From positions 124,001 to 188,000 of IMG/VR virus record IMGVR_UViG_3300021142_000002: DNA of 64,000 bases; one strand, given 5' to 3'. The position numbers were made by a program, and so were the translations under genes. The notes under the pieces are model-generated. The model saw nothing but the letters and a program-made list of their open reading frames with translations, searched no databases and had not been told where the DNA came from. Shown here in pieces: positions 1-64,000 of this stretch. Numbering within the stretch: position 1 is the first letter of the stretch; every line of letters starts with the position of its first letter.

Positions 1-54
1 CTTTAAATCTCGGAATAAATTTGTTATCTATTAGCCATTGTTTAATTTTACAAA

Positions 55-693
55 TCATGAACATTTACTCCATGAACAACTTAAACAGGTTTTACAACCA
101 TCCATCACAACCACTCCATATTCTCCGCAGGAGGGACATAATAATTTATTGGTGCTAGTACTACCTTTTGTTTTTTCTTCAATGATGGCAATTACATGAG
201 GTTCTAGGACAGGTTTAATGATCATGTTTAGTTTAGTTAAATGATCTTCAATACAAAGACCAATTTTAGCCACTAAACTAGGCACAAAAACACCTTTCTC
301 CCAATGCCCACCTTTAGGGTCAAATACATCTTTTAATTCTTTTACTAAGAAACAGATGTCACCACCTTTTCTAAAGACTGCTGAAGCTAGTCGAGTTAAT
401 GCGATTACCCACTGGAAATGCTCCATGTTTTTAGAGTTAATAAATATCTCATAGGGATGCTTTTGTTCAAACTCAGTACCTTCATTAAGAATGATATCAT
501 TAATGGTTAAATACAGAGCATGTTCAGACTGAGGTGTTTTAATTTTGTAAGTAGAGCCCGTAAGCATTTCAGGACGTTTAATACTTTCGTTCATGGTATC
601 AAACTGAGCTGTTTCAGTAACCCCATCGACTGTTTCTGTATTTTTATTTTTTACTGCAAAGCCTACAATTTTCTTAGTAATTTTAGTGGTCAT
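55..693 (-). CDS. nrdJb: NrdJb-like class II ribonucleotide reductase C-terminal subunit (TSCPD domain + Zn ribbon)
   Basis: RPEMLTGSTYKIKTP..HALYLTINDI..PYEIFINSKNMEHFQW..ALTRL.SAVFRKGGD..FLV.ELK.VFDP.GG pattern; C-terminal CPSC...GCKTCLSCSWSKC. Confidence 0.8.
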   Translation of the reverse strand: MTTKITKKIVGFAVKNKNTETVDGVTETAQFDTMNESIKRPEMLTGSTYKIKTPQSEHALYLTINDIILNEGTEFEQKHPYEIFINSKNMEHFQWVIALTRLASAVFRKGGDICFLVKELKDVFDPKGGHWEKGVFVPSLVAKIGLCIEDHLTKLNMIIKPVLEPHVIAIIEEKTKGSTSTNKLLCPSCGEYGVVVMDGCKTCLSCSWSKCS

Positions 694-1205
694 TAAGCGA
701 TCCTTTTAAATATTTTAAATGCATAGTTAAAGTTAACGGTTTTATCATCAAGAATTAGTTTATCATCTATTAATTCCCAATTATCCATTGAGAAATTAGA
801 AAAAAAAGTATCTCCTGGCATAAAGGTATTAATACTGGTTAAATATAGGTGAGTAGCCATGTCTATAAAGTAATTATAGATATCAGCACCGCCAATAATC
901 CATACTTTATCAGCCTCGGTATTCATCGCATAATGCAATGCCATATCTGGATTATTAGTATATTTTACACCCTCTTTTTCACCATATTGAGATCGACTAA
1001 TAACAATATTAGTTCTATTGGGCAAGGCTCTACCAATAGAGTCAAAAGTATGTCTACCCATAATGACAGGATAGCCTGTGGTGAGTTCTTTAAATCGTTT
1101 TAAATCAGCACTGCAGTGCCAGGGTATTTTACCTTCATTACCTATTACATCGCCGTAAGATACGGCTGCAATAATGTTAATTTCTATTTGTCTAGTCGCA
1201 TTCAC
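693..1205 (-). CDS. folA: Dihydrofolate reductase
   Basis: IIAAVS..VIG.EGKIPW...ADL.RFK..T.G.PVIMGR.TF.SIGR.LP.R.NIV.SR and WIIGGA.IY; probable GTG start at 1205 with AGGAG 9 nt upstream (ORF track starts at 1256). Confidence 0.92.
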   Translation of the reverse strand: MNATRQIEINIIAAVSYGDVIGNEGKIPWHCSADLKRFKELTTGYPVIMGRHTFDSIGRALPNRTNIVISRSQYGEKEGVKYTNNPDMALHYAMNTEADKVWIIGGADIYNYFIDMATHLYLTSINTFMPGDTFFSNFSMDNWELIDDKLILDDKTVNFNYAFKIFKRIA

Positions 1206-1206
1206 T

Positions 1207-3363
1207 CTAATTATCTCCTGGTAATCCAAATTCTTCTCTATAGGGAATATCATCATGCAGTAGCATCGTACTGTTTTTATTCTTTACATACATACCCGTC
1301 ATTTCTAGTACTATATAAAAGCCTGCTACTAACTCTGATACAATTGATCTAATGTTAATGGTGTTAACAAAATCTTTAGGTAATCCACCTTCAAATAATT
1401 CATAAGGCAATAATAGATTGCCACCTAAACCTGTTTTATTATTGACAGCCATCCACTCTTTTAATGGGGTAGAAATAACCACATCTAAACTATCTACCCA
1501 GTTAATAAATTCTCTTTTATTATCAATCTTAGTCGTAATCTTAACGGCTCTGTAAGGGGGCAGTGCAATCTGACCGTATTTATTAGAGAATACTTTCTCC
1601 CATAAGTCATAATGCATATACTTGCTACTCATTGGTTTCTTATAGCTACCAATACCTGATATGTTAACGGTTGATAAATACTCTATTTTACCTTCTTCTA
1701 AAGATCTAGTAATAACATGCTCTAGATTAGCAATCTTTTGCATAAGAGGATAAATGTCAATGCCTTGCCCACTCATTAAACCATCCATGGCTATTTCAAT
1801 AGCACCTTCCAACTTATTCATGATATTCTTAGGTATCTTAGAGTCTTTTAACCCCACCCCTTTAATATCAATCTTAGGTTTTTTATAAACAACACCTTCT
1901 CGACTAGTAATCATTGTTGCATAATGCTTAGCTCTATTTGCCCTCATGTAGATAGCAAAGGCATATTCATTTTTCATTTGCAACGTAAATAACTCATCCT
2001 CAGTAACACCCATTTGCTTACTGGCTAAAGCCATCATGTGGCCAATGACCTGGGCATTAAAATAACATATTAAGTTAGTAATGTTATTAACTTCAAAACC
2101 AAAAGATAATTTACCAAAATACCACTCTACCCAGTCTTGTACGGTAAACATGGTACTGTCAGTATCACTACCGACTACATTACGTCTAATGCTAGATGGA
2201 AATTCATAAATGGAAGGCGGTGCATTATTAGTAATAAAGAAAGTTCTAAAGAAGTCTTTATATTTAATAATCGTTTTAGTAACATAATCAATAGTTCTAG
2301 CATAAGTCTCATAATCCTTATTGCCCCTACCCTTTAAGTCACTAATTTTATCACCTCTAATTAAATCACTGCAGAATATACCCACTAACGCTGCTACCAT
2401 CTCATCTGCATTTTTAATAACATCATCTGCATCTATTGGATATTCTTCAGGCCTAACAATAATCTCAGCTAATAAGTTTCTAACTAAGCTATCGTTAAAT
2501 TTAGCGATATGATAAAGATCGCCCGTATAGACAAAGGCAGCTCTTTGATAACCACTTAATTTACTGACTAAATCATAAATATCTTTTTGATGCTCTCGGT
2601 TAATCCAATAGAACTTAGTACAGCGATTAATTAAATTAACCACATCAATGACTGTAGGTATAACCATGTCATATTTAGTAATAACTTCATGGAGCTGATC
2701 ATAATCAGTATTATTGATAATCGAGAGTATGTTTTCAATAACTACTTTCTTAGACCAATAGTGTCTATTACCTGAAATAAAGCACTCACTAGAAGAATTA
2801 CTATAGCTCACCATAATTCTACAGGTGGAGGTTAAGGTACTATGAGCTGTTTTATTAAATAGTGGATTGTAAGGAGAGCAATGAGCGCCTGAAATACTAT
2901 TGATGAATAACTTAATAGAGTATTCAGCATTGTTACAAATTGCAAAGATATCATCTAAACCCTGTTGCTGTGCTTCAATTCCTCTTTTCTTAATAACTTT
3001 TCTAGCTTTAGTCTTCCCATCAATATAGTTACCTGTAATAGACTTATTGACTTTAGGATTATCATAGACAATTAAGTTAGGACTTAAGATAGATTCTGTT
3101 TTAGTTACATTCTCAATTAACTTATCAAAAGTAACTTGACCTTTTACTCTATCTTGATTAGGCTGTCTTTTTAATACATGCATTAATACTGGTTTTAATG
3201 CAAATAAACCACCTTCAGACGTTTGTTTTAAAACAAAGTCTTCACAATCTTGCAGAGGTTTTCCTGTCTTTAAATGTAGATAACTCGCTGATAATTTTCT
3301 AGCATTACCGACTATATCTAAATCTCTTTTATATTCACTTTTATCTAGTAAAAAAACATCCAT
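1207..3363 (-). CDS. phiKZ-type family B-like DNA polymerase (gp50-like)
   Basis: 718 aa; KLFINSISG (motif B-like), GSDTDS (motif C DxD), MKNEY, RAKHY, KIDIKGV; near PhuZ as in phiKZ-like phages. Confidence 0.85.
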   Translation of the reverse strand: MDVFLLDKSEYKRDLDIVGNARKLSASYLHLKTGKPLQDCEDFVLKQTSEGGLFALKPVLMHVLKRQPNQDRVKGQVTFDKLIENVTKTESILSPNLIVYDNPKVNKSITGNYIDGKTKARKVIKKRGIEAQQQGLDDIFAICNNAEYSIKLFINSISGAHCSPYNPLFNKTAHSTLTSTCRIMVSYSNSSSECFISGNRHYWSKKVVIENILSIINNTDYDQLHEVITKYDMVIPTVIDVVNLINRCTKFYWINREHQKDIYDLVSKLSGYQRAAFVYTGDLYHIAKFNDSLVRNLLAEIIVRPEEYPIDADDVIKNADEMVAALVGIFCSDLIRGDKISDLKGRGNKDYETYARTIDYVTKTIIKYKDFFRTFFITNNAPPSIYEFPSSIRRNVVGSDTDSTMFTVQDWVEWYFGKLSFGFEVNNITNLICYFNAQVIGHMMALASKQMGVTEDELFTLQMKNEYAFAIYMRANRAKHYATMITSREGVVYKKPKIDIKGVGLKDSKIPKNIMNKLEGAIEIAMDGLMSGQGIDIYPLMQKIANLEHVITRSLEEGKIEYLSTVNISGIGSYKKPMSSKYMHYDLWEKVFSNKYGQIALPPYRAVKITTKIDNKREFINWVDSLDVVISTPLKEWMAVNNKTGLGGNLLLPYELFEGGLPKDFVNTINIRSIVSELVAGFYIVLEMTGMYVKNKNSTMLLHDDIPYREEFGLPGDN

Positions 3364-3423
3364 AATAGCTCCAACTATCTTACCCTGTACTATAAGTACA
3401 AGATAAGATGGCTGAATTTTTTA

Positions 3424-3846
3424 TTAACTTAAAGAGATTGTAATATCGGAATACCCATTAGACATGAGCAAATTTGATAGGCTATTAACTAGACTAGAAT
3501 CAAAGTTTTTAATGACCACAGTAGCTGTTTGCATTAATAAACGACTAACTGAGTTAGGCTGTATCCATGGAATACCAAATTCTAAAATAGAGTTATCTGG
3601 CATTCTAATGACTAAATAATTATACTTAGTATAATCATTAGGCACTGGCATAACATTTTGACTAGGCAGACTAGAGTAGATGTTAGCATGATTAACTGCA
3701 GCCAGTGACGGATACTTTAAATTATTTCCAGAGCTAATGCCTTGTAGTATACCATTAACTACATTAGGCACATCATTGAGTCCATAGCAGTTAAAGGTGA
3801 CAGTATCACCAATATTTAATTTACTTATTTCGACCATTTCTGACAT
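3424..3846 (-). CDS. Conserved jumbo-phage hypothetical protein (SH3-like N-terminus)
   Basis: ORF in operon; LNIGDTVTF...NHANIY..LP...GIPWI pattern recalled from phiKZ-like proteins. Confidence 0.6.
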   Translation of the reverse strand: MSEMVEISKLNIGDTVTFNCYGLNDVPNVVNGILQGISSGNNLKYPSLAAVNHANIYSSLPSQNVMPVPNDYTKYNYLVIRMPDNSILEFGIPWIQPNSVSRLLMQTATVVIKNFDSSLVNSLSNLLMSNGYSDITISLS

Positions 3847-4033
3847 AAGTGCCCTCCATTATTTGTTTGAGTTCTTTTGTTTGTTCAGCAATGCCATGAT
3901 TTAAATGGCTTAAAAATTTAGCTTCAATTTCAGACATAGCATAACCTGTCTTACTTTTAAACTTAGCAGTTACTCTTTTTAATGCATCTAATGAAGATTG
4001 TTTTGTGGTAATTAATTCTTGTCTATTAGCCAA
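3821..4033 (-). CDS. Hypothetical protein
   Basis: 70-aa ORF in co-directional operon. Confidence 0.55.
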   Translation of the reverse strand: MANRQELITTKQSSLDALKRVTAKFKSKTGYAMSEIEAKFLSHLNHGIAEQTKELKQIMEGTYVRNGRNK

Positions 4034-4056
4034 GTTTATTTTCTTCTATGTTATTA

Positions 4057-4458
4057 TTATAAAATTTTAATGCCGGTAGCTACTTCCTCTGCTTTAATTA
4101 AATCTGTTGGCTCCAGTACATAGATTAATTTTTTATCTCTATAATAAACATTTTGAACAATGCCAAAGACTTTTTTCGTAATCTCTTTAATGTAGTTGGG
4201 TAATTCTTTTATAGCACCATAAGGGTAGGGCACATCTATTTCGGCAACAACACCTAGAGTAGTTCTTGTGGTATAAGTCTTACACGGGGCCATTGAATAA
4301 TTTGTGTAGGTAAAAAGCTGAGTACCATCATCTAGTTCTTCCACTGCATTAATATAAATGGGTGCTAAAGTGGTATTAAAGACAAAACGACCAATAATAG
4401 CAGGCTCTTCTAACAGGTAATGCTTTCCTGCCGAAATCTTTATTTTTTCTTCACTCAT
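4057..4458 (-). CDS. Hypothetical protein
   Basis: 133-aa ORF with AGGAG RBS. Confidence 0.65.
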   Translation of the reverse strand: MSEEKIKISAGKHYLLEEPAIIGRFVFNTTLAPIYINAVEELDDGTQLFTYTNYSMAPCKTYTTRTTLGVVAEIDVPYPYGAIKELPNYIKEITKKVFGIVQNVYYRDKKLIYVLEPTDLIKAEEVATGIKIL

Positions 4459-4470
4459 CTTTATTTTCTC

Positions 4471-4929
4471 CTAATAATTATATTTAACAACATTGACCAC
4501 TAGCTTATAATCTAGTGTGTATGAATAATCTACTATTATCTTACCCTGCATCTGCTGGTTTAAAGAACTCGCTAGATTTAACATAATTTGATTAAATCTA
4601 AAAACAAACCAATCCTTTACATCAGTAGGTAGTATAATGTCTTCTACTAAATCAGTAATGGCTGAATACTCTTCAGTTTCATAACCCTCTAATAACCTAA
4701 AGAACTCAGCCATAATTACTTTCGGTTTATTTATTACCAAACCATAAGCCCCTATATGAGGCTCTAAGTATTCCTCATATAGGTTTTTTAGATCTAATAA
4801 GTCAACGAGATATCTTTCATAGATTGGGTCAGGTGAACTTTGAATTAAATTCTCTAATTCTCCTTTAGGGTACAAACTTTCCATTTCTGATATGCTCCTC
4901 TTCCCACATGTTAATCCTAAAGTCACCAA
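4471..4929 (-). CDS. Hypothetical protein
   Basis: ORF in operon; start may be the downstream ATG at 4884. Confidence 0.6.
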   Translation of the reverse strand: MVTLGLTCGKRSISEMESLYPKGELENLIQSSPDPIYERYLVDLLDLKNLYEEYLEPHIGAYGLVINKPKVIMAEFFRLLEGYETEEYSAITDLVEDIILPTDVKDWFVFRFNQIMLNLASSLNQQMQGKIIVDYSYTLDYKLVVNVVKYNY

Positions 4930-5326
4930 AATTCTCTAATCTATAGATGCCCGTTTTAGTTTTCTTTAAAGACCATACATTAAAGGTATCTCTACCCATA
5001 CAGTCGCAGATAATGGAATGGAAATGTTGAACACTGTATAAATCCTCTAATGTATCTGTTAATGTTAACTGATCTATATCCTTATAGATTTCAGTAAACC
5101 ATTCTACTGGATCACTTTTACTAAGAAAAAAATGATCTCTAATACATGTGTTTGTATTACACTCTATTGTGGCTAAGAAATCCTCATATAGCAGTTTTTC
5201 TAAATCCTTTATATATGCATTATTATCCATTTCCCGTCGATATGGATTTACATAGGCTATAATGTAAGATAATACTTCCCTAGAAAGACTGGCTATGTCT
5301 AACATTACAATGCCTTTATTTTGCAT
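4865..5326 (-). CDS. Hypothetical protein
   Basis: 153-aa ORF with GAGGAG RBS. Confidence 0.65.
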   Translation of the reverse strand: MQNKGIVMLDIASLSREVLSYIIAYVNPYRREMDNNAYIKDLEKLLYEDFLATIECNTNTCIRDHFFLSKSDPVEWFTEIYKDIDQLTLTDTLEDLYSVQHFHSIICDCMGRDTFNVWSLKKTKTGIYRLENFGDFRINMWEEEHIRNGKFVP

Positions 5327-5351
5327 TTAAACTCCTCTGACTGAATAAAAA

Positions 5352-5383
5352 GTGTGTACCCATAGGTTACTATGGGTACACAC
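5352..5383 (-). terminator. Hairpin terminator after PhuZ
   Basis: GTGTGTACCCATAG-GTTA-CTATGGGTACACAC, 14-bp stem, T-run follows on minus strand. Confidence 0.75.
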
Positions 5384-5397
5384 GATTTACGTCTTAA

Positions 5398-6378
5398 TTA
5401 CAAAAATAAATCATTATCTTCGACATCATCAAAAACAGGTTGTGAAACTGCTAATAGATTAGTTTTTGATCTTGCATAATCATCAACTATTTTCTTTAAT
5501 GAGGCAACACGATCATTTAAGAATTGATTAGTAATGATAAAATGCATTGCGGGCACGGCATGTTTACTGCTATCTTGAGCCGCTTCATCGCAGTAACCAA
5601 CAGTTGAATAGAGCTGACCTAAGCTAATTTCAGGATCAGCCTTTGAAGTTAATAAACTAGCTACTGAAATAGCAGTTAAACCTTCAATCGTAGTAACCGG
5701 CGTATTAGATACTGAGAATACTAGATCAGTTAATTGCACGGGTACAGCAGTTACTCTTTCATAGTTTAACCAGTTGTCAATGTCTTTAGTATCCAAATGG
5801 TTATTGGTACCTGACAGTAACATTGAAATGGCTCTAAGATCCCCATTAATAGTTTCATCCACCATAAGCATATGTGTGCTTTCACAGTTGGTGTAAAATG
5901 CTACAGTAATTGCTTTGTTTAACTTAGCAGTTAATGTTTGCAAGTTACTTAATGTAGAATAGGCATTATTAGCTTCTTTGGCAGAAGCTGTAGAAATAAT
6001 ACAAAAGCAAATAACTGTTTGATTACGCTTTAATAATTCCTCTACTAATAATGGGGCTAATACGCTACCACTTCCGCCCGATGCACCAAAGACCACTAAG
6101 TTAAAAGCTTTAGGTGGATGCTTTAACAAAATATCATCAATGTGTGGTTTAGCTACTTGATGTGCAAAAGCTCTATTTTTACCAGAACCATCAACACCTG
6201 GAATAATAAATACATCGCCTTTATTTCCTACTTTATGCAGGTTACTGCGGCTAGTATCAATTAAGCTAAAAAACGTTTCAGGAAACCCTGCGCTATCACT
6301 TGGAATGTTAACAGACTGTACTACATTTACACCTGCCCCACCAACTCCATATACTCTTACCGTTGATTGTTTTTTCAT
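5398..6378 (-). CDS. phuZ: PhuZ phage tubulin
   Basis: VYGVGGAGVNV, DTSRSN, DGSGKNR, GASGGSGS tubulin signature; acidic C-tail DDVEDNDLFL; 326 aa. Confidence 0.92.
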   Translation of the reverse strand: MKKQSTVRVYGVGGAGVNVVQSVNIPSDSAGFPETFFSLIDTSRSNLHKVGNKGDVFIIPGVDGSGKNRAFAHQVAKPHIDDILLKHPPKAFNLVVFGASGGSGSVLAPLLVEELLKRNQTVICFCIISTASAKEANNAYSTLSNLQTLTAKLNKAITVAFYTNCESTHMLMVDETINGDLRAISMLLSGTNNHLDTKDIDNWLNYERVTAVPVQLTDLVFSVSNTPVTTIEGLTAISVASLLTSKADPEISLGQLYSTVGYCDEAAQDSSKHAVPAMHFIITNQFLNDRVASLKKIVDDYARSKTNLLAVSQPVFDDVEDNDLFL

Positions 6379-6448
6379 TTGTTTAATTCCTCAAATTTTT
6401 GACTTTGAATTGGTAGCTGCCCGTCTTAATCTTGAAACTATATTCATT

Positions 6449-6733
6449 TTACACCTCCTTTAATTCGTTTTCGGGATAAAGAATGTCTTCGAGTTTTGTA
6501 TATTCACCGTGCTTTTCCACCCTTAACAAATACGCAGGGCCATAAGCTTCATAACGTTGTTCACGTACAGTAAAGATATAATTTTCAGCTGATTGACCAT
6601 AAAAGGTATCAGGTTTAACTTGTTCATCAATCTTAAATTTAAAGTCCACCTTAGTTAAGTCAGTGGCAAAAATAGATAATATATTATTATCGCTTAATTG
6701 CTCGCAAATGTAAATTGGGCCACTGTATGGCAT
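6449..6733 (-). CDS. Hypothetical protein
   Basis: 94-aa ORF. Confidence 0.55.
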   Translation of the reverse strand: MPYSGPIYICEQLSDNNILSIFATDLTKVDFKFKIDEQVKPDTFYGQSAENYIFTVREQRYEAYGPAYLLRVEKHGEYTKLEDILYPENELKEV

Positions 6734-6766
6734 TGCAAACGAAATAACCCTAAAGTGTGCATTACC

Positions 6767-8113
6767 CTAATTTATTAGAAAGGTATTGGGTTCAAAGACT
6801 TTAGTTAAATCTTCTTCATTGGTTACAAAGGGGCCATCTTCAGTAAAGACATGTATGCCTTCAGCCTTTCCTGTTTTTACCACCTTACCAACCTTATAGT
6901 GACAATCCTCGGTCAAGAAGAATACACGATCGCCCGGTTTAATGTCTTCACCATTAGAATACTTACTGATTTTTGAATTTGGCTTATAAAGGTTTTTAAT
7001 GACATCATATTTAACCTGATATGCACGCAACTGATCCAATGGTATGGATACAATAGTTGGATTTCCTTCATTGCCGTTGAGTACAATACATCTATAACAG
7101 TATGCCGATCCAGTTGGAGAATAGTCACTTATTACATCATCAATAAGCCATGGATATTTATTTAAGTCATCAAAAGGCTCACTCATCTGAATGACATCGC
7201 CAATTGTAAAAAATCCGCCCAATGATTTTATTTCATTTTGATTAAGTGGTCTAATTGCACTTAAATGTTGTGTAATAAAAGAGAGTTTTTCAGTACTAGC
7301 ATTTAAATCAATCTTCTCTTGCACTTGTATGGCTATTAAATCTAACGAAAAAAGACCACTTTCGCCCTTTCCCGTTATTTTATAAACGTTTATGTTTGTT
7401 TGCGCATCAGGACTAGCATTAGTAACAACAGTGTTAATGTCGGGTTCCCACGTATAGATCAATGTGTCTAAATTAATTTCTTCTTGCATGACTTCTTTCT
7501 CTTCTTTGTGAATGTTTTTTATGAGTTTAAAGCTATCTTCAATCTTTTTAATAGCTTTAATAGAAATGTAATATCTTCCGAATGAATCCTTATTATTAAT
7601 TAAAGGGATAAATTCATAAGACACTGTGTCAGTTCTTTCTTGATGAATAATATCATTAACCAATAACGGGTATCGATTAGAAAATAATTTATCATCTAGT
7701 TTTCTAACAATATCACCTGGTTTAAAAATCCCACCCAATAACTCCACCTGCTCTTGATTAGGACACACCACCTCCTCGGATAAGTAGTTTCTTATTGGCA
7801 TTTTATTTTGATCAAAATATTTATTAAAGTATTTAACTTTAGAGTTATCTTTAAGAATTCGCCCAAGTCTTTCTGAAACTATCATTCGCTCCGCTTTAAT
7901 AGTAGCTACCTTAAAGACAAAATCAATTGCTCGTTCAGGATCATTTGTTATTTCCTTATCAAAGAAAACAGAATTTTGCTGAGGTTTCCATTCATAGTCG
8001 AAGTCAATAGTTTCTTCATTAAGATCATTTAAAGACCTTAATTTAAATTCATTGTGCAAATTACTATTAACTAACTTTCTTATTTCTTCTTGGTCATAGA
8101 CTATTCTGCTCAT
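6767..8113 (-). CDS. Hypothetical protein with internally duplicated ~160-aa domain
   Basis: LGGIFKPGDIV...YPLLVNDII vs LGGFFTIGDVI...YPWLIDDVI; C-terminal IKPGDRVFF KOW/SH3-like motif. Confidence 0.7.
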   Translation of the reverse strand: MSRIVYDQEEIRKLVNSNLHNEFKLRSLNDLNEETIDFDYEWKPQQNSVFFDKEITNDPERAIDFVFKVATIKAERMIVSERLGRILKDNSKVKYFNKYFDQNKMPIRNYLSEEVVCPNQEQVELLGGIFKPGDIVRKLDDKLFSNRYPLLVNDIIHQERTDTVSYEFIPLINNKDSFGRYYISIKAIKKIEDSFKLIKNIHKEEKEVMQEEINLDTLIYTWEPDINTVVTNASPDAQTNINVYKITGKGESGLFSLDLIAIQVQEKIDLNASTEKLSFITQHLSAIRPLNQNEIKSLGGFFTIGDVIQMSEPFDDLNKYPWLIDDVISDYSPTGSAYCYRCIVLNGNEGNPTIVSIPLDQLRAYQVKYDVIKNLYKPNSKISKYSNGEDIKPGDRVFFLTEDCHYKVGKVVKTGKAEGIHVFTEDGPFVTNEEDLTKVFEPNTFLIN

Positions 8114-8164
8114 TTTATTTCTCCTTTTATTTTATGATTAAGCAAATATACAATATCTGCTATT

Positions 8165-8190
8165 AGATAATGTATATATGTTTAAAATTT
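8165..8190 (-). promoter_or_regulatory. Putative early phage promoter
   Basis: Minus strand TTTTAAACATATATACATTATCT upstream of the 8113 start. Confidence 0.6.
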
Positions 8191-8250
8191 AAACTTATTG
8201 TTACAATAACATTGTAACTTGACTTATATTTTAATAAGAGGATAATTATA

Positions 8251-8997
8251 ATGCATAGTAGCATGCAGTACTTAATAGGGAATATAATATCTTATATTCC
8301 AAAGGAAATATTAGAGTTAGCATTTCAGCCTCAATTAACTTTAAATCAATTAAATAATTCACTAGAGTGGAAAATACAAGAAGAAGTTATCCGCAATCGA
8401 GTATTAAAAGATTGTGATATGGTAGCAGGGATTGAAACCACTATTGATATCACTAGCTGTAGAGCCGATTGGGTCAATATGGGTATGGTATACCACATTG
8501 GTTTAGGTCCTACTGCAGGCAGGACTATTACTTCAGTATTATCTGTTGGTTATAGTTATAATGCAATGGCAGGTGGTCAGCCTGGTATAGCCAGTGCTTT
8601 AACAGAGCCTCTGCAAACATCAGATGCCAGAATACAATTAGTAGGACATAATGTAGTTTATGTAGAAGGATATATTGGTGTTAGATTAACTAATATGAAA
8701 GTAGTATTACAGAATGATGAAAACTTTAATAATGTTAATACTAGAAACTTAAGGCTATTAGCGGATATGTGTTTAAATGCCTGTAAAGCTATTATCTTTA
8801 ATAAATTTAATGTATCGTTAGGCAGTGCTATTGTATTGCGCGGTGTGGATATGCCTAAAATACAATCTATCGTAGATGGCTATTCTGATGCCGAGGAAAA
8901 GTATAAAGAATTGTTAGATACGAAATGGTACAAGGCTAATATGTTTGGCGATAGAGTAACGCTGAATAGAATGATTAGAAGAATGGTACCAAGCTAA
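8251..8997 (+). CDS. Conserved phiKZ-like protein (likely virion/late)
   Basis: IPKEILELAF...I.EEVI..RVL.DC....G pattern recalled from phiKZ-like genomes; GAGG RBS. Confidence 0.6.
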   Translation: MHSSMQYLIGNIISYIPKEILELAFQPQLTLNQLNNSLEWKIQEEVIRNRVLKDCDMVAGIETTIDITSCRADWVNMGMVYHIGLGPTAGRTITSVLSVGYSYNAMAGGQPGIASALTEPLQTSDARIQLVGHNVVYVEGYIGVRLTNMKVVLQNDENFNNVNTRNLRLLADMCLNACKAIIFNKFNVSLGSAIVLRGVDMPKIQSIVDGYSDAEEKYKELLDTKWYKANMFGDRVTLNRMIRRMVPS

Positions 8998-9012
8998 AAA
9001 AAATAACATAGT

Positions 9013-9044
9013 AGAGTATACAGAGCCTAGGCTCTGTATACTCT
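9013..9044. terminator. Perfect 32-bp palindrome between convergent genes
   Basis: AGAGTATACAGAGCCTAGGCTCTGTATACTCT. Confidence 0.7.
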
Positions 9045-9052
9045 TTATGCAA

Positions 9053-9340
9053 TTACTGCATTTGTTTTAGCGAATAAGCCATTTGGTTTAAACCTATAGC
9101 ATAGTTGTATATAAAGGGTCCAAGGTATTTCATTGTAGCACGACTGATTATAGCACGATTGCCTCTAAACCTTCCAATGTATTTATAATCTCTTTTTAAC
9201 CAAAGTCTGGAATGCCATTTGTGATATCTATTATCCCTTGGGAATCGTTTATATAACTCTTCACGTTCTTTAAACCGCTTAGATGCAGCACCCAGAACAA
9301 TAGATCTTTTATAAACGATTACTTTCTTTCTAAACTTCAT
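9053..9340 (-). CDS. Hypothetical basic protein
   Basis: 95-aa ORF coupled to upstream gene. Confidence 0.55.
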   Translation of the reverse strand: MKFRKKVIVYKRSIVLGAASKRFKEREELYKRFPRDNRYHKWHSRLWLKRDYKYIGRFRGNRAIISRATMKYLGPFIYNYAIGLNQMAYSLKQMQ

Positions 9341-9642
9341 TCTATTTCTCCTTGATTTTTTAATAAAATTAATTTGTCACGAACCTCTATACATTTTTTA
9401 TATTTTACCATAAGTTCACCACGTTTCTGATGACTCATAGTAAAACGATTATCAAGAGCTAATCTATTTTTAACATATTCAATATAGTATATTACATTAT
9501 CAAAGGAATTTATTCCATCAGGATATGCGCCTGCAGTAGCTAGATAAAGACTTTGACAAAATAAACTTTTATCTTTTATAGAAATAACTACAGGAATGTT
9601 ATCATAGCATATGGTAAAAACTTCTTCATTAGCATTAGCCAT
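9337..9642 (-). CDS. Hypothetical protein
   Basis: 101-aa ORF in operon. Confidence 0.55.
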   Translation of the reverse strand: MANANEEVFTICYDNIPVVISIKDKSLFCQSLYLATAGAYPDGINSFDNVIYYIEYVKNRLALDNRFTMSHQKRGELMVKYKKCIEVRDKLILLKNQGEIE

Positions 9643-9991
9643 TGATTTTCCCCAATATTTCTCTGCATTTATTATCAGACATTTTGTCTATCTCTAGTGC
9701 CATCTTTGCAATCAGATATCTTTTTTCATCAGATAAGCTAACTAAATCAATAGTAATAGAATTAGTTGTTTTAGAATAGAGCCCTAATAGATATTCGGCA
9801 TAGATTGGACTAACAGTAATAGCTACACAAAGATTTTTAAATAATTCATGAGGCATAAGACTAGTACCCCTTAAATACATATTCAATTGTCTAGTAGCGA
9901 TATCCATCTTTTCTGCCACCCAGGGTAAAGTAAACCCCATGGCTTGACAGTACTTTACTACCTTTTTACCAAAAATAGTCATTGTTTTCAT
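9635..9991 (-). CDS. XRE-family HTH DNA-binding protein
   Basis: FGKKV...CQAMGFTLPWVAEKMDIATRQLNMYLRGTSL: XRE HTH spacing. Confidence 0.65.
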   Translation of the reverse strand: MKTMTIFGKKVVKYCQAMGFTLPWVAEKMDIATRQLNMYLRGTSLMPHELFKNLCVAITVSPIYAEYLLGLYSKTTNSITIDLVSLSDEKRYLIAKMALEIDKMSDNKCREILGKING

Positions 9992-10004
9992 AATCTTCTC
10001 CTAA

Positions 10005-10397
10005 TTAATATTTAGACTTTCTAAAACGATGATAATATGGTTTAACATCATGAGCTTTTTCTTCTTCCGCTAAAGATATATTTAACTCCGCACTAGTATC
10101 TTTAATTTCAAAAAGTTCATTTATTTTTGGCTCAGGAATCATTCCAGTGGTAACGGAGATACTGGTTACAGTGCCATTTTCATCCCTTGTTAATTTAGTA
10201 GTATTAACATTTTCTATTAAAATACCATTTTTATAATACGATCCATCAGGTGCTATACTTGAAATAACGATCACTTCATTATTCTCTTCTAATAGACGTT
10301 TAAGTTCTCTTTCCATAGTCAACATTTTTCCACAGTGTCTAACCACCACGAGTATTGGTCTTGTATGACCTATTGTTATTTTATGTTGATTGCCCAT
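10005..10397 (-). CDS. Hypothetical protein
   Basis: 130-aa ORF with AGGAG RBS. Confidence 0.6.
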   Translation of the reverse strand: MGNQHKITIGHTRPILVVVRHCGKMLTMERELKRLLEENNEVIVISSIAPDGSYYKNGILIENVNTTKLTRDENGTVTSISVTTGMIPEPKINELFEIKDTSAELNISLAEEEKAHDVKPYYHRFRKSKY

Positions 10398-10424
10398 TCA
10401 TTTCTCCTATGTTGGAATAGTATT

Positions 10425-11642
10425 ATGCATACTAAGTTTAAAAATTTAACTGAGGTTTTCTTACATCATGTAGGTGTTCCAGTAGACAGAAATCTATTAG
10501 CTGCTGTATTGACTTACACAATGAATTTTGTTAGGAAGGATGAAGATTCTATCTCTTTCTTTGGTAGCCCATTATTGGGCGTTTATCCAGTAAAATTCAC
10601 TACTGAAGATAAACTATTATGGATTGAAGATGTTTTACAAATTAATGACTTTGATCAATTAAGAGATGATATCTATGATTTACCTGATATTGATAAAACA
10701 TTTAATGTATCATCTGATGCAGTTAACTTATCCTTTTGCTGGGTAGCTTATCAAGCTTTAATATCCACCACACTAACTCTAAAAGAAAGAGAAGCTTTAG
10801 CTAAGACAGCGATTGACATGCTACAGTATAAGTTTATTAGTTCCATTCATACAAGATCATTTCCTCATCGAGCTAATATTGAGATTTCTATGGCAGTTTA
10901 TGAAAACTTAGATAATAAATCTCAATTAAAAAGAGCAGGTTCTTGGAAGGGATTAGTTGATATTAGAACAGCAGATATCTTAGGTCCTAGTGGACTGCAT
11001 GCAAATACCATTAGAACACTACAAACAGACTATCAAGTAGTCAAAATGCTTAATGATATTTGGAGTAGAATGAAATCTATCTTTAGAATACTAAATGATA
11101 GCTTTTATACTATTAGAGATACGACTGCTAGGATAGCTTCTACTGATAAATTTACTCAAGTAGATGGTGAGGCTATCTTAAAGGATTCAGTTAATAAATA
11201 CGCACATATAAAAACACATATGCATGATATAGTGCCTGATAGAAACTCTTTTGTTAAAGATGAGTTAATTAAGATAGTTATGCTAAATGTTAATACAGCT
11301 TATCAAAACTACTTAAAAGATACACTTTATTTTATTTCTCAAAACTATTCAGCTAAATATAAAGCAGTTAATATATCTGACTTAATAGATGAAATTTTAA
11401 TGTTTGCTTTTGATGTGATTAGAAAAGATAAAATAGAATTAAATAATCTTCCATCAATTGCTATTAAAATGAGAAACATGCTCAGATCCTCTAGAGTAGT
11501 CTCTCCTGAATTTAAAATCATTAAAGAAAAGATGGGTATTATCATTGATGATGCAAACCATCGCATTACTGAAGTCAATAATGCTTCTACTAAAATTGCT
11601 GTAGTACTTTATATTGTACTCAGAGCTTTAATGAAAGAATAA
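10425..11642 (+). CDS. Conserved phiKZ-like protein (likely virion/head-associated)
   Basis: FFGSPLLGV..VKF...D...W..DVL..D, SSDAVNLS, GSW pattern typical of phiKZ-like core genes; ATG at 10425 preferred over the track start 10335, which overlaps a divergent gene. Confidence 0.6.
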   Translation: MHTKFKNLTEVFLHHVGVPVDRNLLAAVLTYTMNFVRKDEDSISFFGSPLLGVYPVKFTTEDKLLWIEDVLQINDFDQLRDDIYDLPDIDKTFNVSSDAVNLSFCWVAYQALISTTLTLKEREALAKTAIDMLQYKFISSIHTRSFPHRANIEISMAVYENLDNKSQLKRAGSWKGLVDIRTADILGPSGLHANTIRTLQTDYQVVKMLNDIWSRMKSIFRILNDSFYTIRDTTARIASTDKFTQVDGEAILKDSVNKYAHIKTHMHDIVPDRNSFVKDELIKIVMLNVNTAYQNYLKDTLYFISQNYSAKYKAVNISDLIDEILMFAFDVIRKDKIELNNLPSIAIKMRNMLRSSRVVSPEFKIIKEKMGIIIDDANHRITEVNNASTKIAVVLYIVLRALMKE

Positions 11643-11810
11643 AAAAATATTACAACTATTATTATAATATGTTGAAAAACTAGTTTACTTTTACTTTCAT
11701 GTTTTATCTCTCCTCCTGTGTTGAAGACTAAGCTGTTTACATCATCCTCCTCTGTGATTAAAATAGCCTAGACTAAAAGATGCGCTTAGTCTAGAAATAA
11801 AAGCATTGGC

Positions 11811-11847
11811 ATTCCCTACCATCCTAGCTCCGGGGATGGTAGGGAAT
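11811..11847. terminator. Hairpin, 14-bp stem
   Basis: ATTCCCTACCATCC-9nt-GGATGGTAGGGAAT. Confidence 0.65.
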
Positions 11848-11858
11848 ATGTCAGCTTT

Positions 11859-12383
11859 TTATTTTTTATCAAAAAGATTAACTACTTTCTCACCTTTAGT
11901 GGAAGGTTTTTTATCTTCATCAAAGACATTAATTGAAATATCTTCTAAGGGTAATTTATTAGCAGAATTTCGATAGCTTAACATTAATAGCCATGTATTA
12001 ATTCTAGCTAGTCTACGCTCTAGCTTATGAGCATATCTAAAGATATCAACTACTTCATTAACATCCCTAAAGGTATAGCTAGTATACTTAGCAGGTAAAT
12101 TATTTTTTTCCTTTTCTATCATATTTTTTATTTCAGCTTCCAGGTAAATACAATAGTTTTTAGACATTAAATAATTAGTACCAGTTTGACTAATAGTATC
12201 TTCAAAATGATGACCAATCCTTTCAGCAATTTGAGCACTAATTTTAATAGTCCCATCTTCTAACAGATTATAAAAATCCATTGTTGTATTAGAAGGTATA
12301 CTGCCCGTTTTTAACTCGAGTTCTTCAATAACTGCTAATACACCCATTGCTACTAATCGTTTACCCACTTCTTGATTATCCAT
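11859..12383 (-). CDS. Hypothetical protein
   Basis: 174-aa ORF behind a promoter motif. Confidence 0.65.
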   Translation of the reverse strand: MDNQEVGKRLVAMGVLAVIEELELKTGSIPSNTTMDFYNLLEDGTIKISAQIAERIGHHFEDTISQTGTNYLMSKNYCIYLEAEIKNMIEKEKNNLPAKYTSYTFRDVNEVVDIFRYAHKLERRLARINTWLLMLSYRNSANKLPLEDISINVFDEDKKPSTKGEKVVNLFDKK

Positions 12384-12425
12384 TCTTTATCCTATTTAGT
12401 TAGGTTTAGTATCATTACAGCTAAT

Positions 12426-12450
12426 AGATAATGTATATACTAAATTATTA
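12426..12450 (-). promoter_or_regulatory. Putative early phage promoter
   Basis: Minus strand AATTTAGTATATACATTATCT. Confidence 0.6.
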
Positions 12451-14625
12451 TCAATAATAATTACTAGCTCTCATGTTACCCATCATATTTCTATTCAGTT
12501 TCATCTTATTTAAACTAGCTCTTAGTTTATTAACATGTCGTTTACTGGTTTCAATATCCTTTAAGATATTATCTAAGCTAATGGCCGTATCACCTAACTG
12601 CTGAGCCTCTCTTACTTTCCAGGCCAGCATCTTTTCATAACGAGTAGATTCAATAGCACTCGTAGATTGAGATAAACAATCTTTTAATTTATTAATTTCT
12701 TTATTAATTTCAACGACTTTTAACTTATTATTCATTTCTTCATCTGTCATAGTAGCACCATCACTAGCTACCATACTCAAACACTCTAGTGGATTAATAC
12801 CATAGTGCTGTAAATGCTTAGTATGCTTAATAAACCAATGACAGAGTAACCAAGCGATAACCATATCATCGTGTCCATCTTTAGGATGATCTATTCGACC
12901 ATTTTTAATTTCTAATCCTTTTAATTCAGAGGATAGTCTTTGATCTCTAATTAAATGAGCGGTAGAATTAACAGCTTCATTAAGAACTGTATTGTATAAG
13001 AATAATCTACTATTGCCAGTCGTCATAAAACCTAAATACTTTTTCATAATAGCATAGTCATATTCAGATCTAGACATTAATGGTTTACAGATTTCTTTAT
13101 ATTCTTCTTGCATTGTTTCTTTTTGATCGACTATTTTACTATACATTCTAACAAAGGGATCAATACCTTCATTAGTTAGCATAGCAGAGATCATATCTAC
13201 CATACCCCCTCTAGCTGATGATTTAGCTTCAAATATAAAGGTAACTTTTTTAAACTTAATTAGAAAGTCTGCTATCCATTTAGCATATCTAGAAAGACTC
13301 GCCTCATTAATGGATGAAGTAGCAATGACTTCTAACGTTTTAACATCCAGTAATACTAATGCATTTGAATCTCGTCCTACTGCTTCACTACTATCTAGAC
13401 CTAACAGATAGTGCCCTGTATTCATTCTAGAGAGTATTTCTTCTTCAGGTATGTACCATCGCATCATGTATCTTTCACCCGATACAGAGACAAATAGAGG
13501 GTCTAATTCGGACTTATTAACAATCTCTAAAATATGTGTAGGCAAAGCACCTGACGTATTACCAGAAGTCCATCTGTTTAAATAATCTCTTTCTATTTCT
13601 TCTCTAGTTAAAGGAACAATAGAGAGTCTTCCTTTTAACCAAGCATCAGTTTTTCCGGCTTGTCTATGACTAAATGTTCCATTAACTAAACACCTTCCAC
13701 CATTAGAATTAGTAATTATAAATTCTTTAGCATCTGCTTTATTCTTCCTATCATAAAGCGTTTCATTCCAGTAATAACCACTGTTAATGAAGTCATACAT
13801 GTACTTACCTTCTTTAGTATCTTTTTTACCAGCAGTTGTCGTATAGATGTTTCCATAGAGTGTACCATCTTTTTCAAAGTTTTCTCTAGCAGCACCAGTA
13901 GACTGAGCAGCTACAGGCAAAGAAATATGAACATTAGAAATAAAAGGACCTTCTTCAGTTTGCAGGTAAGGGCCTGTAATACCACGACCTACTTTATTAG
14001 CCCCAAAGATATCTCTTTGTCCTACTAAGAATGTCATTAAGTTATTTCTCTTTTTACATTCAATGACTTCAGTATTATCTGCATCATTTTTACTTCTAGG
14101 TATTAACCAGGCTGGTAATAAGTTTAGAGCTTGTTTAATACGTCTAACTGTTTTAGATCTTAATTCATCATCTTTAGTTAAGATAGTTAACGCAGTATTT
14201 TCATAATACAAATAAGTTAACCATATGCCCAGCATATCGCCTGTAATTGATTTACCAATCTGACGAGGCATAATTAATACAAAGTCTATGGTGGAAAAGA
14301 AACACCATAGTAGTGCAATGTTAGGTCTATTGGCTGCAAACCTTAATGGATTACTACCACTATCAATAAGACAAACCTCTCTAAAGAAGTACCATGGGTT
14401 AAAACGACATTCTAATGCAATTGCTGTTTTTTCATCCAATGTTAAATTGGGAGAATGTGGATCTATTCCCTGCAATGCTGGGTTTAATAAAGCTAAATGA
14501 AAACAATAGTTTTTAATACCCATGGATTTAAATACACCTGCTAATCTTACCCAGGACTGATTAGTTGTCCTAACATCAGGTATAGCCGTTGGGTATTTGT
14601 CCCAATCTTCTAAATATAAAATCAT
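12451..14625 (-). CDS. terL: Terminase large subunit (phiKZ gp25-like)
   Basis: Walker A PRQIGKS, EEGPF Walker B-like, TTTAG motif III, GLDSSEAVGRD nuclease Asp, HDDMVIAWLL; uninterrupted 724 aa. Confidence 0.9.
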   Translation of the reverse strand: MILYLEDWDKYPTAIPDVRTTNQSWVRLAGVFKSMGIKNYCFHLALLNPALQGIDPHSPNLTLDEKTAIALECRFNPWYFFREVCLIDSGSNPLRFAANRPNIALLWCFFSTIDFVLIMPRQIGKSITGDMLGIWLTYLYYENTALTILTKDDELRSKTVRRIKQALNLLPAWLIPRSKNDADNTEVIECKKRNNLMTFLVGQRDIFGANKVGRGITGPYLQTEEGPFISNVHISLPVAAQSTGAARENFEKDGTLYGNIYTTTAGKKDTKEGKYMYDFINSGYYWNETLYDRKNKADAKEFIITNSNGGRCLVNGTFSHRQAGKTDAWLKGRLSIVPLTREEIERDYLNRWTSGNTSGALPTHILEIVNKSELDPLFVSVSGERYMMRWYIPEEEILSRMNTGHYLLGLDSSEAVGRDSNALVLLDVKTLEVIATSSINEASLSRYAKWIADFLIKFKKVTFIFEAKSSARGGMVDMISAMLTNEGIDPFVRMYSKIVDQKETMQEEYKEICKPLMSRSEYDYAIMKKYLGFMTTGNSRLFLYNTVLNEAVNSTAHLIRDQRLSSELKGLEIKNGRIDHPKDGHDDMVIAWLLCHWFIKHTKHLQHYGINPLECLSMVASDGATMTDEEMNNKLKVVEINKEINKLKDCLSQSTSAIESTRYEKMLAWKVREAQQLGDTAISLDNILKDIETSKRHVNKLRASLNKMKLNRNMMGNMRASNYY

Positions 14626-14660
14626 AATTTTTTATCCAAAAAAAAAACATTAATCCATTT

Positions 14661-14694
14661 TGTTAGATAGACTACATAGGTAGTCTATCTAACA
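14661..14694 (-). terminator. Hairpin, 15-bp stem
   Basis: TGTTAGATAGACTAC-ATAG-GTAGTCTATCTAACA; T-run follows after a spacer on minus strand. Confidence 0.7.
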
Positions 14695-14701
14695 GAGTCA
14701 A

Positions 14702-14863
14702 TTAAAGTGGGATAGCAATGCCTAAAAGGGCCATTGCTAAGATGGTTGCGGTTGTTAGCATAATAACGCCACCCGCAAAGATTCTACAAAGATCCTTTAT
14801 GGGGATCACCTTGTTCATCAAACCCTCTTTCAAGGGTTCTCTTCTAATAATCATTTTAGCCAT
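14702..14863 (-). CDS. Small membrane protein (53 aa)
   Basis: CAGGAG RBS before ATG 14863; C-terminal hydrophobic helix. Confidence 0.5.
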   Translation of the reverse strand: MAKMIIRREPLKEGLMNKVIPIKDLCRIFAGGVIMLTTATILAMALLGIAIPL

Positions 14864-15027
14864 TTTTTCTTTCTCCTGTTTTTGTCTAATAAAAATTTGT
14901 ATGACTTTGCGATATTGCTGCCCCAGAAGCATTGTGATAAATGCCATTTAATAGCATTATTGACTTCACTAACTGGAACTACTGGATCACATGTAAACAC
15001 CCTAGGCATTTTGATTAAGATTGTCAT
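14851..15027 (-). CDS. Small hypothetical protein (58 aa, absent from ORF track)
   Basis: MTILIKMPRVFTCDP...RRKKKWLK; ATGA overlap with an upstream frame. Confidence 0.35.
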   Translation of the reverse strand: MTILIKMPRVFTCDPVVPVSEVNNAIKWHLSQCFWGSNIAKSYKFLLDKNRRKKKWLK

Positions 15028-15095
15028 ATCTTCTTGGTTTCAAAAAGATATTCCTTCTTGCCCATCAGAACAGAGCACTTTAGTGTTTGTCCTGA

Positions 15096-15153
15096 AATCC
15101 ATTTGTTGTCATTCGGCAAAGGCTTCTATCTGCCGAATGACAACAAATGGATT
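15096..15153. repeat. Perfect 23-bp inverted repeat, 12-nt spacer
   Basis: AATCCATTTGTTGTCATTCGGCA / TGCCGAATGACAACAAATGGATT. Confidence 0.9.
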
Positions 15154-15231
15154 GACGGGCTGTTCCTTAACCTGCCATGCGTGACTATTCATAGCAGTCA
15201 TTAACATGACTGCACCTATAATGTTTTGCAT
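15109..15231 (-). CDS. Small signal-peptide-like ORF (40 aa), possibly frameshifted
   Basis: AGGAG RBS, MQNIIGAVMLMTAMNSHA-WQ...; the stop lies in a 23-bp inverted repeat. Confidence 0.4.
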   Translation of the reverse strand: MQNIIGAVMLMTAMNSHAWQVKEQPVNPFVVIRQIEAFAE

Positions 15232-15264
15232 TTTCTTTCTCCTAAAGGATAATTAATATCCTAT

Positions 15265-15290
15265 AAATAATATAGGTATGAAAATAATTC
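15265..15290 (-). promoter_or_regulatory. Putative early phage promoter (variant)
   Basis: Minus strand ATTTTCATACCTATATTATTT. Confidence 0.45.
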
Positions 15291-15292
15291 GA

Positions 15293-15466
15293 TTAGTTAG
15301 ATACTCTACTTTCTTTAGTAACTAAATGCTCTATCATTAACTCAATATCTTTAATCAATATAGGCAATTTACCTTTATGTACTTTATGAGTAAAGTTATC
15401 TAATTTAATTAATTGCTCTTTAACATCAAATAAAAATTGTTCTGACACAACAATACTATTTTTCAT
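15293..15466 (-). CDS. Small hypothetical protein
   Basis: AAGAGG RBS before ATG 15466 (MKNSIVV...). Confidence 0.5.
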   Translation of the reverse strand: MKNSIVVSEQFLFDVKEQLIKLDNFTHKVHKGKLPILIKDIELMIEHLVTKESRVSN

Positions 15467-15548
15467 TTTAAGCCTCTTAGTTAGATTCATAAAATGAAAG
15501 CAAAAAAAAAAGAATGGGGGGGGGGTCATTTAAGAACCCCCCAACTTA

Positions 15549-16010
15549 TTACCAACCTATTTGATAATAGGTCAGCACCAGCGTATCGCCTATCACATAG
15601 TGATAGATTTTGCTTCCCTCCGTGGTTTCTTCAACCACCACTTCTGACAGTGATTCGGTATCACCGTCAACAAACTCCCCTTCATAAACCTCATTTATCT
15701 TTTTTAATGTCAACCATCCGGTTGAACGGCCAACCTCTTCCTCATATCTGAAGTCAGAGACCTCTAATTCCCTCCCATAATCTAACCCCGTTCTGAGGTT
15801 GGTTACTTTACTGCCAGCGGGCAGTGGGGATTTGGTACGGTTTCTGTATCCCAATCCCCAGATTTCAGCGCCTGGGAAGATGCTGACTACTGGGGTATTA
15901 GGGTCTAGGATATAGTTTCCCACCACTATATCTTCCATGTCTTGCTCTTCGATAATCACAGAGCAAAGTAATCCGTTATCGAACGGTGCAACTTTTGTAT
16001 ACATTCTCAT
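15549..16010 (-). CDS. GC-rich orphan protein behind cassette copy 1
   Basis: 153 aa, acidic, GCAGGAGA RBS. Confidence 0.75.
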   Translation of the reverse strand: MRMYTKVAPFDNGLLCSVIIEEQDMEDIVVGNYILDPNTPVVSIFPGAEIWGLGYRNRTKSPLPAGSKVTNLRTGLDYGRELEVSDFRYEEEVGRSTGWLTLKKINEVYEGEFVDGDTESLSEVVVEETTEGSKIYHYVIGDTLVLTYYQIGW

Positions 16011-16015
16011 TTCAT

Positions 16016-16111
16016 TCTCCTGCCTCTTTAGAGGGCTTAAAGTTGTTATAATAAATTGGATTACTAATGTAATTCCAATTAAATGATATATACATGAAAA
16101 TAATTTGAATT
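16016..16111 (-). repeat. 96-bp promoter-hairpin-RBS cassette, copy 1
   Basis: 95/96 identical to 25934-26029 (A16086 vs G26004). Confidence 0.9.
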
Positions 16112-16121
16112 GACATAAAGC

Positions 16122-16153
16122 CTGTATAGATTGCCCTAGGGCAATCTATACAG
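16122..16153. terminator. Perfect 32-bp palindrome
   Basis: CTGTATAGATTGCCCTAGGGCAATCTATACAG. Confidence 0.7.
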
Positions 16154-16159
16154 AATAAA

Positions 16160-17824
16160 TTATGATAGAGTATTTCTTAAACAAACGGGTGTTACACCTA
16201 AAGTCTTATATACACCTGCATCTGTAGTGGATTGTAGCCACACGATAGATACAGTTGCTCCATTGACCCAAGCCGTACTAAAATCATTAGGCAATAATAT
16301 ATTCCAATAACTTGCTATATCTCTTACAGGTCCAGTAGCACCTGCATAAATCAATTGAAAGTTATCAGGGGTTGGAGGACTTAAACTAACCGTTTGATCA
16401 TAGATAGGTTGAATTGGATAATACAATAATGTTAGCCATTGTTGTAGACTTAATGCACCTGATTTAATACTGAGCACTTGCTGACCCAATACAGAATATT
16501 CTGCATAGGCTAAATTACCGAATACACTTTCATTATTGTTTAAATAGTCAATAATAAAAGGTGTAGTAGTCGGTGTACCATAGGCTATAGTAGCCATCTG
16601 TGTAAAGGTATAGTTAGTATACCCAGATACAAAAACACGACTCATAATAATACTCAAGACTAATTCTTGAGGGTTACTAGGACCATAGTTAACAGTACCA
16701 TTATTAGGTCTAGTTACAGTAATTTGATTATTAGTTAACTTAATTAAAATGCTATGACTTAAATTAGTTAAGTAATAATCATTGGTATAGGTATTCGTTG
16801 TCCCATTCCAGTTAGGCACTATAAACACTTTAAAGGAATAGTCACTATTATAGCTAACTGTATTTACAGTATAGATATGGCTAATGGCTTTGTTACTAGG
16901 ATTACTAGAATTAACAATAGCCTCAGTACTGTCTGGATAATAAGTCAGTACTATCTTACTCTTACTGCCGACAATAGAGGTATTAAAATCATCCATGCCA
17001 AATATTTTACATTTGCTAGTACCTACACTAATTAAAGCACTTGTACCATTGTTGTAAATCAATCTAGCTTGGAAATCACCGCCAGTAAAGGGTACATTAG
17101 CCGGAATGTTAATAGTATCGGTAATGGTAGGGTCTAATAGGTTACTCGATAATGCTACATCGACTATATAGACTACATTATTTCCTAAACCTTTAATGAC
17201 ATTAGAGTTTTTAATTCTAAACTGATGCTCACCTGTTGGACCACCCGACTGCGTATAGGTCACTAAGGTAACAATCTGACCATCATACATAGCTGTACTG
17301 GTATTAAATGTAGGTGGTCTTAATATAGCTGGGTTAGTAGAATCTACTGTAACCATTTCTATATTTTCACTAACAAAGCTGCCGCTGCCATTAAAGGTTT
17401 GAGAGATTACAGTCCCTGTATTGCTAATGTCAGTACCTAGAAATAATTTAGCATAATTAATCTCACTGCCATAAGCTCTGTACTTATCATCAATGTCAAT
17501 AGTAAAGGGAGTCACTGCAGTATTTAAGAATGCTAACTCTAATACATTGGGCTGATAACTAGGTAGGTTAATAGAGTTAGAAGAACCAGCTTGAGCTTGT
17601 GCCAATAGAGAAAAATCTACTAATAATAAAGTAGGCACATAAGTCGGTGGATTAGAAGTAGTATCTACTTGAATAACTCTAAATAGTCCATGTTGATAAT
17701 CTATGACTAAATCATCAATGTTAGGAACTATTGTACCAGAATTACCAATACCATAGATTTCATTAATATTCCATGTTCTAAATCCTCTTAGAGGATCATA
17801 TTCACGTGTTGTTGGAGAGGTCAT
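16160..17824 (-). CDS. Virion structural protein (phiKZ gp26-like position)
   Basis: R.FRTW.I.EIY......VPN.DDLVID N-terminus; synteny terL-26-27-28-sheath-tube. Confidence 0.65.
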   Translation of the reverse strand: MTSPTTREYDPLRGFRTWNINEIYGIGNSGTIVPNIDDLVIDYQHGLFRVIQVDTTSNPPTYVPTLLLVDFSLLAQAQAGSSNSINLPSYQPNVLELAFLNTAVTPFTIDIDDKYRAYGSEINYAKLFLGTDISNTGTVISQTFNGSGSFVSENIEMVTVDSTNPAILRPPTFNTSTAMYDGQIVTLVTYTQSGGPTGEHQFRIKNSNVIKGLGNNVVYIVDVALSSNLLDPTITDTINIPANVPFTGGDFQARLIYNNGTSALISVGTSKCKIFGMDDFNTSIVGSKSKIVLTYYPDSTEAIVNSSNPSNKAISHIYTVNTVSYNSDYSFKVFIVPNWNGTTNTYTNDYYLTNLSHSILIKLTNNQITVTRPNNGTVNYGPSNPQELVLSIIMSRVFVSGYTNYTFTQMATIAYGTPTTTPFIIDYLNNNESVFGNLAYAEYSVLGQQVLSIKSGALSLQQWLTLLYYPIQPIYDQTVSLSPPTPDNFQLIYAGATGPVRDIASYWNILLPNDFSTAWVNGATVSIVWLQSTTDAGVYKTLGVTPVCLRNTLS

Positions 17825-17834
17825 TAAATAGTTC

Positions 17835-20411
17835 CTATTGGATAGTTAGATAAAGATGCAAGCCTTCAACTAGGTTATTTAAAAGGACCATATTGGCTTG
17901 TGTTAAAAAGTTATATTGATTTAAATTAACAGTAACTGGCGCAGTACCCCATGTGGGTGTAATCGTTACATAATTAGGATCTAAACCAAAGAAACAGGGA
18001 TCAGTATTAATAATGCTAATATAAGGATTAACCATTGCAGCAACCTGATCATTAGTATAACTAGATTGAGTAATAACAATTGTATTATTAGATACTAACT
18101 CGATCAGTCTGTTCATTAATGTAGAAACTAATACATACTTTTGGGTAATTGTAACCGTACCTGATATTGGTGTTTGTGGATCTATTTGAGATAAGAACTG
18201 ACTGACTAATTGATCTTGAGCTTGTTCAGCTATTAGTGTGGGTGTAATAACATCCAGTGTTTCAGATCTTACAAAGCTTGGATAATTAATAATAGCAAAT
18301 GGATTACCATCGTTAAACCCTAAACTAGCAGTTGTATTAACTACATCGGTATAAGCTTCTTTCTCTCTTAATTCAGAATAAGTAAAGGCTCTGCCATCTA
18401 CAAAGAATTGATTATTTCTGTAGAGCAATAATTCATAGATATTGTTATTAAACAACTTACCATGTTTAACAAACCCAAACTGAGCACTATTAACATGTTG
18501 TAGACTAGGATCAGGTAATCCGCAGTAAACAACTGTTATTAATCCACTGCTAGTATAATAGTTATTATTAGAACAAATATAAGCTCTAGAGTTATAAACT
18601 ACATAATCTAAACCTTCTATTAAATAATGACCATTAAACCAAATGTACAAATTACCCATGCCAATATCATGGGCCATAGCCATGCCATTGTATATGTCAA
18701 TACCTGCTTCAATATTACTTTGGTTTATATTGCTGGTATAGTTAATATAGTTTAATGATGTTCTAACATATCGCTCATGTTGAATTAAAGTAGGATTCCA
18801 GGTAACTGTAGTACCATTAGTTGTTTCTGTTAAAGTATAATCGCTGTTATGATTTGCATAAACTAAGGTATTACCATTTAAATAATAACAGAATATACCA
18901 AAGCCGCTAGGCATAGTTACCACAGTAGTGCTATTAGCGGCAATAACCGTATCTAAATTACTATAAGTCACTAAGCTAGGCAAAAAGACTTCATAACCAA
19001 ATCCATTACTATAAGTAATGTTAGTTAAGTCAATTGCCTGATAGGTTGTTTGGGCATTATACGTACCATCAATGTTATAGGTAATTAAATGACCACCTAA
19101 GTTACTAGCTATTGCAGGCAATGACCATGCTGTATTGCCAGGCAGTTGTCTTACTCTTTCTAAATAGGTGATAGCACCATATCTGGAATACACGCCGTAA
19201 AAAGGAGCTGAAGCTAAATTACTTTCTTCAACAGCTATCCACTTATTAAATGGACAGACTTCTAGATTATTAGCATTCCATATTGGAAGATTTGCATTAA
19301 TCCCAGATAAACATTGCTCTTTAATTCCATTAGGTAAATTCATTAAGTCTGGAATATAATTACTATCTAGCAAAGTAGGTTTAAACTGATTATTATCTCT
19401 TCTTAATAATAAGACCATGACATTGGTTAATGTTTGGTTAATATCAGAAAAGTTTTCCATCTCACCAATTCTAGTTGTTAATAACTGAGAATTAATAGAC
19501 CAATCTTTATAAGTTAGCATCCTGACTATAGAAGGTGATAGTCTTGGAAAGTAAGTCCCTACCATAGAACCATCCGATTTTGTACCGACTACAAATATTT
19601 CAGTATCGGCCACATAGACTTGATTATCTAAAGCATTAACAGATAAGATTAGTTTATTACAGTTATCATTAGTAGATAAATAGTTATTTAACATCCCTAT
19701 TGGAAATAAATCTATCATGGTAATAAAAGGATCAACAATATAGTCTATTACATCGCCTGTATGCAATGCAGAAAATAAAGGCAAACCACCTAACATTAAT
19801 AATCCATTCTTAAATAATAAAGGTGGTATTGGATGTCCATTAGCATCTAATGTTCCATGAATAGCATAGTTTGCAATCAAAGCAGTAAAGGTTAAGTAAT
19901 CACTGTAGTTATTATTGACTATAAATGATCCAGTCTTTACAGTCTGAGCCGAGGTCGCTGCATTACCTTCATAAAAGATATTAGTATAAAATCTAACATA
20001 AATGTCATCATTTAAACTCAATACCTTTTGATTAAACGTATAGTTTAATGCTAAGATAATATTGTTATCTGGCATTATCTTAATATAACTGCCATATAAA
20101 GAAAAGAATCTTCCTTGACTAAATATAATAGTTAAAGTTTGAAAGGTACTAATGATGGCATTTAAAGAAACCCATCCATAAATGTTAGAAGTAATCCCAA
20201 TACTAATAGGCTCTACTTGACCTAATTCAATCAGCATATAGAGCTGATTAGCTATGGGTAAATCTATTTGATTATATGGCAGAGGATAGGTATTAATAGC
20301 CCCTAAATTACTGGTAATTTTATTGGACTTAAATACAGCGTTTTTATCTCCCCCAGGATTACTCCATACATCAGCTAATGCCATGTTAAAAAGTAAGTTA
20401 TTTATATCCAT
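17835..20411 (-). CDS. Virion structural/baseplate protein (phiKZ gp27-like position)
   Basis: 858 aa; VWSNP..D N-terminus, LYIWFNG..LIEGLDY; synteny. Confidence 0.65.
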   Translation of the reverse strand: MDINNLLFNMALADVWSNPGGDKNAVFKSNKITSNLGAINTYPLPYNQIDLPIANQLYMLIELGQVEPISIGITSNIYGWVSLNAIISTFQTLTIIFSQGRFFSLYGSYIKIMPDNNIILALNYTFNQKVLSLNDDIYVRFYTNIFYEGNAATSAQTVKTGSFIVNNNYSDYLTFTALIANYAIHGTLDANGHPIPPLLFKNGLLMLGGLPLFSALHTGDVIDYIVDPFITMIDLFPIGMLNNYLSTNDNCNKLILSVNALDNQVYVADTEIFVVGTKSDGSMVGTYFPRLSPSIVRMLTYKDWSINSQLLTTRIGEMENFSDINQTLTNVMVLLLRRDNNQFKPTLLDSNYIPDLMNLPNGIKEQCLSGINANLPIWNANNLEVCPFNKWIAVEESNLASAPFYGVYSRYGAITYLERVRQLPGNTAWSLPAIASNLGGHLITYNIDGTYNAQTTYQAIDLTNITYSNGFGYEVFLPSLVTYSNLDTVIAANSTTVVTMPSGFGIFCYYLNGNTLVYANHNSDYTLTETTNGTTVTWNPTLIQHERYVRTSLNYINYTSNINQSNIEAGIDIYNGMAMAHDIGMGNLYIWFNGHYLIEGLDYVVYNSRAYICSNNNYYTSSGLITVVYCGLPDPSLQHVNSAQFGFVKHGKLFNNNIYELLLYRNNQFFVDGRAFTYSELREKEAYTDVVNTTASLGFNDGNPFAIINYPSFVRSETLDVITPTLIAEQAQDQLVSQFLSQIDPQTPISGTVTITQKYVLVSTLMNRLIELVSNNTIVITQSSYTNDQVAAMVNPYISIINTDPCFFGLDPNYVTITPTWGTAPVTVNLNQYNFLTQANMVLLNNLVEGLHLYLTIQ

Positions 20412-21352
20412 TAGCTAACGTCCGCATACATGGAAATGAATTTAGTAAATCCTTCTACATCATGCTTCTTAAGTAGTCCCATCATTGATTTACCTAAAGC
20501 AGTGGTATTTTGCATACTCTTTTGAATGGCACAACTCATCATTGCGATAAAGGTAGGTGGATGCTCTAATCCAATGCTACTAATTTCTGTTGCATTCGCC
20601 GCGATAAAAGCACCTCTTACAGTACTGTTATAGACAATACTAGGATCAATGTCATAGGCATTGTTATTGAGTTCAGTTAAAGCATGGGCAAATAAAAATA
20701 TTTTATTTTTTTGCATTTTGCAATTATGCACTGATCCATTTCTAAATAACTCAATAATTAGTTCCTCATTAACATTAATTAAATCATGAATGTTTTGTGC
20801 GGGAATATTAATGATTCTAGGTAATCTTTTTAACAACATAATAATGATATCTTCATCATGAGCATAAGCTTCGTTACTAAATAAGCCCATGTAATAAATA
20901 GCTGATATGATTCTAAAGTTAGTAGTAATTAATAAGTTATTATCTAGCTTTCTAGATATACCAGAGCTTACCCAAGTACTAAAGGTATCAGCCACAAAAG
21001 CTTCTTGCGCAAAGAAGACTTCTTTATCAGTTAGCCATAGTAAATCCAGCATGGCTCTTCTAACCATTAAAACATATTCGTTATAGAGTCTAATCTTACC
21101 TTCTTTATTAACAATGGCTCTTAAGTCAATGTAAGCTTTGCCGTTATGAATAATGGGATGAAAAAAAGATGGAATTGTTTCACCTACATCGCCCACAATG
21201 GCAATGACATTATCATTAATGATTTTAAATTCATATCGCTCTTTATCTATCGTTAAAAGACTTTCGATATCTTTAGCTATACCTGTCATTTTGTTATTTA
21301 AACCAGAAATAACATTAGCGGAATAAGCTGTATGTGCCGGTATTGAGTTCAT
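20411..21352 (-). CDS. Virion structural protein (phiKZ gp28-like position)
   Basis: IP.F.HPI, IGLEHPPTF.AM; AAAGGA RBS before ATG 21352. Confidence 0.6.
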   Translation of the reverse strand: MNSIPAHTAYSANVISGLNNKMTGIAKDIESLLTIDKERYEFKIINDNVIAIVGDVGETIPSFFHPIIHNGKAYIDLRAIVNKEGKIRLYNEYVLMVRRAMLDLLWLTDKEVFFAQEAFVADTFSTWVSSGISRKLDNNLLITTNFRIISAIYYMGLFSNEAYAHDEDIIIMLLKRLPRIINIPAQNIHDLINVNEELIIELFRNGSVHNCKMQKNKIFLFAHALTELNNNAYDIDPSIVYNSTVRGAFIAANATEISSIGLEHPPTFIAMMSCAIQKSMQNTTALGKSMMGLLKKHDVEGFTKFISMYADVS

Positions 21353-21514
21353 AAATAGTTCCTTTCTATGTGTTGAGTCATAGGATAAACCTATAGTTTT
21401 ACTAATAAAAGTTATTATATTTACAGTAAAAATAGCCCCTACTGTCACTTATATTGTGTAAAGGTAGGCTTCTACTACAGAATAAATTCTTTTTTATTTA
21501 CAGGAAGAAAAAAC

Positions 21515-24289
21515 ATGACAACAGTTAACAATAGTACACCTATGGTGAATCTAAATGGGATTAGAGATGAATCTATTACCCAGTTAGTAGCAGAGCCAGA
21601 ACAAACCCCCCAGCATTTAGCACTCTATTTTATTAAAGCACCTTATGGTCCAGAAGGTATAGCTGATGCTATTCCAGTATCTTCTGCAAATGATTTAATG
21701 CGTATTTTTGGATCTGATGTTGTTAATCCAAGAGCACCTTATTATAATCATCAAACTGAATTGATGACACAAACATTGGCTGCTGGCAACTCAGCTTTTG
21801 TTAAACGAATTATCTATACCGGAACTGATGTAAATGGTGCTTTAAATGTAGCGCCTAATAAAGCTAACTTTACTTTAAACTGTCAAGTAACTGCCAATGC
21901 TTCTTTACCAACCTATGCTCGTAATCCTGATAACAGTGTTAGCTATGATTCTAATGGAAACATTATTCTAACTACCATTACCGTTGGTGCAACTACTGGT
22001 GTTGCTACCTTTGGAACAATTTCAGGCGGAGCAGGCTATAGCGATGGTACTTATACCAATGTTACTTTAACTAGAGTTTCTGGTACAACACCGACTACTC
22101 TACCTACTGCTACAGTAATAGTCTCCGGTGGTGCTGTAACTACCGTTACATTAACGACGCCCGGTGTTGGTGTTGATACCACTACAGTATTAACTGCTTT
22201 GGTCGGAACTGCTACACCTACTACTGCATGGAGCGTTCCTGTTGCTACTACTGCAACAACCGCACCTTTAACAGTCGGTCAAAAATACATTGTAGCTAGT
22301 TTAGGTAATACAACCACTGCTCAATGGGTAACTGCGGGTGTTGTACTAGCTAGTGGTCAAACCACAGTTAATGTTGGTCAATCATTTACTTGTGCGGCTG
22401 AAACTGTAGGTACCGGTACAGTATCTCCAGCCACTACTGGTAGTATCTTAAAGTATACTATCACTGCAAGTACTGCCTCTACTCCAGCAACCACAACGTC
22501 TACTGTTAGTACAGTTAATGGCTTAACCGTAACGACTTATCCTATTCTTACTTTTACTGCACCTTTCTCAGGCGGCTTAGGCAATCAAACAGGTATTCGT
22601 TTATGGACTGCTGGCAATACTACTTCTTTGCCAGGTGATAGAGATGTTATCATTGATCAAAAAGCATTGATCTTTAATGGTCAGGTTATTTTTAAACCCA
22701 CTAACTCTACACCTCAGTTAGTAGCTGATCTTACTGGCTCTACTAATATGCAATTTTGCTTTAAACCAAATGCATATAACTATAAAACTAACCAAAACTT
22801 AAACATTGGTCAGTTTGTAGATAACTGGAGTGATGATGGTGTTATTTCTGGCAATACACCTTCTTATAGCCCAGTCGGTTCAGTTACTTTAATCAATGAT
22901 GGTACTGGTACACCTTACCTAAACACTGTATTAAATGCATTATTAGCTACTGAAAATGCTGCACACTTAATTGCTCAAGCTGCTGATACTATTTCAGCCA
23001 CTGCATTAACTGTTGGTAGTAAATACTACATTGCATCGGCAGGCGCTACTGACTTTACTACTATTGGTTCAACTGACAATAATGTCGGCACAATCTTTGT
23101 AGCTACTGGTATTGCATCAAGTCCATCTAGCGGTGTAGCAGGTACTGTATATCCAGTTGATGTAGGTCCAATCTCATCTGGCTATATGTTAGACTTTTTA
23201 ACAGGTATTGATTTTAATGGCAACCCACATATGTCATTCCAGATTGACAAAACTGGCGTGGTAATGGCTGAAGGTGTAACTACTTATTTAGTTAATGGAA
23301 CAGCAGGTGGTGTAGATAACTTAGGTTATGAACAAGCTATTTGTGATTTCATTACCAGCGTGGGCGCCAATGATTCACATCCATTACTGGATATGGCTGT
23401 ATATCCCTTTAAAAACGTTTATGACTCAGGTTTTGGTCAATTCCCTGTAGGTCAAATGGCAGGCTATCCATCTATGGCGACAAAACTTGCCTTATTTAAA
23501 TGGATTGGCTATCGTAAAGACATGAATGCTACTGTTGGAACATACATCGTAGGCACTCCTCAATTGACTGTAGCTCAAGAACTATCAGTCGGTAAGGTAT
23601 TATCTACCTCTGCATTAATGTATGGTGAGAGCGCATTATGGGGCACACCTACTTGTAGAGCAGTGATTACTATGGGTTCAGGCCTATTGAATAACTCTAC
23701 CTTTAATGGTCCAGTACCGACTACCTTTGACTTAGCCATTAAACGAGCTGGTTATATGGGTGCAGGTTCAGGCATTATGACCTCGGGTCAAAACTATACC
23801 ATTAATCCAAAGAACAATGTTACTTCCATGCGCAAGATTACCAACACTATTTTAGGTCAAACAACTAAGATTACTGCATGGAATGAAGGTTTAAATTATG
23901 TTCAAATGATGGATCGTCGTACTCCATTCTGGGCTGATTTACAAACCGTCTATAACATTCAAAACTCTGTCTTAGCCAGTGAGTTGTTTATGTCTATTTG
24001 CTGCGACATTACACAAATTGCAGCTAAGGTATGGCGCATTATGTCTGGTCGTACTAATTTAACACCTGGTCAATGGGTTGATAAAACAAATGAATTAGTT
24101 AATTCATTAACTGCTGGACGTTATGATGGTTTAGTAGTAATTGTTCCTACTACTTATTTTACACCAGCCGATAATGCCCGTGGCTATTCGTGGACTCTAG
24201 ACATAGCTGTTTATGGTAATGTAGCTAAAACTGTACAAACAGTGAACATTATCACTAAACGATTATTACCAACTACTACAGGACTATAA
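21515..24289 (+). CDS. Tail sheath protein with Thr-rich insertions (phiKZ gp29-like)
   Basis: N-term GI.DES....P...PQHL.L, YP...VYDSGF, ES...GTPTCRA, C-term L.GRYD......P.TY.T.AD..RGYSW; directly followed by tube. Confidence 0.88.
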   Translation: MTTVNNSTPMVNLNGIRDESITQLVAEPEQTPQHLALYFIKAPYGPEGIADAIPVSSANDLMRIFGSDVVNPRAPYYNHQTELMTQTLAAGNSAFVKRIIYTGTDVNGALNVAPNKANFTLNCQVTANASLPTYARNPDNSVSYDSNGNIILTTITVGATTGVATFGTISGGAGYSDGTYTNVTLTRVSGTTPTTLPTATVIVSGGAVTTVTLTTPGVGVDTTTVLTALVGTATPTTAWSVPVATTATTAPLTVGQKYIVASLGNTTTAQWVTAGVVLASGQTTVNVGQSFTCAAETVGTGTVSPATTGSILKYTITASTASTPATTTSTVSTVNGLTVTTYPILTFTAPFSGGLGNQTGIRLWTAGNTTSLPGDRDVIIDQKALIFNGQVIFKPTNSTPQLVADLTGSTNMQFCFKPNAYNYKTNQNLNIGQFVDNWSDDGVISGNTPSYSPVGSVTLINDGTGTPYLNTVLNALLATENAAHLIAQAADTISATALTVGSKYYIASAGATDFTTIGSTDNNVGTIFVATGIASSPSSGVAGTVYPVDVGPISSGYMLDFLTGIDFNGNPHMSFQIDKTGVVMAEGVTTYLVNGTAGGVDNLGYEQAICDFITSVGANDSHPLLDMAVYPFKNVYDSGFGQFPVGQMAGYPSMATKLALFKWIGYRKDMNATVGTYIVGTPQLTVAQELSVGKVLSTSALMYGESALWGTPTCRAVITMGSGLLNNSTFNGPVPTTFDLAIKRAGYMGAGSGIMTSGQNYTINPKNNVTSMRKITNTILGQTTKITAWNEGLNYVQMMDRRTPFWADLQTVYNIQNSVLASELFMSICCDITQIAAKVWRIMSGRTNLTPGQWVDKTNELVNSLTAGRYDGLVVIVPTTYFTPADNARGYSWTLDIAVYGNVAKTVQTVNIITKRLLPTTTGL

Positions 24290-24291
24290 TT

Positions 24292-25176
24292 ATGGCCAGT
24301 GTTGCAACTTATAACAATCCAACATTAATACAGATGAGTGGGGATGTTCGTACCCCCTCTATTGACCTGTCACAAGGCGGTCAACAAGGAATGTTGCAAA
24401 ACCCAATGTTGTGGGGCAATAATGCTAACTACATTAGACAAAAAACAATTCCTGTATTAGTATCAGCACCTCGATTAATGGGCTTATTGTCTAATGCAGG
24501 ATATCGCATGGCGGCATTAAAATCATTAATGGAATTAATGCCTCAAAAAATTGATGGTTTAAAATCCAGTTTATCAGCAGATTATGATGGTCAAGCAGTC
24601 GGCCATGCTGGTGAGAAAATGGAATCAGTTACTCATGTGGCCCGTGAAGTATCAGCTCCAAATTATGAGTGGGTTGATAAATATGGTATGGCCATTACTC
24701 GTTACTGGACAGATTACATGCGAATGTTTATCGCTGATCCAGATTTACAAGTACCTGCTATTATTCAAACACCTGAGTATATCAATGCAGGTAGTCCACC
24801 TATTACACCAGAATCTCAATCTATGGTTATGCTATTTATTGAGCCTGATGTTACGATGACTAATGTAACCAATGCTTGGCTATGCACTAACATGATGCCA
24901 AGAACCGCTGGTGAAATCATTGGTGTTAGAGAAATGGGTGGCAGTAATGAGATACCTACAGTAGGTATTGAGTTTACTGCATTAACCTTTATTGGTAAAC
25001 CAGTAGAGTTATTAGCAGCTAGTTACTTAGCATCTTTGAAACTAACTGACTTAAGACCATTAGATCTAGCACAAAAGTATAGTCAAAATGGTTCACCAGG
25101 CGGTGTTAATAGTGATGTATTGGCCGCTGGTGCTGGTTTTGCACAAGAAATTGTTAATACAGTAGTAAATGGATAA
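24292..25176 (+). CDS. Tail tube protein (phiKZ gp30-like)
   Basis: DL.QGGQ.G, VL...P..M, PD..V..AWL..NMMP...G; 294 aa directly after sheath. Confidence 0.85.
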   Translation: MASVATYNNPTLIQMSGDVRTPSIDLSQGGQQGMLQNPMLWGNNANYIRQKTIPVLVSAPRLMGLLSNAGYRMAALKSLMELMPQKIDGLKSSLSADYDGQAVGHAGEKMESVTHVAREVSAPNYEWVDKYGMAITRYWTDYMRMFIADPDLQVPAIIQTPEYINAGSPPITPESQSMVMLFIEPDVTMTNVTNAWLCTNMMPRTAGEIIGVREMGGSNEIPTVGIEFTALTFIGKPVELLAASYLASLKLTDLRPLDLAQKYSQNGSPGGVNSDVLAAGAGFAQEIVNTVVNG

Positions 25177-25197
25177 AAAAAAATAAAGTATAGAAAG

Positions 25198-25229
25198 AGA
25201 GTACATAGAGCCTAGGCTCTATGTACTCT
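25198..25229. terminator. Perfect 32-bp palindrome between convergent genes
   Basis: AGAGTACATAGAGCCTAGGCTCTATGTACTCT. Confidence 0.7.
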
Positions 25230-25235
25230 ACTATA

Positions 25236-25927
25236 CTAGAACAATCTGCGGGTAATAAAGTCCGCCACTTCATTCATGTCATCCACTGACGGGAATGAGG
25301 CGTTTTCCCCTATCAAGTTAAATTGTGGAACGCGATACTGCGCTCCGTTTAACTCCACCTTATAGAACCATATCCCAGCTTTGTTCTGGGATGATTCTAA
25401 CACCTTTGCACCGCTAACCCAAACTCCCTCATATTCTGGGAGTTCATTTAAGAGGATTTTGCACGGCATGCCATCGGGGATGGCATAGTCTTTTTCTTCA
25501 ATGACTGAAGAAGTTAAAAGAGGTTCTAAGACCTCTAATACTTCGTCAACTAACCAGCTGGTTACTTCTTCAACTTTTGCTGGAGGGCATCCTCCAGCAA
25601 TGAGTAGGAATTTACCAATTAACTTCTCAACTACTACTCCGGCGTTATTGCCACTAAGCGCATCCTTAGTCTTTAGTTTTTTTCTGACAGAGTTTAACAC
25701 CCTTTCTGAAAGGGTGTAACTTGTCACAAAGATTTCTGCAGTACACTGCAGAAGTCCAAGAAACTTTTCTTTCCCTAAATCTTCAGCGGCGATTGCCACC
25801 TGATCTAGGTGGAGCATAAACTCTTCTACTTCATCTGATCCGTATGGGTCAAATGACATTGAAGAGTTTTCAACCAATCTTACCAGACCATCGGCTATTA
25901 AGCCTTTGTCAAATTGTATTTTTTCAT
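25236..25927 (-). CDS. GC-rich orphan protein behind cassette copy 2 (apparent 1-nt frameshift near start)
   Basis: RBS-led ATG at 25927 is out of frame with the 25236-25877 ORF across an A6 run. Confidence 0.65.
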
Positions 25928-25933
25928 ATCAAA

Positions 25934-26029
25934 TCTCCTGCCTCTTTAGAGGGCTTAAAGTTGTTATAATAAATTGGATTACTAATGTAATTCCAATTAA
26001 ATGGTATATACATGAAAATAATTTGAATT
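25934..26029 (-). repeat. 96-bp promoter-hairpin-RBS cassette, copy 2
   Basis: 95/96 identical to 16016-16111. Confidence 0.9.
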
Positions 26030-26039
26030 TACATAGATA

Positions 26040-26068
26040 CTCTAGGATAGCATATAGCTATCCTAGAG
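26040..26068. terminator. Hairpin, 12-bp stem
   Basis: CTCTAGGATAGC-ATATA-GCTATCCTAGAG. Confidence 0.6.
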
Positions 26069-26075
26069 ACTATGT

Positions 26076-26612
26076 TTAATTAATTGTTTCCTGACTTAAA
26101 TCGGCATACTTAAAGGTAATGCCATAACCGCTCGTAAAACCAAAAGACACACAATTTCTAGTAATCGTTAAGTACCCTAATTTTAATCCTAACCATTTCG
26201 CTAACCCACCAATTATAAAGGCTGGATAAATCATGATATCGTTATATTCAGTAACATTTCCAGCTAATGGAATATAAGTATCATCATCCAATACCCATGT
26301 TCCATTTAACTGACCTAATGGATCTAATGTCAAACACAATGTATTAATGCCAAAATCATTTAAAGTAAAACCTATTGATACTTTACTTAATCTTAAATCT
26401 TCAGCTAACATTTTAACAATATCAGATGGCTTGGAATTAACAGATAACTCATCTAGAAATAGTTGACATAAATCATTGACTTGTTCGGTTAACATTACTA
26501 CTACTTCTTTATTTTCTTCTTTTTTCAAAAAGCCTTGTAGTAATAAACCTATTGGATAAATTAAATCTATTTTATCTGAAGTCTCTCTAGGAGATGCTAG
26601 TGCGGTAGCCAT
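26076..26612 (-). CDS. Hypothetical protein
   Basis: 178-aa ORF. Confidence 0.65.
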   Translation of the reverse strand: MATALASPRETSDKIDLIYPIGLLLQGFLKKEENKEVVVMLTEQVNDLCQLFLDELSVNSKPSDIVKMLAEDLRLSKVSIGFTLNDFGINTLCLTLDPLGQLNGTWVLDDDTYIPLAGNVTEYNDIMIYPAFIIGGLAKWLGLKLGYLTITRNCVSFGFTSGYGITFKYADLSQETIN

Positions 26613-26641
26613 ATATCATTCCAAAAAAAAACAGTAATAAA

Positions 26642-26665
26642 GGGTACTAGGAAGTCCTAGTACCC
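26642..26665 (-). terminator. Hairpin
   Basis: GGGTACTAGG-AAGT-CCTAGTACCC, T-run after a spacer on minus strand. Confidence 0.6.
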
Positions 26666-26720
26666 AGATTGTTATTATTCGATATCAAACATAATGATAT
26701 CATCTGGAATTTCTTCTATT

Positions 26721-27119
26721 TTAGTTGCTATCAGTATCTGGTGTTACATTGTGTTTAGCAAACAATGTGCCAGAGCGCTCTATAACACTCGTCATGACAT
26801 CAGAATGCTTATAGTTGATAGCCGATACCGTTTTCATAGAAGGGTCTACAAAGACCTCACCGACCGCTCTACCGCCCATTGGGATATCAGATACAAATAC
26901 GCCCAAACCACTTCCATCGCCAGGAACATGCTTTTCTGCATAATCCATTGTTTCATTCATGATAGCCGCCAATCGCTGTTCACGGTAATCATCGACCGCC
27001 ACAAATACTTCAGCGGCTAATGTATCTGGAAGATCTTTAAAGAAACTCTTTTCAGTTACTTTACCGATCATTTTGCTATCATCAAATTTTACTATTTTAC
27101 TCATCTTTGTTTGCTCCAT
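26721..27119 (-). CDS. Hypothetical early protein
   Basis: 132-aa ORF behind a promoter motif. Confidence 0.65.
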   Translation of the reverse strand: MEQTKMSKIVKFDDSKMIGKVTEKSFFKDLPDTLAAEVFVAVDDYREQRLAAIMNETMDYAEKHVPGDGSGLGVFVSDIPMGGRAVGEVFVDPSMKTVSAINYKHSDVMTSVIERSGTLFAKHNVTPDTDSN

Positions 27120-27143
27120 TTTAAATAAATTATACTTGCTAAC

Positions 27144-27170
27144 AGATAATGTATCTATTAGTTATTTTTA
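27144..27170 (-). promoter_or_regulatory. Putative early phage promoter
   Basis: Minus strand AATAGATACATTATCT. Confidence 0.5.
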
Positions 27171-27596
27171 AAAATTTATATTATTAAAGCTAGTGTTTAT
27201 AAAGAAACCATACTTAAAGGCTTCCAGTGGACCACTACGCTGTTTTATTACTTCTTCTGGTGTTGGATCAAAAGTAATTTTATCGTCGTTACCAAGACAA
27301 ATATGAGCATAATCATCATACTTACTATTCCTATCTTTCATTATGATTAAATATTCTAGATTACTAATTTTGCAATCGCTTGCTAAAAAATTTAGTAAAT
27401 TAGGGCCTATTATAATGGCTAGACCTTTTTCACCTAGCCATTTATTTACATTAATTATCCAATCACCTTCTTGCTTACTAAAGGTGGGTACTTCATGTAA
27501 TTTTAAATTTAATACAGTTGCTAAACAAGCTTCCAAGCTATTATCATCGGTATAAGCATCTTTAGTCCGATGATAAGTTTCGTATACCTTATTCAT
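27168..27596 (-). CDS. Papain/C39-like peptidase-fold protein, catalytic Cys apparently absent
   Basis: NSLEACLATVL.L.L.EVP.F...W...WL...G and H.....DP pattern. Confidence 0.4.
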   Translation of the reverse strand: MNKVYETYHRTKDAYTDDNSLEACLATVLNLKLHEVPTFSKQEGDWIINVNKWLGEKGLAIIIGPNLLNFLASDCKISNLEYLIIMKDRNSKYDDYAHICLGNDDKITFDPTPEEVIKQRSGPLEAFKYGFFINTSFNNINF

Positions 27597-27606
27597 TAAG
27601 TTCCTT

Positions 27607-27948
27607 TTAATAATGGTTTATTTGATATTCGGTTATATCTGGATGTTTAGCTATTTCTGCAATAGCCGATAATACATGACCTTCAACAGTTCTTGAGTCT
27701 AACATATATTCATTTTCACCAATAACCAATGTAATAGATTCCACCAACCCACTATTGATTATTTCCAGCACTAATTTAATTAAATTAAATACTAACCGTT
27801 CTTTATTCATACCATCCAGTCGACAGTATGTGTACATCTTTTTAACAATTACAAGATCCTTTATAATGGCTTTAAACTGTGCATCCCAGTTTGCCTTCAA
27901 TCTTGCTCTTATGCTATCAGTGCCGTCAAAAATTTCATTATCACTCAT
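27607..27948 (-). CDS. Hypothetical protein
   Basis: 113-aa ORF. Confidence 0.55.
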   Translation of the reverse strand: MSDNEIFDGTDSIRARLKANWDAQFKAIIKDLVIVKKMYTYCRLDGMNKERLVFNLIKLVLEIINSGLVESITLVIGENEYMLDSRTVEGHVLSAIAEIAKHPDITEYQINHY

Positions 27949-27987
27949 TTTATTCTTCCTTATTTTGTTGTTTATTAAAAATATACT

Positions 27988-28143
27988 CTAAGAAACTTTT
28001 AATTGTTTCTGTATGACATCTCTAGTTTCCCCAATCTTATCATCTTTTCTAAAAGGATTTCCATAAGGAGATCCTCTGCCGCAATAAACAGTTGGATAAG
28101 GAGAAACTATTTTGTGATGTTTATTTACTATGTTTATTTGCAT
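27988..28143 (-). pseudogene. Truncated DUF4326-like ORF (51 aa, absent from ORF track)
   Basis: MQINIVNKHH..TVYCGRGSPYGNPF..TRDVI then TAG; the family's C-terminal CxC/CH motif is missing. Confidence 0.6.
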
Positions 28144-28375
28144 TAACCAATGCTCTTACTGTATCAAAAATATCCATATCTATTGGCGTATACTCTTCAG
28201 CTTTTTCATTAACATAAGCTAACATTGTATCCGGATCATTGCTTATTTTATTAACTACGGCTCCAAGCAAAGCAACGCTTAAATTAAATAATTCTTCACT
28301 GCTAACATTTGTTAATTCAGTTAACCATTTAATATCTTCTTCTCTTTCTTTATTAATTGAAAATGTTTCTTTCAT
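28121..28375 (-). CDS. Small ribbon-helix-helix-like protein
   Basis: TFSINKE..EDIKWL.E.TNVS.EELF..SVALL pattern. Confidence 0.45.
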   Translation of the reverse strand: MKETFSINKEREEDIKWLTELTNVSSEELFNLSVALLGAVVNKISNDPDTMLAYVNEKAEEYTPIDMDIFDTVRALVNANKHSK

Positions 28376-28680
28376 TAATTTATCCCCTTTAGCACAGATG
28401 CTTTAAATCTAATTAGTTTAGCGCCTAAAAAATACATTCCGCCAAAACCAGTTACAAAACTTTGTGGTGGAAATTTAAAAAGTGGATAATTTAATTTATT
28501 TCCCTGCCCATAAGTACTTTCATCAACCTGAATAATAGAAATACGTTTAATATTTCTAAAACTGCTAAAAATAAACTTACTTAAATCAGATCCAAAGATC
28601 TGATTAGTTACTTCAATAGTAACTTCTTTACTATCAACAAAAACTTCTTCTTCGAGTGTTATTGCCATTTTGTATTTCAT
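28375..28680 (-). CDS. Hypothetical protein
   Basis: 101-aa ORF, TAATG coupled. Confidence 0.55.
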   Translation of the reverse strand: MKYKMAITLEEEVFVDSKEVTIEVTNQIFGSDLSKFIFSSFRNIKRISIIQVDESTYGQGNKLNYPLFKFPPQSFVTGFGGMYFLGAKLIRFKASVLKGIN

Positions 28681-29900
28681 TAAATTAGCTCCACGCCTGT
28701 ATGTTTAAATTGCCGTTTTAAATCTACTATCTCTTCACTTGTATCAGAGTCAAAATAGCAGATAAAATTATTTCTAATGTAATCTTTCTCCTCTAGCATT
28801 TTCTTTAGTCTATGTGCACTAACGCCCACTGTCTCCACTATCCGCTGCCTAACTTGAGACGAATAGAGTTTTTTCTTTCTCATGTCATAAGCCATTATAC
28901 TTTCAGCATACAGCGATTTCTTTCTAGAAGGCAGTTTTACTTTACCTTTTACAGCTCTTACCATTTTTGATTCAATAAAGATAGCTTTAGCCATATCTAT
29001 CTTATAAACCTGTTTATAAGTCTCTAATCTCTCACCACTACAGTTATTGGTAAAGACAATATAGCCTGAAGAAAAATAATAGTTCCTATATTTAGTAAAC
29101 TTCAAACTACTATAATCCGCATTAACATGTAATGCTAATTCTTTTAAGCAATAAGAAGAATATAATACTTCATTTTTTAAATCAAATAAATAGATTAAAG
29201 GATATAGTCTATTCCATTCTTTTATTTCATTAGACCAATCAGTTTTCTTCTTTTCTAAAGAAATGATATATCCATCTTTAAGGTAGGGTCTGTTATTGGT
29301 TAAAGCACTAGTAAGTACATGACGTTTAAGCTTTAATCTGTTTTCCATTCTAATTAAATGCTTTCCAGAGACTACTCGTTTTGTATAAACATTGTAAATA
29401 TGAATTACACTTTTTCCAGAAATAAATCTCCTTTTTATTTTCTTAGGAAATATATCTATAGTTTTTACATTAACAAAGTCATACTTACTTAAAATGTCTT
29501 TTAATGCATTACTCTCATCATGCGCATAGTAGACGATATAGCCATCTTGTTTATAAACATGGTAAGAAAGGCAAGCAGATACTCTAACAGGATCTATATT
29601 TAATCCTGGTGTCAGGTATCTAATATTAAGACCTCGATAAATTACATTTGCATTATAATCATAAATGCAAATAACTTTCATCTTCTTGCTATATTCTTTC
29701 TTCAGATATTCTATTTCTTCTAAGGATAGACTATCCTTTCTAACGATAAAACCTGTTTGAGAAAAGCCATCATTATTTTTCTCCAATAACTTCATCACCC
29801 CACCATAACTGTACTGGATTATTCTTTTTGTATCCGTTAGATTAACAGTCTTATGGACCTCATTAGTCTTATAATCAACTAATGTAATTTTGTAAGCCAT
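28680..29900 (-). CDS. Protein of about 5 tandem NUMOD1-like DNA-binding modules, no visible nuclease domain
   Basis: Repeated (I/L/A)Y(D/N)....(Y)......(L/V)G(L/V)....L......GY(I/V) units. Confidence 0.55.
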   Translation of the reverse strand: MAYKITLVDYKTNEVHKTVNLTDTKRIIQYSYGGVMKLLEKNNDGFSQTGFIVRKDSLSLEEIEYLKKEYSKKMKVICIYDYNANVIYRGLNIRYLTPGLNIDPVRVSACLSYHVYKQDGYIVYYAHDESNALKDILSKYDFVNVKTIDIFPKKIKRRFISGKSVIHIYNVYTKRVVSGKHLIRMENRLKLKRHVLTSALTNNRPYLKDGYIISLEKKKTDWSNEIKEWNRLYPLIYLFDLKNEVLYSSYCLKELALHVNADYSSLKFTKYRNYYFSSGYIVFTNNCSGERLETYKQVYKIDMAKAIFIESKMVRAVKGKVKLPSRKKSLYAESIMAYDMRKKKLYSSQVRQRIVETVGVSAHRLKKMLEEKDYIRNNFICYFDSDTSEEIVDLKRQFKHTGVELI

Positions 29901-29903
29901 AAC

Positions 29904-30374
29904 TTATTCCTTGTCTAAGATATAGACCCTTTTAGTTTTTAAAGAAATAGATTTTTCTATGTTTAAGATACTTTCATCTTCATCGCCTGGATAAAAAATA
30001 TTAAAGCTAAAAGAGCTATAATGATTATTTAGTAAACATCTACTAATAACAGCATGGGATATCCCAAGTTTTGCAGCTATTAATCTCTGCGATATACCAA
30101 CGTATAATACATTGCTATAGCAATCATAAACATTGATGACCTTATATCTTTCTAGAAAAGCTTTCTTAGCTCTTTCAAAATCTGCTTCAACATCTTTTGA
30201 ATTTTTTACAATTAACCAGCCATTAGCCAAGTAACCAAAATTATTGTATCTTAATACTCTAAATAAAGCGACGTAAGACCTTCTTGTTAGCTTTTCTGTT
30301 TTTACAAGACTAAGTCCATATCTAGTCTGGCGTGCATCAAAAGCACATTTGATTGCATAAACATCTTTACTCAT
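29904..30374 (-). CDS. Protein with 2 NUMOD1-like HTH modules
   Basis: VYDCYSNVLYVGISQRLIAAKLGISHAVISRCL. Confidence 0.55.
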   Translation of the reverse strand: MSKDVYAIKCAFDARQTRYGLSLVKTEKLTRRSYVALFRVLRYNNFGYLANGWLIVKNSKDVEADFERAKKAFLERYKVINVYDCYSNVLYVGISQRLIAAKLGISHAVISRCLLNNHYSSFSFNIFYPGDEDESILNIEKSISLKTKRVYILDKE

Positions 30375-30407
30375 GTTTCATTTCTCCTAAGTAAATTAAT
30401 ATCAATT

Positions 30408-30430
30408 AGATAATGTATATGTTAAAAAAG
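30408..30430 (-). promoter_or_regulatory. Putative early phage promoter
   Basis: Minus strand TTTTTTAACATATACATTATCT. Confidence 0.6.
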
Positions 30431-30442
30431 GTAGAAAACATA

Positions 30443-30476
30443 ATAGATACGGAGTGCCTAGGCACTCCGTATCTAT
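30443..30476. terminator. Perfect 34-bp palindrome
   Basis: ATAGATACGGAGTGCCTAGGCACTCCGTATCTAT. Confidence 0.7.
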
Positions 30477-30479
30477 ACT

Positions 30480-30902
30480 TTAAAGTTTAATACTATTAAG
30501 CCCTTCACCGTATTTATACAATGTTACGCCTTGTTTAATCATTTCACTTACTGGATCTGAAATAAATCTTACACTAACAGGTTTAACAGGTACCTTAGAT
30601 ATAACTTCAAACTTACATAACCTATCATCAGGTTTAAATGTATCTGCGGGCAGTGTATAAAGATAGCCACCGTTTTTATACACCCATTTAAAGGCATTTA
30701 AACATCTTTCCTGCATAAAAGGTTTACCATCATGAGTCCATTGTTTAATAGTATCATCATTCCAGTTACCAGTAAAAGTTAGTGCAGTCCATAATTGAGG
30801 TGATGCAAATACGGCACTTTCACCATTTAAAACTTTAGATTGTCTAGGCTCAAATAGTTCTATCTTGCCATTTGTTGATCCATGATAAACTATTTTAGAC
30901 AT
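30480..30902 (-). CDS. ADP-ribosyltransferase-fold-like protein
   Basis: VYHGS, VFAS, GYLYTL and a late E-V-I-S strand in ART-like order. Confidence 0.45.
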   Translation of the reverse strand: MSKIVYHGSTNGKIELFEPRQSKVLNGESAVFASPQLWTALTFTGNWNDDTIKQWTHDGKPFMQERCLNAFKWVYKNGGYLYTLPADTFKPDDRLCKFEVISKVPVKPVSVRFISDPVSEMIKQGVTLYKYGEGLNSIKL

Positions 30903-30905
30903 AGT

Positions 30906-31661
30906 TTATTTCCAATCAATAGCACGTAGTCCAAAGACTTGTATTTTATGCCAGCCTAATGCATCTTTTACCATAGTAAAACTAGACATATCCGATTCCA
31001 TTCCAGCTACTGGAATAATTAATTTTCTAGTAGCTTCTAGATCCTCAGGTGTAAATTGAAAGCTATCTATAATAGATTCTAATCCTGCAGTTTGGAACTG
31101 ATTAGCTTGTTTAATACCACCTTCATTTACAAAGTCCCATGTCCAGATATCTCTTACTATTTTGGTATACATTCCCTTCATCATAGTATCGGTTGTAACA
31201 CTACGAATAGAGAAAGCTACATTTTCTTCATCATTATTTAAATGATCAGCCAATGTTGGACCATAAGGTCCACAAGGTCTTAACCAGCCTATAGTTAAAA
31301 CAATCTCTTTACCAAACTCATCTTTCCAAGTTTGTAAATCAACTCTTCTAATATGGTGAGATAATAACTTTTCTTCAGTCTTTAGTAGACGAGCAATTAA
31401 TTCAGGTAACTTCATATTAGAGATATCTGGATGCCCATATTCTCCTCTACAAAATCCACCATCAATTCTTCGCCTAACAATACCGCCCTCTTCAAACAAT
31501 TGCTTAACTGCAGGCAGTAGTGGATAAAATGTTCCACTATGATTACAGGTATTAAAGGCACCTAAAATGACTCTATAATAGCCTTTATCATCTGGTCTTA
31601 ATTTGCTACAGGCGTTTAAGCCTGGTTTTGAAAGTGCCTCATATCTGGCGATTATTGCCAT
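30906..31661 (-). CDS. Prohead protease (phiKZ gp175-like)
   Basis: GEYGHP, SHHI, P.GPYG, AFSIRS, TWDFVNEGGI. Confidence 0.88.
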   Translation of the reverse strand: MAIIARYEALSKPGLNACSKLRPDDKGYYRVILGAFNTCNHSGTFYPLLPAVKQLFEEGGIVRRRIDGGFCRGEYGHPDISNMKLPELIARLLKTEEKLLSHHIRRVDLQTWKDEFGKEIVLTIGWLRPCGPYGPTLADHLNNDEENVAFSIRSVTTDTMMKGMYTKIVRDIWTWDFVNEGGIKQANQFQTAGLESIIDSFQFTPEDLEATRKLIIPVAGMESDMSSFTMVKDALGWHKIQVFGLRAIDWK

Positions 31662-31736
31662 AATTAAATCCTCTAATTATTGTAAGTTTCCTCTATATGA
31701 TAAGAAATTAAAGGATTTAAAGGCAAAAAAAAAGGA

Positions 31737-31760
31737 AGGGATAGTATAATAACTATCCCT
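31737..31760 (-). terminator. Hairpin terminator
   Basis: AGGGATAGT-ATAATA-ACTATCCCT with T-run on minus strand. Confidence 0.55.
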
Positions 31761-31846
31761 ACAGGGTTATTTTAGTTTAGCAATTACTTCATCAAATCAG
31801 GCATAACAATCTGATATTTATTTTCATTAAAATAGATCATTATCAC

Positions 31847-32203
31847 TCACCTCTTTTTTCTAGATTGTCTAACCGTCTTGTAACTATGTCGCAGTGTTCG
31901 GTTACTTCCATAGTTGCTCTTTGAGCCTTTTCCAGCTTTGTGAACACCCCTACTATCTCTTTTGATTCTGTTACTACCAGATACACTGGCTTTCCCAATG
32001 GACGTTTCATTATTTTTTCCCTCGCAATATAAATAAAGACTCATTATTAAGTCTTTAGCCTCTTTTCGTTTACCTTCATTAATTTTCTTACTTAAATTAA
32101 CAGCATAGCCATTACATAATGCTGCATTGTAACTAGAGTAAGATACTGTACTGAATATAAATAAACTAATTAATATTAATAGCTTAATCATCTCCACATC
32201 CAA
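31847..32203 (-). CDS. Hypothetical protein with N-terminal signal/TM segment and basic tail
   Basis: KLLILISLFIFSTVSYS N-terminus. Confidence 0.55.
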   Translation of the reverse strand: MDVEMIKLLILISLFIFSTVSYSSYNAALCNGYAVNLSKKINEGKRKEAKDLIMSLYLYCEGKNNETSIGKASVSGSNRIKRDSRGVHKAGKGSKSNYGSNRTLRHSYKTVRQSRKKR

Positions 32204-32553
32204 TCCTTTAAATAATACTTACTTTTAAACAGCCCCTCTCTCCATCTTTCTACTGCGGTAAAGGCATTAAAGTGAGTCAGTAATCTTTTAAAGGCCATTT
32301 CTTCACCGCATAAAACACATTCTGCCCTACCTTCAAATACATAGTGAAATTCATGAGGATTGTACTTTGGTGTACGACAATGGATTTTACAATCCCAGCG
32401 TTTAATACCGTATCTATCTTCATAACTAGATACTCTGTATTTGTGTAAACCAGCTCTGCACAGTAAATTAAACCATTTAATGTTTCCTGGCTTAATTACC
32501 TCGAACTTCCTGTTGGTTGATAAATCTGCCATTGTAGCCCTCCACCTCTTCAT
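32188..32553 (-). CDS. Hypothetical protein
   Basis: LCRAGLHKY..CVLCG pattern. Confidence 0.5.
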   Translation of the reverse strand: MKRWRATMADLSTNRKFEVIKPGNIKWFNLLCRAGLHKYRVSSYEDRYGIKRWDCKIHCRTPKYNPHEFHYVFEGRAECVLCGEEMAFKRLLTHFNAFTAVERWREGLFKSKYYLKDWMWR

Positions 32554-33016
32554 GTTCCATGAACATTAATTTACCAATATTCATTCCATCATAAAATCTT
32601 AAGTTATGATACTGTGCCGCATTCATTAATTCTAATACTAATTTACCAGACCATCCTGGCTGAATTAAAATAGCCGCACCATGATCACTACCGCAGCGCC
32701 CAAGACTACTATCTAGATAAAAGAATCCAGTAATGTTATTTGGAAGACTAATAGTCTCCTTTAATCCACCTAAAGCAAATTGATTTGGTTTTAGAATCAG
32801 ATTTTCTTTAAACAAATCAAATTCTGTTAACTGTAGTTTATCTTTTCCTGGAATAATAGTTTGATGAAAGATATCAGGTACAGTTTCTAAATAGATTAAA
32901 CTATCTAATCTAACATCAACATGTACTGATTTTACTGCATTAGTATCTAATGGTAAACCAGTTACTAAACCAGTATCGACTAAGTTCTTTAATTTCTTTC
33001 CAACTATTAAACTCAC
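32492..33016 (-). CDS. dcd: dCTP deaminase (dUTPase-like fold)
   Basis: VDVRL, LKPNQFALG...E.I.LP..I.G....SSLGR.G......IQPGWSGKLVLEL.N, IG.L.F. Confidence 0.82.
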   Translation of the reverse strand: MSLIVGKKLKNLVDTGLVTGLPLDTNAVKSVHVDVRLDSLIYLETVPDIFHQTIIPGKDKLQLTEFDLFKENLILKPNQFALGGLKETISLPNNITGFFYLDSSLGRCGSDHGAAILIQPGWSGKLVLELMNAAQYHNLRFYDGMNIGKLMFMEHEEVEGYNGRFINQQEVRGN

Positions 33017-33807
33017 TATTTTTTCTCCGCGTTAACATACTTCATTTTTGTATGTGGTTTTTCACTTTCAAAGTTATACAGAATACTTACCATATCTTCA
33101 TTGGTAACAATAATGTTAGTCAAATCTTTAGGTATGTAATTGAGTATTTTTAATACTCCATTAATCATATCCAAATCTAATTCCTTTCTGGATACTAATT
33201 CATCTAGTAACCTATCTTGATAAGTTAAATAGTTATCAATGTGTTTATAAATATCATAACAATCTATTGCCTTTGGTGATAAATTATTAAAATTAGCCAC
33301 TAAAGATCTGCCTAGTCGTACTAAATTCCATGTATTATTAGACATTGTCCCATAGGGAATAGCGGTAGTGCTAAAGATAGCCTTTCTAAGGCAATGTAAT
33401 TGCGCTGGCATCATTTTTCTGATAATGTTACGATACACTATCTCGGCCATTAAAAGCTCTCTAGTAGACACTGGGTAAGCTTCTATGGCATGATCCATTA
33501 CTATCTTTAATTGAGGATAATAATCTGGCAATGTAAATCCATCTTTACCAATATCTACAGATAAAGATAATATTTCGCCTCGCAATATCCCTAAACGATT
33601 AAGTACCTTATTTGCAAATACTTTTCTATCAGGAAAGCATAAATGATACGCTTCAATAATAGCTTCATTAGATACAGTATAACCTTCTTTTAGACTCTTT
33701 ACAATGCTTTCAGCTTCTTGTGGAATCTCTTTATTCTTTTTAGCAAGAACCCCTACTGCAGCTATTAGTTTCCATCTAGCGACATTTGTTTTAACACTGG
33801 TTTTCAT
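33016..33807 (-). CDS. Hypothetical protein
   Basis: 263-aa ORF with AGGAG RBS. Confidence 0.65.
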   Translation of the reverse strand: MKTSVKTNVARWKLIAAVGVLAKKNKEIPQEAESIVKSLKEGYTVSNEAIIEAYHLCFPDRKVFANKVLNRLGILRGEILSLSVDIGKDGFTLPDYYPQLKIVMDHAIEAYPVSTRELLMAEIVYRNIIRKMMPAQLHCLRKAIFSTTAIPYGTMSNNTWNLVRLGRSLVANFNNLSPKAIDCYDIYKHIDNYLTYQDRLLDELVSRKELDLDMINGVLKILNYIPKDLTNIIVTNEDMVSILYNFESEKPHTKMKYVNAEKK

Positions 33808-34094
33808 TTGTTTCTCCTAACGATAAAAATTGAACTCGGATAACAATCTCTTATCCAAGATAAATAAGTTTCTTTATTAGTTCTAAGGTCAATAATCATT
33901 TTAGAACTTTTATTAGTTTTAATAGTAAAGAAAAAACCTTCTTTATGAAGATTATCTACCATTAAATATAGTTTTAGAATAGCTCTCCCTCGTTTTAAAA
34001 TAGTTTGTCTATCCTTTGGCAAACTATCTATTTGCTTAATTAAAGAAACTTGCTTAATGAGTTCCTTAGCAATTAACCCTGTATTAACAGACAT
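33804..34094 (-). CDS. Hypothetical basic protein
   Basis: 96-aa ORF. Confidence 0.5.
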   Translation of the reverse strand: MSVNTGLIAKELIKQVSLIKQIDSLPKDRQTILKRGRAILKLYLMVDNLHKEGFFFTIKTNKSSKMIIDLRTNKETYLSWIRDCYPSSIFIVRRNK

Positions 34095-34377
34095 TACTAT
34101 TAATTTTCCTTTTAAAGATCTCTGCTTCTTTAACTACATCTCCTTTATGTAATTTAATAGACCACCCATTTTCTTGACATCTATAAAGATAAATGGCTAT
34201 TTTAATACATCGGCTAATAATAGATGCTCTATTAGGATAGGTAGCTTTTGGATCTTGCTTTTGTAGGCTTAGCATAAATCCATCTAAGGTATCTATTAAT
34301 TTTGGATCTTTAAAACAGACATCTACTCTGTGCCTATTCCTTTCTAATCCTTTATTTTCTATTGCTCTTAGTCCCAT
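34084..34377 (-). CDS. Possible ribbon-helix-helix protein
   Basis: RVDVCF.DP.LID.LD.....NRASIISRCI. Confidence 0.45.
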   Translation of the reverse strand: MGLRAIENKGLERNRHRVDVCFKDPKLIDTLDGFMLSLQKQDPKATYPNRASIISRCIKIAIYLYRCQENGWSIKLHKGDVVKEAEIFKRKINSNVC

Positions 34378-34408
34378 TATTATTCTCCTAAATTTTTACA
34401 AATAAAAA

Positions 34409-34436
34409 AGAGATAGCAGGATATCCTGCTATCTCT
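34409..34436. terminator. Perfect 28-bp palindrome
   Basis: AGAGATAGCAGGATATCCTGCTATCTCT. Confidence 0.7.
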
Positions 34437-34445
34437 AGTTATTAC

Positions 34446-34739
34446 TTATTTAAAGTTTTTCTTATTATAATGTTCACCCTCAATGTCTTCAATTACTGAT
34501 AGTTTAGAAATATCACATTTCTGCGCATACAGCTGAATACTGTCTTCAGTTTCAGTCTTTACTTCAACTGACCCATGATACACAACTTTAAATACCATTG
34601 TTTTGCTTTCAGTCATAAATCGGTTTACTACTTTACCGATAGCGCCTAAATGCTTAGTTTCTAGAGATATTACAGTATCTCCAATATCAAATCTAAAGTC
34701 CTTGAAGAACTCCTCATGATTAAGACTCTTAATTTTCAT
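34446..34739 (-). CDS. SH3-like hypothetical protein
   Basis: FRFDIGDTV......GAIGKVV. Confidence 0.55.
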   Translation of the reverse strand: MKIKSLNHEEFFKDFRFDIGDTVISLETKHLGAIGKVVNRFMTESKTMVFKVVYHGSVEVKTETEDSIQLYAQKCDISKLSVIEDIEGEHYNKKNFK

Positions 34740-34812
34740 TGTTCTCCTCGTAAATTCTATCCATTTTGCCTCTCCTTTATTGGATTAAAGGTGTTAGTTA
34801 TTAACACCTAAT

Positions 34813-34838
34813 AGATAATATAAATATTAAAAAATATA
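34813..34838 (-). promoter_or_regulatory. Putative early phage promoter
   Basis: Minus strand TTTTTTAATATTTATATTATCT. Confidence 0.5.
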
Positions 34839-34865
34839 GAATAATAAAAAAAAATAAAAAATGAT

Positions 34866-34901
34866 GTATGGAAATGAGAGCTATAGCTCTCATTTCCATA
34901 C
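34866..34901. terminator. Perfect 36-bp palindrome
   Basis: GTATGGAAATGAGAGCTATAGCTCTCATTTCCATAC. Confidence 0.7.
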
Positions 34902-34908
34902 GATTGGA

Positions 34909-35415
34909 CTATGCCGTCCAATCGTTATCATCTTCTTTAACCTGATCTTCCTCCTCCACTGGGAAGATCAGGTCCCAGTGGGGTTCTTCAAGTAATACTG
35001 GGCGTGGCTTTGTCACGTATTCGCAGTCGCTTAATGCGACTATTCCGGTCCATTGACCGGATTCCCCCCGGTAATCGGGGTCAGTATACTTCCCCATAAC
35101 AATGGGGTGACGGCCATCGTCATGGTCATTTTTGCACATTGTGACTCCCTTCACAATGAACTTATGCCCCTTGGGGCAATATAACATCTGTCCCTCAAAG
35201 GCCGTTAGAGACCATATGGCCTCTATGTCTCTTAATAGATCTAAAATTGGTTGCAACTGCCCTTCTGGGCAGCTGAAAGCAGCGGATATTACTATCCGCT
35301 GCATGTTCTCTATATAGAGCAGCATCCATCTGGGGGTGCTCTCTTCCTCATACTCGTGCGAGTATGTGGCAACAAACTCATTAACCATTTGCATCAAAAT
35401 TTCAAAAATGTTCAT
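34909..35415 (-). CDS. GC-rich orphan protein behind cassette copy 3
   Basis: 168 aa, acidic, GCAGGAGA RBS. Confidence 0.75.
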   Translation of the reverse strand: MNIFEILMQMVNEFVATYSHEYEEESTPRWMLLYIENMQRIVISAAFSCPEGQLQPILDLLRDIEAIWSLTAFEGQMLYCPKGHKFIVKGVTMCKNDHDDGRHPIVMGKYTDPDYRGESGQWTGIVALSDCEYVTKPRPVLLEEPHWDLIFPVEEEDQVKEDDNDWTA

Positions 35416-35520
35416 ATCAAATCTCCTGCCTCTATGAGGACTTTAAAAGTTATAGTAAGTTGGATTACTTATATAAGTTAATCCATTAAAATAATATATA
35501 CATGAAATTTTTTTTTGAAT
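35413..35520 (-). repeat. Diverged promoter-hairpin-RBS cassette, copy 3
   Basis: Shares CATATCAAATCTCCTGCCTCT, TTGGATTAC and TATATACATGAAA with copy 2. Confidence 0.75.
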
Positions 35521-35548
35521 CCATTTTTAGATAAAAAAAAAGAAATAA

Positions 35549-35586
35549 TATACAGGGATGAGGATTATAATCCTCATCCCTGTATA
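35549..35586. terminator. Perfect 38-bp palindrome
   Basis: TATACAGGGATGAGGATTATAATCCTCATCCCTGTATA. Confidence 0.7.
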
Positions 35587-35599
35587 ATTAATTAAATTA

Positions 35600-35881
35600 T
35601 TATTTTACATCAGCACTATTATCTGCAGGTACGGTAGTATCAGTTACTGCAGGAGTGGGTTCTGTCGATTCTTTAATTTTCAGGCCAGCACCGACTGCAG
35701 TTAAGAATGCGCCTGCTGCGCCTAAAAAGTTCCATACGTCAAAATGTTGACTAGTATAAACATTGTAGCCTTCATAAATGATCGCTGCAAAGGAAAACAA
35801 TAAAGCCAACCACTTTACTAGGTCATGTGTTTCATTATCTTTGCCAGTTAATATATGGCTAATTGGATGATTTTTATCCAT
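35600..35881 (-). CDS. Small 2-TM membrane protein, holin candidate
   Basis: LTGKDNET.D..., two hydrophobic helices, K..TEP tail. Confidence 0.5.
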   Translation of the reverse strand: MDKNHPISHILTGKDNETHDLVKWLALLFSFAAIIYEGYNVYTSQHFDVWNFLGAAGAFLTAVGAGLKIKESTEPTPAVTDTTVPADNSADVK

Positions 35882-35890
35882 AATTAATTC

Positions 35891-36613
35891 CTATTGTCTT
35901 AAGATGTCTTCAATAGATTCATTTCTTTCACTCTTATTAACTAAGGCTGATGTTAAACCTTCATTAAAATGAGCACCTAGTAACTTAGCAGTGGTATTAC
36001 TACTTTGATAAGCTACGGATTTTAATGGTACAAAGATAGGTTTAATTTTGCTATGAGGATCATTAAGTCTTGGATCGTGTCTAAAGAATTTAGCCCTATC
36101 TTCTTTTTGTCTGCACATAGCCACAGTTAATAATTCTAGTAGTGCAGCATCAGCACCTAATTTAGCATTACCATGACTTAATGCAGTTTCAAATAAAACT
36201 GCATGATCTTCCATAGTAATGTACCAAGGCACTTTACCTTTAGAAATAATCTCATTATAAATACGATATACTAAGGTACCAATTCTAATGAGATTAAGAT
36301 TCTTAATAATGGTATCGCCTGCAATAAAACCAAACTCTAAATATTTCTCACCATGGATATCCACTGTATTGGTAGTACTTGGTTTAATTTCCATTAAGGT
36401 ACAAGCATTACTAGTTGCATAATACTTGTCATCAACCGTCATACCGAAGATACCTACAATTCTAATAACATCATCAATGGTACATAGACTAGCACTTGTA
36501 TAATGTTCAGGAATATATATCTTACAAGGATGAACAGCTACTAATGAATCACCTACTTCTTTACAAGCAGCATGAACTTTAGCAGCATCTCGAATTAAGT
36601 GATTAACATTCAT
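35891..36613 (-). CDS. Conserved phiKZ gp176-like protein (candidate vRNAP-associated)
   Basis: IYIPEHY, IYNEIISKGKVPWY, TTAKL.G.HF.EGL.SAL; synteny with protease and vRNAP. Confidence 0.6.
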   Translation of the reverse strand: MNVNHLIRDAAKVHAACKEVGDSLVAVHPCKIYIPEHYTSASLCTIDDVIRIVGIFGMTVDDKYYATSNACTLMEIKPSTTNTVDIHGEKYLEFGFIAGDTIIKNLNLIRIGTLVYRIYNEIISKGKVPWYITMEDHAVLFETALSHGNAKLGADAALLELLTVAMCRQKEDRAKFFRHDPRLNDPHSKIKPIFVPLKSVAYQSSNTTAKLLGAHFNEGLTSALVNKSERNESIEDILRQ

Positions 36614-36616
36614 CGT

Positions 36617-37996
36617 TTATACCGACATACTTACAATCTGTGATTTTAACCATCTAGCAATTAATCTAATGCACGCAATGTATAAGGCATAATCTAGATC
36701 AGGCTCTTTCATTTCATGTAAGATATTATCAATTTCTAATAAAATATCTTTTACATCAGATCCTTCAGTTAATGTTCTAGAAACTACTTTAATAACATAT
36801 TGTACTAGATATTTAGCACCATGATATTCATGCTCTAATGCAGCAGTTAATCTTAATTGCATGGCAGCTTTATCAACACCTTCCATACCCATAATTAGTG
36901 TAGCCATGTAATCTCTGGTTACACGTCTTACTAGAGTAATATCTTCCAGTGTTTCTTTAGCCTTTAATTGATTAATTTTCATGGTATAGATATCTGAATA
37001 CTTTTCTGGATTATTTCTTAAATCCAGATCTCTATCTATAGCTGATGTATTGCCATGGGTAGATAAGAAACCTAAAGCAGCTTCAGGACTACCGCCTTTG
37101 TTTTGAATCCATTCTCTGTAGTTTGGACCATAAACCATTAGGCAATTGCGAGCTAAGTAATCAGTATCGTTAAAACTTACTTTAGCTAAGATTTCACCAT
37201 TAGAAATAGATCTATCATAAGCTAGTGTATCTCTATAGATCTTACCGGCAATAGCAGCTCGCAGTTTAGCGACCAATGCTCTTAAAGCAGTATCTTCCAT
37301 TAAAGCTGAACACTTATCAGTTTTTTCATTTTGTATTCCAGTTAATAATAGGAAATACAAAATAGATCTAGGCAGGCTTAACTGCGCCGTATCAATAGCA
37401 TCTGGAATCGTTCTAGCTTCAGAGATAATATCTTTAAGATACTCAGTCGCCTTAGCGTCCAGTAAGTTAGAGCCTGTTTTAATTAGATCTTCAATTTCAG
37501 CTGAGGTAAAATCTTCAGCTAATCTTTTTGATAATTCATAACATTCAGACGATACAAAAGGAATAGTATCTTTATAAGGATCTAATAACTGAGTAAATAA
37601 TTCATCAGTTAAAATACTAGGCATTTCAATTAACTTAATATTGCCCAGTAACCCTACGCTAGCTAAAGCACTTTCTTTTCTAACCTCTTCAACTTCTTTA
37701 ACAATTGCTCTGCAATGGGGGTTGACTACATTCTTTGCTGTATCAATAATGTTTCCCATCACAATAGCAATCTTTTTAACACAGGCGGTTTCATAACCTG
37801 AATGTGTACCAAATGTATTATTGCCTTCAATTGATAAATCCATAATCCTTTCATCAGTCCCTGTATCATTAATACAAGTTAATGTTTTAAAGATAAGATC
37901 TAATGCTGAGGCTTGTACCGGCATCAGTGCTTTACCACTATAAGTAGCTGCACTGACAATATGACTTGTTTCATTTAAAACCTTTCTGGTAATCAT
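36617..37996 (-). CDS. Conserved phiKZ gp177-like head protein
   Basis: 459 aa; AKNVVNP, VYG..Y..W...GGSPEA.LG; synteny. Confidence 0.55.
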   Translation of the reverse strand: MITRKVLNETSHIVSAATYSGKALMPVQASALDLIFKTLTCINDTGTDERIMDLSIEGNNTFGTHSGYETACVKKIAIVMGNIIDTAKNVVNPHCRAIVKEVEEVRKESALASVGLLGNIKLIEMPSILTDELFTQLLDPYKDTIPFVSSECYELSKRLAEDFTSAEIEDLIKTGSNLLDAKATEYLKDIISEARTIPDAIDTAQLSLPRSILYFLLLTGIQNEKTDKCSALMEDTALRALVAKLRAAIAGKIYRDTLAYDRSISNGEILAKVSFNDTDYLARNCLMVYGPNYREWIQNKGGSPEAALGFLSTHGNTSAIDRDLDLRNNPEKYSDIYTMKINQLKAKETLEDITLVRRVTRDYMATLIMGMEGVDKAAMQLRLTAALEHEYHGAKYLVQYVIKVVSRTLTEGSDVKDILLEIDNILHEMKEPDLDYALYIACIRLIARWLKSQIVSMSV

Positions 37997-38009
37997 TAGT
38001 ATACTCCTT

Positions 38010-38213
38010 TTAAACAGCTAGTTCAGATAATAAAGCAGCGGCTACTAATTCTTCAGTTTCACTTTCTGCTAAAGGAGATTTACCTATTTTATCACCAATC
38101 ATTTCTTTTAAAATAGCAGTCCCTAATGAGACTGCACAAGCGATTGTTTTCTTAGTAATGATTTGTTTTTCTGGTAACTTTTCTTCTACTACTAAATTTA
38201 GATCATCCATCAT
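38010..38213 (-). CDS. Small hypothetical protein
   Basis: 67-aa ORF with GAGG RBS. Confidence 0.5.
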   Translation of the reverse strand: MMDDLNLVVEEKLPEKQIITKKTIACAVSLGTAILKEMIGDKIGKSPLAESETEELVAAALLSELAV

Positions 38214-38423
38214 TTATCCTCTTTTATATTTTAAACCCATTTGTTTAGAAAGCTCTTTTAGTACGGTATTCATAACACCCATAATTTCTGGAGAAACTAC
38301 GATACGTGCAGCAACGGCATAAAATCCAAATAAAGCATCGACTTTAATGCCATTTCTAGCAATAATGGGTGAGGTAGAAACTCGGCTAATAGTAGATTTT
38401 AACTGATTAGCAAACACGACTTT
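38214..38423 (-). CDS. vRNAP beta subunit (gp178-like), exon 2
   Basis: KVVFANQLKSTISR...; restores the conserved GD|K motif; spliced product about 1330 aa. Confidence 0.85.
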   Translation of the reverse strand, partial: KVVFANQLKSTISRVSTSPIIARNGIKVDALFGFYAVAARIVVSPEIMGVMNTVLKELSKQMGLKYKRG

Positions 38424-38755
38424 CCTTTTTGTTCCATTAATTCGTTAGATTAATGCGGTGTGCAAAGACACCCGCCCTTACTTTCATAAGGGAGCAGATC
38501 ATATCATCCACCTATTTGTAGGTGGTTTCCCATTTCTTCCCACTTGGGGTCTACAGGGTGGTAAGCCCTTGATCGTTGAACGTTCTCCATGTATTCTAAT
38601 GAATATTTAGGAGCTTCGCTGCTGATTGCCCAATCTTTATTATTTTTAAACATTCATATTTCTTTTCAAAAATACAGTAGTTAATAAAGCTCTAAGGGAT
38701 TTCCAGCAATTAAGGAAAAACGAATATAATATTACTATTATACCGGACTAATTAT

Positions 38756-39985
38756 TTAATTAAACAACTCTTCAATGATCCAGCCATTATATGGCATTTT
38801 ATAATGTAATCTATTTTTAAGGGTCTTTTTATCTAAACCTAAATATTTACGTAATGTTGCCGAGCTATTGAATTTTAAAATTTCATTATCTTTTATGTTA
38901 GTTATAATAAAATTTCTGGGAACAGAATGTTTAACTGTATAAAAGTTATCTAACCATTCTTTATCACTTTTAGATCTAAAAATAAAATTACCAATAGCAG
39001 TTTGCCGTTCAGAATAAACAGCTTTACGTACCATTGAAATATCAGTATTTGTTATTTTAGCCAGAGTGGTTGCATGTTCTGCATGTATTATTTCACCAGT
39101 TTCAATATTTTTAGCTTCATATCCGTTTGTATTCTCAATTATTTGATTTCGTTTTTCTGGTGTAGTGTAATACCATTCTGTAGTGTCATTGATATCTTTA
39201 ATTTCAAATCTTTTACAGAATAGTCTAGGTATTAAAATGCCATTAATTAATTTCTTAAATGGTCTGTTATGGAATTTTAATCCAATACTTTTAAACCCAG
39301 CAGTGTGAGAATGGTACTCAGTTATAGTATTATTTAAATAATCTCGTATAACACAGCGCTTATTATCAGTTCTTAAATTGCTAATAAAGGCATGATTATT
39401 ATTTTCTCTTGGCGTAACCCATTCCAAATTAATTATACGGTTATCTAATTTATTACCATTTTTATGATTAACATAAATTTTGTTACTTATATCGCTATTA
39501 TATATAAATGCTTTAGCCATCAGCAAATGTGTACATACGGGACGCCATCTATTTTTATCAGGATCCCTAATATTAACACATGGATATCCATAAGGATTTA
39601 GTCTTATACTCATTTCTAAATCTTTATTTTTATATAACGAAATAACTTTACCATTCTTATTTATAGCAAAATTAGTAAAACCAGGAATTATTCTAAACCC
39701 ATTCTTATAAAGAATAGGGTTAGTAAAATACATTACCATACCACATCTAACCTTTAATACCCTGCTAGTTATTGGCATAAATTTTATTTTAACTAATTCA
39801 TTAAGGGGTAACTTTACATCATAATGGCATAATAAACTAACCCATGTTTTATCCAATTGCACTATTTCACCAGAAATTTCTATATCAATAAATTGATCGT
39901 TTAAAACTATATCTTTTCCCTTAAATCTATAATTTCCATTAATATCAAATGAATGGTCTTCATTAAGATAAAATTTTTTATACAT
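38756..39985 (-). CDS. Intron-encoded HNH homing endonuclease
   Basis: THLLMAKAF...VNHKNGNKLDN...NLEWVTPRENNNHA; C-terminal NUMOD1-like repeats. Confidence 0.92.
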   Translation of the reverse strand: MYKKFYLNEDHSFDINGNYRFKGKDIVLNDQFIDIEISGEIVQLDKTWVSLLCHYDVKLPLNELVKIKFMPITSRVLKVRCGMVMYFTNPILYKNGFRIIPGFTNFAINKNGKVISLYKNKDLEMSIRLNPYGYPCVNIRDPDKNRWRPVCTHLLMAKAFIYNSDISNKIYVNHKNGNKLDNRIINLEWVTPRENNNHAFISNLRTDNKRCVIRDYLNNTITEYHSHTAGFKSIGLKFHNRPFKKLINGILIPRLFCKRFEIKDINDTTEWYYTTPEKRNQIIENTNGYEAKNIETGEIIHAEHATTLAKITNTDISMVRKAVYSERQTAIGNFIFRSKSDKEWLDNFYTVKHSVPRNFIITNIKDNEILKFNSSATLRKYLGLDKKTLKNRLHYKMPYNGWIIEELFN

Positions 39986-40018
39986 GTTATTTAACCTATA
40001 AATGATTGAATGTGTGTA

Positions 40019-40045
40019 TAAATAATATATATCTTAAAGAAATTT
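40019..40045 (-). promoter_or_regulatory. Early-type promoter inside intron, upstream of HNH
   Basis: Minus strand TTTCTTTAAGATATATATTATTT. Confidence 0.5.
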
Positions 40046-40064
40046 GTGTTTATTAAAAGGAATA

Positions 40065-43000
40065 ATCACCGCAATTCATTGGCAGCTCACCATCTATATA
40101 GATTTTAATAGCCAATTGATTTTCTACCACTTTCTTACCTGCTATTCGTACCGTCTCATCTATTCGTCCAGTCTTAGCTTCATCTAATTGATATCGCTTT
40201 ACACGCTTAGCTCTATTGGAGTCATAATACTCTGCAATCTTTTGCAAACTAAAATGCATATCATCTATTTTTCCATAGTAAACCACTTCAATATCAGTTA
40301 CTTTACCATAGACTTTAGCTTTCGGATTATTAGCGTTAATAGCTGTTAAAGCCTTAATAGCTGCGGCATCTTTAGCATCCACATTCTCGCCAATAGCCTG
40401 CTCTAAAGTACATAATATTGTTTCAGGGTCCACTACATCACCTATTTTTACTAGGTTATGAATGATGGTATCAAAGTCTACTATTACCCCGTGCAGAGTC
40501 GTTGTAGGCGTTACTAATTTACTAGCCAGTTCACTAGTAATAACTGATCCATCTTCAGTAACATCCATATTTTCTACTAAAGCTACTTTACAAATTAAGC
40601 TGCCTTTATAGACAACATTTCTAGGATTTATTTCTGATCTTTGAAAGAATCCAGAGTTAAAGACTAATGCATCACCTTTTTTAAACTGATGTCCTTTCTT
40701 TAAATCACTGATTCTAGTATGAGGTATAGTAACACCCGATACAGTACCATGATAAATACCTAATTCATAATTAACCAGTCTATCTTTACCATACTTAACA
40801 GTTAAAACATCTTTTTTATTATCTTCTACAATACCATCTTCTTCTGCAGTAACAACAAAGATATCATCTGCTTTAGCACCAATGACTTCTTCATAACCTG
40901 TTCTATAATGACTAGGATGATATCCATTGCAGGCAACTGTATGACTATCCTGAATGCCTTTATAATTTACGCGTTTACTATCATCGTGACTTAATGAAAC
41001 ACCAGCTAGGGTGGTACTACTTAATGCATTAGTGGCCCCATCTTTCTCATGATTAAATTCTCTAGTAACTCCTCTTAAATTGACAAAGTTAGGATTAGCT
41101 GTAAAGTATGCTCTAATACCTACCTTAGCACTATCTGGAGTAGACTCCGATATAACACCTAAATCCTTTTCATTATAAGCTCTAGTCTCCTTTACCATTG
41201 TTTCAGCAGATCTACCACCTGCGCCGCCATGAGTAAAAGATTCATGCTCCTTTAGATTGTGCAGTGGATTACTTTCTTCTACTAATGATACTGACTGATC
41301 TTGAATGATATCTAGCCAAACCGATTTAGGATTAATAGTCACACCCACATTACTCATACTACCACCTGCCCTGTGAGTACGCATAGCAGTAATCAATTGA
41401 TGGTATAACAAGCCCGATAGTCTTTCATAACCTTTATACCTAACTGCATTTAAATCATGTACAAAGTCATCCACTAATAAGCTATTAGCTCTTAATAATA
41501 AATGATAAAAATCAGTAGGCTCTCCCATCTCCTTTAATAGATTAAGAGTAATGGGTTCCATCCACATATCAAACATTAGTTTTAGTTCTCTTAAGTGATA
41601 ATTAGTGACACCTAATCCACTCATTAAACTACTGTAAATATTAGGTCTATTAAAGTCACTTCCTTTATATTTAGAGATATCATTTTTAATAGCCAGTAAT
41701 CCACCGACTATTAATTTATCTGCAGGTTTAGTTACTGTAATAACGTAGACGATATCTTTAAACTTTAGTTTAACTTCATCTGGATGATAAGCTAATCTTA
41801 CATTAGTTGCTGAGAGTGTAAAAGGTATTTGTAATTTCTTTAACATCTCATCTAAACCAAAGAGATAAGAAAAAGCTAGGCCTAATGGAATACGTCTATT
41901 AAAGACTGACATTTCAGAATATTCAATAGGTCCATTACCTAATGATGGATCTATTAAATAAGGTATAGTGCCTAATTCCTCAATTGAATCAGCTTTGGTG
42001 GATCTAATACCACTACCCCAGAATGTATAAACAGTCCCCTCATTATCCATTCCTAATAAACCTAATCCGCCAATTAACTCCCCAACTACCACGCAGTCTT
42101 CATCCTTAATTTTTTCATATAAAGAATGATCGTATTCATGTAATTTCTTTTCTATAGCAAAGTCTAAATGATATTGGAATCTAATAATTCCATCTACTAA
42201 AAATCTTCCACAGTCAAAACTGGTAATTGCTTCACAAATAGCCGTATAAGCTCTAGGTAATTGCAGATTCTTTATTTTATTAATACCATAGAGTAGATTA
42301 CCAATAGTTCCATCATTTTTAGTAAATCTATTTATAATCTCTTTTAAAATCCATTTACTGTAGTTACTTGCTACACTTTCATTTCTAGTAACAAATATCT
42401 TTCCATAATAACTAGTCAAAGAAACAGTATTAGATTTTACCTTAAAAATTGGAAGTTCTCCGCGCTGACTAGTTAAAGAATAGCGTATTCCACCAGCTAC
42501 GAAAGTACCATCAGCATTAACTACTGGTATAGTAAAATGAATAGTACTCGCCTCCCCATTAATAGGTTGCAGTGATACACTGTAGGTATCAGATTTAGTA
42601 ACTGCATTATTCTTTCTTTTTACTTTAATATCCTTTACTATTACCCCACCTTTGTGTAAATTTAACACTGTGGCTATAATATCTTTAGGCAATACTTCAG
42701 TAACGTATTTACTCGTAAATTCTTTCATGGTAGAGTGTAGCATACTCTCATCATGAATAGTAATACTTTCATCTAATAATTTAGTATCAGTAATAGTTAA
42801 ATCATTATCGGTAATTGCCATTTCCTCTAGTGTCTTGCCAGAGCCATGAGGGTCTAATATTGTCTTATACTTTTGACTGAGTTTTAATAATCCTTTTTGT
42901 TCAGCTTCAGATAGAGCACCCATTTCTCCAGCTTCTTTAATCTTCCTTACAATGACTTCGTTAGATACTAAATCATTTTCCCCTAAGTCCTTATCATTAA

Positions 43001-43847
43001 TATCTACAATGTCTGGATTGTTAGGTGTTCTTAAAGCTACTATACCATCCAGAAAGTGATATAAGCTATTCATGCAGACTTCAGGATCTTCATGTGACCA
43101 ATCTAATAGATCCTTTAATCTAATGATAATAGTATTATTTAACTCTACAAAGACTAGATTAACATGTTCGATCGCTTCATCAGATACTTTAGTAATAACT
43201 GATTCAATACTAGGGTTAATGATTCTCCATAATTCTAATAAGTCAAAACTCTCATTAGTGTGAAAATCTGCTAGTCCATTACTCGTAAAGTTCTTAGTAT
43301 ATTTACTTAAGTCAGATCGAGTAGGCAATATCTCTGGCAGTAGATATCTAATAAAGTGCTCTCTCCTACCACCAATCTGATTAATCATATCCCACATAGT
43401 CAGTCGAATGTTATACCATTCTTGATAGACGACTAAGGTATTATTAGTATACTTATTTAATCTAGGCAATAGAGCATAGTTAATAACAATAGGGGCACTA
43501 TTGTTACTTAATGACCTATCTAGATTAGTCAATGGTTTAATATTTAGATGTGTTTTTTGATATCGTCTGATAACATTATTAATAGGTATATTGGTGCTAC
43601 TTACATTGCCAATACCTACCTTTAAATGTAGCATGTGATAAATATAGATTGGGCTACTATTTCCATTTCTAATTAAACAATAGGAGTTGTCTATCCCTAC
43701 TGTTTGATCAGTTTCCCCAATATAGTGAATAACACTATTACTGGGTAGAAAAAACTGACTCGATGGATTATGTTTACCACCATTGACTATCTTACCAATG
43801 GGATAAGTCAAAAACTTTTTATCCCATTCTTTTATTGGTAAATACAT
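40065..43847 (-). CDS. vRNAP beta subunit (phiKZ gp178-like), exon 1
   Basis: SQRGE.P, GGAGGRS, ISE.TPDSAKVG, DDSKRV, EDGSVI, ending ..MNCGD; the track ORF reads 3 codons into the intron. Confidence 0.9.
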
Positions 43848-43856
43848 TACTTACTC

Positions 43857-44021
43857 CTATTCATATATTTTAGTAAAGCTATTGAGCACGAGTGGACTAA
43901 CTTTATCAATAACTCCGTATAATAATCCGCCACTAGGATTCATAAATGATTTTTTATTATTCATAAACTTTTTAGCTTCCTCTACCGCTTCTTTTGAGAT
44001 TACAAAATTTAGAGAGACTTT
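43857..44021 (-). CDS. vRNAP beta-prime subunit (gp180-like), exon 2 (absent from ORF track)
   Basis: KVSLNFVISKEAVEEAKKFM...KIYE*, 54 aa; its stop overlaps the AGGAG RBS of the next gene. Confidence 0.85.
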   Translation of the reverse strand, partial: KVSLNFVISKEAVEEAKKFMNNKKSFMNPSGGLLYGVIDKVSPLVLNSFTKIYE

Positions 44022-44534
44022 CGATTTGTTCAGATGAAGTCGTTAATTTCACCTCGCAGCATTACCTGCAGCTATAACTCTCGTTATAGACCAGACTATA
44101 TCTTCTACCTATTAATATATTCATTAATATACCAATAGGCAGCTTCCCATTTCTTCCCACTTGGGCTTTACACCGTGGTTAGCGGTTAGTCGTTGAACGT
44201 TCTCCATGTATTCTATAGAATATTTAGGAGCTTCGCTGCTGATTTTCTCTACCTAATAGTTTTCAAACATTGGTATTACTTTTCAATAATACAGTAGTCT
44301 ATTAGTCTAACAAGATGTTCCAGCAATTAAAGAAGAATCTATCCCAGTATTACTACTGAGTAGGACACTGATACTTAAACTATTTTATACTTAAAATGCC
44401 AATCTGAATTAATGGGTATTCCATTTAGATTCCTAATAATAGCTTTTCGGTTTACTCGAGTAACACCTTCAGCTATTTATAAGTATTACGATAAAAAGTA
44501 TTCAGAAAAATAAGTACAACTAGAATAAGCTAGA
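44022..44534 (-). mobile_element. Group I intron (513 nt, no intact ORF) in vRNAP beta-prime gene
   Basis: P AAUUGCUGGAAC, Q AAUCAGCAG, R GUUCAACGACUA, S AAGAUAUAGUCUG; exon ends in U, intron ends in G. Confidence 0.9.
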
Positions 44535-45992
44535 ATCACCATCGAAATCTGCTTGTAATCCTTCGGGTTTAGAACTGTGTACCGATACTGAATCTATAAA
44601 AGGTTGTCCTTTAATAGGCATGTTTATAGCCTTAGATTCATTTTCTACAGGACACCAATTATCATCCAATCTTTGCAGAATTTCTGTTTTTACTGTTGTT
44701 TGCAGGTAAACCATACTGCAGTAAATACTGCCTGTACCTACAATGGGATATCTTGTTATATAGGTAGCTACTTCTTTACTTTGTAGATAAACGGAAATAT
44801 AAAACATTTCAGTCCAAGTAATAGGTGCTACATTCTTTCTATCTAAACGTTTAGGTAAATCAGTAATGTCATAAAAGACCCTAAAGTATTTATCATCCCT
44901 ATAAAGCAATGCTGCATAATGACCATCTATTATAATAGGCTTATGCCTTGCATCTAATTTAGCATAACCAGTTAATAGTTTTTCAATACCTTTTTCACTG
45001 CCCCAATTATCTTTAACAAAAGTAGAAGGTGTAATCATTCTTTCTTCTAATGTCTTGCTATCGACTACCCAGATATCATTAGGTAAGTTATTGACTATTC
45101 TATTCATTGGACCTGCTTTAATTCCATAGATAGATAGCTCAGTAGTACCCTTTAAATACTGGTGTAAACCACAGGTTGTATCATTAACAGTAACTGCATC
45201 TATATCGCCTAATTTCTTAGGAGCAGGATCAATTGCAGTGATTACATTTCGTGTTCCGCCATGAATACTGCGGCTTGCCCATTTGGATAAGAAGAATCCT
45301 CTTTTACCCTCAAGGATAGATTCTATGTAATCATAGATGTTATTAAATCCTAATTGGAGAGACCATCTAACAGTATCTAAGATGGGATCATTTTTAGCGG
45401 TAGAGAAAGTAGAAATAGTATTAGCAGATCGCATGACTTTTCTATAAAGCGCGTTAATGTCATCTTCAACAGTTCTTTTATTTTCATCTATTTCAATGTC
45501 TCTAAGACCTGCTGGAATAACGACTAAATACCGATACATACATTTTTCATGAGACTTATCTAGAAACTTAATTCTTAAATCTCTAATCGGTGAATTATTT
45601 TCAGCATGTAAGATATCATGAAAGTGTTCCATAAAGAAGGCATAACCTGTTCTGCCATCTATGATATTAGATTTTACAAAGTCTTTTAGATTATTATCCC
45701 AAGTAGCATAAGCTGCTCCAGACATAATAAGTTTATATAAACCTTTTAATCTAGTGAGTTCTAAAAAGACTTTAGGATGCATGACTTCAGTACGCATGTC
45801 TATATAAGACAGTCTTCTTTGTCTAGTAGGTGATCCAAGATCACCAAAGATAATAGATGAATATAAACCTTGTGGATTAAATGATCCATCAATGGTATAA
45901 ATATCCATTGACTGAGTAGGCAGTAAGCCTGCTAATCGACTCTTATCAGGAGAGAGTAGATATAAATTAAATGGTAATCGCTTGAGTGCCAT
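44535..45992 (-). CDS. vRNAP beta-prime subunit (phiKZ gp180-like), exon 1
   Basis: FNPQGLYS..IFG, VIPAGLRD, GKRGF..KWASR....TRNVIT, RYP, catalytic ADFDGD; spliced product about 540 aa. Confidence 0.92.
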
Positions 45993-46033
45993 AGTGTTTC
46001 CTTTTATAAATTTAAATAGAGCTAGGTGGTATC

Positions 46034-49000
46034 ATGGCTAAGAATAAAGAATTTGATTTAGAAAAAATGGGTGAAATGGATGACGATAAATTACTCAATG
46101 CATTAGAGGCTGCCTTTGGTGATGACGATGATTTATTTGATACAGAAATTAAAGATAATAGAAAACCGACTACAGTTATTAAAGATACCATAGTCGATGC
46201 TTTCTCTGGTACGGATAATATCTTAAAGGTAACTAAGTCTCTTATTAAAAGAGCATTGCCAGATAGCTATGGTGATACCATGGATACACTTGAGAATGTA
46301 TCCAGGGATGTTAAAGATACTTATGACGATACTGTTTATAAGTTAGAGCCTGCTATTAATAATGTTAAATTAGGCATTAAAGGTGCTCTTCCTACTATAG
46401 AAAAGATACTGCCTGCGGGAATGGCTAGAAAGATTAAAAAGTTTGCAGAAACTGCAAATGAACAACCTTATTCTGACTATAGTAAAAAGGATTATCAGGG
46501 TGAAGAAATTAGTAATACGATTCAAACTATCTTTGGTGCTGAAGTAGCAGAAAGAGAAGTTAGGGAACGTAAGGCTAATATACATAGGAATATTGACAGG
46601 ACTATAAATAAAAAACAGTTTAAAGTCAGTGCTACTCTGCAAACCCATATGGCTAACAATATAGGTCGTATTGTTAGTTATCAAGATGAAGTATTAGATA
46701 AGTACTATAGAAAATCTTTAGATCTTCAATACCGTTCATACTTTGCTTTAAGATCATTATTAGATCTAAAGAAAGATGAAGTAGTTTCTAATAAGATTCG
46801 ATTTGATAATATCATTAAAAATACTGGTTTACCAGATATTGTAAAAAGTAGATTAAATGAAGATTTTAAAACAGAGTTAAGAAATAGATTAATTGGTAGA
46901 GTACATGATGATTTAGCTACTCGATTAAGAAACTTACCAACTAGAACGCGTGATAGATTAAAAGAAACTATTCGTGGGATAGTAGAAGGTTTTTCAGGTG
47001 CTGCAGAAAGTAGTGTTTCATTAAATGAACAATTCTCTGGCTTGCCATTAGGTGAAATGGCTAAGATGGAGGGTGGGGATTTTGCCAGACATCATCTAGG
47101 TGCACAAATTGGTAAAAAGTTTAGAGATACTATACCTAAATATTTAAATAAAGTAAATCCAAACATTTGGGGATCTATTGAAAACTTTGGTAATACTCTA
47201 AAAAGATACCATTCTGAATGGCCAGGTTATTTAAATAGAAAGTTTGGTGAAGGTAAAGGAATACTAGGTCAAATAGGTACTCTAACAGGTACTGAGTTTG
47301 GCGATACAAACACTATTAATAATAGCTTAGTAGCTGATGCTACTACTGCTACACCTTGGGATACATTATCTAGAAGAACTCTAGTAGAAATTATTCCAGG
47401 TTATTTGTCAAGAACTTTAAATGAAATATCTGGCATACATGCTTTATTAGCCGGTAAAGAAACGCCCAATGAAGTAGTTTATAGCCATGAGTTTGAAGAC
47501 TTTGTTACTAAAAAGAAAGCATTAAAACAAATAAGAAAAAGATTTAGAGGCACAATAGGCAGTGGATTGAAAGATAAGATTAATGCTATTATTGATATAG
47601 TAGATCCAGATGGCACTAAATTATCTGAAAGTGAAAGAGTAGAATTAGGTGGTATCATTGTAAAGGAATTAAGAAAAGGTAATAACTTTGATCCTAGAGA
47701 TTTTGCTGATCCTTATAATTTAGACACACCTAAAGCAGAAAAATATGCTCAGTTATTTAGGGATACTTTTAATATAACTGAAGAGATGGTAGAAGAAGAT
47801 GGCTTTTTAACATCTAAACTACAAGTAGGTGGTGCGGGGGAAGCTAATCTTAAACATAAAAATGCTGCTTTACTATATGGTGAGGCTAGAGGTAGTTTAG
47901 GGAACTACAATGCTTTATTAAATGAATATTTTAAAACAGGCAATAAATCATTACTGCGTGAGTTAGGTATTTTAAAAGAAGAAACTGGAACACTCCATGT
48001 TAATAATGACTATAAAAATAGAGATATTAGAGAATGGTTAAAATTAGGTAATAAAGGTAATTATACTGCTGAGGCAAAAGCCTATTATGAAGGTACTGAT
48101 ACTACCATGGGTCCACCAAAGCCATCACAAACATTTGCAGGATTCCAATTAGGTGGATTAGGTGAAAAAATAGATAAAATAACGCATGAAGAAACTTTAA
48201 GTAAGTTATACAAATTAACAGAAACTAATGATGATAAGAAATTAGCATTATTAGAATCTATTAATGATAGATTACTAAATTTTGGTTATTTTACCCCACC
48301 CCATGAGTCATCTGAAAATATTAATGCTTCCCACGGTTCAGTAACTGTACGAACTAGTAGAAGAAAAAATAATCAAAGAACAACCATTCCTGTTAATCAG
48401 CCTACACCTGCACCAGCTACACCATTTTCTATTTATGAAATGATGCAAATGGTAAAAGATTATGGTGGTAAAATGTCATTGCATGATGCTACTGGTTTAA
48501 TGAATAAGATAGCAAATGCCGGTGGTTATTTAAATACCTCTAGTACAACTATTCGCAATTTATTAAAAAGAGTTACTAAATCCACTGCTAAAGAAATGAA
48601 AAAGGCAGATGCATTTAATGCCACTGGTCATCCTGCTATGGGAAAAACATGGGCTACTCCGGTACAACATCAATTTAATTATGACTTTACTACAGGCACT
48701 AAAGAGTCTACTAGTAAAGGTAATGATAGAGAAATGCCTAAGGTTTATAAAATTCCTAATGGGAAATATCTATACCTTCATGATAAATTAACGGGTGAGT
48801 GGAAAGTTAGGGATTCTGAAACCGATGAACCTTGGATGGATATCGAAAAGCCTGATGCAGAGCTAGTTAAAAAGTTTGTTCCCGCAGACAAAGAAAAACC
48901 TAAATCCTCTAGTACCAAGGCTAAAGGTGGTACTAAAGAAGAAAATGTAAAAAAACTTCGTAAAGGATTAGCAGGTTTATTTATAGGTACAGGTAGATTA

Positions 49001-51655
49001 GTAAGAAAAGGAGTTAGAGGTTATTTTAAAGCTTTAATGCCTGCTAAAAAATATATCAATAAAAAAATTGATAATGCAGCAATTAAAGTATTTAAAAAGG
49101 TATTAGATCCAACAGGCATGTTTACCAGTATGTTTTCTTCTATATCGGCTACAATAGGTGAAATAATTGAAAGAAGAGATGATCGAATAGATTTTACACT
49201 GCACTCTATTTTAGATTATTTAAAACAAGCTATACCTGGAAAAGATTCTGAAGAAAAAGAAGCTATGCGTGAAGGTGGCTGGAAAAGTATACAAGAACAT
49301 CGCAAGCAAAAGATGGAAGAAAATAAGAAAAAGAAAGCTGAAGAAAAAGCAGAATCAGATTCTAAATGGAAAGGTGCTCCAAAAAACGATACTGTTGGTA
49401 AAGTAGGCGGTTTTATGGATAACATCCTTAGTAAAGGATTAGACTTTATTAGTAGTTTAGGAATACCAGAATTACTAGGTGGTGTAGGCGCATTTCTTGG
49501 TGCTACTAATATAGGTAGAACTGTAGTGGGTGCTACAGAAGCTTTAGGTGGTTTAGTTGCAATGGCTACAGAAGGTGCTATTGCAGCAATGGCTACGTTA
49601 GCTATGCCTGAAGTAGCTATGATAGCGGGTACAGTAGCTGCTGTGGGTGCAACAGCTTATGCGGCCTATAAAGGATATGAAGCATTAAATAGAAGGCGAT
49701 CTTTAGATAGATTAGAGAAAATACGCTTTATGCAATATGGTATTCCATTAGATAATGGAAGAGCTATTGGTAAAGTTAGATTCTTAGAAGAAACTATTGA
49801 TGACGTTTATACCTTTGGATCAAATGGAGCCGCTAAATTAAAGTTAAAGCTACAAGAAATTTGGGAAAAATATTATTCAGATTTTGATTGGAGAGCTGAA
49901 GATGAACGTGGGGCTAAAGCTTTTATGGATTGGTATATTAGACGATTTGTACCAGTTTATGTTAAGCATAGAACTGTAGCTAGTATCTTAAAAATTACTT
50001 TAGATGAATTAGATTCAACACTTAAAGATGAAGATCTATCTGCTTATGTTAAAGCTATTCAGTTTGGACCTAAAGATAAAGAAGGTAAATTAGATCCTTA
50101 TAACATTACTATTTCTCCTTTTAGATATTATTCTTTGGAAAATAGACTCGAAACATTAAGTCTCTATTGCCAGCAGTTAATTATTGAGGGCGATAAAGCT
50201 AATGAGGGAAAAGATGATGCCTCTAAAAATAACTTAGATCCAAAAGAATTATCTAAAGCAGTTACTAGTACACCTGGTAAAAGAAAAGAAAACGAAGATA
50301 AAAAAGTAGCTGATGAAAACTTAAAGAAGGTTAATGCGGTTAATGAATCCGAACAAAAAGAAGCTAAGAAAGAGCAAGAGAAATCTACTCTAGAAAAGAT
50401 ATCAGATTTTGTTAAAGATAAATTTGGTGTTGATGTTCCTGCGGCGGCTAATAATGTTAAAAACTTTGTTGGTAGAGTGGGTGAAGATTTAGCTGTGGGC
50501 GCTAAAAAGTTACCAGGTGCAATTGGTGGATTTGTTAATACCAAGATAGTACAGCCTGTTAAAAATTCATTAGCTGGATTAATATCTGGACATGAATCGG
50601 GTGGTAATTATGATATTGCTAATCGTGGTAATATTAATGGTCATAACTTAGGTATATCAACTGCTAAAGTAAGTACCATGACTATTGGCGATATCTTAGC
50701 CGCTAATAAGAAATCGGCTAGTGACCCATCTAGAATTTTGGCTGCTGGTAAATATCAGTTAATTACACCTACATTAGCTGATGCTGCTAAACAATTAAAT
50801 TTACCAATGACCACTGTATTTGACAAAAAGACTCAAGAGTATATTTTTGCTAAATACTTATTAGGCATTAAAGGAAATACTAAGCTCCTTAATGCTTATA
50901 TAAAAGGTAGCGATGTAGATAAAATGAAGATGATGAAAAATCTAGCCAGAGAATGGACTAGTATTGCTGATCCTTATACGGGTAAAACAGCTGGCGGTGC
51001 TGGCAATAAAGCATTTGTTACCGCAGATCAAGCATTAGCAACTATTGATAAAGCTAGGGCTATGTATGCTTCATTTAAAGAAATGGGTTTATCAGATGAT
51101 GAAGCTTTCCAGCAAGCAGTAGCATCTGATGGAACTAATGTTCCCTTAACTAATTTGGCAGGCTCTGCAGCTAAACCTGATGCTGGTAATGGTGAAATGG
51201 TTCAAGCTACTCCTCCAAAAATAGCTGCACCAACACTAGCCAATGGCGCTAATAATTCTGTGGCTAGTAATGTTATTCCACCACCCGCTGCTGCTCCTAA
51301 TGTAGATAAATCTAAGACGTTAGAAGCTGCATCGGCAGACAATGCCAAATCTACTAATACGGTGGCCGTTAATAATTCTAGTCCTGCACCTTCCGCTGGT
51401 CCTAGAGCTAATAACTATCCAGATCTTACACATGTTAGTAAAGCTATTAATAGTACATCTGCCGATGCCAATAAACAGCGTGATGCTCAAATAGCAGAAC
51501 AGCAAAAAACTAATATGTTGTTAGCTCAACTCACTGATAGTTTAACAGCTAGTTTAAATGATAAGAATATACCCACTACATTGATGAAACCGTCAGAAAG
51601 TCCTGTAGTAAAACAAAAAGTAAATCCTGTTATTAATTTAGCAAGAAATATTTAA
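46034..51655 (+). CDS. Large tail protein with lysozyme domain (phiKZ gp181-like)
   Basis: 1873 aa; TLVEIIPGYLSR, RFMQYG, C-terminal HESGGNY..AAGKYQ..T..F....Q..REW.SI; synteny after gp180. Confidence 0.8.
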   Translation: MAKNKEFDLEKMGEMDDDKLLNALEAAFGDDDDLFDTEIKDNRKPTTVIKDTIVDAFSGTDNILKVTKSLIKRALPDSYGDTMDTLENVSRDVKDTYDDTVYKLEPAINNVKLGIKGALPTIEKILPAGMARKIKKFAETANEQPYSDYSKKDYQGEEISNTIQTIFGAEVAEREVRERKANIHRNIDRTINKKQFKVSATLQTHMANNIGRIVSYQDEVLDKYYRKSLDLQYRSYFALRSLLDLKKDEVVSNKIRFDNIIKNTGLPDIVKSRLNEDFKTELRNRLIGRVHDDLATRLRNLPTRTRDRLKETIRGIVEGFSGAAESSVSLNEQFSGLPLGEMAKMEGGDFARHHLGAQIGKKFRDTIPKYLNKVNPNIWGSIENFGNTLKRYHSEWPGYLNRKFGEGKGILGQIGTLTGTEFGDTNTINNSLVADATTATPWDTLSRRTLVEIIPGYLSRTLNEISGIHALLAGKETPNEVVYSHEFEDFVTKKKALKQIRKRFRGTIGSGLKDKINAIIDIVDPDGTKLSESERVELGGIIVKELRKGNNFDPRDFADPYNLDTPKAEKYAQLFRDTFNITEEMVEEDGFLTSKLQVGGAGEANLKHKNAALLYGEARGSLGNYNALLNEYFKTGNKSLLRELGILKEETGTLHVNNDYKNRDIREWLKLGNKGNYTAEAKAYYEGTDTTMGPPKPSQTFAGFQLGGLGEKIDKITHEETLSKLYKLTETNDDKKLALLESINDRLLNFGYFTPPHESSENINASHGSVTVRTSRRKNNQRTTIPVNQPTPAPATPFSIYEMMQMVKDYGGKMSLHDATGLMNKIANAGGYLNTSSTTIRNLLKRVTKSTAKEMKKADAFNATGHPAMGKTWATPVQHQFNYDFTTGTKESTSKGNDREMPKVYKIPNGKYLYLHDKLTGEWKVRDSETDEPWMDIEKPDAELVKKFVPADKEKPKSSSTKAKGGTKEENVKKLRKGLAGLFIGTGRLVRKGVRGYFKALMPAKKYINKKIDNAAIKVFKKVLDPTGMFTSMFSSISATIGEIIERRDDRIDFTLHSILDYLKQAIPGKDSEEKEAMREGGWKSIQEHRKQKMEENKKKKAEEKAESDSKWKGAPKNDTVGKVGGFMDNILSKGLDFISSLGIPELLGGVGAFLGATNIGRTVVGATEALGGLVAMATEGAIAAMATLAMPEVAMIAGTVAAVGATAYAAYKGYEALNRRRSLDRLEKIRFMQYGIPLDNGRAIGKVRFLEETIDDVYTFGSNGAAKLKLKLQEIWEKYYSDFDWRAEDERGAKAFMDWYIRRFVPVYVKHRTVASILKITLDELDSTLKDEDLSAYVKAIQFGPKDKEGKLDPYNITISPFRYYSLENRLETLSLYCQQLIIEGDKANEGKDDASKNNLDPKELSKAVTSTPGKRKENEDKKVADENLKKVNAVNESEQKEAKKEQEKSTLEKISDFVKDKFGVDVPAAANNVKNFVGRVGEDLAVGAKKLPGAIGGFVNTKIVQPVKNSLAGLISGHESGGNYDIANRGNINGHNLGISTAKVSTMTIGDILAANKKSASDPSRILAAGKYQLITPTLADAAKQLNLPMTTVFDKKTQEYIFAKYLLGIKGNTKLLNAYIKGSDVDKMKMMKNLAREWTSIADPYTGKTAGGAGNKAFVTADQALATIDKARAMYASFKEMGLSDDEAFQQAVASDGTNVPLTNLAGSAAKPDAGNGEMVQATPPKIAAPTLANGANNSVASNVIPPPAAAPNVDKSKTLEAASADNAKSTNTVAVNNSSPAPSAGPRANNYPDLTHVSKAINSTSADANKQRDAQIAEQQKTNMLLAQLTDSLTASLNDKNIPTTLMKPSESPVVKQKVNPVINLARNI

Positions 51656-51662
51656 TAATTAA

Positions 51663-51696
51663 TATAGGGTTAATTGGATATCCAATTAACCCTATA
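51663..51696. terminator. Perfect 34-bp palindrome
   Basis: TATAGGGTTAATTGGATATCCAATTAACCCTATA. Confidence 0.65.
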
Positions 51697-51713
51697 CTTT
51701 AAAGGAGTTTTTA

Positions 51714-53900
51714 ATGACAATGAATACTAATACCGCTTTACTTAATGAATTAACAAATAATTCATGGGTAAGACAAGCTTTATTTTTACCCATTAGAGGG
51801 GATGGTTCTGGAAACCCTGGTGGATTATTTGTAAATGCTCGAGCTAAAAAAATACAAATAGCAGGAACCTATAGTTTAGAATCTTTAAATTTTGAAGATA
51901 CGTCATTGGGTGGAAATAGATCTATTAATCCTAAATATCAATTTACCAGTTATGCAGATCAAAATTTACCTTCTCTTTTATATAATACCACTTCTAATGG
52001 TAAACCCAATAGAAATCAATCTATGGGTATGGGAAGGTATTATGCTGAGGCCATTAATAGTAATGCCCAAAGAATAACCCTACAATATGGTGTACCAGCC
52101 TTTAACTCAGTCTCCAACTACATGAATACCTTTTATGATTCTAATATTGCAAAAACTGCAACAACAGGTGAAGTAGGTATTGGATGGATGAGTACCGTAA
52201 TAGAATGGGCTGCTAGAATTACCGTATACTACATGGTACCAGTATTAGCCCTATCTTCTTTTATAGTAGGTACGGCTGGTGCAGTGATTAATAATATTAA
52301 TAAAAGGCCAACAAGTAAATTTTATTACATGACACCTACCATGCCATTATACTGGAGTAGCGTGCAGACCATTGCCAATGCATTGGCAGTTAATATGAAA
52401 CTAGTTCAGGGTTTATCTAACGATGTTTTAACTCAGCCTGTGGGTCAAGAACAAACAGGAATTAATTGGGAAAAGTTAGGATTTACCACCAGTGAAGGGG
52501 CTACCGGAACTAATAATGCACTAGCCTCTACTTATGAAAAATATTTACCAGATATTCTATTGCCCAATGGATCTGGAATAGATTTTAAACAAGTGGCTAC
52601 TAGATATCAAAGACTTGCCGATGCCCATACCAGAATATTAACTGATATCAGAAATAGAGCGACTGATGATGATCATGCTTTTGCTTTAATTCAAGAATAT
52701 ATTTCAGGAAATAAAAGTGAATTAAAAGTAGAAACAGGTATGGGATTAAATGACCTATTAAAGGCCTACGCCACTGTGTCTGAAAATGCATCAAAGAGTT
52801 TAATGGATCAATTAGTATATCCTGATCCGCCTTCACAATCAGATGGCGTGGATAATAAATCGCCTGATAATTTAAGTTCAGCTGCTCGGGCAGCAGCCAC
52901 TGCATCGGTGGCCAATACCTTTGGTGGAGTAGGCTCTATATGGACTGGGATTGCAGAACATTTTCTTGCTAAAAAAGATTTTCTATTAGCTGAGCTGCGA
53001 GATGGTTCTTCTTTTATTCAGTATAGTGTGGAATTTGATCAACATGTTAGTGAATCATTTACTAATAGTGCTAGAGTATCAGATATTGCTAGTACAATGA
53101 ATTCTTTTAGTAAGTCAAATAGAGATAAACTATTTAATATAGCTAACGGGCATTTCGTTGATGGTCCTATAGGCGATGTATTAGATGCGGTCGTTAGTGC
53201 CGGCAGCGCAGTTCTTACAGGAGTGGCTAAAGCAACAGGCTTTAGTGGTCTTGCAGCATTAGGTGGTAGAGGCTTTGCTGACATACCAGAATTTTGGGAT
53301 GAATCTTATACCAACTTACCTAGTGCCAACTATGAGATTCAATTAAGAACACCTTATGGTAATCCAGCTGCTATTTATACTGATCTTCTACTGCCATTAG
53401 CAACCTTAATCGCAGGTGCTGCACCTAGAGCTACAGGTAGAAATTCATGGACGGGTCCTTATCTTTGCAAGTTATGGCAAAAGGGTAGGGTGCAGTATAG
53501 TCTAGGTATGATTACTCAAATGAATATCCAAAGAGGTACTGGAAATGTGGGATGGAACATACATGGTCAGCCTTTGGGCATTGATATAAGTTGTACTATT
53601 ACAAATTTATCTAAGATGCTGTATATGCCTATTAGTGCAGATATTACAGTATCTGATATATTAGGTACCTCAATTTTTGATGAAGATAATAATTTTACAG
53701 ACTATATGGCTACATTAGCCGCATTAGGTTATGTAGATCAATACTATGCTTTAAGTAGATGGAAGTTAAAATTAGCTAATATACAATCTAATTTTGATTC
53801 TTTTGGCAGCATAGATAACTTTTTATTCTTCCAATTAGACCCAACCTCAAATGTGGGTAGTTTATTATCATTAGCTGCTAGACATAATCTTGGTTTATAA
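51714..53900 (+). CDS. Tail tip/baseplate protein (phiKZ gp182-like)
   Basis: DTSLGGN.SINP..QFT.YAD, MGRYY.EAI, GVPAFNS, L.TPYGNP, GMIT...I.RG.GN.GW. Confidence 0.75.
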   Translation: MTMNTNTALLNELTNNSWVRQALFLPIRGDGSGNPGGLFVNARAKKIQIAGTYSLESLNFEDTSLGGNRSINPKYQFTSYADQNLPSLLYNTTSNGKPNRNQSMGMGRYYAEAINSNAQRITLQYGVPAFNSVSNYMNTFYDSNIAKTATTGEVGIGWMSTVIEWAARITVYYMVPVLALSSFIVGTAGAVINNINKRPTSKFYYMTPTMPLYWSSVQTIANALAVNMKLVQGLSNDVLTQPVGQEQTGINWEKLGFTTSEGATGTNNALASTYEKYLPDILLPNGSGIDFKQVATRYQRLADAHTRILTDIRNRATDDDHAFALIQEYISGNKSELKVETGMGLNDLLKAYATVSENASKSLMDQLVYPDPPSQSDGVDNKSPDNLSSAARAAATASVANTFGGVGSIWTGIAEHFLAKKDFLLAELRDGSSFIQYSVEFDQHVSESFTNSARVSDIASTMNSFSKSNRDKLFNIANGHFVDGPIGDVLDAVVSAGSAVLTGVAKATGFSGLAALGGRGFADIPEFWDESYTNLPSANYEIQLRTPYGNPAAIYTDLLLPLATLIAGAAPRATGRNSWTGPYLCKLWQKGRVQYSLGMITQMNIQRGTGNVGWNIHGQPLGIDISCTITNLSKMLYMPISADITVSDILGTSIFDEDNNFTDYMATLAALGYVDQYYALSRWKLKLANIQSNFDSFGSIDNFLFFQLDPTSNVGSLLSLAARHNLGL

Positions 53901-53914
53901 AAAAAAACATATTG

Positions 53915-53946
53915 GAGTATAGGATAGCCTAGGCTATCCTATACTC
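53915..53946. terminator. Perfect 32-bp palindrome between convergent genes
   Basis: GAGTATAGGATAGCCTAGGCTATCCTATACTC. Confidence 0.7.
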
Positions 53947-53950
53947 TATT

Positions 53951-54535
53951 TTAAATGTCTAAATCTTTCATTAAATCATAAATAAAATCATCAGGACTCA
54001 CCTCACCATAAACATTATGGTTTATATTAAAGTCATCACAAAATTTATGCACTATAAATAAACTCGTAAATAATTCTAACACAGTTTTAGGTACTTTAGT
54101 AACTGCATTATTACAATACAGTATATCACCTATACATTCATCTAAAGAGGCTATCTTAGCCTGTATAGCTAATAAACCTAATATAGCTTGTTTAACTATG
54201 TTGCTGGATGTTTTCCCTAAGTTGTATAATTCTTTTCCATTTTCTGTTAAGTTTGGATAAATGTTTTCAAACTGATCTGGACACATAAACAACATCTTTA
54301 AATGGAATCTATCATTAGCTATCTGCAGTGGTCTAGCTAATGTTTTACTTGCATTTGAATTAGATACAATTAATTTGTTTACACTCATGTCTGTTAAAGA
54401 CAATGCTCGATCGACTAATTCTGTATTAGCTTTGCGTCTTTTAAACCTAAGCTTAGGTTTAAGTGCATAATAACCAATACATAAAGCATATAACCAGCCA
54501 ATACTCTGATGTGACCAATCTATTAAAACTGCCAT
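53951..54535 (-). CDS. Hypothetical protein
   Basis: 194-aa ORF. Confidence 0.6.
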   Translation of the reverse strand: MAVLIDWSHQSIGWLYALCIGYYALKPKLRFKRRKANTELVDRALSLTDMSVNKLIVSNSNASKTLARPLQIANDRFHLKMLFMCPDQFENIYPNLTENGKELYNLGKTSSNIVKQAILGLLAIQAKIASLDECIGDILYCNNAVTKVPKTVLELFTSLFIVHKFCDDFNINHNVYGEVSPDDFIYDLMKDLDI

Positions 54536-54581
54536 TTTACTAGCCCTATGAAGAAGTTATTAAGAATGTACTTACATAAAA

Positions 54582-56663
54582 TTAAACATGGACTAAAGTA
54601 TATTTATTATCTAATTCTAACTGGCAAGCAATAGCTGTTAAGGGATAATAAACTAGAGTATTTAGACTATCCATAGAGGCCGTAATAAAAGGAGATTGAT
54701 TAAAAATACTCTCTCCGTTTCTAATAACCATATCAAAGCTTGGGCAAATTTGATAAAGTGCACCGCCAAAGAATCTAGAAACGGTTTGTCTACCCATCGC
54801 TGCATCATCTTCATTATTAGAATAATTACTCAATAAAGTAACTACAATGTAATAAAGATAATCAGTAGATATTGTGCCCGCATAATTATTAATTAAGTCT
54901 AATACGATTCTATAGTTACCTGCTTTAGCACCTACTTCCATTGCCTTTTTGGTAGCATAGATTAAATAATCGCCTGATAAACCAGCACTCGTTAATATAC
55001 TTGTAGGCTCATTATTACTATTTATCTGTGTAGATAATGTTGTTAATTGAGTACTATTTAAATTAGATAAGATAGGTAATGCTGAAATAACGGCTGTTGA
55101 ATCTAATCCATTTAAATTATTAGTAAGTACAGTAGCATTAGCTGCATTCAATGCATTAATAGTATCAGATACTGATATTACATTATTAGATCCCATTAAG
55201 GTGACTTGAGCCAATGCAGTATTTAAATTAGAAGTAGTTTCTAAACCAATTAGACCCATATCAGTACTGATAGTATTTGCACCATGGGTAGTTGCAAGCG
55301 TTAATAAGGTATTAGCATTAGTTATAGTCAAGGTATTAATACCATTAATTAAACTAATACAGTATGTTATACCAATAGTATCTAATAATGTATTTAAATT
55401 AGCAATTAAAGTAATTCCATGATTTTGAATGTCAGTGAGTACTGTACCATTATTAGTACTGCCATGAGCCGTTATATAGGCTGCTATGTTAGTAGCTTCT
55501 ACTTCAGTAATAATGCCTAGCATGATAGTAGGCTGTATACCAGCAATATCATTAAATAATTGAGTCAGTACAGTTAAGCCTAACGTTTGTAATTGAGCTA
55601 CGAGATTAGTAACAGTACTAATACCATACGTGTTGATGCCATTGGCTACTGTAGCTGCGGCTGTAGGATTACTATTAATAACACCAATTAAAGTAGTCGC
55701 ATCAGTTTTTCCTAATTGAGTGACTATATTGGCTACATTTTTATAAATGTTAGGTGAAGTACTCGTACCAATAGCAGTAATTAAATTAGAGGTATTGGTA
55801 TAGCCCGAACTATTAATTGTATTAACTAAGTTAGATACTGTCGTTATACTCGATGCTTGAGTAGCTGTTGCAATGATACTCACCTGAGTACTAGTAGAAT
55901 TATTAAGCAATGGCAATGCATTAGTAGCATTGGTAATACCTAAATTTCTTAATGTATTAGAAATAGAGGTAGGTGTAGTAGTCGATAAACTAACAGTCGC
56001 TAAAGCTACACCTGCTTTAGCAATAGGATTGCCACTATAAGTATACCCGCCACCATGATTAGCTGGATATCCTCTAGCCGCATTAAAATCCAATGAGCCT
56101 TTAATTTGATTAGTAATAGAGCTAATGTCAAAGAAATGACTCATTTGCCCCATAAAACTCAATCCATTGGTAGTAAAGACTGCTGGTAAGTTTTCTACAG
56201 TAATTCCAATTTGACGAGCTTGGTAAAGAAATGTTTCTAAATGATTAACAGTATTTAAAACCCCAGACATTCTTAGTATATTAACTAAGCTTAAATTCCT
56301 AGGTATTCTGTTTTGTAAGTTTAAAAGAAACTGTTCTAAATTCTGTCCTTTTAGCAATAGCTGCTGAGCTAGTCCTGGTAAACCTTTAATACCATCTATT
56401 AGTTCAGGAGGTAAAACACTTTCTACGTAATCTACTACACTATCAATAGCTAACTCTGCTTGATTTAAAATACCTAATTCTACTGTAGAATAAGGATCAA
56501 CGGTTACTTTTTCTAAAAAAGGGGATAGTTCAAAATCAGTAGGGAGTATATCTTTGATGGGTGATGGTGCCGGCACTGGTGTAGTGACAGGTTGAGTATT
56601 TATACCCAGTGAAGATAAATCTATTTTTGAAAGATCTAAACCATGTGAATTAATAACAGGCAT
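54582..56663 (-). CDS. Probable virion protein with long charge-poor helical repeat region
   Basis: GGAG RBS before ATG 56663; N/T/S/I/L-rich middle. Confidence 0.6.
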   Translation of the reverse strand: MPVINSHGLDLSKIDLSSLGINTQPVTTPVPAPSPIKDILPTDFELSPFLEKVTVDPYSTVELGILNQAELAIDSVVDYVESVLPPELIDGIKGLPGLAQQLLLKGQNLEQFLLNLQNRIPRNLSLVNILRMSGVLNTVNHLETFLYQARQIGITVENLPAVFTTNGLSFMGQMSHFFDISSITNQIKGSLDFNAARGYPANHGGGYTYSGNPIAKAGVALATVSLSTTTPTSISNTLRNLGITNATNALPLLNNSTSTQVSIIATATQASSITTVSNLVNTINSSGYTNTSNLITAIGTSTSPNIYKNVANIVTQLGKTDATTLIGVINSNPTAAATVANGINTYGISTVTNLVAQLQTLGLTVLTQLFNDIAGIQPTIMLGIITEVEATNIAAYITAHGSTNNGTVLTDIQNHGITLIANLNTLLDTIGITYCISLINGINTLTITNANTLLTLATTHGANTISTDMGLIGLETTSNLNTALAQVTLMGSNNVISVSDTINALNAANATVLTNNLNGLDSTAVISALPILSNLNSTQLTTLSTQINSNNEPTSILTSAGLSGDYLIYATKKAMEVGAKAGNYRIVLDLINNYAGTISTDYLYYIVVTLLSNYSNNEDDAAMGRQTVSRFFGGALYQICPSFDMVIRNGESIFNQSPFITASMDSLNTLVYYPLTAIACQLELDNKYTLVHV

Positions 56664-56700
56664 CTTAAAGCTCCATTTTAAACAAAAAAAAATAAGATTA

Positions 56701-56724
56701 GGTAGATAGCCTAGGCTATCTACC
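56701..56724. terminator. Perfect 24-bp palindrome
   Basis: GGTAGATAGCCTAGGCTATCTACC. Confidence 0.65.
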
Positions 56725-56743
56725 CACATAAAATTTAGCTAAG

Positions 56744-57025
56744 TTATTTATTGTAAACGAAGAGCACTTCATAAATGGCATAACATGCTATCAGCACTAT
56801 TAACAATGGCCAGAATGCCATGTATAAAACGAAGGCAATACAGTTATGTTCCTTTAACCACTTATAAGTATTGTATCTAAACTCAATACTCTTTACATTT
56901 TTTGGACCTAATAAAGTCATTGTTAATTCCAGCGCTGTGTTACTAAGCGCTCTATGAAAGGCTAATGCTATAAACTTAGCCATATAAACTGATATAATAA
57001 AATACCCACCAACTAACCAAATCAT
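56744..57025 (-). CDS. Small membrane protein
   Basis: Two hydrophobic segments; ATGA overlap at 57022-57025. Confidence 0.55.
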   Translation of the reverse strand: MIWLVGGYFIISVYMAKFIALAFHRALSNTALELTMTLLGPKNVKSIEFRYNTYKWLKEHNCIAFVLYMAFWPLLIVLIACYAIYEVLFVYNK

Positions 57026-57213
57026 TTGAATCTCCTCTTGATGTGAAATATAGGCCATGTAATAGCTATTAGTAATAGCATTTTCCAACTCTTTTCTTTT
57101 CTTAAAACAACTGCAGAATCTTTAGTTTCTTTCATAAATGAAATAGTTAATAGACCTGCATAAAGGTAAAGATAGAGTGGCAGTGCAATGGCTGATAAAA
57201 GATCTTTATCCAT
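57022..57213 (-). CDS. Small membrane protein
   Basis: TAATG coupling at 57213; two hydrophobic segments. Confidence 0.5.
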   Translation of the reverse strand: MDKDLLSAIALPLYLYLYAGLLTISFMKETKDSAVVLRKEKSWKMLLLIAITWPIFHIKRRFK

Positions 57214-57635
57214 TAAAAGTCCCAATAAGTTCTTAATAACTCTGCATATCCACCTAACGAATAATGAATATTGTTACGTGCCCAATACTTTCTTTTAAAA
57301 ATGATATTAATAAGTTGACCAAGGAAAGTCAATCTAGCTAGTTCAATGTCTACTCTATAAGTAGAATGCTCAGTAACCGTTAATTTAATCATAATGCATT
57401 TTTTAATGTTATCATATTCAACATTTTCCAAATGCACGTCAGCACAAAGTAATTTTTCTAAATGCTTAGCTGATGATAATTTAAGACTATCAATATTAAT
57501 ATCACAAAGATTAATGCCTTTGTTTAATTTTTTGATATCCCAAAGATATTTAGAATACCATTTGTCTATGCGTGTACAAGCAAGAATTAATCTAGCTGAT
57601 GACTCTGTTAAGTTATAGTTTAACTCTAAAATCAT
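57213..57635 (-). CDS. Hypothetical protein
   Basis: 140-aa ORF in coupled operon. Confidence 0.55.
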   Translation of the reverse strand: MILELNYNLTESSARLILACTRIDKWYSKYLWDIKKLNKGINLCDINIDSLKLSSAKHLEKLLCADVHLENVEYDNIKKCIMIKLTVTEHSTYRVDIELARLTFLGQLINIIFKRKYWARNNIHYSLGGYAELLRTYWDF

Positions 57636-58039
57636 TCTTCTTCCCCATCATCCTCATTGCTAATATCTCTTAGATTATCAACTGATATCTCTAAGGTTTG
57701 TGGTTTGTTTTTACGCCATAGCGTTACCTTGATATCCATCTTATCATATTCGAGAATTATTAATCCTCTCATAAACATGCCCCAGGATATCTTAGATTTC
57801 GCTAACATTCTAGTGGCATTACCTCTATCAGTAGCTGCTGCCTTTTCAGTCATTTCACCCTTACGATGAAACTTTGCTTTACTGATAAGTGTGTGCCATT
57901 GATGAGCCTTTAGATTATTATCGTAGAGTAAAATCCTCCATAATCTAGCCAAGACATTAGTTGTCTCGTAGATACCCATCATTCCCTCTTCAATAACCTT
58001 TACCATTGGATTATTAGAAGGAACTTTCTTCTCAGCCAT
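57632..58039 (-). CDS. Conserved phiKZ-like hypothetical protein
   Basis: LARLWR.IL...RGN..R.L....SW..F.RGL pattern. Confidence 0.55.
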   Translation of the reverse strand: MAEKKVPSNNPMVKVIEEGMMGIYETTNVLARLWRILLYDNNLKAHQWHTLISKAKFHRKGEMTEKAAATDRGNATRMLAKSKISWGMFMRGLIILEYDKMDIKVTLWRKNKPQTLEISVDNLRDISNEDDGEEE

Positions 58040-58529
58040 AGCTTACCTCCAGTAATAGTTTTGTTAAAGCCATGTAAGTATTTAATGGCTTAAATGACCT
58101 TCTTTGAACATAACCTTTATCATCCTTTGGCGTTAGTTCATATAACCTATTAATGAGTTCAGTAGCTCTTACCCACCCATCAAATAAATCCATTCCATAA
58201 AACTTTGAGTCAGGTTTAATATCACTCCATTGATCTAACCTATAAATAGAAGGCTTTCCAATATCCTTATCTTGAGTAATTCTACCCCCTGGTCTTTTCC
58301 ATTCTTCTAGAATTCTTTCCAACTCAGCTAACATCGTATGTAGACTATAGCTGGCCGCTTCAATTTGATAATGATATAAAACTCTTGGTTCTACGTTAAA
58401 AGTTTTCTTTTTAAAGAACTCTTTAAATAGAACACAGCTATCAAATAGCATCAGTTGTTCTTTCTTTATTTTGTATAAAGTTAATTTCCACTTTATAAAC
58501 AAAATAAAGTATCTAACTTTATTTAACAT
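58032..58529 (-). CDS. Hypothetical protein
   Basis: 165-aa ORF with AGGAG RBS. Confidence 0.6.
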   Translation of the reverse strand: MLNKVRYFILFIKWKLTLYKIKKEQLMLFDSCVLFKEFFKKKTFNVEPRVLYHYQIEAASYSLHTMLAELERILEEWKRPGGRITQDKDIGKPSIYRLDQWSDIKPDSKFYGMDLFDGWVRATELINRLYELTPKDDKGYVQRRSFKPLNTYMALTKLLLEVSYG

Positions 58530-58560
58530 TTTTTTCTCCTAAGAAATGATATTATCTAAT

Positions 58561-58590
58561 AGATAATATATACATCTTACTAATTTGAAA
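58561..58590 (-). promoter_or_regulatory. Putative early phage promoter
   Basis: Minus strand AAGATGTATATATTATCT. Confidence 0.6.
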
Positions 58591-58605
58591 TACTGGAATT
58601 TATTT

Positions 58606-58971
58606 ATGGAAACAAACACTAAAGAAGTTATTAGTTTAGAACCTGATAAGGTCATTGAGTTTGCACAGCAAACTCGTATTGAAATGATTACCGATGTAAG
58701 CACAGAGGAGCAAAATAAAGTCACTCTGCTTAGAGATTTATCAGCGACTGCATTGACTATTAAACGCCTTAGCACTGATGATAGAAATGCTGCAGCCGAT
58801 AGAGATATTGCTGCGGCTATGGTTACAGCCATTTCTAATTTATCAGCTAATCCTTTTCTATCGCAAAAAGTTATTAGAAGAGATCTAGAAATGCCTGAAT
58901 TACCTCCTGTAGAGCTCGTACCGGATGAAACTTCTACTACCCTGGCTGATCTAACATTTGAGGATATTTAA
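58606..58971 (+). CDS. Conserved phiKZ-like hypothetical protein
   Basis: TQ.TR..MI....LRDL...AL..KR..D; ATG 58606 likely (track uses TTG 58585). Confidence 0.55.
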   Translation: METNTKEVISLEPDKVIEFAQQTRIEMITDVSTEEQNKVTLLRDLSATALTIKRLSTDDRNAAADRDIAAAMVTAISNLSANPFLSQKVIRRDLEMPELPPVELVPDETSTTLADLTFEDI

Positions 58972-59455
58972 GCTTTAAATCGCGCTGTAGTGAGATTATT
59001 TGAATATGACCAATTTCCATTAATAACAGTATAATGGCCCATGGATAATTAAGTAAATCATCTACAATTAGATCAGCCACTTTAGGATTAATAATACCAT
59101 CATCAATATCATGGTGTACTCTATTAAAGGATATGTAAAGATATTTAGCTAAGTCTTTCCATTCTTCTGATGATAGCCCACTCTGTACGCTAAAATCAGT
59201 TGTTAGTTTTATTAACATGTCTATAGCAAGAAACTTATGTTCACTGTTTTTATCTTTTCCATTAGGTAAAGTATAGCCAGTTTCTTCTAGCACTAACATC
59301 AGATCATGTATTCCACCTTTACTGATTTGGACATACTGGCTACTGCCTCTAGCTAAAACCTTTTTAAAATGTTGGTAAAAGAAATAATAGCTTTCGTCGT
59401 GTAAAATGATGTTAGCTAAAATATTTAAAAGCATGTTAATTTGATAATGTTTCAT
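58937..59455 (-). CDS. Hypothetical protein
   Basis: GGAGG RBS before ATG 59455. Confidence 0.6.
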   Translation of the reverse strand: MKHYQINMLLNILANIILHDESYYFFYQHFKKVLARGSSQYVQISKGGIHDLMLVLEETGYTLPNGKDKNSEHKFLAIDMLIKLTTDFSVQSGLSSEEWKDLAKYLYISFNRVHHDIDDGIINPKVADLIVDDLLNYPWAIILLLMEIGHIQIISLQRDLKLKYPQMLDQPG

Positions 59456-59481
59456 AGATTCCTCCAAAAAAGGGTATTAAT

Positions 59482-59513
59482 ATAGGATAGCATACTAATG
59501 TATGCTATCCTAT
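59482..59513. terminator. Hairpin, 14-bp stem
   Basis: ATAGGATAGCATAC-TAAT-GTATGCTATCCTAT. Confidence 0.65.
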
Positions 59514-59518
59514 TATTT

Positions 59519-59845
59519 CTAAAGTTTGTTAATAAATTTAAGAAAATCTTGCTTAGTCGCTACACCTATTTTAGTATCTTGTACCAAACCATCTTTAAAA
59601 GCTAAAGTAGTTGGTAGACTCCTAACACTATAGCTATTAGCAAAGGTAGCATTCTCATCAATATCCATTTTATAAATAGTTAATTTTCCTTCCTTTTCTT
59701 CTGCTATCTCATTTAATGTTTGAGAAAAACTCTTACAGGCACTACACCACGGTGCTGTAAAGAAGACTAAAATTAAACCATCACTTCCTAATACTTTTCT
59801 ATCAGTTTCACCATCATTGATATACTCAATAGACACAGGGTACAC
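59519..59845 (-). CDS. trxA: Thioredoxin
   Basis: FTAPWCSACK, K.DID.N, Y.VRSLPT..FKDG; GTG start with AGGAG. Confidence 0.88.
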   Translation of the reverse strand: MYPVSIEYINDGETDRKVLGSDGLILVFFTAPWCSACKSFSQTLNEIAEEKEGKLTIYKMDIDENATFANSYSVRSLPTTLAFKDGLVQDTKIGVATKQDFLKFINKL

Positions 59846-60233
59846 TCCTTCTTATTGTTCCTTTAAAGTTATCATCATTAATCATTTTAGGTTTAAAGTT
59901 ATGCACATAAATAGGTAAACCTTTACGCTTAGCTATGTTAATCATACTCTCTGAGCCTTTAGATCGTCCATCCCAGATCACAATCACCTGATCAGCAAAG
60001 TTAGCCATTCTATCGTTTCTTATATAGCCAGCTCTTTTACCATGTTTTTCCCAGTCTGCAGGAAATCTTTGAATAGGTATCCAGTTTAATGTAGCCCATT
60101 GCTCACCTAATTTATCAGCCCCATTAGCTGTACCAGAAATGACCTCAGTCACATTAAACCCTGAATTTCTAATAGCATTTTCAATATGTTTAATATCATC
60201 ACAACTTCTACTACCGGCAATAATGGTCTTCAT
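59826..60233 (-). CDS. SLOG-family (DUF2493/YspA-like) protein
   Basis: IIAGSR, VISGTA.GAD.LGE.WA, AG.IRN..MA, WDG.SKGS..MI..A. Confidence 0.8.
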   Translation of the reverse strand: MKTIIAGSRSCDDIKHIENAIRNSGFNVTEVISGTANGADKLGEQWATLNWIPIQRFPADWEKHGKRAGYIRNDRMANFADQVIVIWDGRSKGSESMINIAKRKGLPIYVHNFKPKMINDDNFKGTIRRSVPCVY

Positions 60234-60556
60234 GCAACACTCCATTCTATTAAGTATAATTTAGTATTTTCTTTTACATTAAAAAAGTAAACAACATTGC
60301 CAAATACCTTACTTTCTTTAAACCATTGTTTAGTATTATAATCAAAGGTTAAAAAGTGTTTTGATCCATCACTTAAAATAACATTATACTCACCTGATTG
60401 CTGTGGTAATTTAAACCCATGTCTTTCTACATAGCTAGATTTCTTACTAGCGACTTGTATTTCAAACCATCGCCTATCTCTTATTAAAGTATTAAAGTCT
60501 TTATCAGAAAGTCTATTAACAAAATAAGATAATATCTTAAGTAGGGTTATTTGCAT
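60230..60556 (-). CDS. Hypothetical protein
   Basis: 108-aa ORF. Confidence 0.5.
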   Translation of the reverse strand: MQITLLKILSYFVNRLSDKDFNTLIRDRRWFEIQVASKKSSYVERHGFKLPQQSGEYNVILSDGSKHFLTFDYNTKQWFKESKVFGNVVYFFNVKENTKLYLIEWSVA

Positions 60557-61253
60557 CAGTCGTTTCCTGTTTAATAGGTAATTTAAATGACATATCTCCC
60601 AGTGGCATTATTTCTAAATCAAACATAATGTTAAAAGCTCTTTTTATTAACTTAATACTTTCATTATCATACCTTTTATCTACATGTTCTTTAACTGTTT
60701 TATAAGGTATAATACAGCCAACGTTAGGCATTCTAAAATGCTTAAATAACTCTTGATGGTATTGAAACCATTCATCAAAGTCATAAAGCATAAACTTATC
60801 AAAAGTCTTTTTAATAAACTCTGGCTTTAAGTCTTTAGAGTGTAAATGAACATGATATAATGTTTTAATATCCCAAATGTATTTTAAACCACTAAATAGC
60901 TCTAATAGATCTTCTTTAGGCAAAACATAGGGATAGGTATTAATAGTGATAACAAAATCAATGGCTTCAGGATGAGTAGGATTAGCTTTAGACATGGCAA
61001 CCCTATCTCGGATAATATCAACAATGTTTGTTTTTTTACTCGACTTTAAAATAGATAGATCCCTAGACTCATATCTTTCTTTAACTTTATCATCATCTAT
61101 TGCTGGATGTAGTAAAGATAAATAATTATGATTTCTTTCTAAGTAATCAGCTTTAGCCAGTGGTATAGCCCAATCTGGATTAATATCTATAACTGTAGAA
61201 AAGTAAGTGTCAAATAAACAATCAATATTAATCAATAGTTTACATTCTTCCAT
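60537..61253 (-). CDS. Conserved phiKZ-like hypothetical protein
   Basis: LINID.LFDT...INTYPY.L...YDF.EW pattern. Confidence 0.55.
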   Translation of the reverse strand: MEECKLLINIDCLFDTYFSTVIDINPDWAIPLAKADYLERNHNYLSLLHPAIDDDKVKERYESRDLSILKSSKKTNIVDIIRDRVAMSKANPTHPEAIDFVITINTYPYVLPKEDLLELFSGLKYIWDIKTLYHVHLHSKDLKPEFIKKTFDKFMLYDFDEWFQYHQELFKHFRMPNVGCIIPYKTVKEHVDKRYDNESIKLIKRAFNIMFDLEIMPLGDMSFKLPIKQETTDANNPT

Positions 61254-61257
61254 AAGG

Positions 61258-62064
61258 TTACTTCATTAAACAATGATAAACTTTATTAAAGTTAGCAATT
61301 CTCATGTCAACATTATTTTCACCCCCATTAGTGATCTTAGTAACTTCTTTAATAACGGCAATAGTGCTGCCTTTATCACAGACCTTCCATAAGTCTTCTT
61401 TATCAAAAAAGAAACCAGCCGCTTCTAACGGATACTTAGTGGCTACTAAGTCAGGATTAGCTACTAAGTTTACACCTAGTTTTTTACCTAATAATTCATA
61501 CCAATGTTTAAAGGTTAATTGAATGTCGCCCCTACCACGGTATTTATAACCATCACCGCTGGATACGTCGCCATTACCATACTTGTTAGCATAAACTAAA
61601 TTAGCGATGGCTTGTGGCTTATGAGCATATTTGTTAGCTACTTCTAATGTATGAAAATAATGAGGAAAGATCTTCATTAATCCTTCAGCACTGTAATTAA
61701 GATTCTCCACACAACAAGAAAAGTTTCCAGTTTCTTCCATACATTGAGATAAGAAATGACTGACTCTAATATTAGTCATTACATTATCTTTAAAGATATT
61801 AGGTAAAGCTTCTAATACTCTATCAGGTACTACACCTTTTAATTTAGTTAAATCTACTTTATCATTACCCACTTTATTTTCCTCTGATATTAATTTAAGC
61901 CATTGTTCATTGCTAACAATGCCATCTTGTTTATAGCCATTTTCTTTTTGCCACTGTATTACTAAACGTTGTGTTACACCACCAAAATAACCAGAAGGTG
62001 CAATACCTAATAGTTTTTGCAGTCTAACAATATCTGCCCCATTATTGCCTTTCTTTAATTCCAT
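61258..62064 (-). CDS. Endolysin: peptidoglycan-binding domain + GH19 lysozyme
   Basis: LKKG..G..I..LQ.LL..G.FG..T...V..WQ...DG.V; FL.Q..EE.G.F..ENLNYS..GDG.KYRGRG.IQLT. Confidence 0.88.
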   Translation of the reverse strand: MELKKGNNGADIVRLQKLLGIAPSGYFGGVTQRLVIQWQKENGYKQDGIVSNEQWLKLISEENKVGNDKVDLTKLKGVVPDRVLEALPNIFKDNVMTNIRVSHFLSQCMEETGNFSCCVENLNYSAEGLMKIFPHYFHTLEVANKYAHKPQAIANLVYANKYGNGDVSSGDGYKYRGRGDIQLTFKHWYELLGKKLGVNLVANPDLVATKYPLEAAGFFFDKEDLWKVCDKGSTIAVIKEVTKITNGGENNVDMRIANFNKVYHCLMK

Positions 62065-62073
62065 TTTATTCTC

Positions 62074-62739
62074 CTAAACGTTAGAGTCTAAATGCATTCC
62101 TAATAATAAAGCTTTTAAAGTTTCTGTACTCGTTGGTCTAGAATTTAATTCTTCTAAATTCTTTAAACTGACTTCACCCGTATCTAGAGTTGATCGTTTA
62201 TATTCTCTAAAGGCTAATTCATTGCCACCTCGAATATTAATCAATTCTTGAATACCTCGTTTTAATCCCATAGACTCTAAGTTCATAATTTCAGGTAGTG
62301 ATAGGCGACTGGATTTACTAGCACCTGCTGGCTGTCCCGTTAATGCATCTACAAAGGCACTACTTTCTACCACAGACTTACCCTTACTAACATGTTGAGA
62401 TTGTCTTCTACAGGGTAAATCTAATATTAGATACTTTTCAGGCGTTAAATACTTTACACCTGTTACTGGGTCAATCATCCATAATTGTTGAAATAAATCT
62501 AATCCTAATTCATCCGCTACCTTTAATGCATTGTTAACAGGTACATCTTTAGCTGATATATTGGCAGAGTAATATGGCAATACAATTTCTTCATCAGCTA
62601 ATTTATCCATTAACTCACCAAAGGCTTCATCAGACAGTGAGTTAAAATGTGTTTTATACATTTGAGTATTTTTATTGCCTGGGAGTAGTTTTTCTATTAA
62701 ACCTAAAAACCACTCAGTCAGTTCTTTTCGATTACTCAT
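62074..62739 (-). CDS. vRNAP beta C-terminal subunit (phiKZ gp149-like)
   Basis: DALTGQP.G.SK.S.LS.PE..L...ELINIRGG; start 62739 by ATGA overlap. Confidence 0.8.
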   Translation of the reverse strand: MSNRKELTEWFLGLIEKLLPGNKNTQMYKTHFNSLSDEAFGELMDKLADEEIVLPYYSANISAKDVPVNNALKVADELGLDLFQQLWMIDPVTGVKYLTPEKYLILDLPCRRQSQHVSKGKSVVESSAFVDALTGQPAGASKSSRLSLPEIMNLESMGLKRGIQELINIRGGNELAFREYKRSTLDTGEVSLKNLEELNSRPTSTETLKALLLGMHLDSNV

Positions 62740-63038
62740 GATAACATTCCTGTATCCGCTAGTAAATAAATCCAATTACTTTCAAAGGCTTGAATATAGG
62801 CTTCAATACTTTCAGCCTCACATAACCAGCATCTAATTTCGGTTGTATTTTCAATATGAATTAAATGCTTTCGCCAAAAGTTATTAATGTATTTAATTTG
62901 CTCTCTTGCCGTTAATCCATCCATGGTGACTTCTCTGCCACCTGCATCACGGTCTAGCAATGCATTAAAATTAACAGCAGCTTCCAGCCCCATTACCTTA
63001 TTAATAACAAGGTAACTCTCTTCAACAATGTCATTCAT
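62736..63038 (-). CDS. Conserved hypothetical protein
   Basis: 100-aa ORF between UvsX and vRNAP subunit. Confidence 0.55.
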   Translation of the reverse strand: MNDIVEESYLVINKVMGLEAAVNFNALLDRDAGGREVTMDGLTAREQIKYINNFWRKHLIHIENTTEIRCWLCEAESIEAYIQAFESNWIYLLADTGMLS

Positions 63039-63045
63039 AAAATAC

Positions 63046-64000
63046 CTAGCTATTAAGTTTATGTTTAAATTCTTTTTTATAAGTTACTTTATCATCATTT
63101 AACCAATAGGGATGATATAAACCTTTTCTCATTCTAAGAAGATCTAAAGTCGTTAATTGAGGTAATTCAAATTGTTCATACTCTTTAAACGTCCACCATG
63201 ACCGAGTATTTAAAAGTATGGACCAATCATAGCCTAATGATTTTAGATCAGTGTAGAGCTCTTGAGGCGTACACATGAGGTCATCTGGAAGAGTAGCCCA
63301 CAATTCTTTAATTTGTAACATCTCAGAAGTAATCTCTAATGCTCTTTGCAAGAATGCATTACTATCAATAATGTTTCTAACAGTTGTTCTTTGTATTTTT
63401 ACATCAGGTAATAAAGATAATGAATAACTAGTGTTATTACCTTCAAATCCAAAACGACCACTTTCTTTAATATAATGGAACATAGAAAGATGAGGCAGTA
63501 CACCTTCTCTTTGCGATAGAATTAAATCAACTACAGCACCTGATGGACCACCTTTATTACGTGTTAGTTTTAGGGTAACAATCGTTAAATCAGTACAATC
63601 AGGTAGTCTATCGGATTCAATAGCAGGATAGAGTACGCCTGTGCCATAATCTTTATTGTTAAGCATATTGGCATTAAAGATTTCATACAATGCATTATTA
63701 ATAAATTCAAAGGCTTTAGTAGTACCCGTTACTTTACTACCTTTTTTAGCAAACATGAGTTTATGCTTTTTGGGAGCCATCATGCCCATTTCAAATTCAT
63801 CGCCTACATGGGCTGTCATCAAAAAATGCATGGATGCATTAGCGGCCATATTAGGCAACTGAGTAATCAATTGCTTTTTAGCTCCGCCTTGTCTCATCCA
63901 TAAAATGTTCATGCCACTGTCACCAATACTGTTTTTATCAACAATACTTTCTTCATTATTGGTTACTTTTAATTCTGATAATGAATCAATAACGGATATA
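63046..64000 (-). CDS. uvsX: UvsX/RecA-like recombinase (phiKZ gp152-like), 5-prime truncated by the window edge
   Basis: Frame stays open to the edge and includes VIDSLS (Walker B); TAHVGD, RNK.GPSG, SQ.EG.LP.LS.FHY. Confidence 0.82.
   Translation of the reverse strand, partial: ISVIDSLSELKVTNNEESIVDKNSIGDSGMNILWMRQGGAKKQLITQLPNMAANASMHFLMTAHVGDEFEMGMMAPKKHKLMFAKKGSKVTGTTKAFEFINNALYEIFNANMLNNKDYGTGVLYPAIESDRLPDCTDLTIVTLKLTRNKGGPSGAVVDLILSQREGVLPHLSMFHYIKESGRFGFEGNNTSYSLSLLPDVKIQRTTVRNIIDSNAFLQRALEITSEMLQIKELWATLPDDLMCTPQELYTDLKSLGYDWSILLNTRSWWTFKEYEQFELPQLTTLDLLRMRKGLYHPYWLNDDKVTYKKEFKHKLNS

Follow-up and report, generated by a model that had tools for sequence, protein, structure and literature searches.

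A repeated promoter-leader cassette in front of unrelated, compositionally foreign genes in an uncultured chimallivirus

Why should nearly the same hundred or so bases stand in front of genes that have nothing else in common? The question is raised by the window, the whole 64,000-nucleotide stretch of viral DNA analysed here, in which a sequence-only reading had described two near-identical copies and one diverged copy of a minus-strand series (early-promoter motif, hairpin, short CCTCT..AGAGG hairpin, RBS, ATG) and had compared them with the promoter-early stem-loop (PeSL) cassettes of T4-type phages. We found that the repeat is a unit of about 110 bases that joins an early promoter of the phage to a folded mRNA leader and a ribosome site, and that it occurs in at least six copies; the timing of the promoter and the fold of the RNA are inferred.

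The window lies in a 220-kb freshwater contig that encodes chimallin (Pfam match, 47.7 bits), RNAP beta, a PhuZ-like tubulin homologous to the TubZ/PhuZ gene of a relative, and virion genes of phiKZ type, among them the phiKZ gp28, gp29 and tube families. The source genome is a chimallivirus, phiKZ-like and not T4-like, and the earlier attribution to this group held. Across the whole contig we identified six full, two decayed and one diverged copy of the cassette, all on the minus strand and more than the three first noticed. The full copies fall into two types, and those in the window are called A1, A2 and B2; positions marked "genome" refer to the contig and all others to the window.

Genome 140076, 149994 and 116903, minus strand: predicted transcription starts of the type A copies
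Genome 24311, 159484 and 190048, minus strand: predicted transcription starts of the type B copies
Genome 74768 and 73678, minus strand: decayed remnants
Genome 43210, minus strand: diverged relative of the cassette

The claims that 16016-16111 and 25934-26029 agree at 95 of 96 positions and that 35413-35520 is a diverged copy both held. The single difference is a T/C in the promoter core, and a match of this length (96 nt) with only that mismatch is not remotely expected by chance; a repeat search gave 95% identity over 111 nt (16016-16126 versus 25934-26044). For the diverged copy, identity is 72-79% across the leader and 66-68% across the promoter part, and the 13-mer TTTCATGTATATA occurs 3 times against 0.68 expected. 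Leaders are 99-100% identical among type B copies and 96% identical between A1 and A2, while 21-28% of positions differ between the two types. At the ATG identity drops to background (about 50%). As homology extends up to the start codon, the RBS and the ATG belong to the cassette unit.

The upstream half of the unit belongs to the commonest intergenic motif of the genome, TATAYATTAT-N6-G, for which a PWM gave 35 sites including all cassette copies, whose cores align without gaps; the commonest intergenic 9-mers fall within TACATTATCT. Every site (35/35) is in the sense orientation relative to the downstream gene, and the same motif stands upstream of the genes for chimallin, the RNAP-beta-like protein and the helicase. 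The plus strand, where the sheath and tube genes lie, yielded no site. The members of this class in the window are as follows.

16077-16110, minus strand: promoter of copy A1 (ATTCAAA box 16104-16110, A/T tract, core TATATATCAT 16083-16092, N6 16077-16082)
25995-26028, minus strand: promoter of copy A2 (ATTCAAA 26022-26028, core TATATACCAT 26001-26010, N6 25995-26000)
35485-35520, minus strand: promoter of copy B2 (ATTCAAA 35514-35520, A-tract, core TATATATTAT 35491-35500, N6 35485-35490)
15260-15291, minus strand: non-cassette early promoter of the same class with a short leader, predicted +1 at 15260
34808 (predicted +1), minus strand: early promoter after the B2 terminator, whose leader opens with an unrelated hairpin, GGTGTTA...TAACACC
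8160, 12421, 27139, 30403, 40015 (weak) and 58556 (predicted +1): further members of the class

Early promoters of phage AR9 have the layout AAATATATATTAT-(6N)-G+1 (PMC5312081), and for phiKZ and phiR1-37 the rule is a start 6 nt after the element (PMC7598289). The cassette promoter has this published layout of jumbo-phage early promoters read by the virion RNAP. The layout is a matter of sequence; because no RNA data exist, the start site and early timing, like the polymerase itself, are inferred by analogy, and the term early promoter is upheld here only for a sequence class.

Downstream of the predicted start, the leader of 62-64 nt consists of a stem-loop that begins at the predicted first base, a 4-bp mini-hairpin abutting the SD, a 7-nt spacer and ATG(AA).

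16011-16076, minus strand: leader of copy A1 (predicted +1 G 16076, hairpin 1 16058-16076, hairpin 2 CCTC/GAGG 16023-16034, SD GGAG 16017-16020, followed by ATG 16008-16010)
25928-25994, minus strand: leader of copy A2 (predicted +1 G 25994, hairpin 1 25976-25994, hairpin 2 25941-25952, SD 25935-25938, followed by ATG 25925-25927)
35416-35484, minus strand: leader of copy B2 (predicted +1 G 35484, hairpin 1 35462-35484, hairpin 2 35429-35439, SD 35423-35426, followed by ATG 35413-35415)

Hairpin 1 reads AATTGGAATTAC-ATTA-GTAATCCAATT in A1 and A2 and GGATTAAC-TTATATAA-GTAATCC in B2. Hairpin 2 is CCTC-(TAAA/ATA)-GAGG in all three window copies, with CCCT/AGGG in its place in copy A3. The RBS GGCAGGAGA is present, and the order of elements first described, from promoter to ATG, was confirmed at the coordinates listed above. 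Hairpin 1 begins with the predicted +1 G, so that the leader would open with a 5'-terminal stem-loop.

With 7-8 bp and a bulge, the stems of hairpin 1 are short (-5 to -7 kcal/mol), and the leaders as a whole do not fold clearly better than shuffled sequences (z = -0.9 to -2.2). Thermodynamic support is weak, and the structural claim therefore rests on position and comparative evidence. A hairpin of -3 kcal/mol or lower starts at +1 or +2 in 9 of the 30 distinct early 5' ends, as compared with 1.9 +/- 1.2 in dinucleotide shuffles (n=100, maximum 6). Several of these hairpins, at different early promoters, are unrelated in sequence, and most early promoters, which have short leaders, show no palindrome. 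When our six leaders were aligned and folded with MAFFT/RNAalifold, the 5' arms of types A and B were misaligned, so that the consensus understates hairpin 1; alignment of leaders across genomes was unreliable and was left out of the pair counts. Read as DNA, several of the palindromes reach 4-10 bp upstream of +1, and a role at the DNA level is therefore not excluded. No Rfam family reached threshold in 14500-36500.

Each cassette fronts one ORFan, unrelated to the others, followed by a terminator of its own. The window holds three such units.

16121-16154, minus strand: terminator-like perfect palindrome upstream of A1, ending the 554-aa virion-protein gene (16160-17824)
15549-16010, minus strand: A1 cargo, 153-aa ORFan, GC 44.6%, GC3 0.47 (second highest of 173)
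15500-15542 (approximate ends), minus strand: G6...C10 stem plus T-run, the terminator closing the A1 unit
26040-26068, minus strand: terminator hairpin upstream of A2
25236-25927, minus strand: A2 cargo, 213-aa ORF at 25236-25877, GC 42.8%, GC3 0.42
25198-25229, both strands: bidirectional palindrome terminator common to the A2 cargo and a convergent tail-tube gene
35549-35586, minus strand: perfect 38-nt terminator palindrome upstream of B2
34909-35415, minus strand: B2 cargo, 168-aa ORFan, GC 46.7%, GC3 0.54 (highest of 173)
34866-34901, minus strand: palindrome terminator closing the B2 unit

A terminator-like palindrome lies directly upstream of five of the six copies; it is variable and lies outside the conserved repeat. 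All five units run from promoter-leader through one ORF to a T-run hairpin or palindrome. With a terminator usually before the module and another after the cargo, each copy is thus an insulated one-gene unit. No recombinase or endonuclease was noted adjoining the copies within the stretches examined.

Copy A2 departs from this scheme in one respect. Its ATG opens only 9 codons, because an A6 run (25919-25924) leaves the 213-aa ORF in a different frame. Independent-run contigs (X2 and X12) cover this region with zero differences, and no indel was seen in four runs. From sequence alone, we infer that this cargo is either a pseudogene or requires a -1 shift.

The cargo proteins show no mutual similarity by blastp. 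Library scans of PHROGs and Pfam gave no match, and an exhaustive search of representatives and the Atlas gave no annotation; the sole exception is a 154-aa cargo assigned to PF27247 (MJ1673, unknown function) in a precomputed annotation. The 168-aa B2 cargo matched only itself among 1.84 billion representatives, and no donor of the cargo genes was identified. Their composition is nonetheless distinctive. Five cargo ORFs occupy GC3 ranks 1-5 of 173 genes (P = 8e-10), with GC3 of 0.38-0.54 against 0.244 +/- 0.058 and GC of 37-48% against 33.3 +/- 3.7%, and the island of raised GC coincides with the ORF. GC1 is raised alongside GC3, whereas GC3 is ordinary in chimallin, sheath and tube and in other early and late genes of high expression. 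It is conceivable that the high GC3 was selected and not inherited from a donor.

The copies are also mosaics of each other. The upstream block (ATGTMAATTC versus AATGGATTC) is discordant with the A/B split, copy A3 is A-like in its 5' part and B-like in its 3' part, and the upstream terminator is common to A2 and B3, where the 60-nt block 26033-26092 recurs upstream of B3 and again at genome 71648-71713. In the four-gamete test, 93 of 325 site pairs fail among our copies. Such mosaicism points to recombination or conversion, and near-identity is accordingly best read as a product of copying or conversion. Chimeric copies are shown; circles and strain-to-strain swaps are not. A 30.6-kb IMG/VR contig bounded by B2 and B3 is flagged 'terminal-repeat', but an assembly break explains it equally well. 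The four DNA runs compared contain the same strain, and their contigs stop at the repeat, so that they are silent on recombinant molecules.

Comparison with relatives gives a partial view of these loci. The 153-, 213-, 178- and 168-aa genes have no homologous counterparts in the nearest relative, at 54-56% amino-acid identity, where other genes fill those slots; all three cassette loci in the window are variable in this comparison. Where this phage has the 153-aa unit, a relative at 54% amino-acid identity (L060) has only a promoter and a 34-aa ORF between its virion-protein and terminase genes. Taken alone, the argument from variable slots is weak, because many loci differ anyway at 54% identity. 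A comparison of how well cassette cargo and other first genes are conserved in relatives says little, because most early genes lack homologues at this distance. A single-sequence locus search with the 554-aa virion protein found nothing, and an alignment of that protein was needed to search for relatives.

Two distant relatives carry their own versions of the cassette with the same architecture, G004 in 11 copies and G005 in 4, although the three cassette-bearing genomes share only 39-41% amino-acid identity in a virion protein. For the G004 leaders, base 1 is paired with base 24 in the consensus fold, and 2 compensatory pairs occur in hairpin 2. Of three G005 leaders that were folded, two have hairpin 1 starting at +1; in this genome hairpin 2 abuts the SD as GCUGC/GCAGC, or as CCCU/AGGG in the fourth copy. 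Recombination between copies is evident in G004 as well (134/231 pairs fail the four-gamete test, Rm = 6). Cargo GC3 is likewise high, with 10 of 11 G004 genes within rank 14 of 155 and G005 genes at ranks 2, 5 and 7 of 85. One G004 cargo is a NUDIX gene of ordinary GC3, whose homologue in this phage is not cassette-driven; apart from this homologue, the cargo sets of the three genomes share nothing.

Searches of IMG/VR, JGI metagenomes and GenBank phages turned up no close strain or relative with this cassette. In IMG/VR, exact or gapped patterns returned only two further contigs, both from the same phage, and the G004 pattern returned only its own contig. In the JGI metagenomes the source contig was the sole match, the remaining 15 being chance matches, and GenBank phages matched neither this cassette nor that of G004. 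As a separate observation, AGTAATCC is enriched on the minus strand (20 against 4.2 expected), mostly at non-cassette sites.

The copies and their anatomy are shown, as are the class of the promoter, the mosaic structure, the composition of the cargo, the variability of the loci and the recurrence of the pattern in two further genomes. On this basis we cautiously favor the view that the cassette is a self-contained early-expression module that holds and exchanges foreign accessory genes, in which the start site, early timing, RNA function of the hairpins and gene exchange itself are inferred. The injected virion RNA polymerase would read the upstream half (ATTCAAA box near -35, A/T tract, core TATAYATTAT, six bases, start G) as an ordinary member of the phage early promoter class. 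The most likely role of the leader would be to make expression independent of downstream sequence: the 5'-terminal hairpin may shield the end of the mRNA against decay that depends on it, and the mini-hairpin at the SD may keep the ribosome site exposed. Copies would spread and homogenise through homologous recombination or gene conversion, and the cassettes would serve as slots for compositionally foreign accessory genes, probably exchanged among related phages.

The interpretive claims of the sequence-only reading are supported by this evidence at the strength with which they were put, with some caveats. The mutual unlikeness of the downstream genes held, and recent duplication or conversion is supported by the mosaic copies. 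That every cassette ATG starts a gene needs one correction, at copy A2. Gene capture or swapping is supported by cargo GC3, by the differing slots and by recurrence in two genomes, although no swap was observed and the nearest relative, whose downstream genes do differ, is distant. 'PeSL-like' holds only as an analogy, because the promoter is not of the sigma-70 type and the conserved stem-loop lies within the predicted transcript and is not a terminator.

The most serious rival, and a possible one, is a dedicated immediate-early regulon without gene capture, in which one factor (a polymerase form, an RNA-binding protein or a ribosome modifier) must recognise promoter and leader, selection with occasional conversion keeps the copies nearly identical, and selection also sets the GC3 of the cargo, for example by favoring host-like codons until phage functions appear or an mRNA body that resists AU-directed RNases. 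In its favor, the architecture is kept in three genomes at such distance, the cargo is broadly, and not just for some genes, a GC3 outlier in all three, including 10/11 in G004, and the NUDIX cargo of ordinary GC3 is a gene that this phage also has. However, the A and B leaders differ at over a fifth of positions and both persist, so that constraint alone fails to explain 99-100% identity within a type. Cargo is also unshared between the three genomes, except for the NUDIX homologue that is not cassette-driven here, and is missing from the syntenic slots of the nearest relative; GC1 is raised too, other highly expressed genes are ordinary in GC3, and the A2 cargo is frame-broken.

It is less likely that the inverted repeats act as DNA, either as operators for a shut-off repressor over the start or as extruded hairpins that aid the virion polymerase. 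Several palindromes do straddle +1, reaching -4 to -10, and the phage N4 virion RNAP reportedly uses DNA hairpin promoters (PMC4496689), which offers a precedent. Against this, hairpins of unrelated sequence occupy the same position, an arrangement easier to reconcile with a role of RNA structure than with a protein that binds a specific sequence, most early promoters have short leaders and no palindrome, and hairpin 2 sits 45-55 nt downstream of +1, by the SD. Very unlikely is true homology with T4-type PeSLs, with the host sigma-70 RNA polymerase reading the cassette. A terminator adjoins the promoter, as in PeSLs (PMC2839356), and type B copies have a weak TTCAAA-17-TATTAT match, but this match (9/12 in B2) is at chance level (2 versus 3.4 expected, with counts at or below shuffled expectation), type A copies, A1 and A2 among them, give no sigma-70-like match, the core belongs to a polymerase-specific class common to the chimallin and RNAP genes, and the phage is not T4-like. 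An assembly artefact or chimera can be practically ruled out. Assemblies do break at the cassette and one contig bounded by two copies is flagged for terminal repeats, yet every copy lies inside unique flanks within the 220-kb contig, and these flanks are reproduced in independent X2 contigs (9.1, 0.76 and 4.4 kb, 0 differences) and in other IMG/VR contigs (99.97-100% identity).

A bolder version of the module reading, which we consider unlikely, is that the two-hairpin leader is a clade-wide cis-signal that privileges the first phage transcripts. Such a signal could make these transcripts immune to mRNA decay that depends on the 5' end, whether driven by phage or host (an early NUDIX gene is present in the phage). 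It could also favor their export from the early infection vesicle or nucleus, or their loading onto ribosomes, and any gene recombined behind the leader would be expressed at once. If true, the cassettes would be plug-and-play slots for a fast-turnover foreign arsenal, plausibly for host takeover or anti-defence.

Little is understood of how jumbo phages that form a nucleus take up accessory genes, insulate them and time their expression, and descriptions of their early mRNAs consist mainly of promoter logos. The present unit of promoter, 5'-terminal hairpin and SD-abutting hairpin is defined by sequence in three divergent uncultured chimalliviruses, recombines heavily between copies and marks compositionally foreign, non-conserved genes. 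If confirmed, candidate recently acquired early genes could be flagged straight from sequence. For phage engineering the unit provides an expression leader that is compact and insulated by nature, and it makes testable whether the fate of early mRNA in chimalliviruses depends on structure at the 5' end.

Among known systems, the virion-RNAP early promoters of jumbo phages are the closest to the upstream half. They share the conserved AT-rich element near -10 with a start 6 nt downstream, the extra conserved positions at -20/-30, the tens of copies before early genes of mostly hypothetical proteins, and the placement before nuclear shell and RNAP genes and not before sheath and tube (plus strand). 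In the promoter papers 5' UTRs are given as typically 31-40 nt, whereas the cassette subclass has a structured leader of 62-69 nt repeated with the promoter, and the passages searched in those papers mention no multi-copy conserved leader, 5'-terminal hairpin or link to cargo of foreign composition. For the leader, the nearest parallel is the 5'-terminal stem-loops that stabilise mRNA (the ompA leader and others) by blocking entry of RppH and of RNase E or RNase J. The cassette hairpin would likewise leave no or almost no unpaired 5' bases if +1 is the predicted G, although its stems are short, the start is only predicted and an effect on half-life is inferred.

T4-type PeSLs are likewise composite regulatory repeats of about 100 bp in many copies and one orientation (Arbiol 2010, PMC2839356; Comeau 2014, PMC4122927). 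They combine an early promoter with a terminator and flank non-conserved ORFans between conserved blocks, their chimeric copies point to inter-copy recombination, and both they and the cassette are proposed linkers for modular shuffling. The cassette also meets the PeSL criterion of many copies in plastic regions flanking ORFans, its cargo being ORFans or of unknown function. It differs in that its promoter is the phage's own early class and not sigma-70-type, its conserved stem-loops are predicted leader elements by +1 and the SD and not terminators, its terminator is a separate, variable palindrome, its homology reaches the start codon, and the phage family is another; mini-circles and strain-to-strain swaps are not shown for it. 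The morons of lambdoid phages, described by Hendrix and colleagues, are single genes of atypical base composition with their own promoter and terminator, located between genes that are adjacent in relatives. The cassette unit is similarly one gene with its own promoter and terminator and a composition unlike the genome. Morons, however, carry diverse host-type promoters and are expressed from prophages, whereas a single phage-specific promoter-leader serves all the cassette units, in a nucleus-forming phage of virulent type. If confirmed, the cassette would extend the PeSL and moron principle to a family of phages that rely on a polymerase of their own.

The sequence-only reading had described three minus-strand stretches as repeated modules of promoter, hairpins and ribosome-binding site, and this description held when the sequence was read again. 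As claimed, 16016-16111 and 25934-26029 of the window are nearly identical, with one base differing, and 35413-35520 is a diverged copy; the full repeat shared by the first two (copies A1 and A2) extends to 111 nt at 95% identity. The parent, a 220,366-bp IMG/VR virus contig (GC 33%; CheckV estimate 75% complete) of which the window spans positions 124001-188000, originates from freshwater metagenomes and is present in many 2016 runs and one 2020 lake run. A search of the whole contig found six full copies of the cassette, all on the minus strand.

Cassette copies and their relatives in the contig
Genome 140076 (window 16076), minus strand: predicted start of type A copy A1
Genome 149994 (window 25994), minus strand: predicted start of type A copy A2
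Genome 116903, minus strand: predicted start of type A copy A3
Genome 24311, minus strand: predicted start of type B copy B1
Genome 159484 (window 35484), minus strand: predicted start of type B copy B2
Genome 190048, minus strand: predicted start of type B copy B3
Genome 74768 (outside the window): decayed remnant, leader truncated, full promoter and 5' arm of hairpin 1 kept
Genome 73678 (outside the window): decayed remnant, core destroyed, terminator, ATTCAAA box and TTTCATGTAT kept
Genome 43210: diverged relative of the cassette

Leaders are 99-100% identical among type B copies, 96% between A1 and A2, and 72-79% between types, and right at the start codon cassette identity falls to the background level, about 50%. 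In the remnant at 74768, the 5' arm of hairpin 1 is joined to a short leader and a hydrophobic ORF of 34 aa.

Genes for a large terminase of phiKZ type, a tail tube, a gp29-like sheath and a gp28-like vertex protein lie in the window. Other parts of the contig carry genes for chimallin (PF25677, 47.7 bits; cut-off 27), an RNA polymerase beta-like subunit and helicases, and a homologue of the TubZ/PhuZ gene of the nearest relative (L060, ENA contig k141_1421269). No cultured terminase is more than 46% identical, the nearest coming from jumbo phages of Vibrio and Xanthomonas; with the gene content above, this makes the phage a deep-branching chimallivirus that is uncultured.

A single motif, ...TATA(C/T)ATTATCTAWT..., accounts for the words most over-represented between genes. 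A position matrix found 35 sites, every one on the minus strand and sense to the downstream gene, usually 22-65 nt from the ATG, and none on the plus strand, where sheath and tube are encoded. The cassette cores TATATATCAT, TATATACCAT and TATATATTAT match the motif in a gap-free alignment and are followed by six bases and then G, as at other motif sites. This layout matches the experimentally mapped early promoter of AR9, AAATATATATTAT-(6N)-G+1 (PMC5312081), and the rule stated for phiKZ and phiR1-37 that the start lies 6 nt after the element (PMC5312081, PMC7598289). The same motif stands upstream of the chimallin, RNA polymerase beta-like and helicase genes, and on these combined grounds we class the cassette promoter as early. 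That the virion polymerase reads it is inferred by analogy from sequence alone, without RNA data. The cassettes, several other early promoters of this phage and early promoters of relatives have in common an ATTCAAA box some 32-38 nt ahead of the start, a position in keeping with the conservation at -30 that has been reported for early promoters of phiKZ type. A sigma-70 reading of the cassette promoter was unsupported by sequence matching.

Near-identical short leaders and ribosome-binding sites also recur among other early promoters, as pairs or triplets with 84-96% identity over 45-76 nt, and promoter-leader copying thus extends beyond the hairpin cassette.

Early promoters sharing leaders
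Set 1: window 30381-30425; genome 195837-195881; genome 47887-47935
Set 2: genome 114368-114421; genome 120538-120591
Set 3: window 15226-15300; genome 25242-25316

If +1 is the predicted G, hairpin 1 opens at the first transcribed base, as GGA(A)UUAC-AUUA-GUAAUCC in type A and GGAUUA(A)C-UUAUAUAA-GUAAUCC in type B. Nine of 30 distinct predicted early 5' ends carry a hairpin of -3 kcal/mol or lower at +1 or +2, against 1.9 +/- 1.2 (maximum 6 in 100) in dinucleotide shuffles, and the summed energies are -51.9 against -17.2 +/- 6.2. Eight of these nine have leaders of at least 39 nt; leaders of 22-30 nt generally have no 5' hairpin. The 5' hairpins include unrelated sequences (43210, 132160, 158808 and 77335), and L060 has three further sequence-unrelated ones, one before the PhuZ gene. 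Hairpin 2 has only 4 bp (CCUC/GAGG) and directly abuts the Shine-Dalgarno (SD) sequence (GGAG, 7-nt spacer, ATG); in A3 it reads CCCU/AGGG, with two pairs altered on both sides. Stability of the whole leader was not clearly above that of shuffles (z = -0.9 to -2.2). Separately, L060 16547-17082 is a 535-nt non-coding stretch behind a promoter almost identical to that of type B. In it are about seven copies of TAGTGAATC and two to three of TAGTAATCCCA, sequences similar to our hairpin 1 in its 3' arm. The stretch may represent an iteron-like array or a non-coding RNA.

Behind each copy lies one ORF, of 151, 168, 153, 154 or 213 aa, or, behind A3, a 28-aa hydrophobic peptide. These cargo proteins show no similarity to one another, and library scans matched none to a PHROG or Pfam model; the 168-aa protein found only itself among 1.84 billion representatives, and the 154-aa protein falls in PF27247/MJ1673, a mostly viral family without known function. 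Of 173 genes, the four with the highest GC are all cargo ORFs, and five cargo ORFs hold ranks 1-5 in third-position GC (GC3 0.54, 0.47, 0.46, 0.42 and 0.38; genome 0.244 +/- 0.058; chance 8e-10), with GC1 raised too. The GC island coincides with the cargo ORF, the cassette proper being AT-rich. GC3 is ordinary in chimallin, sheath and tube, so an expression-linked pattern of this genome is not the explanation; such a shift is the classic mark of recently acquired genes. Each cargo ORF is followed by its own terminator, in some cases a G/C-run stem with a T-tract, in contrast to the phage's usual AT-rich palindromes; such terminators may have come along with foreign genes.

G/C-run structures at cargo ends
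Window 15500-15542: G6...C10 plus T11
Genome about 189490-189520: hairpin with G10 loop

In A2, the cassette ATG is followed immediately by an A6 run (window 25919-25927), so that only 9 codons are open from it, and the 213-aa ORF lies in the -1 frame relative to that ATG. This A6 stretch is unchanged in contigs from the independent runs X2 and X12, and no indel was seen there in any DNA run compared. As the frame break is reproducible, this cargo is either decaying or needs a -1 shift; a pseudogene and a slippage or frameshift site both remain possible.

Cassette copies have recombined with one another. A four-gamete test was failed by 93 of 325 informative site pairs among the contig's copies. 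The segment around -45 to -32 takes one form (ATGTMAATTC) in A1, A2 and B3 and another (AATGGATTC) in A3, B1 and B2, a grouping that conflicts with the types A and B as defined by core and leader. In A3, a mosaic, hairpin 1 resembles type A and the part preceding hairpin 2 resembles type B. A2 and B3 share a 60-nt terminator block ahead of the cassette, and the block is also present at one other site. Recombinant molecules are invisible in assemblies because contigs break at the repeat. The 30.6-kb IMG/VR UViG_3300021127_000026, flagged as having direct terminal repeats, is exactly the B2-to-B3 segment (genome 159421-190073; window 35421 to past its end), whose bounding cassettes are identical over 99 bp. 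It most likely reflects an assembly break, although it formally equals the expected look of a cassette-to-cassette circle.

The loci were compared with those of L060, whose flanking virion proteins are 54-56% identical in amino acids, using simple ORF calls made here for the relatives. In the gap between virion-protein and terminase genes, L060 has nothing but a hairpin-bearing, cassette-like promoter and an ORF of 34 aa, against our 153-aa unit; a second relative has a 184-aa gene there. The tail-tube slot holds 77- and 108-aa genes against our 178- and 213-aa genes, and the slot after a 240-aa virion protein holds one unrelated 248-aa gene, where ours has B2 at the head of about eight genes. 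These differences lend support to cargo exchange but, at this distance, do not decide the matter.

Two more distant genomes have cassettes of their own. G004 (IMG/VR UViG_3300045806_000063; 181 kb, GC 38%, 41% aa identity) has 11 copies, 81-99% identical and mostly preceded by a terminator-like inverted repeat; most run ATTCAAA box, core, N6, G and a 65-69-nt leader. RNAalifold pairs base 1 with base 24 in hairpin 1 and gives hairpin 2 as GUCAUU/AAUGAC or GCUAUU/AAUAGC, with two compensatory pairs and hybrid copies present; by the four-gamete test, 134 of 231 site pairs are incompatible (Rm = 6 in about 115 nt). Its 11 cargo ORFs are mutually unrelated, 10 of them lie in the GC3 top 14 of 155 genes, and nine of 10 scanned have no Pfam match, the other being a GT2 glycosyltransferase. 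G005 (UViG_3300032753_000007; 110 kb, 39% aa identity) has four copies of yet another version, in which hairpin 1 opens at +1 in two of three folded leaders and hairpin 2 adjoins the SD (GCUGC-GAUGA-GCAGC; CCCU-GAUGA-AGGG in the fourth copy); its three analysed cargo genes hold GC3 ranks 2, 5 and 7 of 85. The 20 cargo proteins of the three genomes have nothing in common with one another. Copies far more alike within than between genomes indicate concerted evolution, and recurrence in three genomes implies an old, clade-wide architecture whose sequence and cargo turn over. The only G004 cargo with ordinary GC3 (19703-20155) is a homologue of an early-promoter-driven NUDIX hydrolase of our contig (PF00293, 60 bits; genome 71695-72138, outside the window), which might bear on 5'-end-dependent mRNA decay and the 5' hairpins.

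Other elements were also observed. A group I intron (RF00028; 77 bits, gathering score 50) lies at window 44072-44386 on the minus strand, a related 202-nt stretch (79% identical) at window 38519-38720, and three more related copies outside the window, with genome 106.6-107.8 kb also involved; a NUMOD/HNH-like endonuclease homologue lies near the intron locus in the relative. Several introns appear to be present in large genes. Perfect 32-38-bp palindromes between genes, usually centred on CTAG or CCTAGG, are terminators, often bidirectional, a habit shared by L060; 9-mers containing GCCTAGGC occur 16-18 times, counting both strands.

Palindrome terminators (about 20 more in the contig)
Window 16122-16153
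Window 25198-25229
Window 34866-34901
Window 35549-35586

On balance, we favor an insulated, portable early-expression unit as the best-supported account, with moderate confidence. In order, it would comprise a terminator, a promoter for the phage polymerase, a stem-loop at the 5' end, a linker, a hairpin next to the SD, SD and ATG, cargo and a second terminator. In geometry the 5' hairpin resembles known mRNA stabilisers, a role that is inferred, and the SD-abutting hairpin would leave the ribosome site free whatever sequence comes next, likewise by inference. Cargo exchange between phages is inferred from composition, unrelatedness and variable loci.

Each rival explains part of the data, less well than the portable unit. 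A selected immediate-early regulon would rest on constraint, but types A and B both evidently work yet differ at 21-28% of leader positions, so constraint alone cannot account for identities of 96-100% inside each type; the simpler reading is recent copying or conversion. A less likely rival would have the hairpins act as operators at the DNA level, in favor of which several of them, as palindromes, reach 4-10 bp upstream of +1. Homology to the promoter-early stem-loop (PeSL) cassettes of T4-type phages, with a sigma-70 promoter, is opposed by a promoter that is not of that type by sequence. An assembly artefact, a very unlikely reading, likewise covers only part of the observations.

No description of multi-copy structured leaders was found in the jumbo-phage transcriptome papers searched. 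The portable unit works in a similar way to T4 PeSLs (PMC2839356, PMC4122927), but it fails membership of that group, as its promoter type and the inferred role of its conserved stem-loop differ. It also works similarly to morons.

What the first reader, a model, noticed from the sequence alone, without database searches (positions are those of the whole stretch)
38424..44534. Twin group I introns at an identical GGTGAT^AAAGTC junction in adjacent vRNAP beta and beta-prime genes
Seen: removing 40064-38424 gives NCGD|KVVFANQ, and removing 44534-44022 gives ADFDGD|KVSLNF; both junctions are GGT GAT | AAA GTC. The cores share exact blocks (TTCCCATTTCTTCCCACTTGGG, TCGTTGAACGTTCTCCATGTATTCTA, GAATATTTAGGAGCTTCGCTGCTGATT on +), and P7 covaries (GAUCA/UGAUC vs GACUA/UAGUC), indicating working ribozymes. 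Identity outside the 12-mer is low. Known: group I introns favour conserved motifs and can transpose by reverse splicing guided by the internal guide sequence. Inference: one intron lineage jumped between two non-homologous essential motifs (GDK and the catalytic DFDGD) through a shared 12-nt target, so vRNAP assembly depends on two splicing events. One endonuclease might even mobilise both. I know of no description of this paired arrangement.
Basis: partly seen in the sequence, partly recalled or inferred. Interest (0 to 1): 0.85.

Follow-up and report, generated by a model that had tools for sequence, protein, structure and literature searches.

The report
Two related introns splitting phage RNA polymerase

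Summary
Intron A (44534-44022, 513 nt, no ORF) splits the beta-prime N gene (phiKZ gp180 homologue) after DFDGD. Intron B (40064-38424, 1641 nt, 409-aa HNH endonuclease) splits the beta gene (gp178 homologue) at GD|K. Both junctions read GGTGAT|AAAGTC, and identity stops at that 12-mer. Both cores pass the Rfam group I model (77 and 63 bits), and removing them restores uninterrupted matches to the phage protein families.

The "twin jump" reading is only partly right.
- Intron A has orthologues at the same site in at least five other phages and keeps the last ~29 codons of their endonuclease gene.
- The endonuclease of B has orthologues (38-46% identity) at the same beta site in distant phages.
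- The guide sequence is only G-U-C and pairs with the exon GAU. This is shown by covariation with GCC/GGU relatives. The ribozyme therefore cannot specify 12 nt.
- The link between the sites is still real. Ribozyme B nests among beta-prime DFDGD| introns (SH-like support 0.99), and the endonucleases of the three "G-D/G|K" sites form one clade.
- One 46-nt tract (P6) is 95% identical only between A and B, which suggests recombination within the genome.

Introns in jumbo-phage RNA polymerase genes are already known (phiKZ, 201phi2-1, PhiPA3).

The parts
44535..45992 (-). Exon 1 of the virion RNA polymerase beta-prime N-terminal subunit (phiKZ gp180 homologue), ending ...ADFDGD
   Evidence: phrog_2986 E=1e-163, profile positions 3-488. 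35% identity to phiKZ gp180, E=1e-95.
44022..44534 (-). Intron A: ORF-less group I intron (513 nt) with P7.1/P7.2. It begins after U and ends in G.
   Evidence: RF00028 77 bits at 44386-44072. Sequence read. Same-site orthologues in L005, L100, L101, L102 and L159.
44375..44464 (-). Remnant (about 29 codons plus stop) of the 3' end of a beta-prime-site-type HNH endonuclease gene inside intron A
   Evidence: Frame-1 translation ends ...VNRKAI.R.L.GI.I.SDWHFKYK, matching the C-termini of the L005 and L101 intron endonucleases.
44364..44366 (-). Internal guide sequence G-U-C of intron A, just 5' of P2. It pairs with the exon GAU, with a U.G wobble at the splice site.
   Evidence: Invariant (A/U)GUCC in all GAU| introns. 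It changes to GCC in the 12 or more relatives whose exon ends GGU.
43857..44021 (-). Exon 2 of beta-prime N (54 aa plus stop), starting KVSLNF
   Evidence: phrog_2986 positions 490-538. Sequence read.
40065..43847 (-). Exon 1 of the virion RNA polymerase beta subunit (phiKZ gp178 homologue), ending ...NCGD
   Evidence: phrog_3148 E=0, up to profile position 1354. 35% identity to gp178, with the alignment ending at GD.
38424..40064 (-). Intron B: group I intron (1641 nt) carrying an endonuclease gene in the loop of P1
   Evidence: RF00028 63.3 bits at 38768-38475 when searched alone. Same-site introns in L011, L012, L014 and L053.
38756..39985 (-). Intron-encoded HNH homing endonuclease, 409 aa (HNH_3 plus NUMOD1-like)
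   Evidence: Pfam HNH_3 E=5e-8; NUMOD1 at 21.8 bits, just under its cutoff. phrog_59 E=5e-28. Full-length homologues at 35-46% identity; the three whose genomic context was checked (38-46%) sit at the same beta site.
38746..38748 (-). Internal guide sequence G-U-C of intron B (within UAGUCC). P1 is GAU|UA paired with UAGUC.
   Evidence: The same P1 forms a compact hairpin in the ORF-less beta-site intron of L053. Covariation.
38214..38423 (-). Exon 2 of beta (69 aa plus stop), starting KVVFANQ
   Evidence: phrog_3148 positions 1355-1422. Contiguous with exon 1 in the intron-less alleles of L005 and phiKZ.

Best explanation
Both elements are working-type group I self-splicing introns of subgroup IA architecture, with P7.1 and P7.2. 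They belong to one large, modular family that colonises the RNA polymerase genes of phiKZ-like jumbo phages.

Splicing (inferred):
- Each intron is transcribed within its host gene and folds.
- It aligns the 5' splice site through a 3-bp exon/guide helix, exon GAU with guide GUC and a U.G wobble.
- It then splices out, restoring beta-prime N (...DFDGD-KVS...) and beta (...GD-KVVF...).

Why the two sites look alike:
- The ribozyme reads only GAU. Family members therefore sit after many Asp codons in conserved motifs, namely AD|, ADFD| and DFDGD| in beta-prime, and DD| and GD| in beta.
- The wider identity, consensus GGNGAT|ARA, arises because both proteins read G-D-K there.
- The HNH homing endonucleases serving three sites form one related group. 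The sites are beta GD|K, the paralogous non-virion beta HGG|K and beta-prime DFDGD|K. The beta-prime site is a mimic of the beta site, and this lineage colonised it.

History in this phage (inferred):
- Intron A is an old resident that has lost its endonuclease gene.
- Intron B has an intact beta-site-specific endonuclease, but its ribozyme is closest to beta-prime-site introns of related phages.
- A and B have exchanged a P6-P6a tract.
- The pair therefore results from site switching plus recombination among co-resident introns, not from one recent jump.
For: Shown:
- Junctions and restored reading frames.
- Rfam scores of 77 and 63.3 bits.
- 51 of 68 consensus pairs carry compensatory changes across 11 homologues.
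- Guide-sequence covariation, GAU|:GUC against GGU|:GCC.
- Intron A orthologues at DFDGD| in L005, L100, L101, L102 and L159, with junctions GGWGAT|AAA(GTC, GTA, TTA, TGT, ATG) and GGCGAT|AGAGTT.
- Endonuclease gene remnant in intron A.
- Endonuclease B homologues at the same beta site.
- The L005-type endonuclease also occupies the non-virion beta SGD|K / HGG| site.
- The endonuclease score matrix shows three site-specific clades that are closer to each other than to phiKZ gp179 or the mid-beta enzymes.
- Core tree: B is sister to the L101 beta-prime-site intron (SH-like support 0.994), inside the beta-prime DFDGD| clade (0.835).
- The P4'-P6-P6a tract is 44/46 identical only between A and B, against 47-69% for every other pair compared.
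- K after DFDGD is typical of the window's clade, whereas T or M is typical of the more distant relatives.

Inferred: splicing itself, endonuclease specificity, and the direction and mechanism of the site switch.
Against: - No RNA data exist for this uncultured phage.
- Long-read transcriptomics of phiKZ did not detect splicing of the predicted gp56/gp72/gp179 introns (PMC10914365). However, the FDGD of phiKZ gp180 lies in the downstream exon, so splicing there seems obligatory.
- The cores are mosaic, so a single tree is an imperfect summary.
- P1 of intron A is weak: 3 bp, then a U-U mismatch, then 2 bp.
- L005 has an empty beta site with the same 12-mer as its occupied beta-prime junction. 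Sequence mimicry alone therefore does not lead to invasion.
- The endonuclease relationship rests on 25-38% identities.
Confidence: 0.6

Rival explanations
1. Recent twin origin. One intron copy in this genome transposed directly between the DFDGD|K and GD|K sites, guided by its internal guide sequence through the shared 12-mer. A and B are then each other's closest relatives.
For: Identical 12-mer. Three long identical blocks and a P6 tract 95% identical. A and B fall in one 8-tip clade with support 0.96.
Against: - Overall core identity between A and B is only 64-70%, no higher than for A against several other introns. The nearest relative of B is L101 at 74%.
- The endonuclease remnant in A and the endonuclease of B belong to different site-specific clades.
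- Both sites are occupied by orthologous introns in other phages.
- The guide sequence pairs with only 3 exon bases.
Confidence: 0.1
2. Independent acquisitions with no causal link. Each intron arrived by ordinary homing from other phages at its own site. The identical 12-mer is a coincidence of two G-D-K-V motifs and biased codon usage.
For: - Site-specific orthologues exist for both introns.
- Given G-D-K-V, identical codons have p of about 0.05, which is not extreme.
- GD|K and DFDGD are conserved for protein reasons.
- The intron family inserts after many Asp codons.
Against: - Ribozyme B nests within the beta-prime DFDGD| introns rather than with the other beta GD|K introns.
- The endonucleases of the three G-D/G|K sites are mutually closest.
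- All six DFDGD| junctions examined have a Lys or Arg codon (ARA) next, like the beta site.
- The same 12-mer coincidence recurs in L005, with different synonymous codons.
Confidence: 0.2
3. Whole-intron replacement. An incoming beta GD|K intron with its endonuclease gene homed into this phage. Its ribozyme was then largely overwritten by gene conversion from resident beta-prime-site introns, so no ectopic transposition ever occurred.
For: - The mosaic domain pattern of B. P4-P5 is 82% identical to L101 (beta-prime site), P6 is 95% identical to A, and the 3' domain is 78% identical to L053 (beta site).
- Recombination between co-resident T4 introns is known (from memory: Bryk and Belfort 1990).
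Against: - It does not explain why beta-prime DFDGD| endonucleases are related to the beta-site and non-virion-beta-site enzymes.
- It does not explain why that site always has a beta-like downstream codon.
- It is a variant of the best explanation rather than a true alternative.
Confidence: 0.1

Closest known systems
phiKZ gp179 intron in gp180 (predicted by Mesyanzhinov et al. 2002, as cited in PMC10914365)
   Same: Same gene (virion RNA polymerase beta-prime N) and same intron family: 58-66% core identity to A depending on the alignment, RF00028 92 bits. The HNH endonuclease gene lies between the 5' splice site and the guide sequence, and the exon ends in GAU.
   Different: It is inserted 12 nt upstream (AD|FDGD, GCGGAT|TTCGAC). 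Its endonuclease belongs to a different clade. Splicing was not detected in published long-read RNA data (PMC10914365).
PhiPA3 gp210 intron in the virion RNA polymerase beta gene gp211/209 (Birkholz et al. 2024, PMC11620839)
   Same: A group I intron with an HNH nicking endonuclease, in the gp178-type beta gene, inserted directly after a conserved Asp codon. Related cores occur in Serratia phage 2050HW and in L011, L012 and L014 at that site.
   Different: Different site (HDD|, about 290 codons upstream of GD|K). That site is uninterrupted in the window. Its competitive role was shown experimentally, and nothing was tested here.
201phi2-1 gp273/274 mobile intron in virion beta (PMC2919709)
   Same: The virion RNA polymerase beta gene is split by a mobile intron, yet the protein runs as one band. 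This is a precedent for obligatory splicing of this polymerase.
   Different: The position was not compared here.
T4 td / nrdB / sunY introns and Twort multi-intron genes (from memory and PMC3984707)
   Same: Several related subgroup IA introns in one phage genome. Endonuclease genes evolve independently of the ribozymes, and recombination occurs between intron cores.
   Different: Those introns do not share an extended identical exon junction in non-homologous genes.
rDNA group I introns that moved between sites by proposed reverse splicing (PMC3984707 and its references 55, 86)
   Same: Related introns at different sites, taken as indirect evidence for ectopic transposition.
   Different: Those cases lie within a single rRNA gene and are attributed to 4-6 nt of guide pairing. 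Here the guide reads 3 nt, the hosts are two unrelated protein-coding genes, and endonuclease relatedness tracks the look-alike sites.

Membership tests
Group I intron (Rfam RF00028), subgroup IA architecture | Conserved catalytic core P3-P9 scoring above the curated threshold | tested here: met
   A 77 bits. B 63.3 bits. Threshold 50 bits.
Group I intron (Rfam RF00028), subgroup IA architecture | The 5' exon ends in U, paired as a U.G wobble with the guide sequence in P1 | tested here: met
   Exon GAU pairs with guide GUC. It covaries with GGU/GCC in 12 or more relatives. P1 of A is weak beyond 3 bp.
Group I intron (Rfam RF00028), subgroup IA architecture | The intron ends in G (omega-G) and its removal restores the reading frame | tested here: met
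   Intron-less alleles are contiguous at the same codon.
Group I intron (Rfam RF00028), subgroup IA architecture | Extra helices P7.1 and P7.2 between P7 and P3' | tested here: met
   Both hairpins are present, with compensatory changes.
Group I intron (Rfam RF00028), subgroup IA architecture | GTP-dependent self-splicing | not testable with these tools
   No RNA or biochemical data are available.
HNH (I-HmuI-like) intron homing endonuclease | HNH catalytic domain | tested here: met
   PF13392 E=5e-8, 32.9 bits against a 24.8-bit cutoff. phrog_59.
HNH (I-HmuI-like) intron homing endonuclease | NUMOD-type DNA-binding modules | tested here: inconclusive
   NUMOD1 scores 21.8 bits against a 22.8-bit cutoff. 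Homologues carry NUMOD1 or NUMOD4.
HNH (I-HmuI-like) intron homing endonuclease | Cleaves or nicks the intron-less allele near the insertion site | not testable with these tools
   Shown for PhiPA3 gp210 only (PMC11620839).
Recent intragenomic twin (duplicate) introns | The two copies are each other's closest relatives | tested here: not met
   The nearest relative of B is the L101 beta-prime-site intron at 74%. A and B are 64-70% identical.
Recent intragenomic twin (duplicate) introns | Same endonuclease gene lineage in both copies | tested here: not met
   The remnant in A matches the L005/L101 type. B matches the L011/L012/L014 type.
Reverse-splicing transposition guided by the internal guide sequence | The guide is complementary to 4-6 nt of both target sites | tested here: not met
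   Only 3 exon bases pair, and no consistent P10 with AAAGTC was found.

The most novel reading that the evidence does not exclude
This locus and its relatives may record a natural ectopic transposition of a group I intron and homing-endonuclease lineage between non-homologous protein-coding genes. The move would be from the beta HG(G/D)|K motif to the beta-prime catalytic DFDGD|K motif, made possible by target mimicry (GGNGAT|ARA). The intact endonuclease of intron B, or a beta-prime-type enzyme encoded elsewhere in the 220-kb genome, might still act on both intron-less alleles. One enzyme would then maintain an ORF-less partner in trans.
Probability: 0.3. Interest if true: 0.65.

Novelty: new member of a known kind. 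Interest (0 to 1): 0.45.

Why it matters
**Ectopic movement of group I introns.** Direct evidence for this is scarce and mostly comes from rDNA (PMC3984707). Here three look-alike sites in three RNA polymerase genes carry related endonucleases and intermixed ribozymes. This gives a testable system for how an intron and its endonuclease colonise a new essential gene.

**An intron hot spot at the catalytic motif.** The universal NADFDGD motif of beta-prime has at least four insertion points in jumbo phages. A 3-nt guide sequence explains why the introns sit after Asp codons.

**Annotation.** Many jumbo-phage beta-prime N genes, including phiKZ gp180, are annotated as truncated proteins that lack part or all of the Asp triad or the C-terminal exon.

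**Phage competition.** An intron endonuclease in this same polymerase acts as a weapon between co-infecting phages (PMC11620839). A phage armed at two polymerase sites is therefore relevant to phage-phage competition.

Tried and rejected
- **Rfam on the whole window and on 38000-40400.** Intron B was missed. This was a filter artefact, resolved by searching the core alone.
- **P10 pairing between the guide region and AAAGTC.** Nothing consistent was found.
- **A conserved UGGACA/UGAACA motif 7-9 nt before the 3' splice site.** RNAalifold paired it with the guide. It does not covary when the guide changes from GUC to GCC, so that pairing is rejected.
- **Alternative guide candidates near the 5' ends.** AAUCAUU in B and GUUACU in A were considered. 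They were dropped because homology and covariation point to the GUC just 5' of P2.
- **Megablast of the 8-kb region against GenBank phages.** It found only a 110-nt intron core match. The phage has no close cultured relative.
- **Fetching the non-virion beta gene of this same phage.** The attempt failed because the contig was not among the 56 loci returned.
- **Sequence search of solved structures with the beta C-terminal region.** It gave only a weak match to the bacterial beta HDD region. The equivalence of GD|K to bacterial RHGNKG therefore rests on the non-virion paralogue motif HGG|KGV and is an inference.
- **One contig look-up (P0101).** No DNA was returned.
Full report
**What is there.** The window comes from an uncultured phiKZ-like jumbo phage of about 33% G+C. 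It has no close relative among GenBank phages: proteins are about 40% identical at best. On the minus strand lie the homologues of phiKZ gp180 (virion RNA polymerase beta-prime N; 35% identity) and gp178 (virion beta; 35% identity).

- Intron A runs from 44534 to 44022, and intron B from 40064 to 38424.
- Each follows a U and ends in G.
- Both exon junctions read GGTGAT|AAAGTC.
- Removal gives ...ADFDGD-KVSLNF... and ...NCGD-KVVFANQ...
- The exon pieces abut without gap or overlap on the PHROG profiles: 3-488 with 490-538 for phrog_2986, and up to 1354 with 1355-1422 for phrog_3148.
- Intron-less alleles in a 65%-identical relative (L005) and in phiKZ are contiguous at exactly the GD|K codon boundary.

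**Are they ribozymes?**
- Core A scores 77 bits against Rfam RF00028.
- Core B was lost by the speed filters in wide scans but scores 63.3 bits when searched alone. The threshold is 50 bits.
- Both have P7.1 and P7.2 between P7 and P3', which is the subgroup IA architecture.
- An RNAalifold consensus over 11 family members recovers P2 to P9.2. In it, 51 of 68 pairs carry compensatory changes.
- The P7 and P7.1 differences between A and B are compensatory.

**The guide sequence.** All family members whose 5' exon ends in GAU carry (A/U)GUCC immediately 5' of P2.
- In the ORF-less beta-site intron of L053, this forms a compact P1 hairpin, GAU|UA-loop-UAGUC.
- In the paralogous non-virion beta gene, introns sit at HGG|K. 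There the exon ends in GGU and the guide is GCC in at least a dozen loci.
- This A-U to G-C covariation identifies the guide and shows that it reads only three exon bases.
- No consistent P10 with the 3' exon was found.
- The 409-aa endonuclease gene of B therefore lies in the loop of P1.
- Because the guide covers only GAU, it cannot account for a shared 12-mer.

**How unusual is the 12-mer?**
- Flanks beyond it are unrelated: 8/34 and 5/34 identical.
- The identity reflects G-D-K-V in both proteins. Given those residues, identical codons have p of about 0.05 from this genome's codon usage.
- L005 shows the same coincidence with different synonymous codons. GGAGATAAAGTA occurs both at its occupied beta-prime junction and at its empty beta site.

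**Distribution of the two sites.**

The beta-prime NADFDGD motif is an intron hot spot, surveyed in 120 protein clusters and about 80 metagenome loci.

| Insertion point | Where seen |
|---|---|
| AD\| | phiKZ and about 16 loci |
| ADFD\| | L012, L033, L044, L054 |
| DFDG\| | L098 and others |
| DFDGD\| | window, L005, L100, L101, L102, L159, L160 and several further clusters |

- DFDGD| junctions read GGWGAT|AAA(GTC, GTA, TTA, TGT, ATG), and GGCGAT|AGAGTT in L159.
- The L005 and L101 introns at this site carry a 466- to 469-aa HNH endonuclease.
- Intron A retains the last ~29 codons of that gene, so A is an ORF-deleted derivative.
- The beta GD|K site is occupied in the window phage, L011, L012, L014 and L053, and empty in about 35 other loci.
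- The endonuclease of B has 35-46%-identical, full-length homologues. The three I looked up (38-46%) sit at this same site.
- Among everything surveyed, only the window phage has both DFDGD| and GD|K occupied.
- Multi-intron virion polymerase loci are nevertheless common. L011 and L012 have three introns each.

**Are A and B twins?** No.
- Core identity between A and B is 64-70%. That is similar to A against several other introns, and below B against the L101 beta-prime-site intron at 74%.
- Their endonuclease lineages differ.

**The two sites are nevertheless linked.**
- In a tree of 64 family cores, B is sister to the L101 beta-prime-site intron (SH-like support 0.994). It lies inside the DFDGD| clade (0.835), away from the other beta GD|K introns.
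- The endonucleases fall into three site-specific clades: virion beta GD|K, beta-prime DFDGD|, and non-virion beta SGD|K / HGG|. These are mutually closer (106-219 bits, sharing an N-terminal domain of about 95 aa) than any is to phiKZ gp179 or the mid-beta enzymes (53-83 bits).
- The L005-type enzyme occurs both at beta-prime DFDGD| and at the non-virion beta site.
- Lys after DFDGD is characteristic of the window's clade, whereas more distant relatives mostly have Thr or Met. The beta-prime site in this clade therefore mimics the beta HG(G/D)|KG site.

**Mosaicism.** By domain, B best matches different introns.

| Domain of B | Best match | Identity |
|---|---|---|
| P4-P5 | L101 (beta-prime site) | 82% |
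| P4'-P6-P6a | A | 44/46, 95% |
| 3' domain | L053 (beta site) | 78% |
| 3' domain | L101 (beta-prime site) | 76% |

The 95% identity in the P6 tract is unique to the A-B pair. Every other intron compared is 47-69% identical to A or B there. This points to recombination or gene conversion between co-resident introns.

**Mechanism proposed.**
- Shown: the anatomy, the junctions, the core fold, guide covariation, the distribution of occupied and empty sites, and the relationships among ribozymes and endonucleases.
- Inferred: both introns self-splice to restore the two virion polymerase subunits. The endonuclease group recognises a core around GGNGAT|ARA. Mimicry of that core let the lineage colonise the non-homologous beta-prime site. 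Ribozyme modules are then shuffled among introns sharing a genome.
- Not resolved: whether the ectopic step used reverse splicing or relaxed endonuclease cleavage followed by illegitimate repair. These are the two routes discussed in PMC3984707.
- One enzyme serving both sites is unlikely. The beta site is conserved through about +20 (GTGTTTGCTAATCA), where the beta-prime site is unrelated.

**Relation to the literature.**
- Introns with HNH endonucleases in jumbo-phage polymerase genes have been predicted in phiKZ since 2002 for gp56, gp72 and gp179 (PMC10914365).
- A mobile intron splits the 201phi2-1 virion beta gene, and the protein still runs as a single band (PMC2919709).
- The PhiPA3 gp210 intron, inserted after DD in beta, is characterised functionally (PMC11620839).
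- I found no paper describing DFDGD as an intron hot spot or look-alike targets across subunits. The searched library is incomplete.
- phiKZ gp180 is annotated as ending at ...GAD. Its FDGD lies in an unannotated exon downstream of the gp179 intron.

**Verdict.** Interest is moderate.

Noticed in passing
L002 (phiKZ AF399011) 3858-5300 and 5301-5488: phiKZ gp180 is annotated as a 490-aa protein ending ...GAD. The gp179 HNH gene and a 92-bit group I core follow it. An unannotated exon then begins FDGDTVSFN, so the catalytic Asp triad of the virion polymerase is only completed by splicing.
   Followed up: partly
L016 8411-9099 (ENA ERZ724020 NODE_2079): Two group I introns lie in tandem in the non-virion beta gene, separated by a mini-exon of about 12 nt (AAAGGGGTTAAC). 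L107 and L109 have only the second site occupied. L014 4299-4988 also has two adjacent cores in mid-beta.
   Followed up: no
L005 840-851 and 7460-7471: The relative L005 has the identical 12-mer GGAGATAAAGTA at its occupied beta-prime junction and at its empty beta site. It differs from the window's 12-mer only at two synonymous positions. This could be chance (p of about 0.05) or a trace of past occupancy with co-conversion.
   Followed up: partly
window 44026-44031 and 38429-38434; all family members: A conserved UGAACA/UGGACA motif lies 7-9 nt upstream of the 3' splice site. It is complementary to the guide GUCC but does not covary with it. Its role is unknown.
   Followed up: partly
window 38424-38768: Rfam scans of the whole window and of a 2.4-kb stretch missed intron B completely. 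The same core scores 63 bits when given alone. Default filters can therefore hide ORF-bearing, AT-rich group I introns.
   Followed up: yes
P0111, P0125, P0126, P0135, P0139; L100 11811-12512: In several relatives the beta-prime N gene, or its second exon, is fused to a GNAT acetyltransferase domain, giving proteins of about 700 aa.
   Followed up: no
L103-L158 (non-virion beta loci): The non-virion beta motif reads HGG|KGV, matching bacterial RHGNKGV. It carries a family intron in about 20 of 56 IMG/VR loci, which makes it one of the most frequently occupied sites I surveyed, alongside beta-prime AD|.
   Followed up: partly
window 46034-51655 (+): A divergently transcribed 1873-aa ORF lies next to the polymerase genes. 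Its counterparts in relatives (about 1850-2730 aa) carry lysozyme, glucosaminidase or M23 peptidase domains, as does the phiKZ gp181 tail-associated endolysin.
   Followed up: no

What the first reader, a model, noticed from the sequence alone, without database searches (positions are those of the whole stretch)
38756..40064. Intron HNH endonuclease with its own early-type promoter: candidate weapon against co-infecting phages
Seen: an intact 409-aa HNH ORF in the P1 loop region, preceded within the intron by the motif that drives early genes, although the host vRNAP gene is a late virion gene. Known (recalled): the phiPA3 intron HNH gp210 cuts the vRNAP gene gp178 of co-infecting phiKZ (interference competition), while T-even intron endonucleases use late promoters. 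Inference: early independent expression to nick intron-less gp178-like alleles near the GDK codons.
Basis: partly seen in the sequence, partly recalled or inferred. Interest (0 to 1): 0.68.

Follow-up and report, generated by a model that had tools for sequence, protein, structure and literature searches.

The report
Homing-nuclease intron in phage polymerase gene
A self-splicing intron carrying an intact DNA-nicking "homing" enzyme interrupts the virion RNA-polymerase gene of an uncultured freshwater giant phage; it is a new example of a known kind of selfish element, and the idea that it is switched on early as a weapon rests on a weak promoter match that needs an experiment.

Summary
The ORF is real. 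It encodes a 409-aa I-HmuI-like HNH endonuclease with intact catalytic residues. It lies in the P1 loop of a 1,641-nt group I intron (40064..38424, minus strand) that splits the phiKZ-gp178-like virion RNAP beta gene at GD|K.

The genome's recurrent promoter motif precedes chimallin and non-virion RNAP genes, so it is the early class by homology. The site before the HNH start is only a degenerate copy. It has the 11-nt core at the usual 44 nt from the ATG but lacks the upstream ATTC and downstream G. It scores 10.7 bits against 15-34 for 24 accepted genes, yet clearly above the other 188 genes (at most 8.3).

That core lies in the 5' arm of a hairpin (-14.8 kcal/mol, z -3.7) that pairs with the start codon. 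The arm ends at the predicted start site, as in T4 intron endonucleases but with timing reversed.

The phiPA3 gp210 analogy is loose: same gene, but a site about 305 codons away and 25% identity. The true relatives sit at the identical site in Bacillus phage AgentSmith and an IMG/VR contig. AgentSmith's leader lacks its own early motif.

Verdict: a new member of a known kind. Early expression is plausible; the weapon role is untested.

The parts
40065..43847 (-). Exon 1 of the virion RNAP beta-subunit gene (phiKZ gp178 type), ending in the codons GGT GAT (Gly-Asp)
   Evidence: ORF 40053..43847; phrog_3148 RNA polymerase beta subunit, 1125 bits; tblastn homology to 285 phage records stops at residue 412 of 415, which is GD; alignment with PA7 gp189
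38424..40064 (-). Group I intron, 1,641 nt: 5' splice site after U40065, terminal G at 38424
   Evidence: RF00028 core hit; junction fixed by homology GD|KVVFANQLK against PA7 GD|KGVVANQMK; same junction in AgentSmith and L034
39986..40064 (-). 79-nt leader between the 5' splice site and the HNH start codon (17.7% GC)
   Evidence: Sequence; GC content
40013..40049 (-). Degenerate early-promoter-like element; 11-nt core TATATTATTTA at 40029..40019, 44 nt before the ATG; predicted start site near 40014
   Evidence: Matrix scans; start site placed by analogy with phiKZ, where the core is centred near -10 and 5'UTRs are 31-40 nt (PMC7598289; PMC8244752)
39959..40041 (-). Hairpin that sequesters the start codon: 5' arm 40041..40015 (contains the promoter-like core), 3' arm 39984..39959 (codons 1-9); U and G of the AUG are paired
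   Evidence: RNAfold -14.8 kcal/mol, z -3.7, 0 of 200 shuffles as stable; an RNA starting at 40014 is unstructured
38756..39985 (-). HNH homing-endonuclease ORF, 409 aa: N-terminal extension 1-95, NUMOD4-like/HNH core about 97-200, C-terminal NUMOD1-type modules
38763..38768 (-). Internal guide sequence GUUGUU (3' strand of P1), pairing with exon GGUGAU through a U-G wobble at the cut; lies inside the last codons of the ORF
   Evidence: Complementarity scan; it starts exactly where the RF00028 match begins
38475..38768 (-). Ribozyme core P2-P9
   Evidence: RF00028 63.3 bits, E 7e-16; 78% identical to the beta-prime intron core
38214..38423 (-). Exon 2 of the RNAP beta gene (69 aa plus stop), starting AAA GTC
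   Evidence: tblastn to 123 phage RNAP beta C-termini
44022..44534 (-). Related ORF-less group I intron in the neighbouring beta-prime-type virion RNAP gene, inserted after NADFDGD at the same 12-nt sequence GGTGAT|AAAGTC
   Evidence: RF00028 77 bits; junction from PA7 gp188 homology; 80% DNA match to the HNH intron core

Best explanation
This is a mobile group I intron carrying an I-HmuI-type HNH nicking homing endonuclease. It is inserted in the conserved GD|K codons of the virion RNAP beta-subunit gene of an uncultured freshwater nucleus-forming (chimallin-encoding) jumbo phage.

Shown:
- The ribozyme core, the splice junction that restores the conserved protein, and the position of the ORF in the P1 loop with its last codons overlapping the guide sequence and P2.
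- An intact catalytic motif and an I-HmuI-like fold.
- The same site, with a homologous endonuclease, in two distant phages.

Inferred mechanism. The enzyme nicks intron-less GGTGAT|AAAGT alleles, and repair copies the intron in (homing). On the polymerase pre-mRNA the start codon is locked in a hairpin, so ribosomes do not run into P1/P2 and disturb splicing.

The 5' arm of that hairpin carries a weak, degenerate copy of the phage's early (virion-RNAP) promoter. If that copy fires, it yields a short-leader, hairpin-free, translatable mRNA at the start of infection, when no polymerase pre-mRNA is being made. This is the T4 I-TevI logic with the timing reversed.

Any harm to a co-infecting intron-less relative would be a by-product of homing, as with phiPA3 gp210. 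It is not shown here.
For: Intron and junction.

Enzyme family and integrity: Pfam HNH_3; I-HmuI 1U3E by sequence, E 0.004, and by fold, Foldseek E 2.5e-6, probability 1.00, on a model of pLDDT 75.7. N173, H174, N186-W189, N195 and H198 are invariant across gp210, AgentSmith gp112 and Serratia 2050HW gp101. The protein aligns end to end with AgentSmith gp112: 31% identity, 409 against 411 aa.

Mobility: the same GGTGAT|AAA junction with a homologous HNH occurs in AgentSmith and in L034/G001. ORF GC is 26.7% against 33% for the exons.

Early class of the motif: it precedes chimallin, non-virion RNAP subunits and a helicase. The literature states that such bioinformatically detectable AT-rich motifs are the early promoters of these phages (PMC7598289).

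The HNH site is an outlier above background.

Hairpin and its loss in an RNA starting at 40014. Four core bases are unpaired in the hairpin, so pairing alone does not dictate the core.

Analogous start-region hairpins occur in the leaders of L034, AgentSmith and phiPA3 gp210. T4 precedent: PMC2988022.
Against: - The promoter-like site lacks three of the conserved features (ATTC, C, G). It scores 4.5 bits below the weakest accepted site, and on the strict matrix it sits within noise.
- The AgentSmith orthologue has no early-type motif, so early expression is not a conserved trait of this endonuclease lineage.
- P1 is weak: one Watson-Crick pair and five wobble pairs.
- Hairpins in AT-rich sequence arise easily, and the homologues' hairpins are individually not significant (z -1.2 to -1.7).
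- There are no RNA data for this phage.
- NUMOD1 is just below Pfam's cut-off.
Confidence: 0.5

Rival explanations
1. Ordinary selfish homing intron with no internal promoter. The AT-rich element exists only as the 5' arm of the translation-blocking hairpin, or is a decayed promoter relic. The endonuclease is then made at a low level, late, from the polymerase pre-mRNA or the excised intron.
For: The site lacks ATTC, C and G, and ranks 52 on the strict matrix. The AgentSmith orthologue has no early motif. The hairpin gives the sequence an independent reason to exist. Seven T4 free-standing endonucleases are promoter-less cassettes (PMC2988022). The Shine-Dalgarno is weak: AGG, against the genome's usual AGGAG.
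Against: The site is the best non-accepted match in the whole genome and lies at the canonical distance from the ATG; none of the other 188 genes reaches it. Four core bases are unpaired in the hairpin. The hairpin arm ends exactly at the predicted start site.
Confidence: 0.4
2. One reading: the endonuclease is an early-expressed weapon selected to disable the virion RNAP gene of co-infecting intron-less phages, like phiPA3 gp210 against phiKZ.
For: It has the same host gene and enzyme family as gp210. The target codons are conserved in relatives. The phage encodes chimallin, so the nucleus-based competition setting could apply. The early-type promoter-like element is present.
Against: The insertion site differs and identity to gp210 is 25%. 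No competitor or intron-less allele was seen in four freshwater runs. Intron-less relatives differ at 4-8 of the first 18 exon-2 bases, so cleavage is not assured. In the published case gp210 is normally excluded from the rival's nucleus (PMC11620839). Interference cannot be told from plain homing by sequence.
Confidence: 0.2
3. The endonuclease gene is a decaying, inactive passenger, and the intron persists only because it splices.
For: Four of the five introns in this genome have already lost any ORF. Only one HNH_3 gene remains.
Against: The frame is open from start to stop and aligns end to end with homologues. All catalytic residues are kept and the model is confident.
Confidence: 0.05

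Closest known systems
Bacillus phage vB_BspM_AgentSmith genes 111/112/113 (MW749006), and IMG/VR contig 3300046096_000189 (L034)
   Same: Identical insertion point GGTGAT|AAA in the gp178-type RNAP beta gene. Group I core present (RF00028 81.8 bits in AgentSmith). Full-length homologous HNH (31% and 34% identity) with the same N-terminal extension, placed in the P1 loop after a 50-64-nt leader.
   Different: Only 31-34% identical. The hosts and phage lineages are very distant. The AgentSmith leader has no match to that phage's early motif. These elements are not described as introns in the record: gene 111 is labelled 'putative HNH endonuclease' and genes 112/113 'hypothetical'.
phiPA3 gp210 intron endonuclease (Birkholz et al. 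2024, PMC11620839)
   Same: HNH_3 family nicking enzyme inside a group I intron in the same virion RNAP beta gene of a chimallin-encoding phage. The ORF follows a 66-nt leader whose Shine-Dalgarno is in a hairpin.
   Different: Inserted after DD (phiKZ D1072), about 305 codons upstream of GD|K. 330 aa, without the N-terminal extension. 25% identity. Interference was shown experimentally there and is untested here.
I-HmuI of Bacillus phage SPO1 (PDB 1U3E)
   Same: The only significant sequence and fold match. Modular NUMOD4/HNH plus C-terminal DNA-binding modules, intron-encoded, strand-specific nickase.
   Different: 174 aa against 409 aa. Resides in a DNA polymerase intron. 18% identity in the structural alignment.
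T4 td/nrdB/nrdD intron endonucleases I-TevI, -II, -III (regulation)
   Same: A promoter immediately upstream of the intron ORF sits inside a hairpin that blocks translation on read-through transcripts. The ORF's 3' end reaches into the ribozyme core (PMC2988022).
   Different: In T4 the host genes are early or middle and the internal promoters middle or late. Here the host gene is a virion (late-type) gene and the element resembles the early virion-RNAP promoter. The promoter is unproven. No operator-like copy of the homing site was found.

Membership tests
Group I intron (Rfam RF00028) | Conserved catalytic core P3-P9 | tested here: met
   63.3 bits against a gathering score of 50, E 7e-16, full model 1-253. 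Missed when 8 kb was scanned.
Group I intron (Rfam RF00028) | 5' splice site after a U paired to G of an internal guide; terminal G at the 3' end; removal restores the host reading frame | tested here: met
   U40065 pairs with G38768 of GUUGUU, a weak all-wobble helix. G38424 is followed by AAA GTC. The junction gives GD|KVVFANQLK, matching uninterrupted homologues.
Group I intron (Rfam RF00028) | Self-splicing activity | not testable with these tools
   No RNA run holds this phage.
HNH_3 / I-HmuI-like homing endonuclease | HNH catalytic motif (general-base His, metal-binding Asn/His) | tested here: met
   HNH_3 32.9 bits against a cut-off of 24.8. N173-H174, N195 and H198 are invariant in alignments with gp210 and others; H174 aligns with the VNHKNG His that holds gp210's catalytic H82.
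HNH_3 / I-HmuI-like homing endonuclease | I-HmuI-type fold | tested here: met
   Foldseek against 1u3e_M: E 2.5e-6, probability 1.00, the only hit below 1e-3. Model pLDDT 75.7.
HNH_3 / I-HmuI-like homing endonuclease | NUMOD-type DNA-binding modules | tested here: inconclusive
   NUMOD1 21.8 bits, just below the cut-off of 22.8. The N-terminal 1-90 gives only weak NUMOD4-like structural leads, TM 0.45-0.50.
HNH_3 / I-HmuI-like homing endonuclease | Site-specific nicking of the intron-less allele | not testable with these tools
   Needs purified protein and a substrate.
phiPA3 gp210-type 'weaponised' intron endonuclease | Same host gene (virion RNAP beta, gp178 type) | tested here: met
phiPA3 gp210-type 'weaponised' intron endonuclease | Same insertion or target site (after DD, phiKZ D1072) | tested here: not met
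   The phiPA3 exon break aligns to query residue 407/408 of the 715-aa probe; here the break is at residue 712.
phiPA3 gp210-type 'weaponised' intron endonuclease | Gives a fitness advantage by damaging a co-infecting phage | not testable with these tools
   Uncultured phage. No intron-less allele in four DNA runs.
Early (virion-RNAP) promoter family of this phage | Core TAYATYATYTA 39-54 nt (some 61-83) before the start codon | tested here: met
   TATATTATTTA at 40029..40019, 44 nt before the ATG
Early (virion-RNAP) promoter family of this phage | Upstream ATTC/TT element about 17 nt before the core, and G three to four bases after it | tested here: not met
   ACAC in place of ATTC and A in place of G. 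10.7 bits against 15.2-34.2 for accepted sites.
T4-type endonuclease regulation (promoter inside a start-site hairpin) | Stable RNA structure sequestering the RBS or AUG on long transcripts only | tested here: met
   -14.8 kcal/mol, z -3.7. The RNA from 40014 has a centroid energy of 0 kcal/mol. Computational only.
T4-type endonuclease regulation (promoter inside a start-site hairpin) | Mapped transcription start inside the hairpin | not testable with these tools
   No RNA data.

The most novel reading that the evidence does not exclude
A mirror image of the T4 rule. An intron endonuclease living in a late virion gene has acquired a weak copy of the injected virion RNAP's early promoter, placed inside the hairpin that silences it on the host-gene pre-mRNA. 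The nuclease would then be made in the first minutes of infection, kept apart in time from splicing, and present when a co-infecting genome arrives. In addition, the same intron family has spread to five sites in three RNAP-subunit genes, two of which share the identical 12-nt site GGTGAT|AAAGTC.
Probability: 0.25. Interest if true: 0.7.

Novelty: new member of a known kind. Interest (0 to 1): 0.5.

Why it matters
It adds a second, independent homing site (GD|K) in the virion RNA-polymerase gene of giant phages. The same site is used in phages of very different hosts, so this essential gene appears to be a recurrent target of intron endonucleases.

If the early-type promoter is real, it would show how a selfish nuclease is timed in phages that carry their own polymerases. 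It would also give a testable link between homing and competition between phages.

The clustering of five introns in RNA-polymerase genes, two at an identical 12-nt site, bears on how group I introns move to new sites.

Tried and rejected
- Rfam on the 8-kb region found no intron. The core appears only when a short stretch is searched.
- Megablast to phages matched only a 108-nt intron-core piece.
- No RNA-seq run holds this phage.
- A close-relative search in IMG/VR returned only an identical copy, so leader conservation could not be tested.
- Comparative test in AgentSmith: a clear early motif was defined, but it is absent from the HNH leader. This counts against a conserved early promoter.
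- Comparative test in G001 (L034 contig): k-mer and mismatch-tolerant searches found only a bidirectional terminator and no promoter family, so no test was possible. Its CATATATAG leader element is explained as a hairpin arm pairing with the AUG.
- I-TevI-style operator: the best leader match to the exon-2 half-site is 13/17, but 20% of shuffles do as well. Rejected.
- The best phiPA3 match of the HNH is not gp210. It is an unannotated ORF in the DnaB helicase intron region.
- PHROGs gave nothing for ten small motif-preceded genes.
- The large protein searches were not used, because family scans settled the protein's identity.

Full report
**Where the window lies.** The window is bases 124001-188000 of a 220-kb IMG/VR virus contig (33% GC, about 75% complete). 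The same sequence occurs in many freshwater metagenome runs, and none of them is RNA. The phage encodes a nuclear-shell (chimallin) protein and two sets of multisubunit RNAP genes. It is therefore a nucleus-forming jumbo phage of the phiKZ type. Its RNAP beta is at most about 43% identical to cultured phages.

**Anatomy of the intron.**
- The minus strand carries a 1264-codon ORF (40053..43847) matching phrog_3148, RNA polymerase beta subunit.
- Its homology to 285 phage records stops at residue 412 of the 415-aa probe, the GD of ...NCGD.
- The frame 38423..38214 reads KVVFANQLKS... and matches the C-termini of 123 phage RNAP beta genes.
- In phage PA7 the two parts are contiguous...GVGD KGVVANQMK....
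- The intron is therefore 40064..38424, 1,641 nt. It begins after the U of GGUGAU and ends in G.
- Rfam finds the group I core at 38475-38768 (63.3 bits, gathering score 50), but only when a short stretch is scanned.
- The best guide-sequence candidate, GUUGUU at 38768-38763, lies exactly where the Rfam match begins. It pairs with GGUGAU with a U-G wobble at the cut, though the helix is weak.
- Everything between the splice site and this guide, including the whole ORF, is thus the P1 loop. The last five codons of the ORF overlap the guide and P2.

I did not build or search a joined-exon sequence. The exons were handled separately by reference.

**The protein.**
- The 409-aa ORF (39985..38756) has Pfam HNH_3 above its cut-off and NUMOD1 just below.
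- Its only PDB relative, by sequence and by fold, is the nicking homing endonuclease I-HmuI, 1U3E.
- N173-H174, N186-L-E-W, N195 and H198 are invariant in alignments with phiPA3 gp210, Serratia 2050HW gp101, AgentSmith gp112 and three IMG/VR homologues. H174 corresponds to the His that Birkholz et al. mutated in gp210 (H82R).
- It has a 95-residue N-terminal extension. AgentSmith gp112 and the L034 and L035 proteins share it; gp210 lacks it. Its fold gives only weak NUMOD4-like leads.
- The ORF is 26.7% GC against 33% for the exons.
- It is the only HNH_3 gene in the contig.

**True relatives, and the relation to gp210.**
- Bacillus phage AgentSmith has the same arrangement: gene 111 ends ...GIGD; gene 112 is 31% identical over the full length; a group I core follows (81.8 bits); and gene 113 begins KVVFGNQMK. 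The junction is the same, GGTGAT|AAAGT.
- A 164-kb IMG/VR contig (L034/G001) has it too, with 34% identity and junction GGTGAT|AAAAT.
- phiPA3 gp210 is in the same gene but after the DD codons, about 305 codons upstream. It is only 25% identical. Serratia 2050HW and loci L036/L038/L040 also have the HNH upstream and an uninterrupted GD|K.
- This is therefore a separate homing-site lineage, not the gp210 element.

**The early-motif claim.**
- K-mer enrichment upstream of genes gives, besides the ribosome-binding site, one clear family. Its form is ATTC, about 16 nt, TAYATTATCTA, 3 nt, G. All copies are on the gene strand and most lie 39-54 nt before an ATG.
- Strong copies precede the chimallin gene, two non-virion RNAP beta-type subunits, a helicase and a polymerase operon, plus many small genes with no PHROG match.
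- In phiKZ-like phages the bioinformatically detectable AT-rich motif is the early virion-RNAP promoter. It is centred near -10, with a T-rich upstream part and 31-40-nt leaders (PMC7598289; PMC8244752). The class assignment here is sound but inferred.
- No copy lies upstream of the virion RNAP genes between 58570 and 40029. This fits a non-early host gene.
- The HNH site has the core variant TATATTATTTA, which six accepted sites share, 44 nt before the ATG. It has ACAC for ATTC, T for the most informative C, and A for the G.
- Each of these deviations occurs singly in some accepted site. Only the HNH site combines them all.
- Scores depend on the matrix. The strict matrix gives 4.8 bits, rank 52, within coding noise. 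The broad matrix gives 10.7 bits, rank 33, directly after all accepted sites, with no coding position reaching it.
- Gene by gene, 24 genes have 15 bits or more, the HNH gene 10.7, one gene 8.3, and all others 4.6 or less.
- The site is thus very unlikely to be chance. It is a weak or decayed family member.

**A hairpin that bears on the question.**
- The leader and the first nine codons fold into an imperfect hairpin of -14.8 kcal/mol (z -3.7; 0 of 200 shuffles). Its 5' arm, 40041..40015, is the promoter-like segment. Its 3' arm, 39984..39959, includes the U and G of the AUG.
- If the core is centred at -10, the start site falls near 40014, one base past the end of the 5' arm. An RNA beginning there is unstructured.
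- Four core bases are bulged in the hairpin, so pairing alone does not explain the core.
- This is the layout described for T4 I-TevI, -II and -III. There, a promoter inside an RBS-sequestering hairpin confines translation to promoter-proximal transcripts and protects splicing, because the ORF's 3' end reaches into the core (PMC2988022).
- Here the timing would be reversed: a late host gene and an early-type internal promoter.
- Start-region hairpins are also predicted in the leaders of L034 (AUG paired), AgentSmith (Shine-Dalgarno paired) and phiPA3 gp210 (Shine-Dalgarno paired). Individually these are not significant.

**Comparative tests of the promoter idea.**
- AgentSmith has its own clear motif, ACATATATAGTAAGTA, with 27 sites of at least 14 bits, for example before RNAP genes. 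Its HNH leader scores -11 bits. This is negative.
- For G001 no promoter family could be defined. This is inconclusive.
- No close relative of the window phage exists in the collections.

**Weapon or homing.**
- The enzyme's expected substrate is the intron-less junction. The three intron-bearing phages share GGTGAT|AAA.
- Intron-less relatives (PA7, L036, L040) keep GD|K but differ at several exon positions.
- No intron-less allele or polymorphism was seen in four freshwater runs.
- In the published case, interference needs the nuclease to enter the rival's nucleus, from which gp210 is normally excluded.
- Nothing here separates interference from ordinary homing.

**Verdict.** The finding is a genuine, intact intron-encoded HNH homing endonuclease. 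It is a new member of a known kind at a new, recurrently used site. Independent early expression is plausible (about 0.5), on the basis of an outlier but degenerate promoter match plus a T4-like hairpin. The weapon role (about 0.2) is analogy only.

Noticed in passing
window 44022-44534 (-), with exons 45992..44535 and 44021..43857: The neighbouring beta-prime-type virion RNAP gene carries an ORF-less group I intron (RF00028 77 bits) right after the catalytic NADFDGD motif. Its insertion site is the same 12 nt as the HNH intron's, GGTGAT|AAAGTC, and its core is about 78-80% identical. This suggests ectopic spread between two different genes through a shared short target.
   Followed up: partly
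genome G000:C1:106657-107867 (outside the window; locus L006 482-1692): Three more ORF-less group I introns (54-91 bits) lie in tandem in another RNAP beta-prime-like gene (phrog_2987). All five introns of this contig are in RNA-polymerase subunit genes. Their splice sites were not resolved.
   Followed up: partly
window 35498 (-); genome 24325, 74782, 190062: A nearly identical element of about 60 nt (GGATTCAAAAAAAATTTCATG..., carrying the core variant TATATTATTTTAATGG) recurs four times. In three copies it lies 83 nt before genes of 151-168 aa. It may be a distinct promoter subclass before a small gene family.
   Followed up: no
window 16090, 26008; genome 116917: A second conserved promoter variant (ATTCAAATTATTTTCATGTATATAYCATTTAATTGG) is present in three copies.
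   Followed up: no
L021 (AgentSmith MW749006 111864-117989): The public annotation labels the RNAP beta exon 1 as 'putative HNH endonuclease', and the real HNH (gene 112) and exon 2 (gene 113) as hypothetical proteins. The intron is not annotated.
   Followed up: yes
L002 4001-4828 (phiPA3 NC_028999 117450-118277): The best phiPA3 match to this HNH is an unannotated frame between two pieces of the DnaB-like helicase gene (gp134/gp131), next to a short 'putative endonuclease'. It is probably a degraded intron endonuclease.
   Followed up: no
G001 (IMG/VR 3300046096_000189): This 164-kb contig holds seven RF00028 hits (69-86 bits) and a very conserved bidirectional terminator (AATAACACCCC...GGGGTGTTATTTTTT) in many intergenic regions.
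   Followed up: no
window 38116-38135 (-): A terminator-like hairpin followed by a T-run lies inside the 67-codon ORF just downstream of exon 2. It could end transcripts from either the polymerase operon or the putative internal promoter.
   Followed up: no
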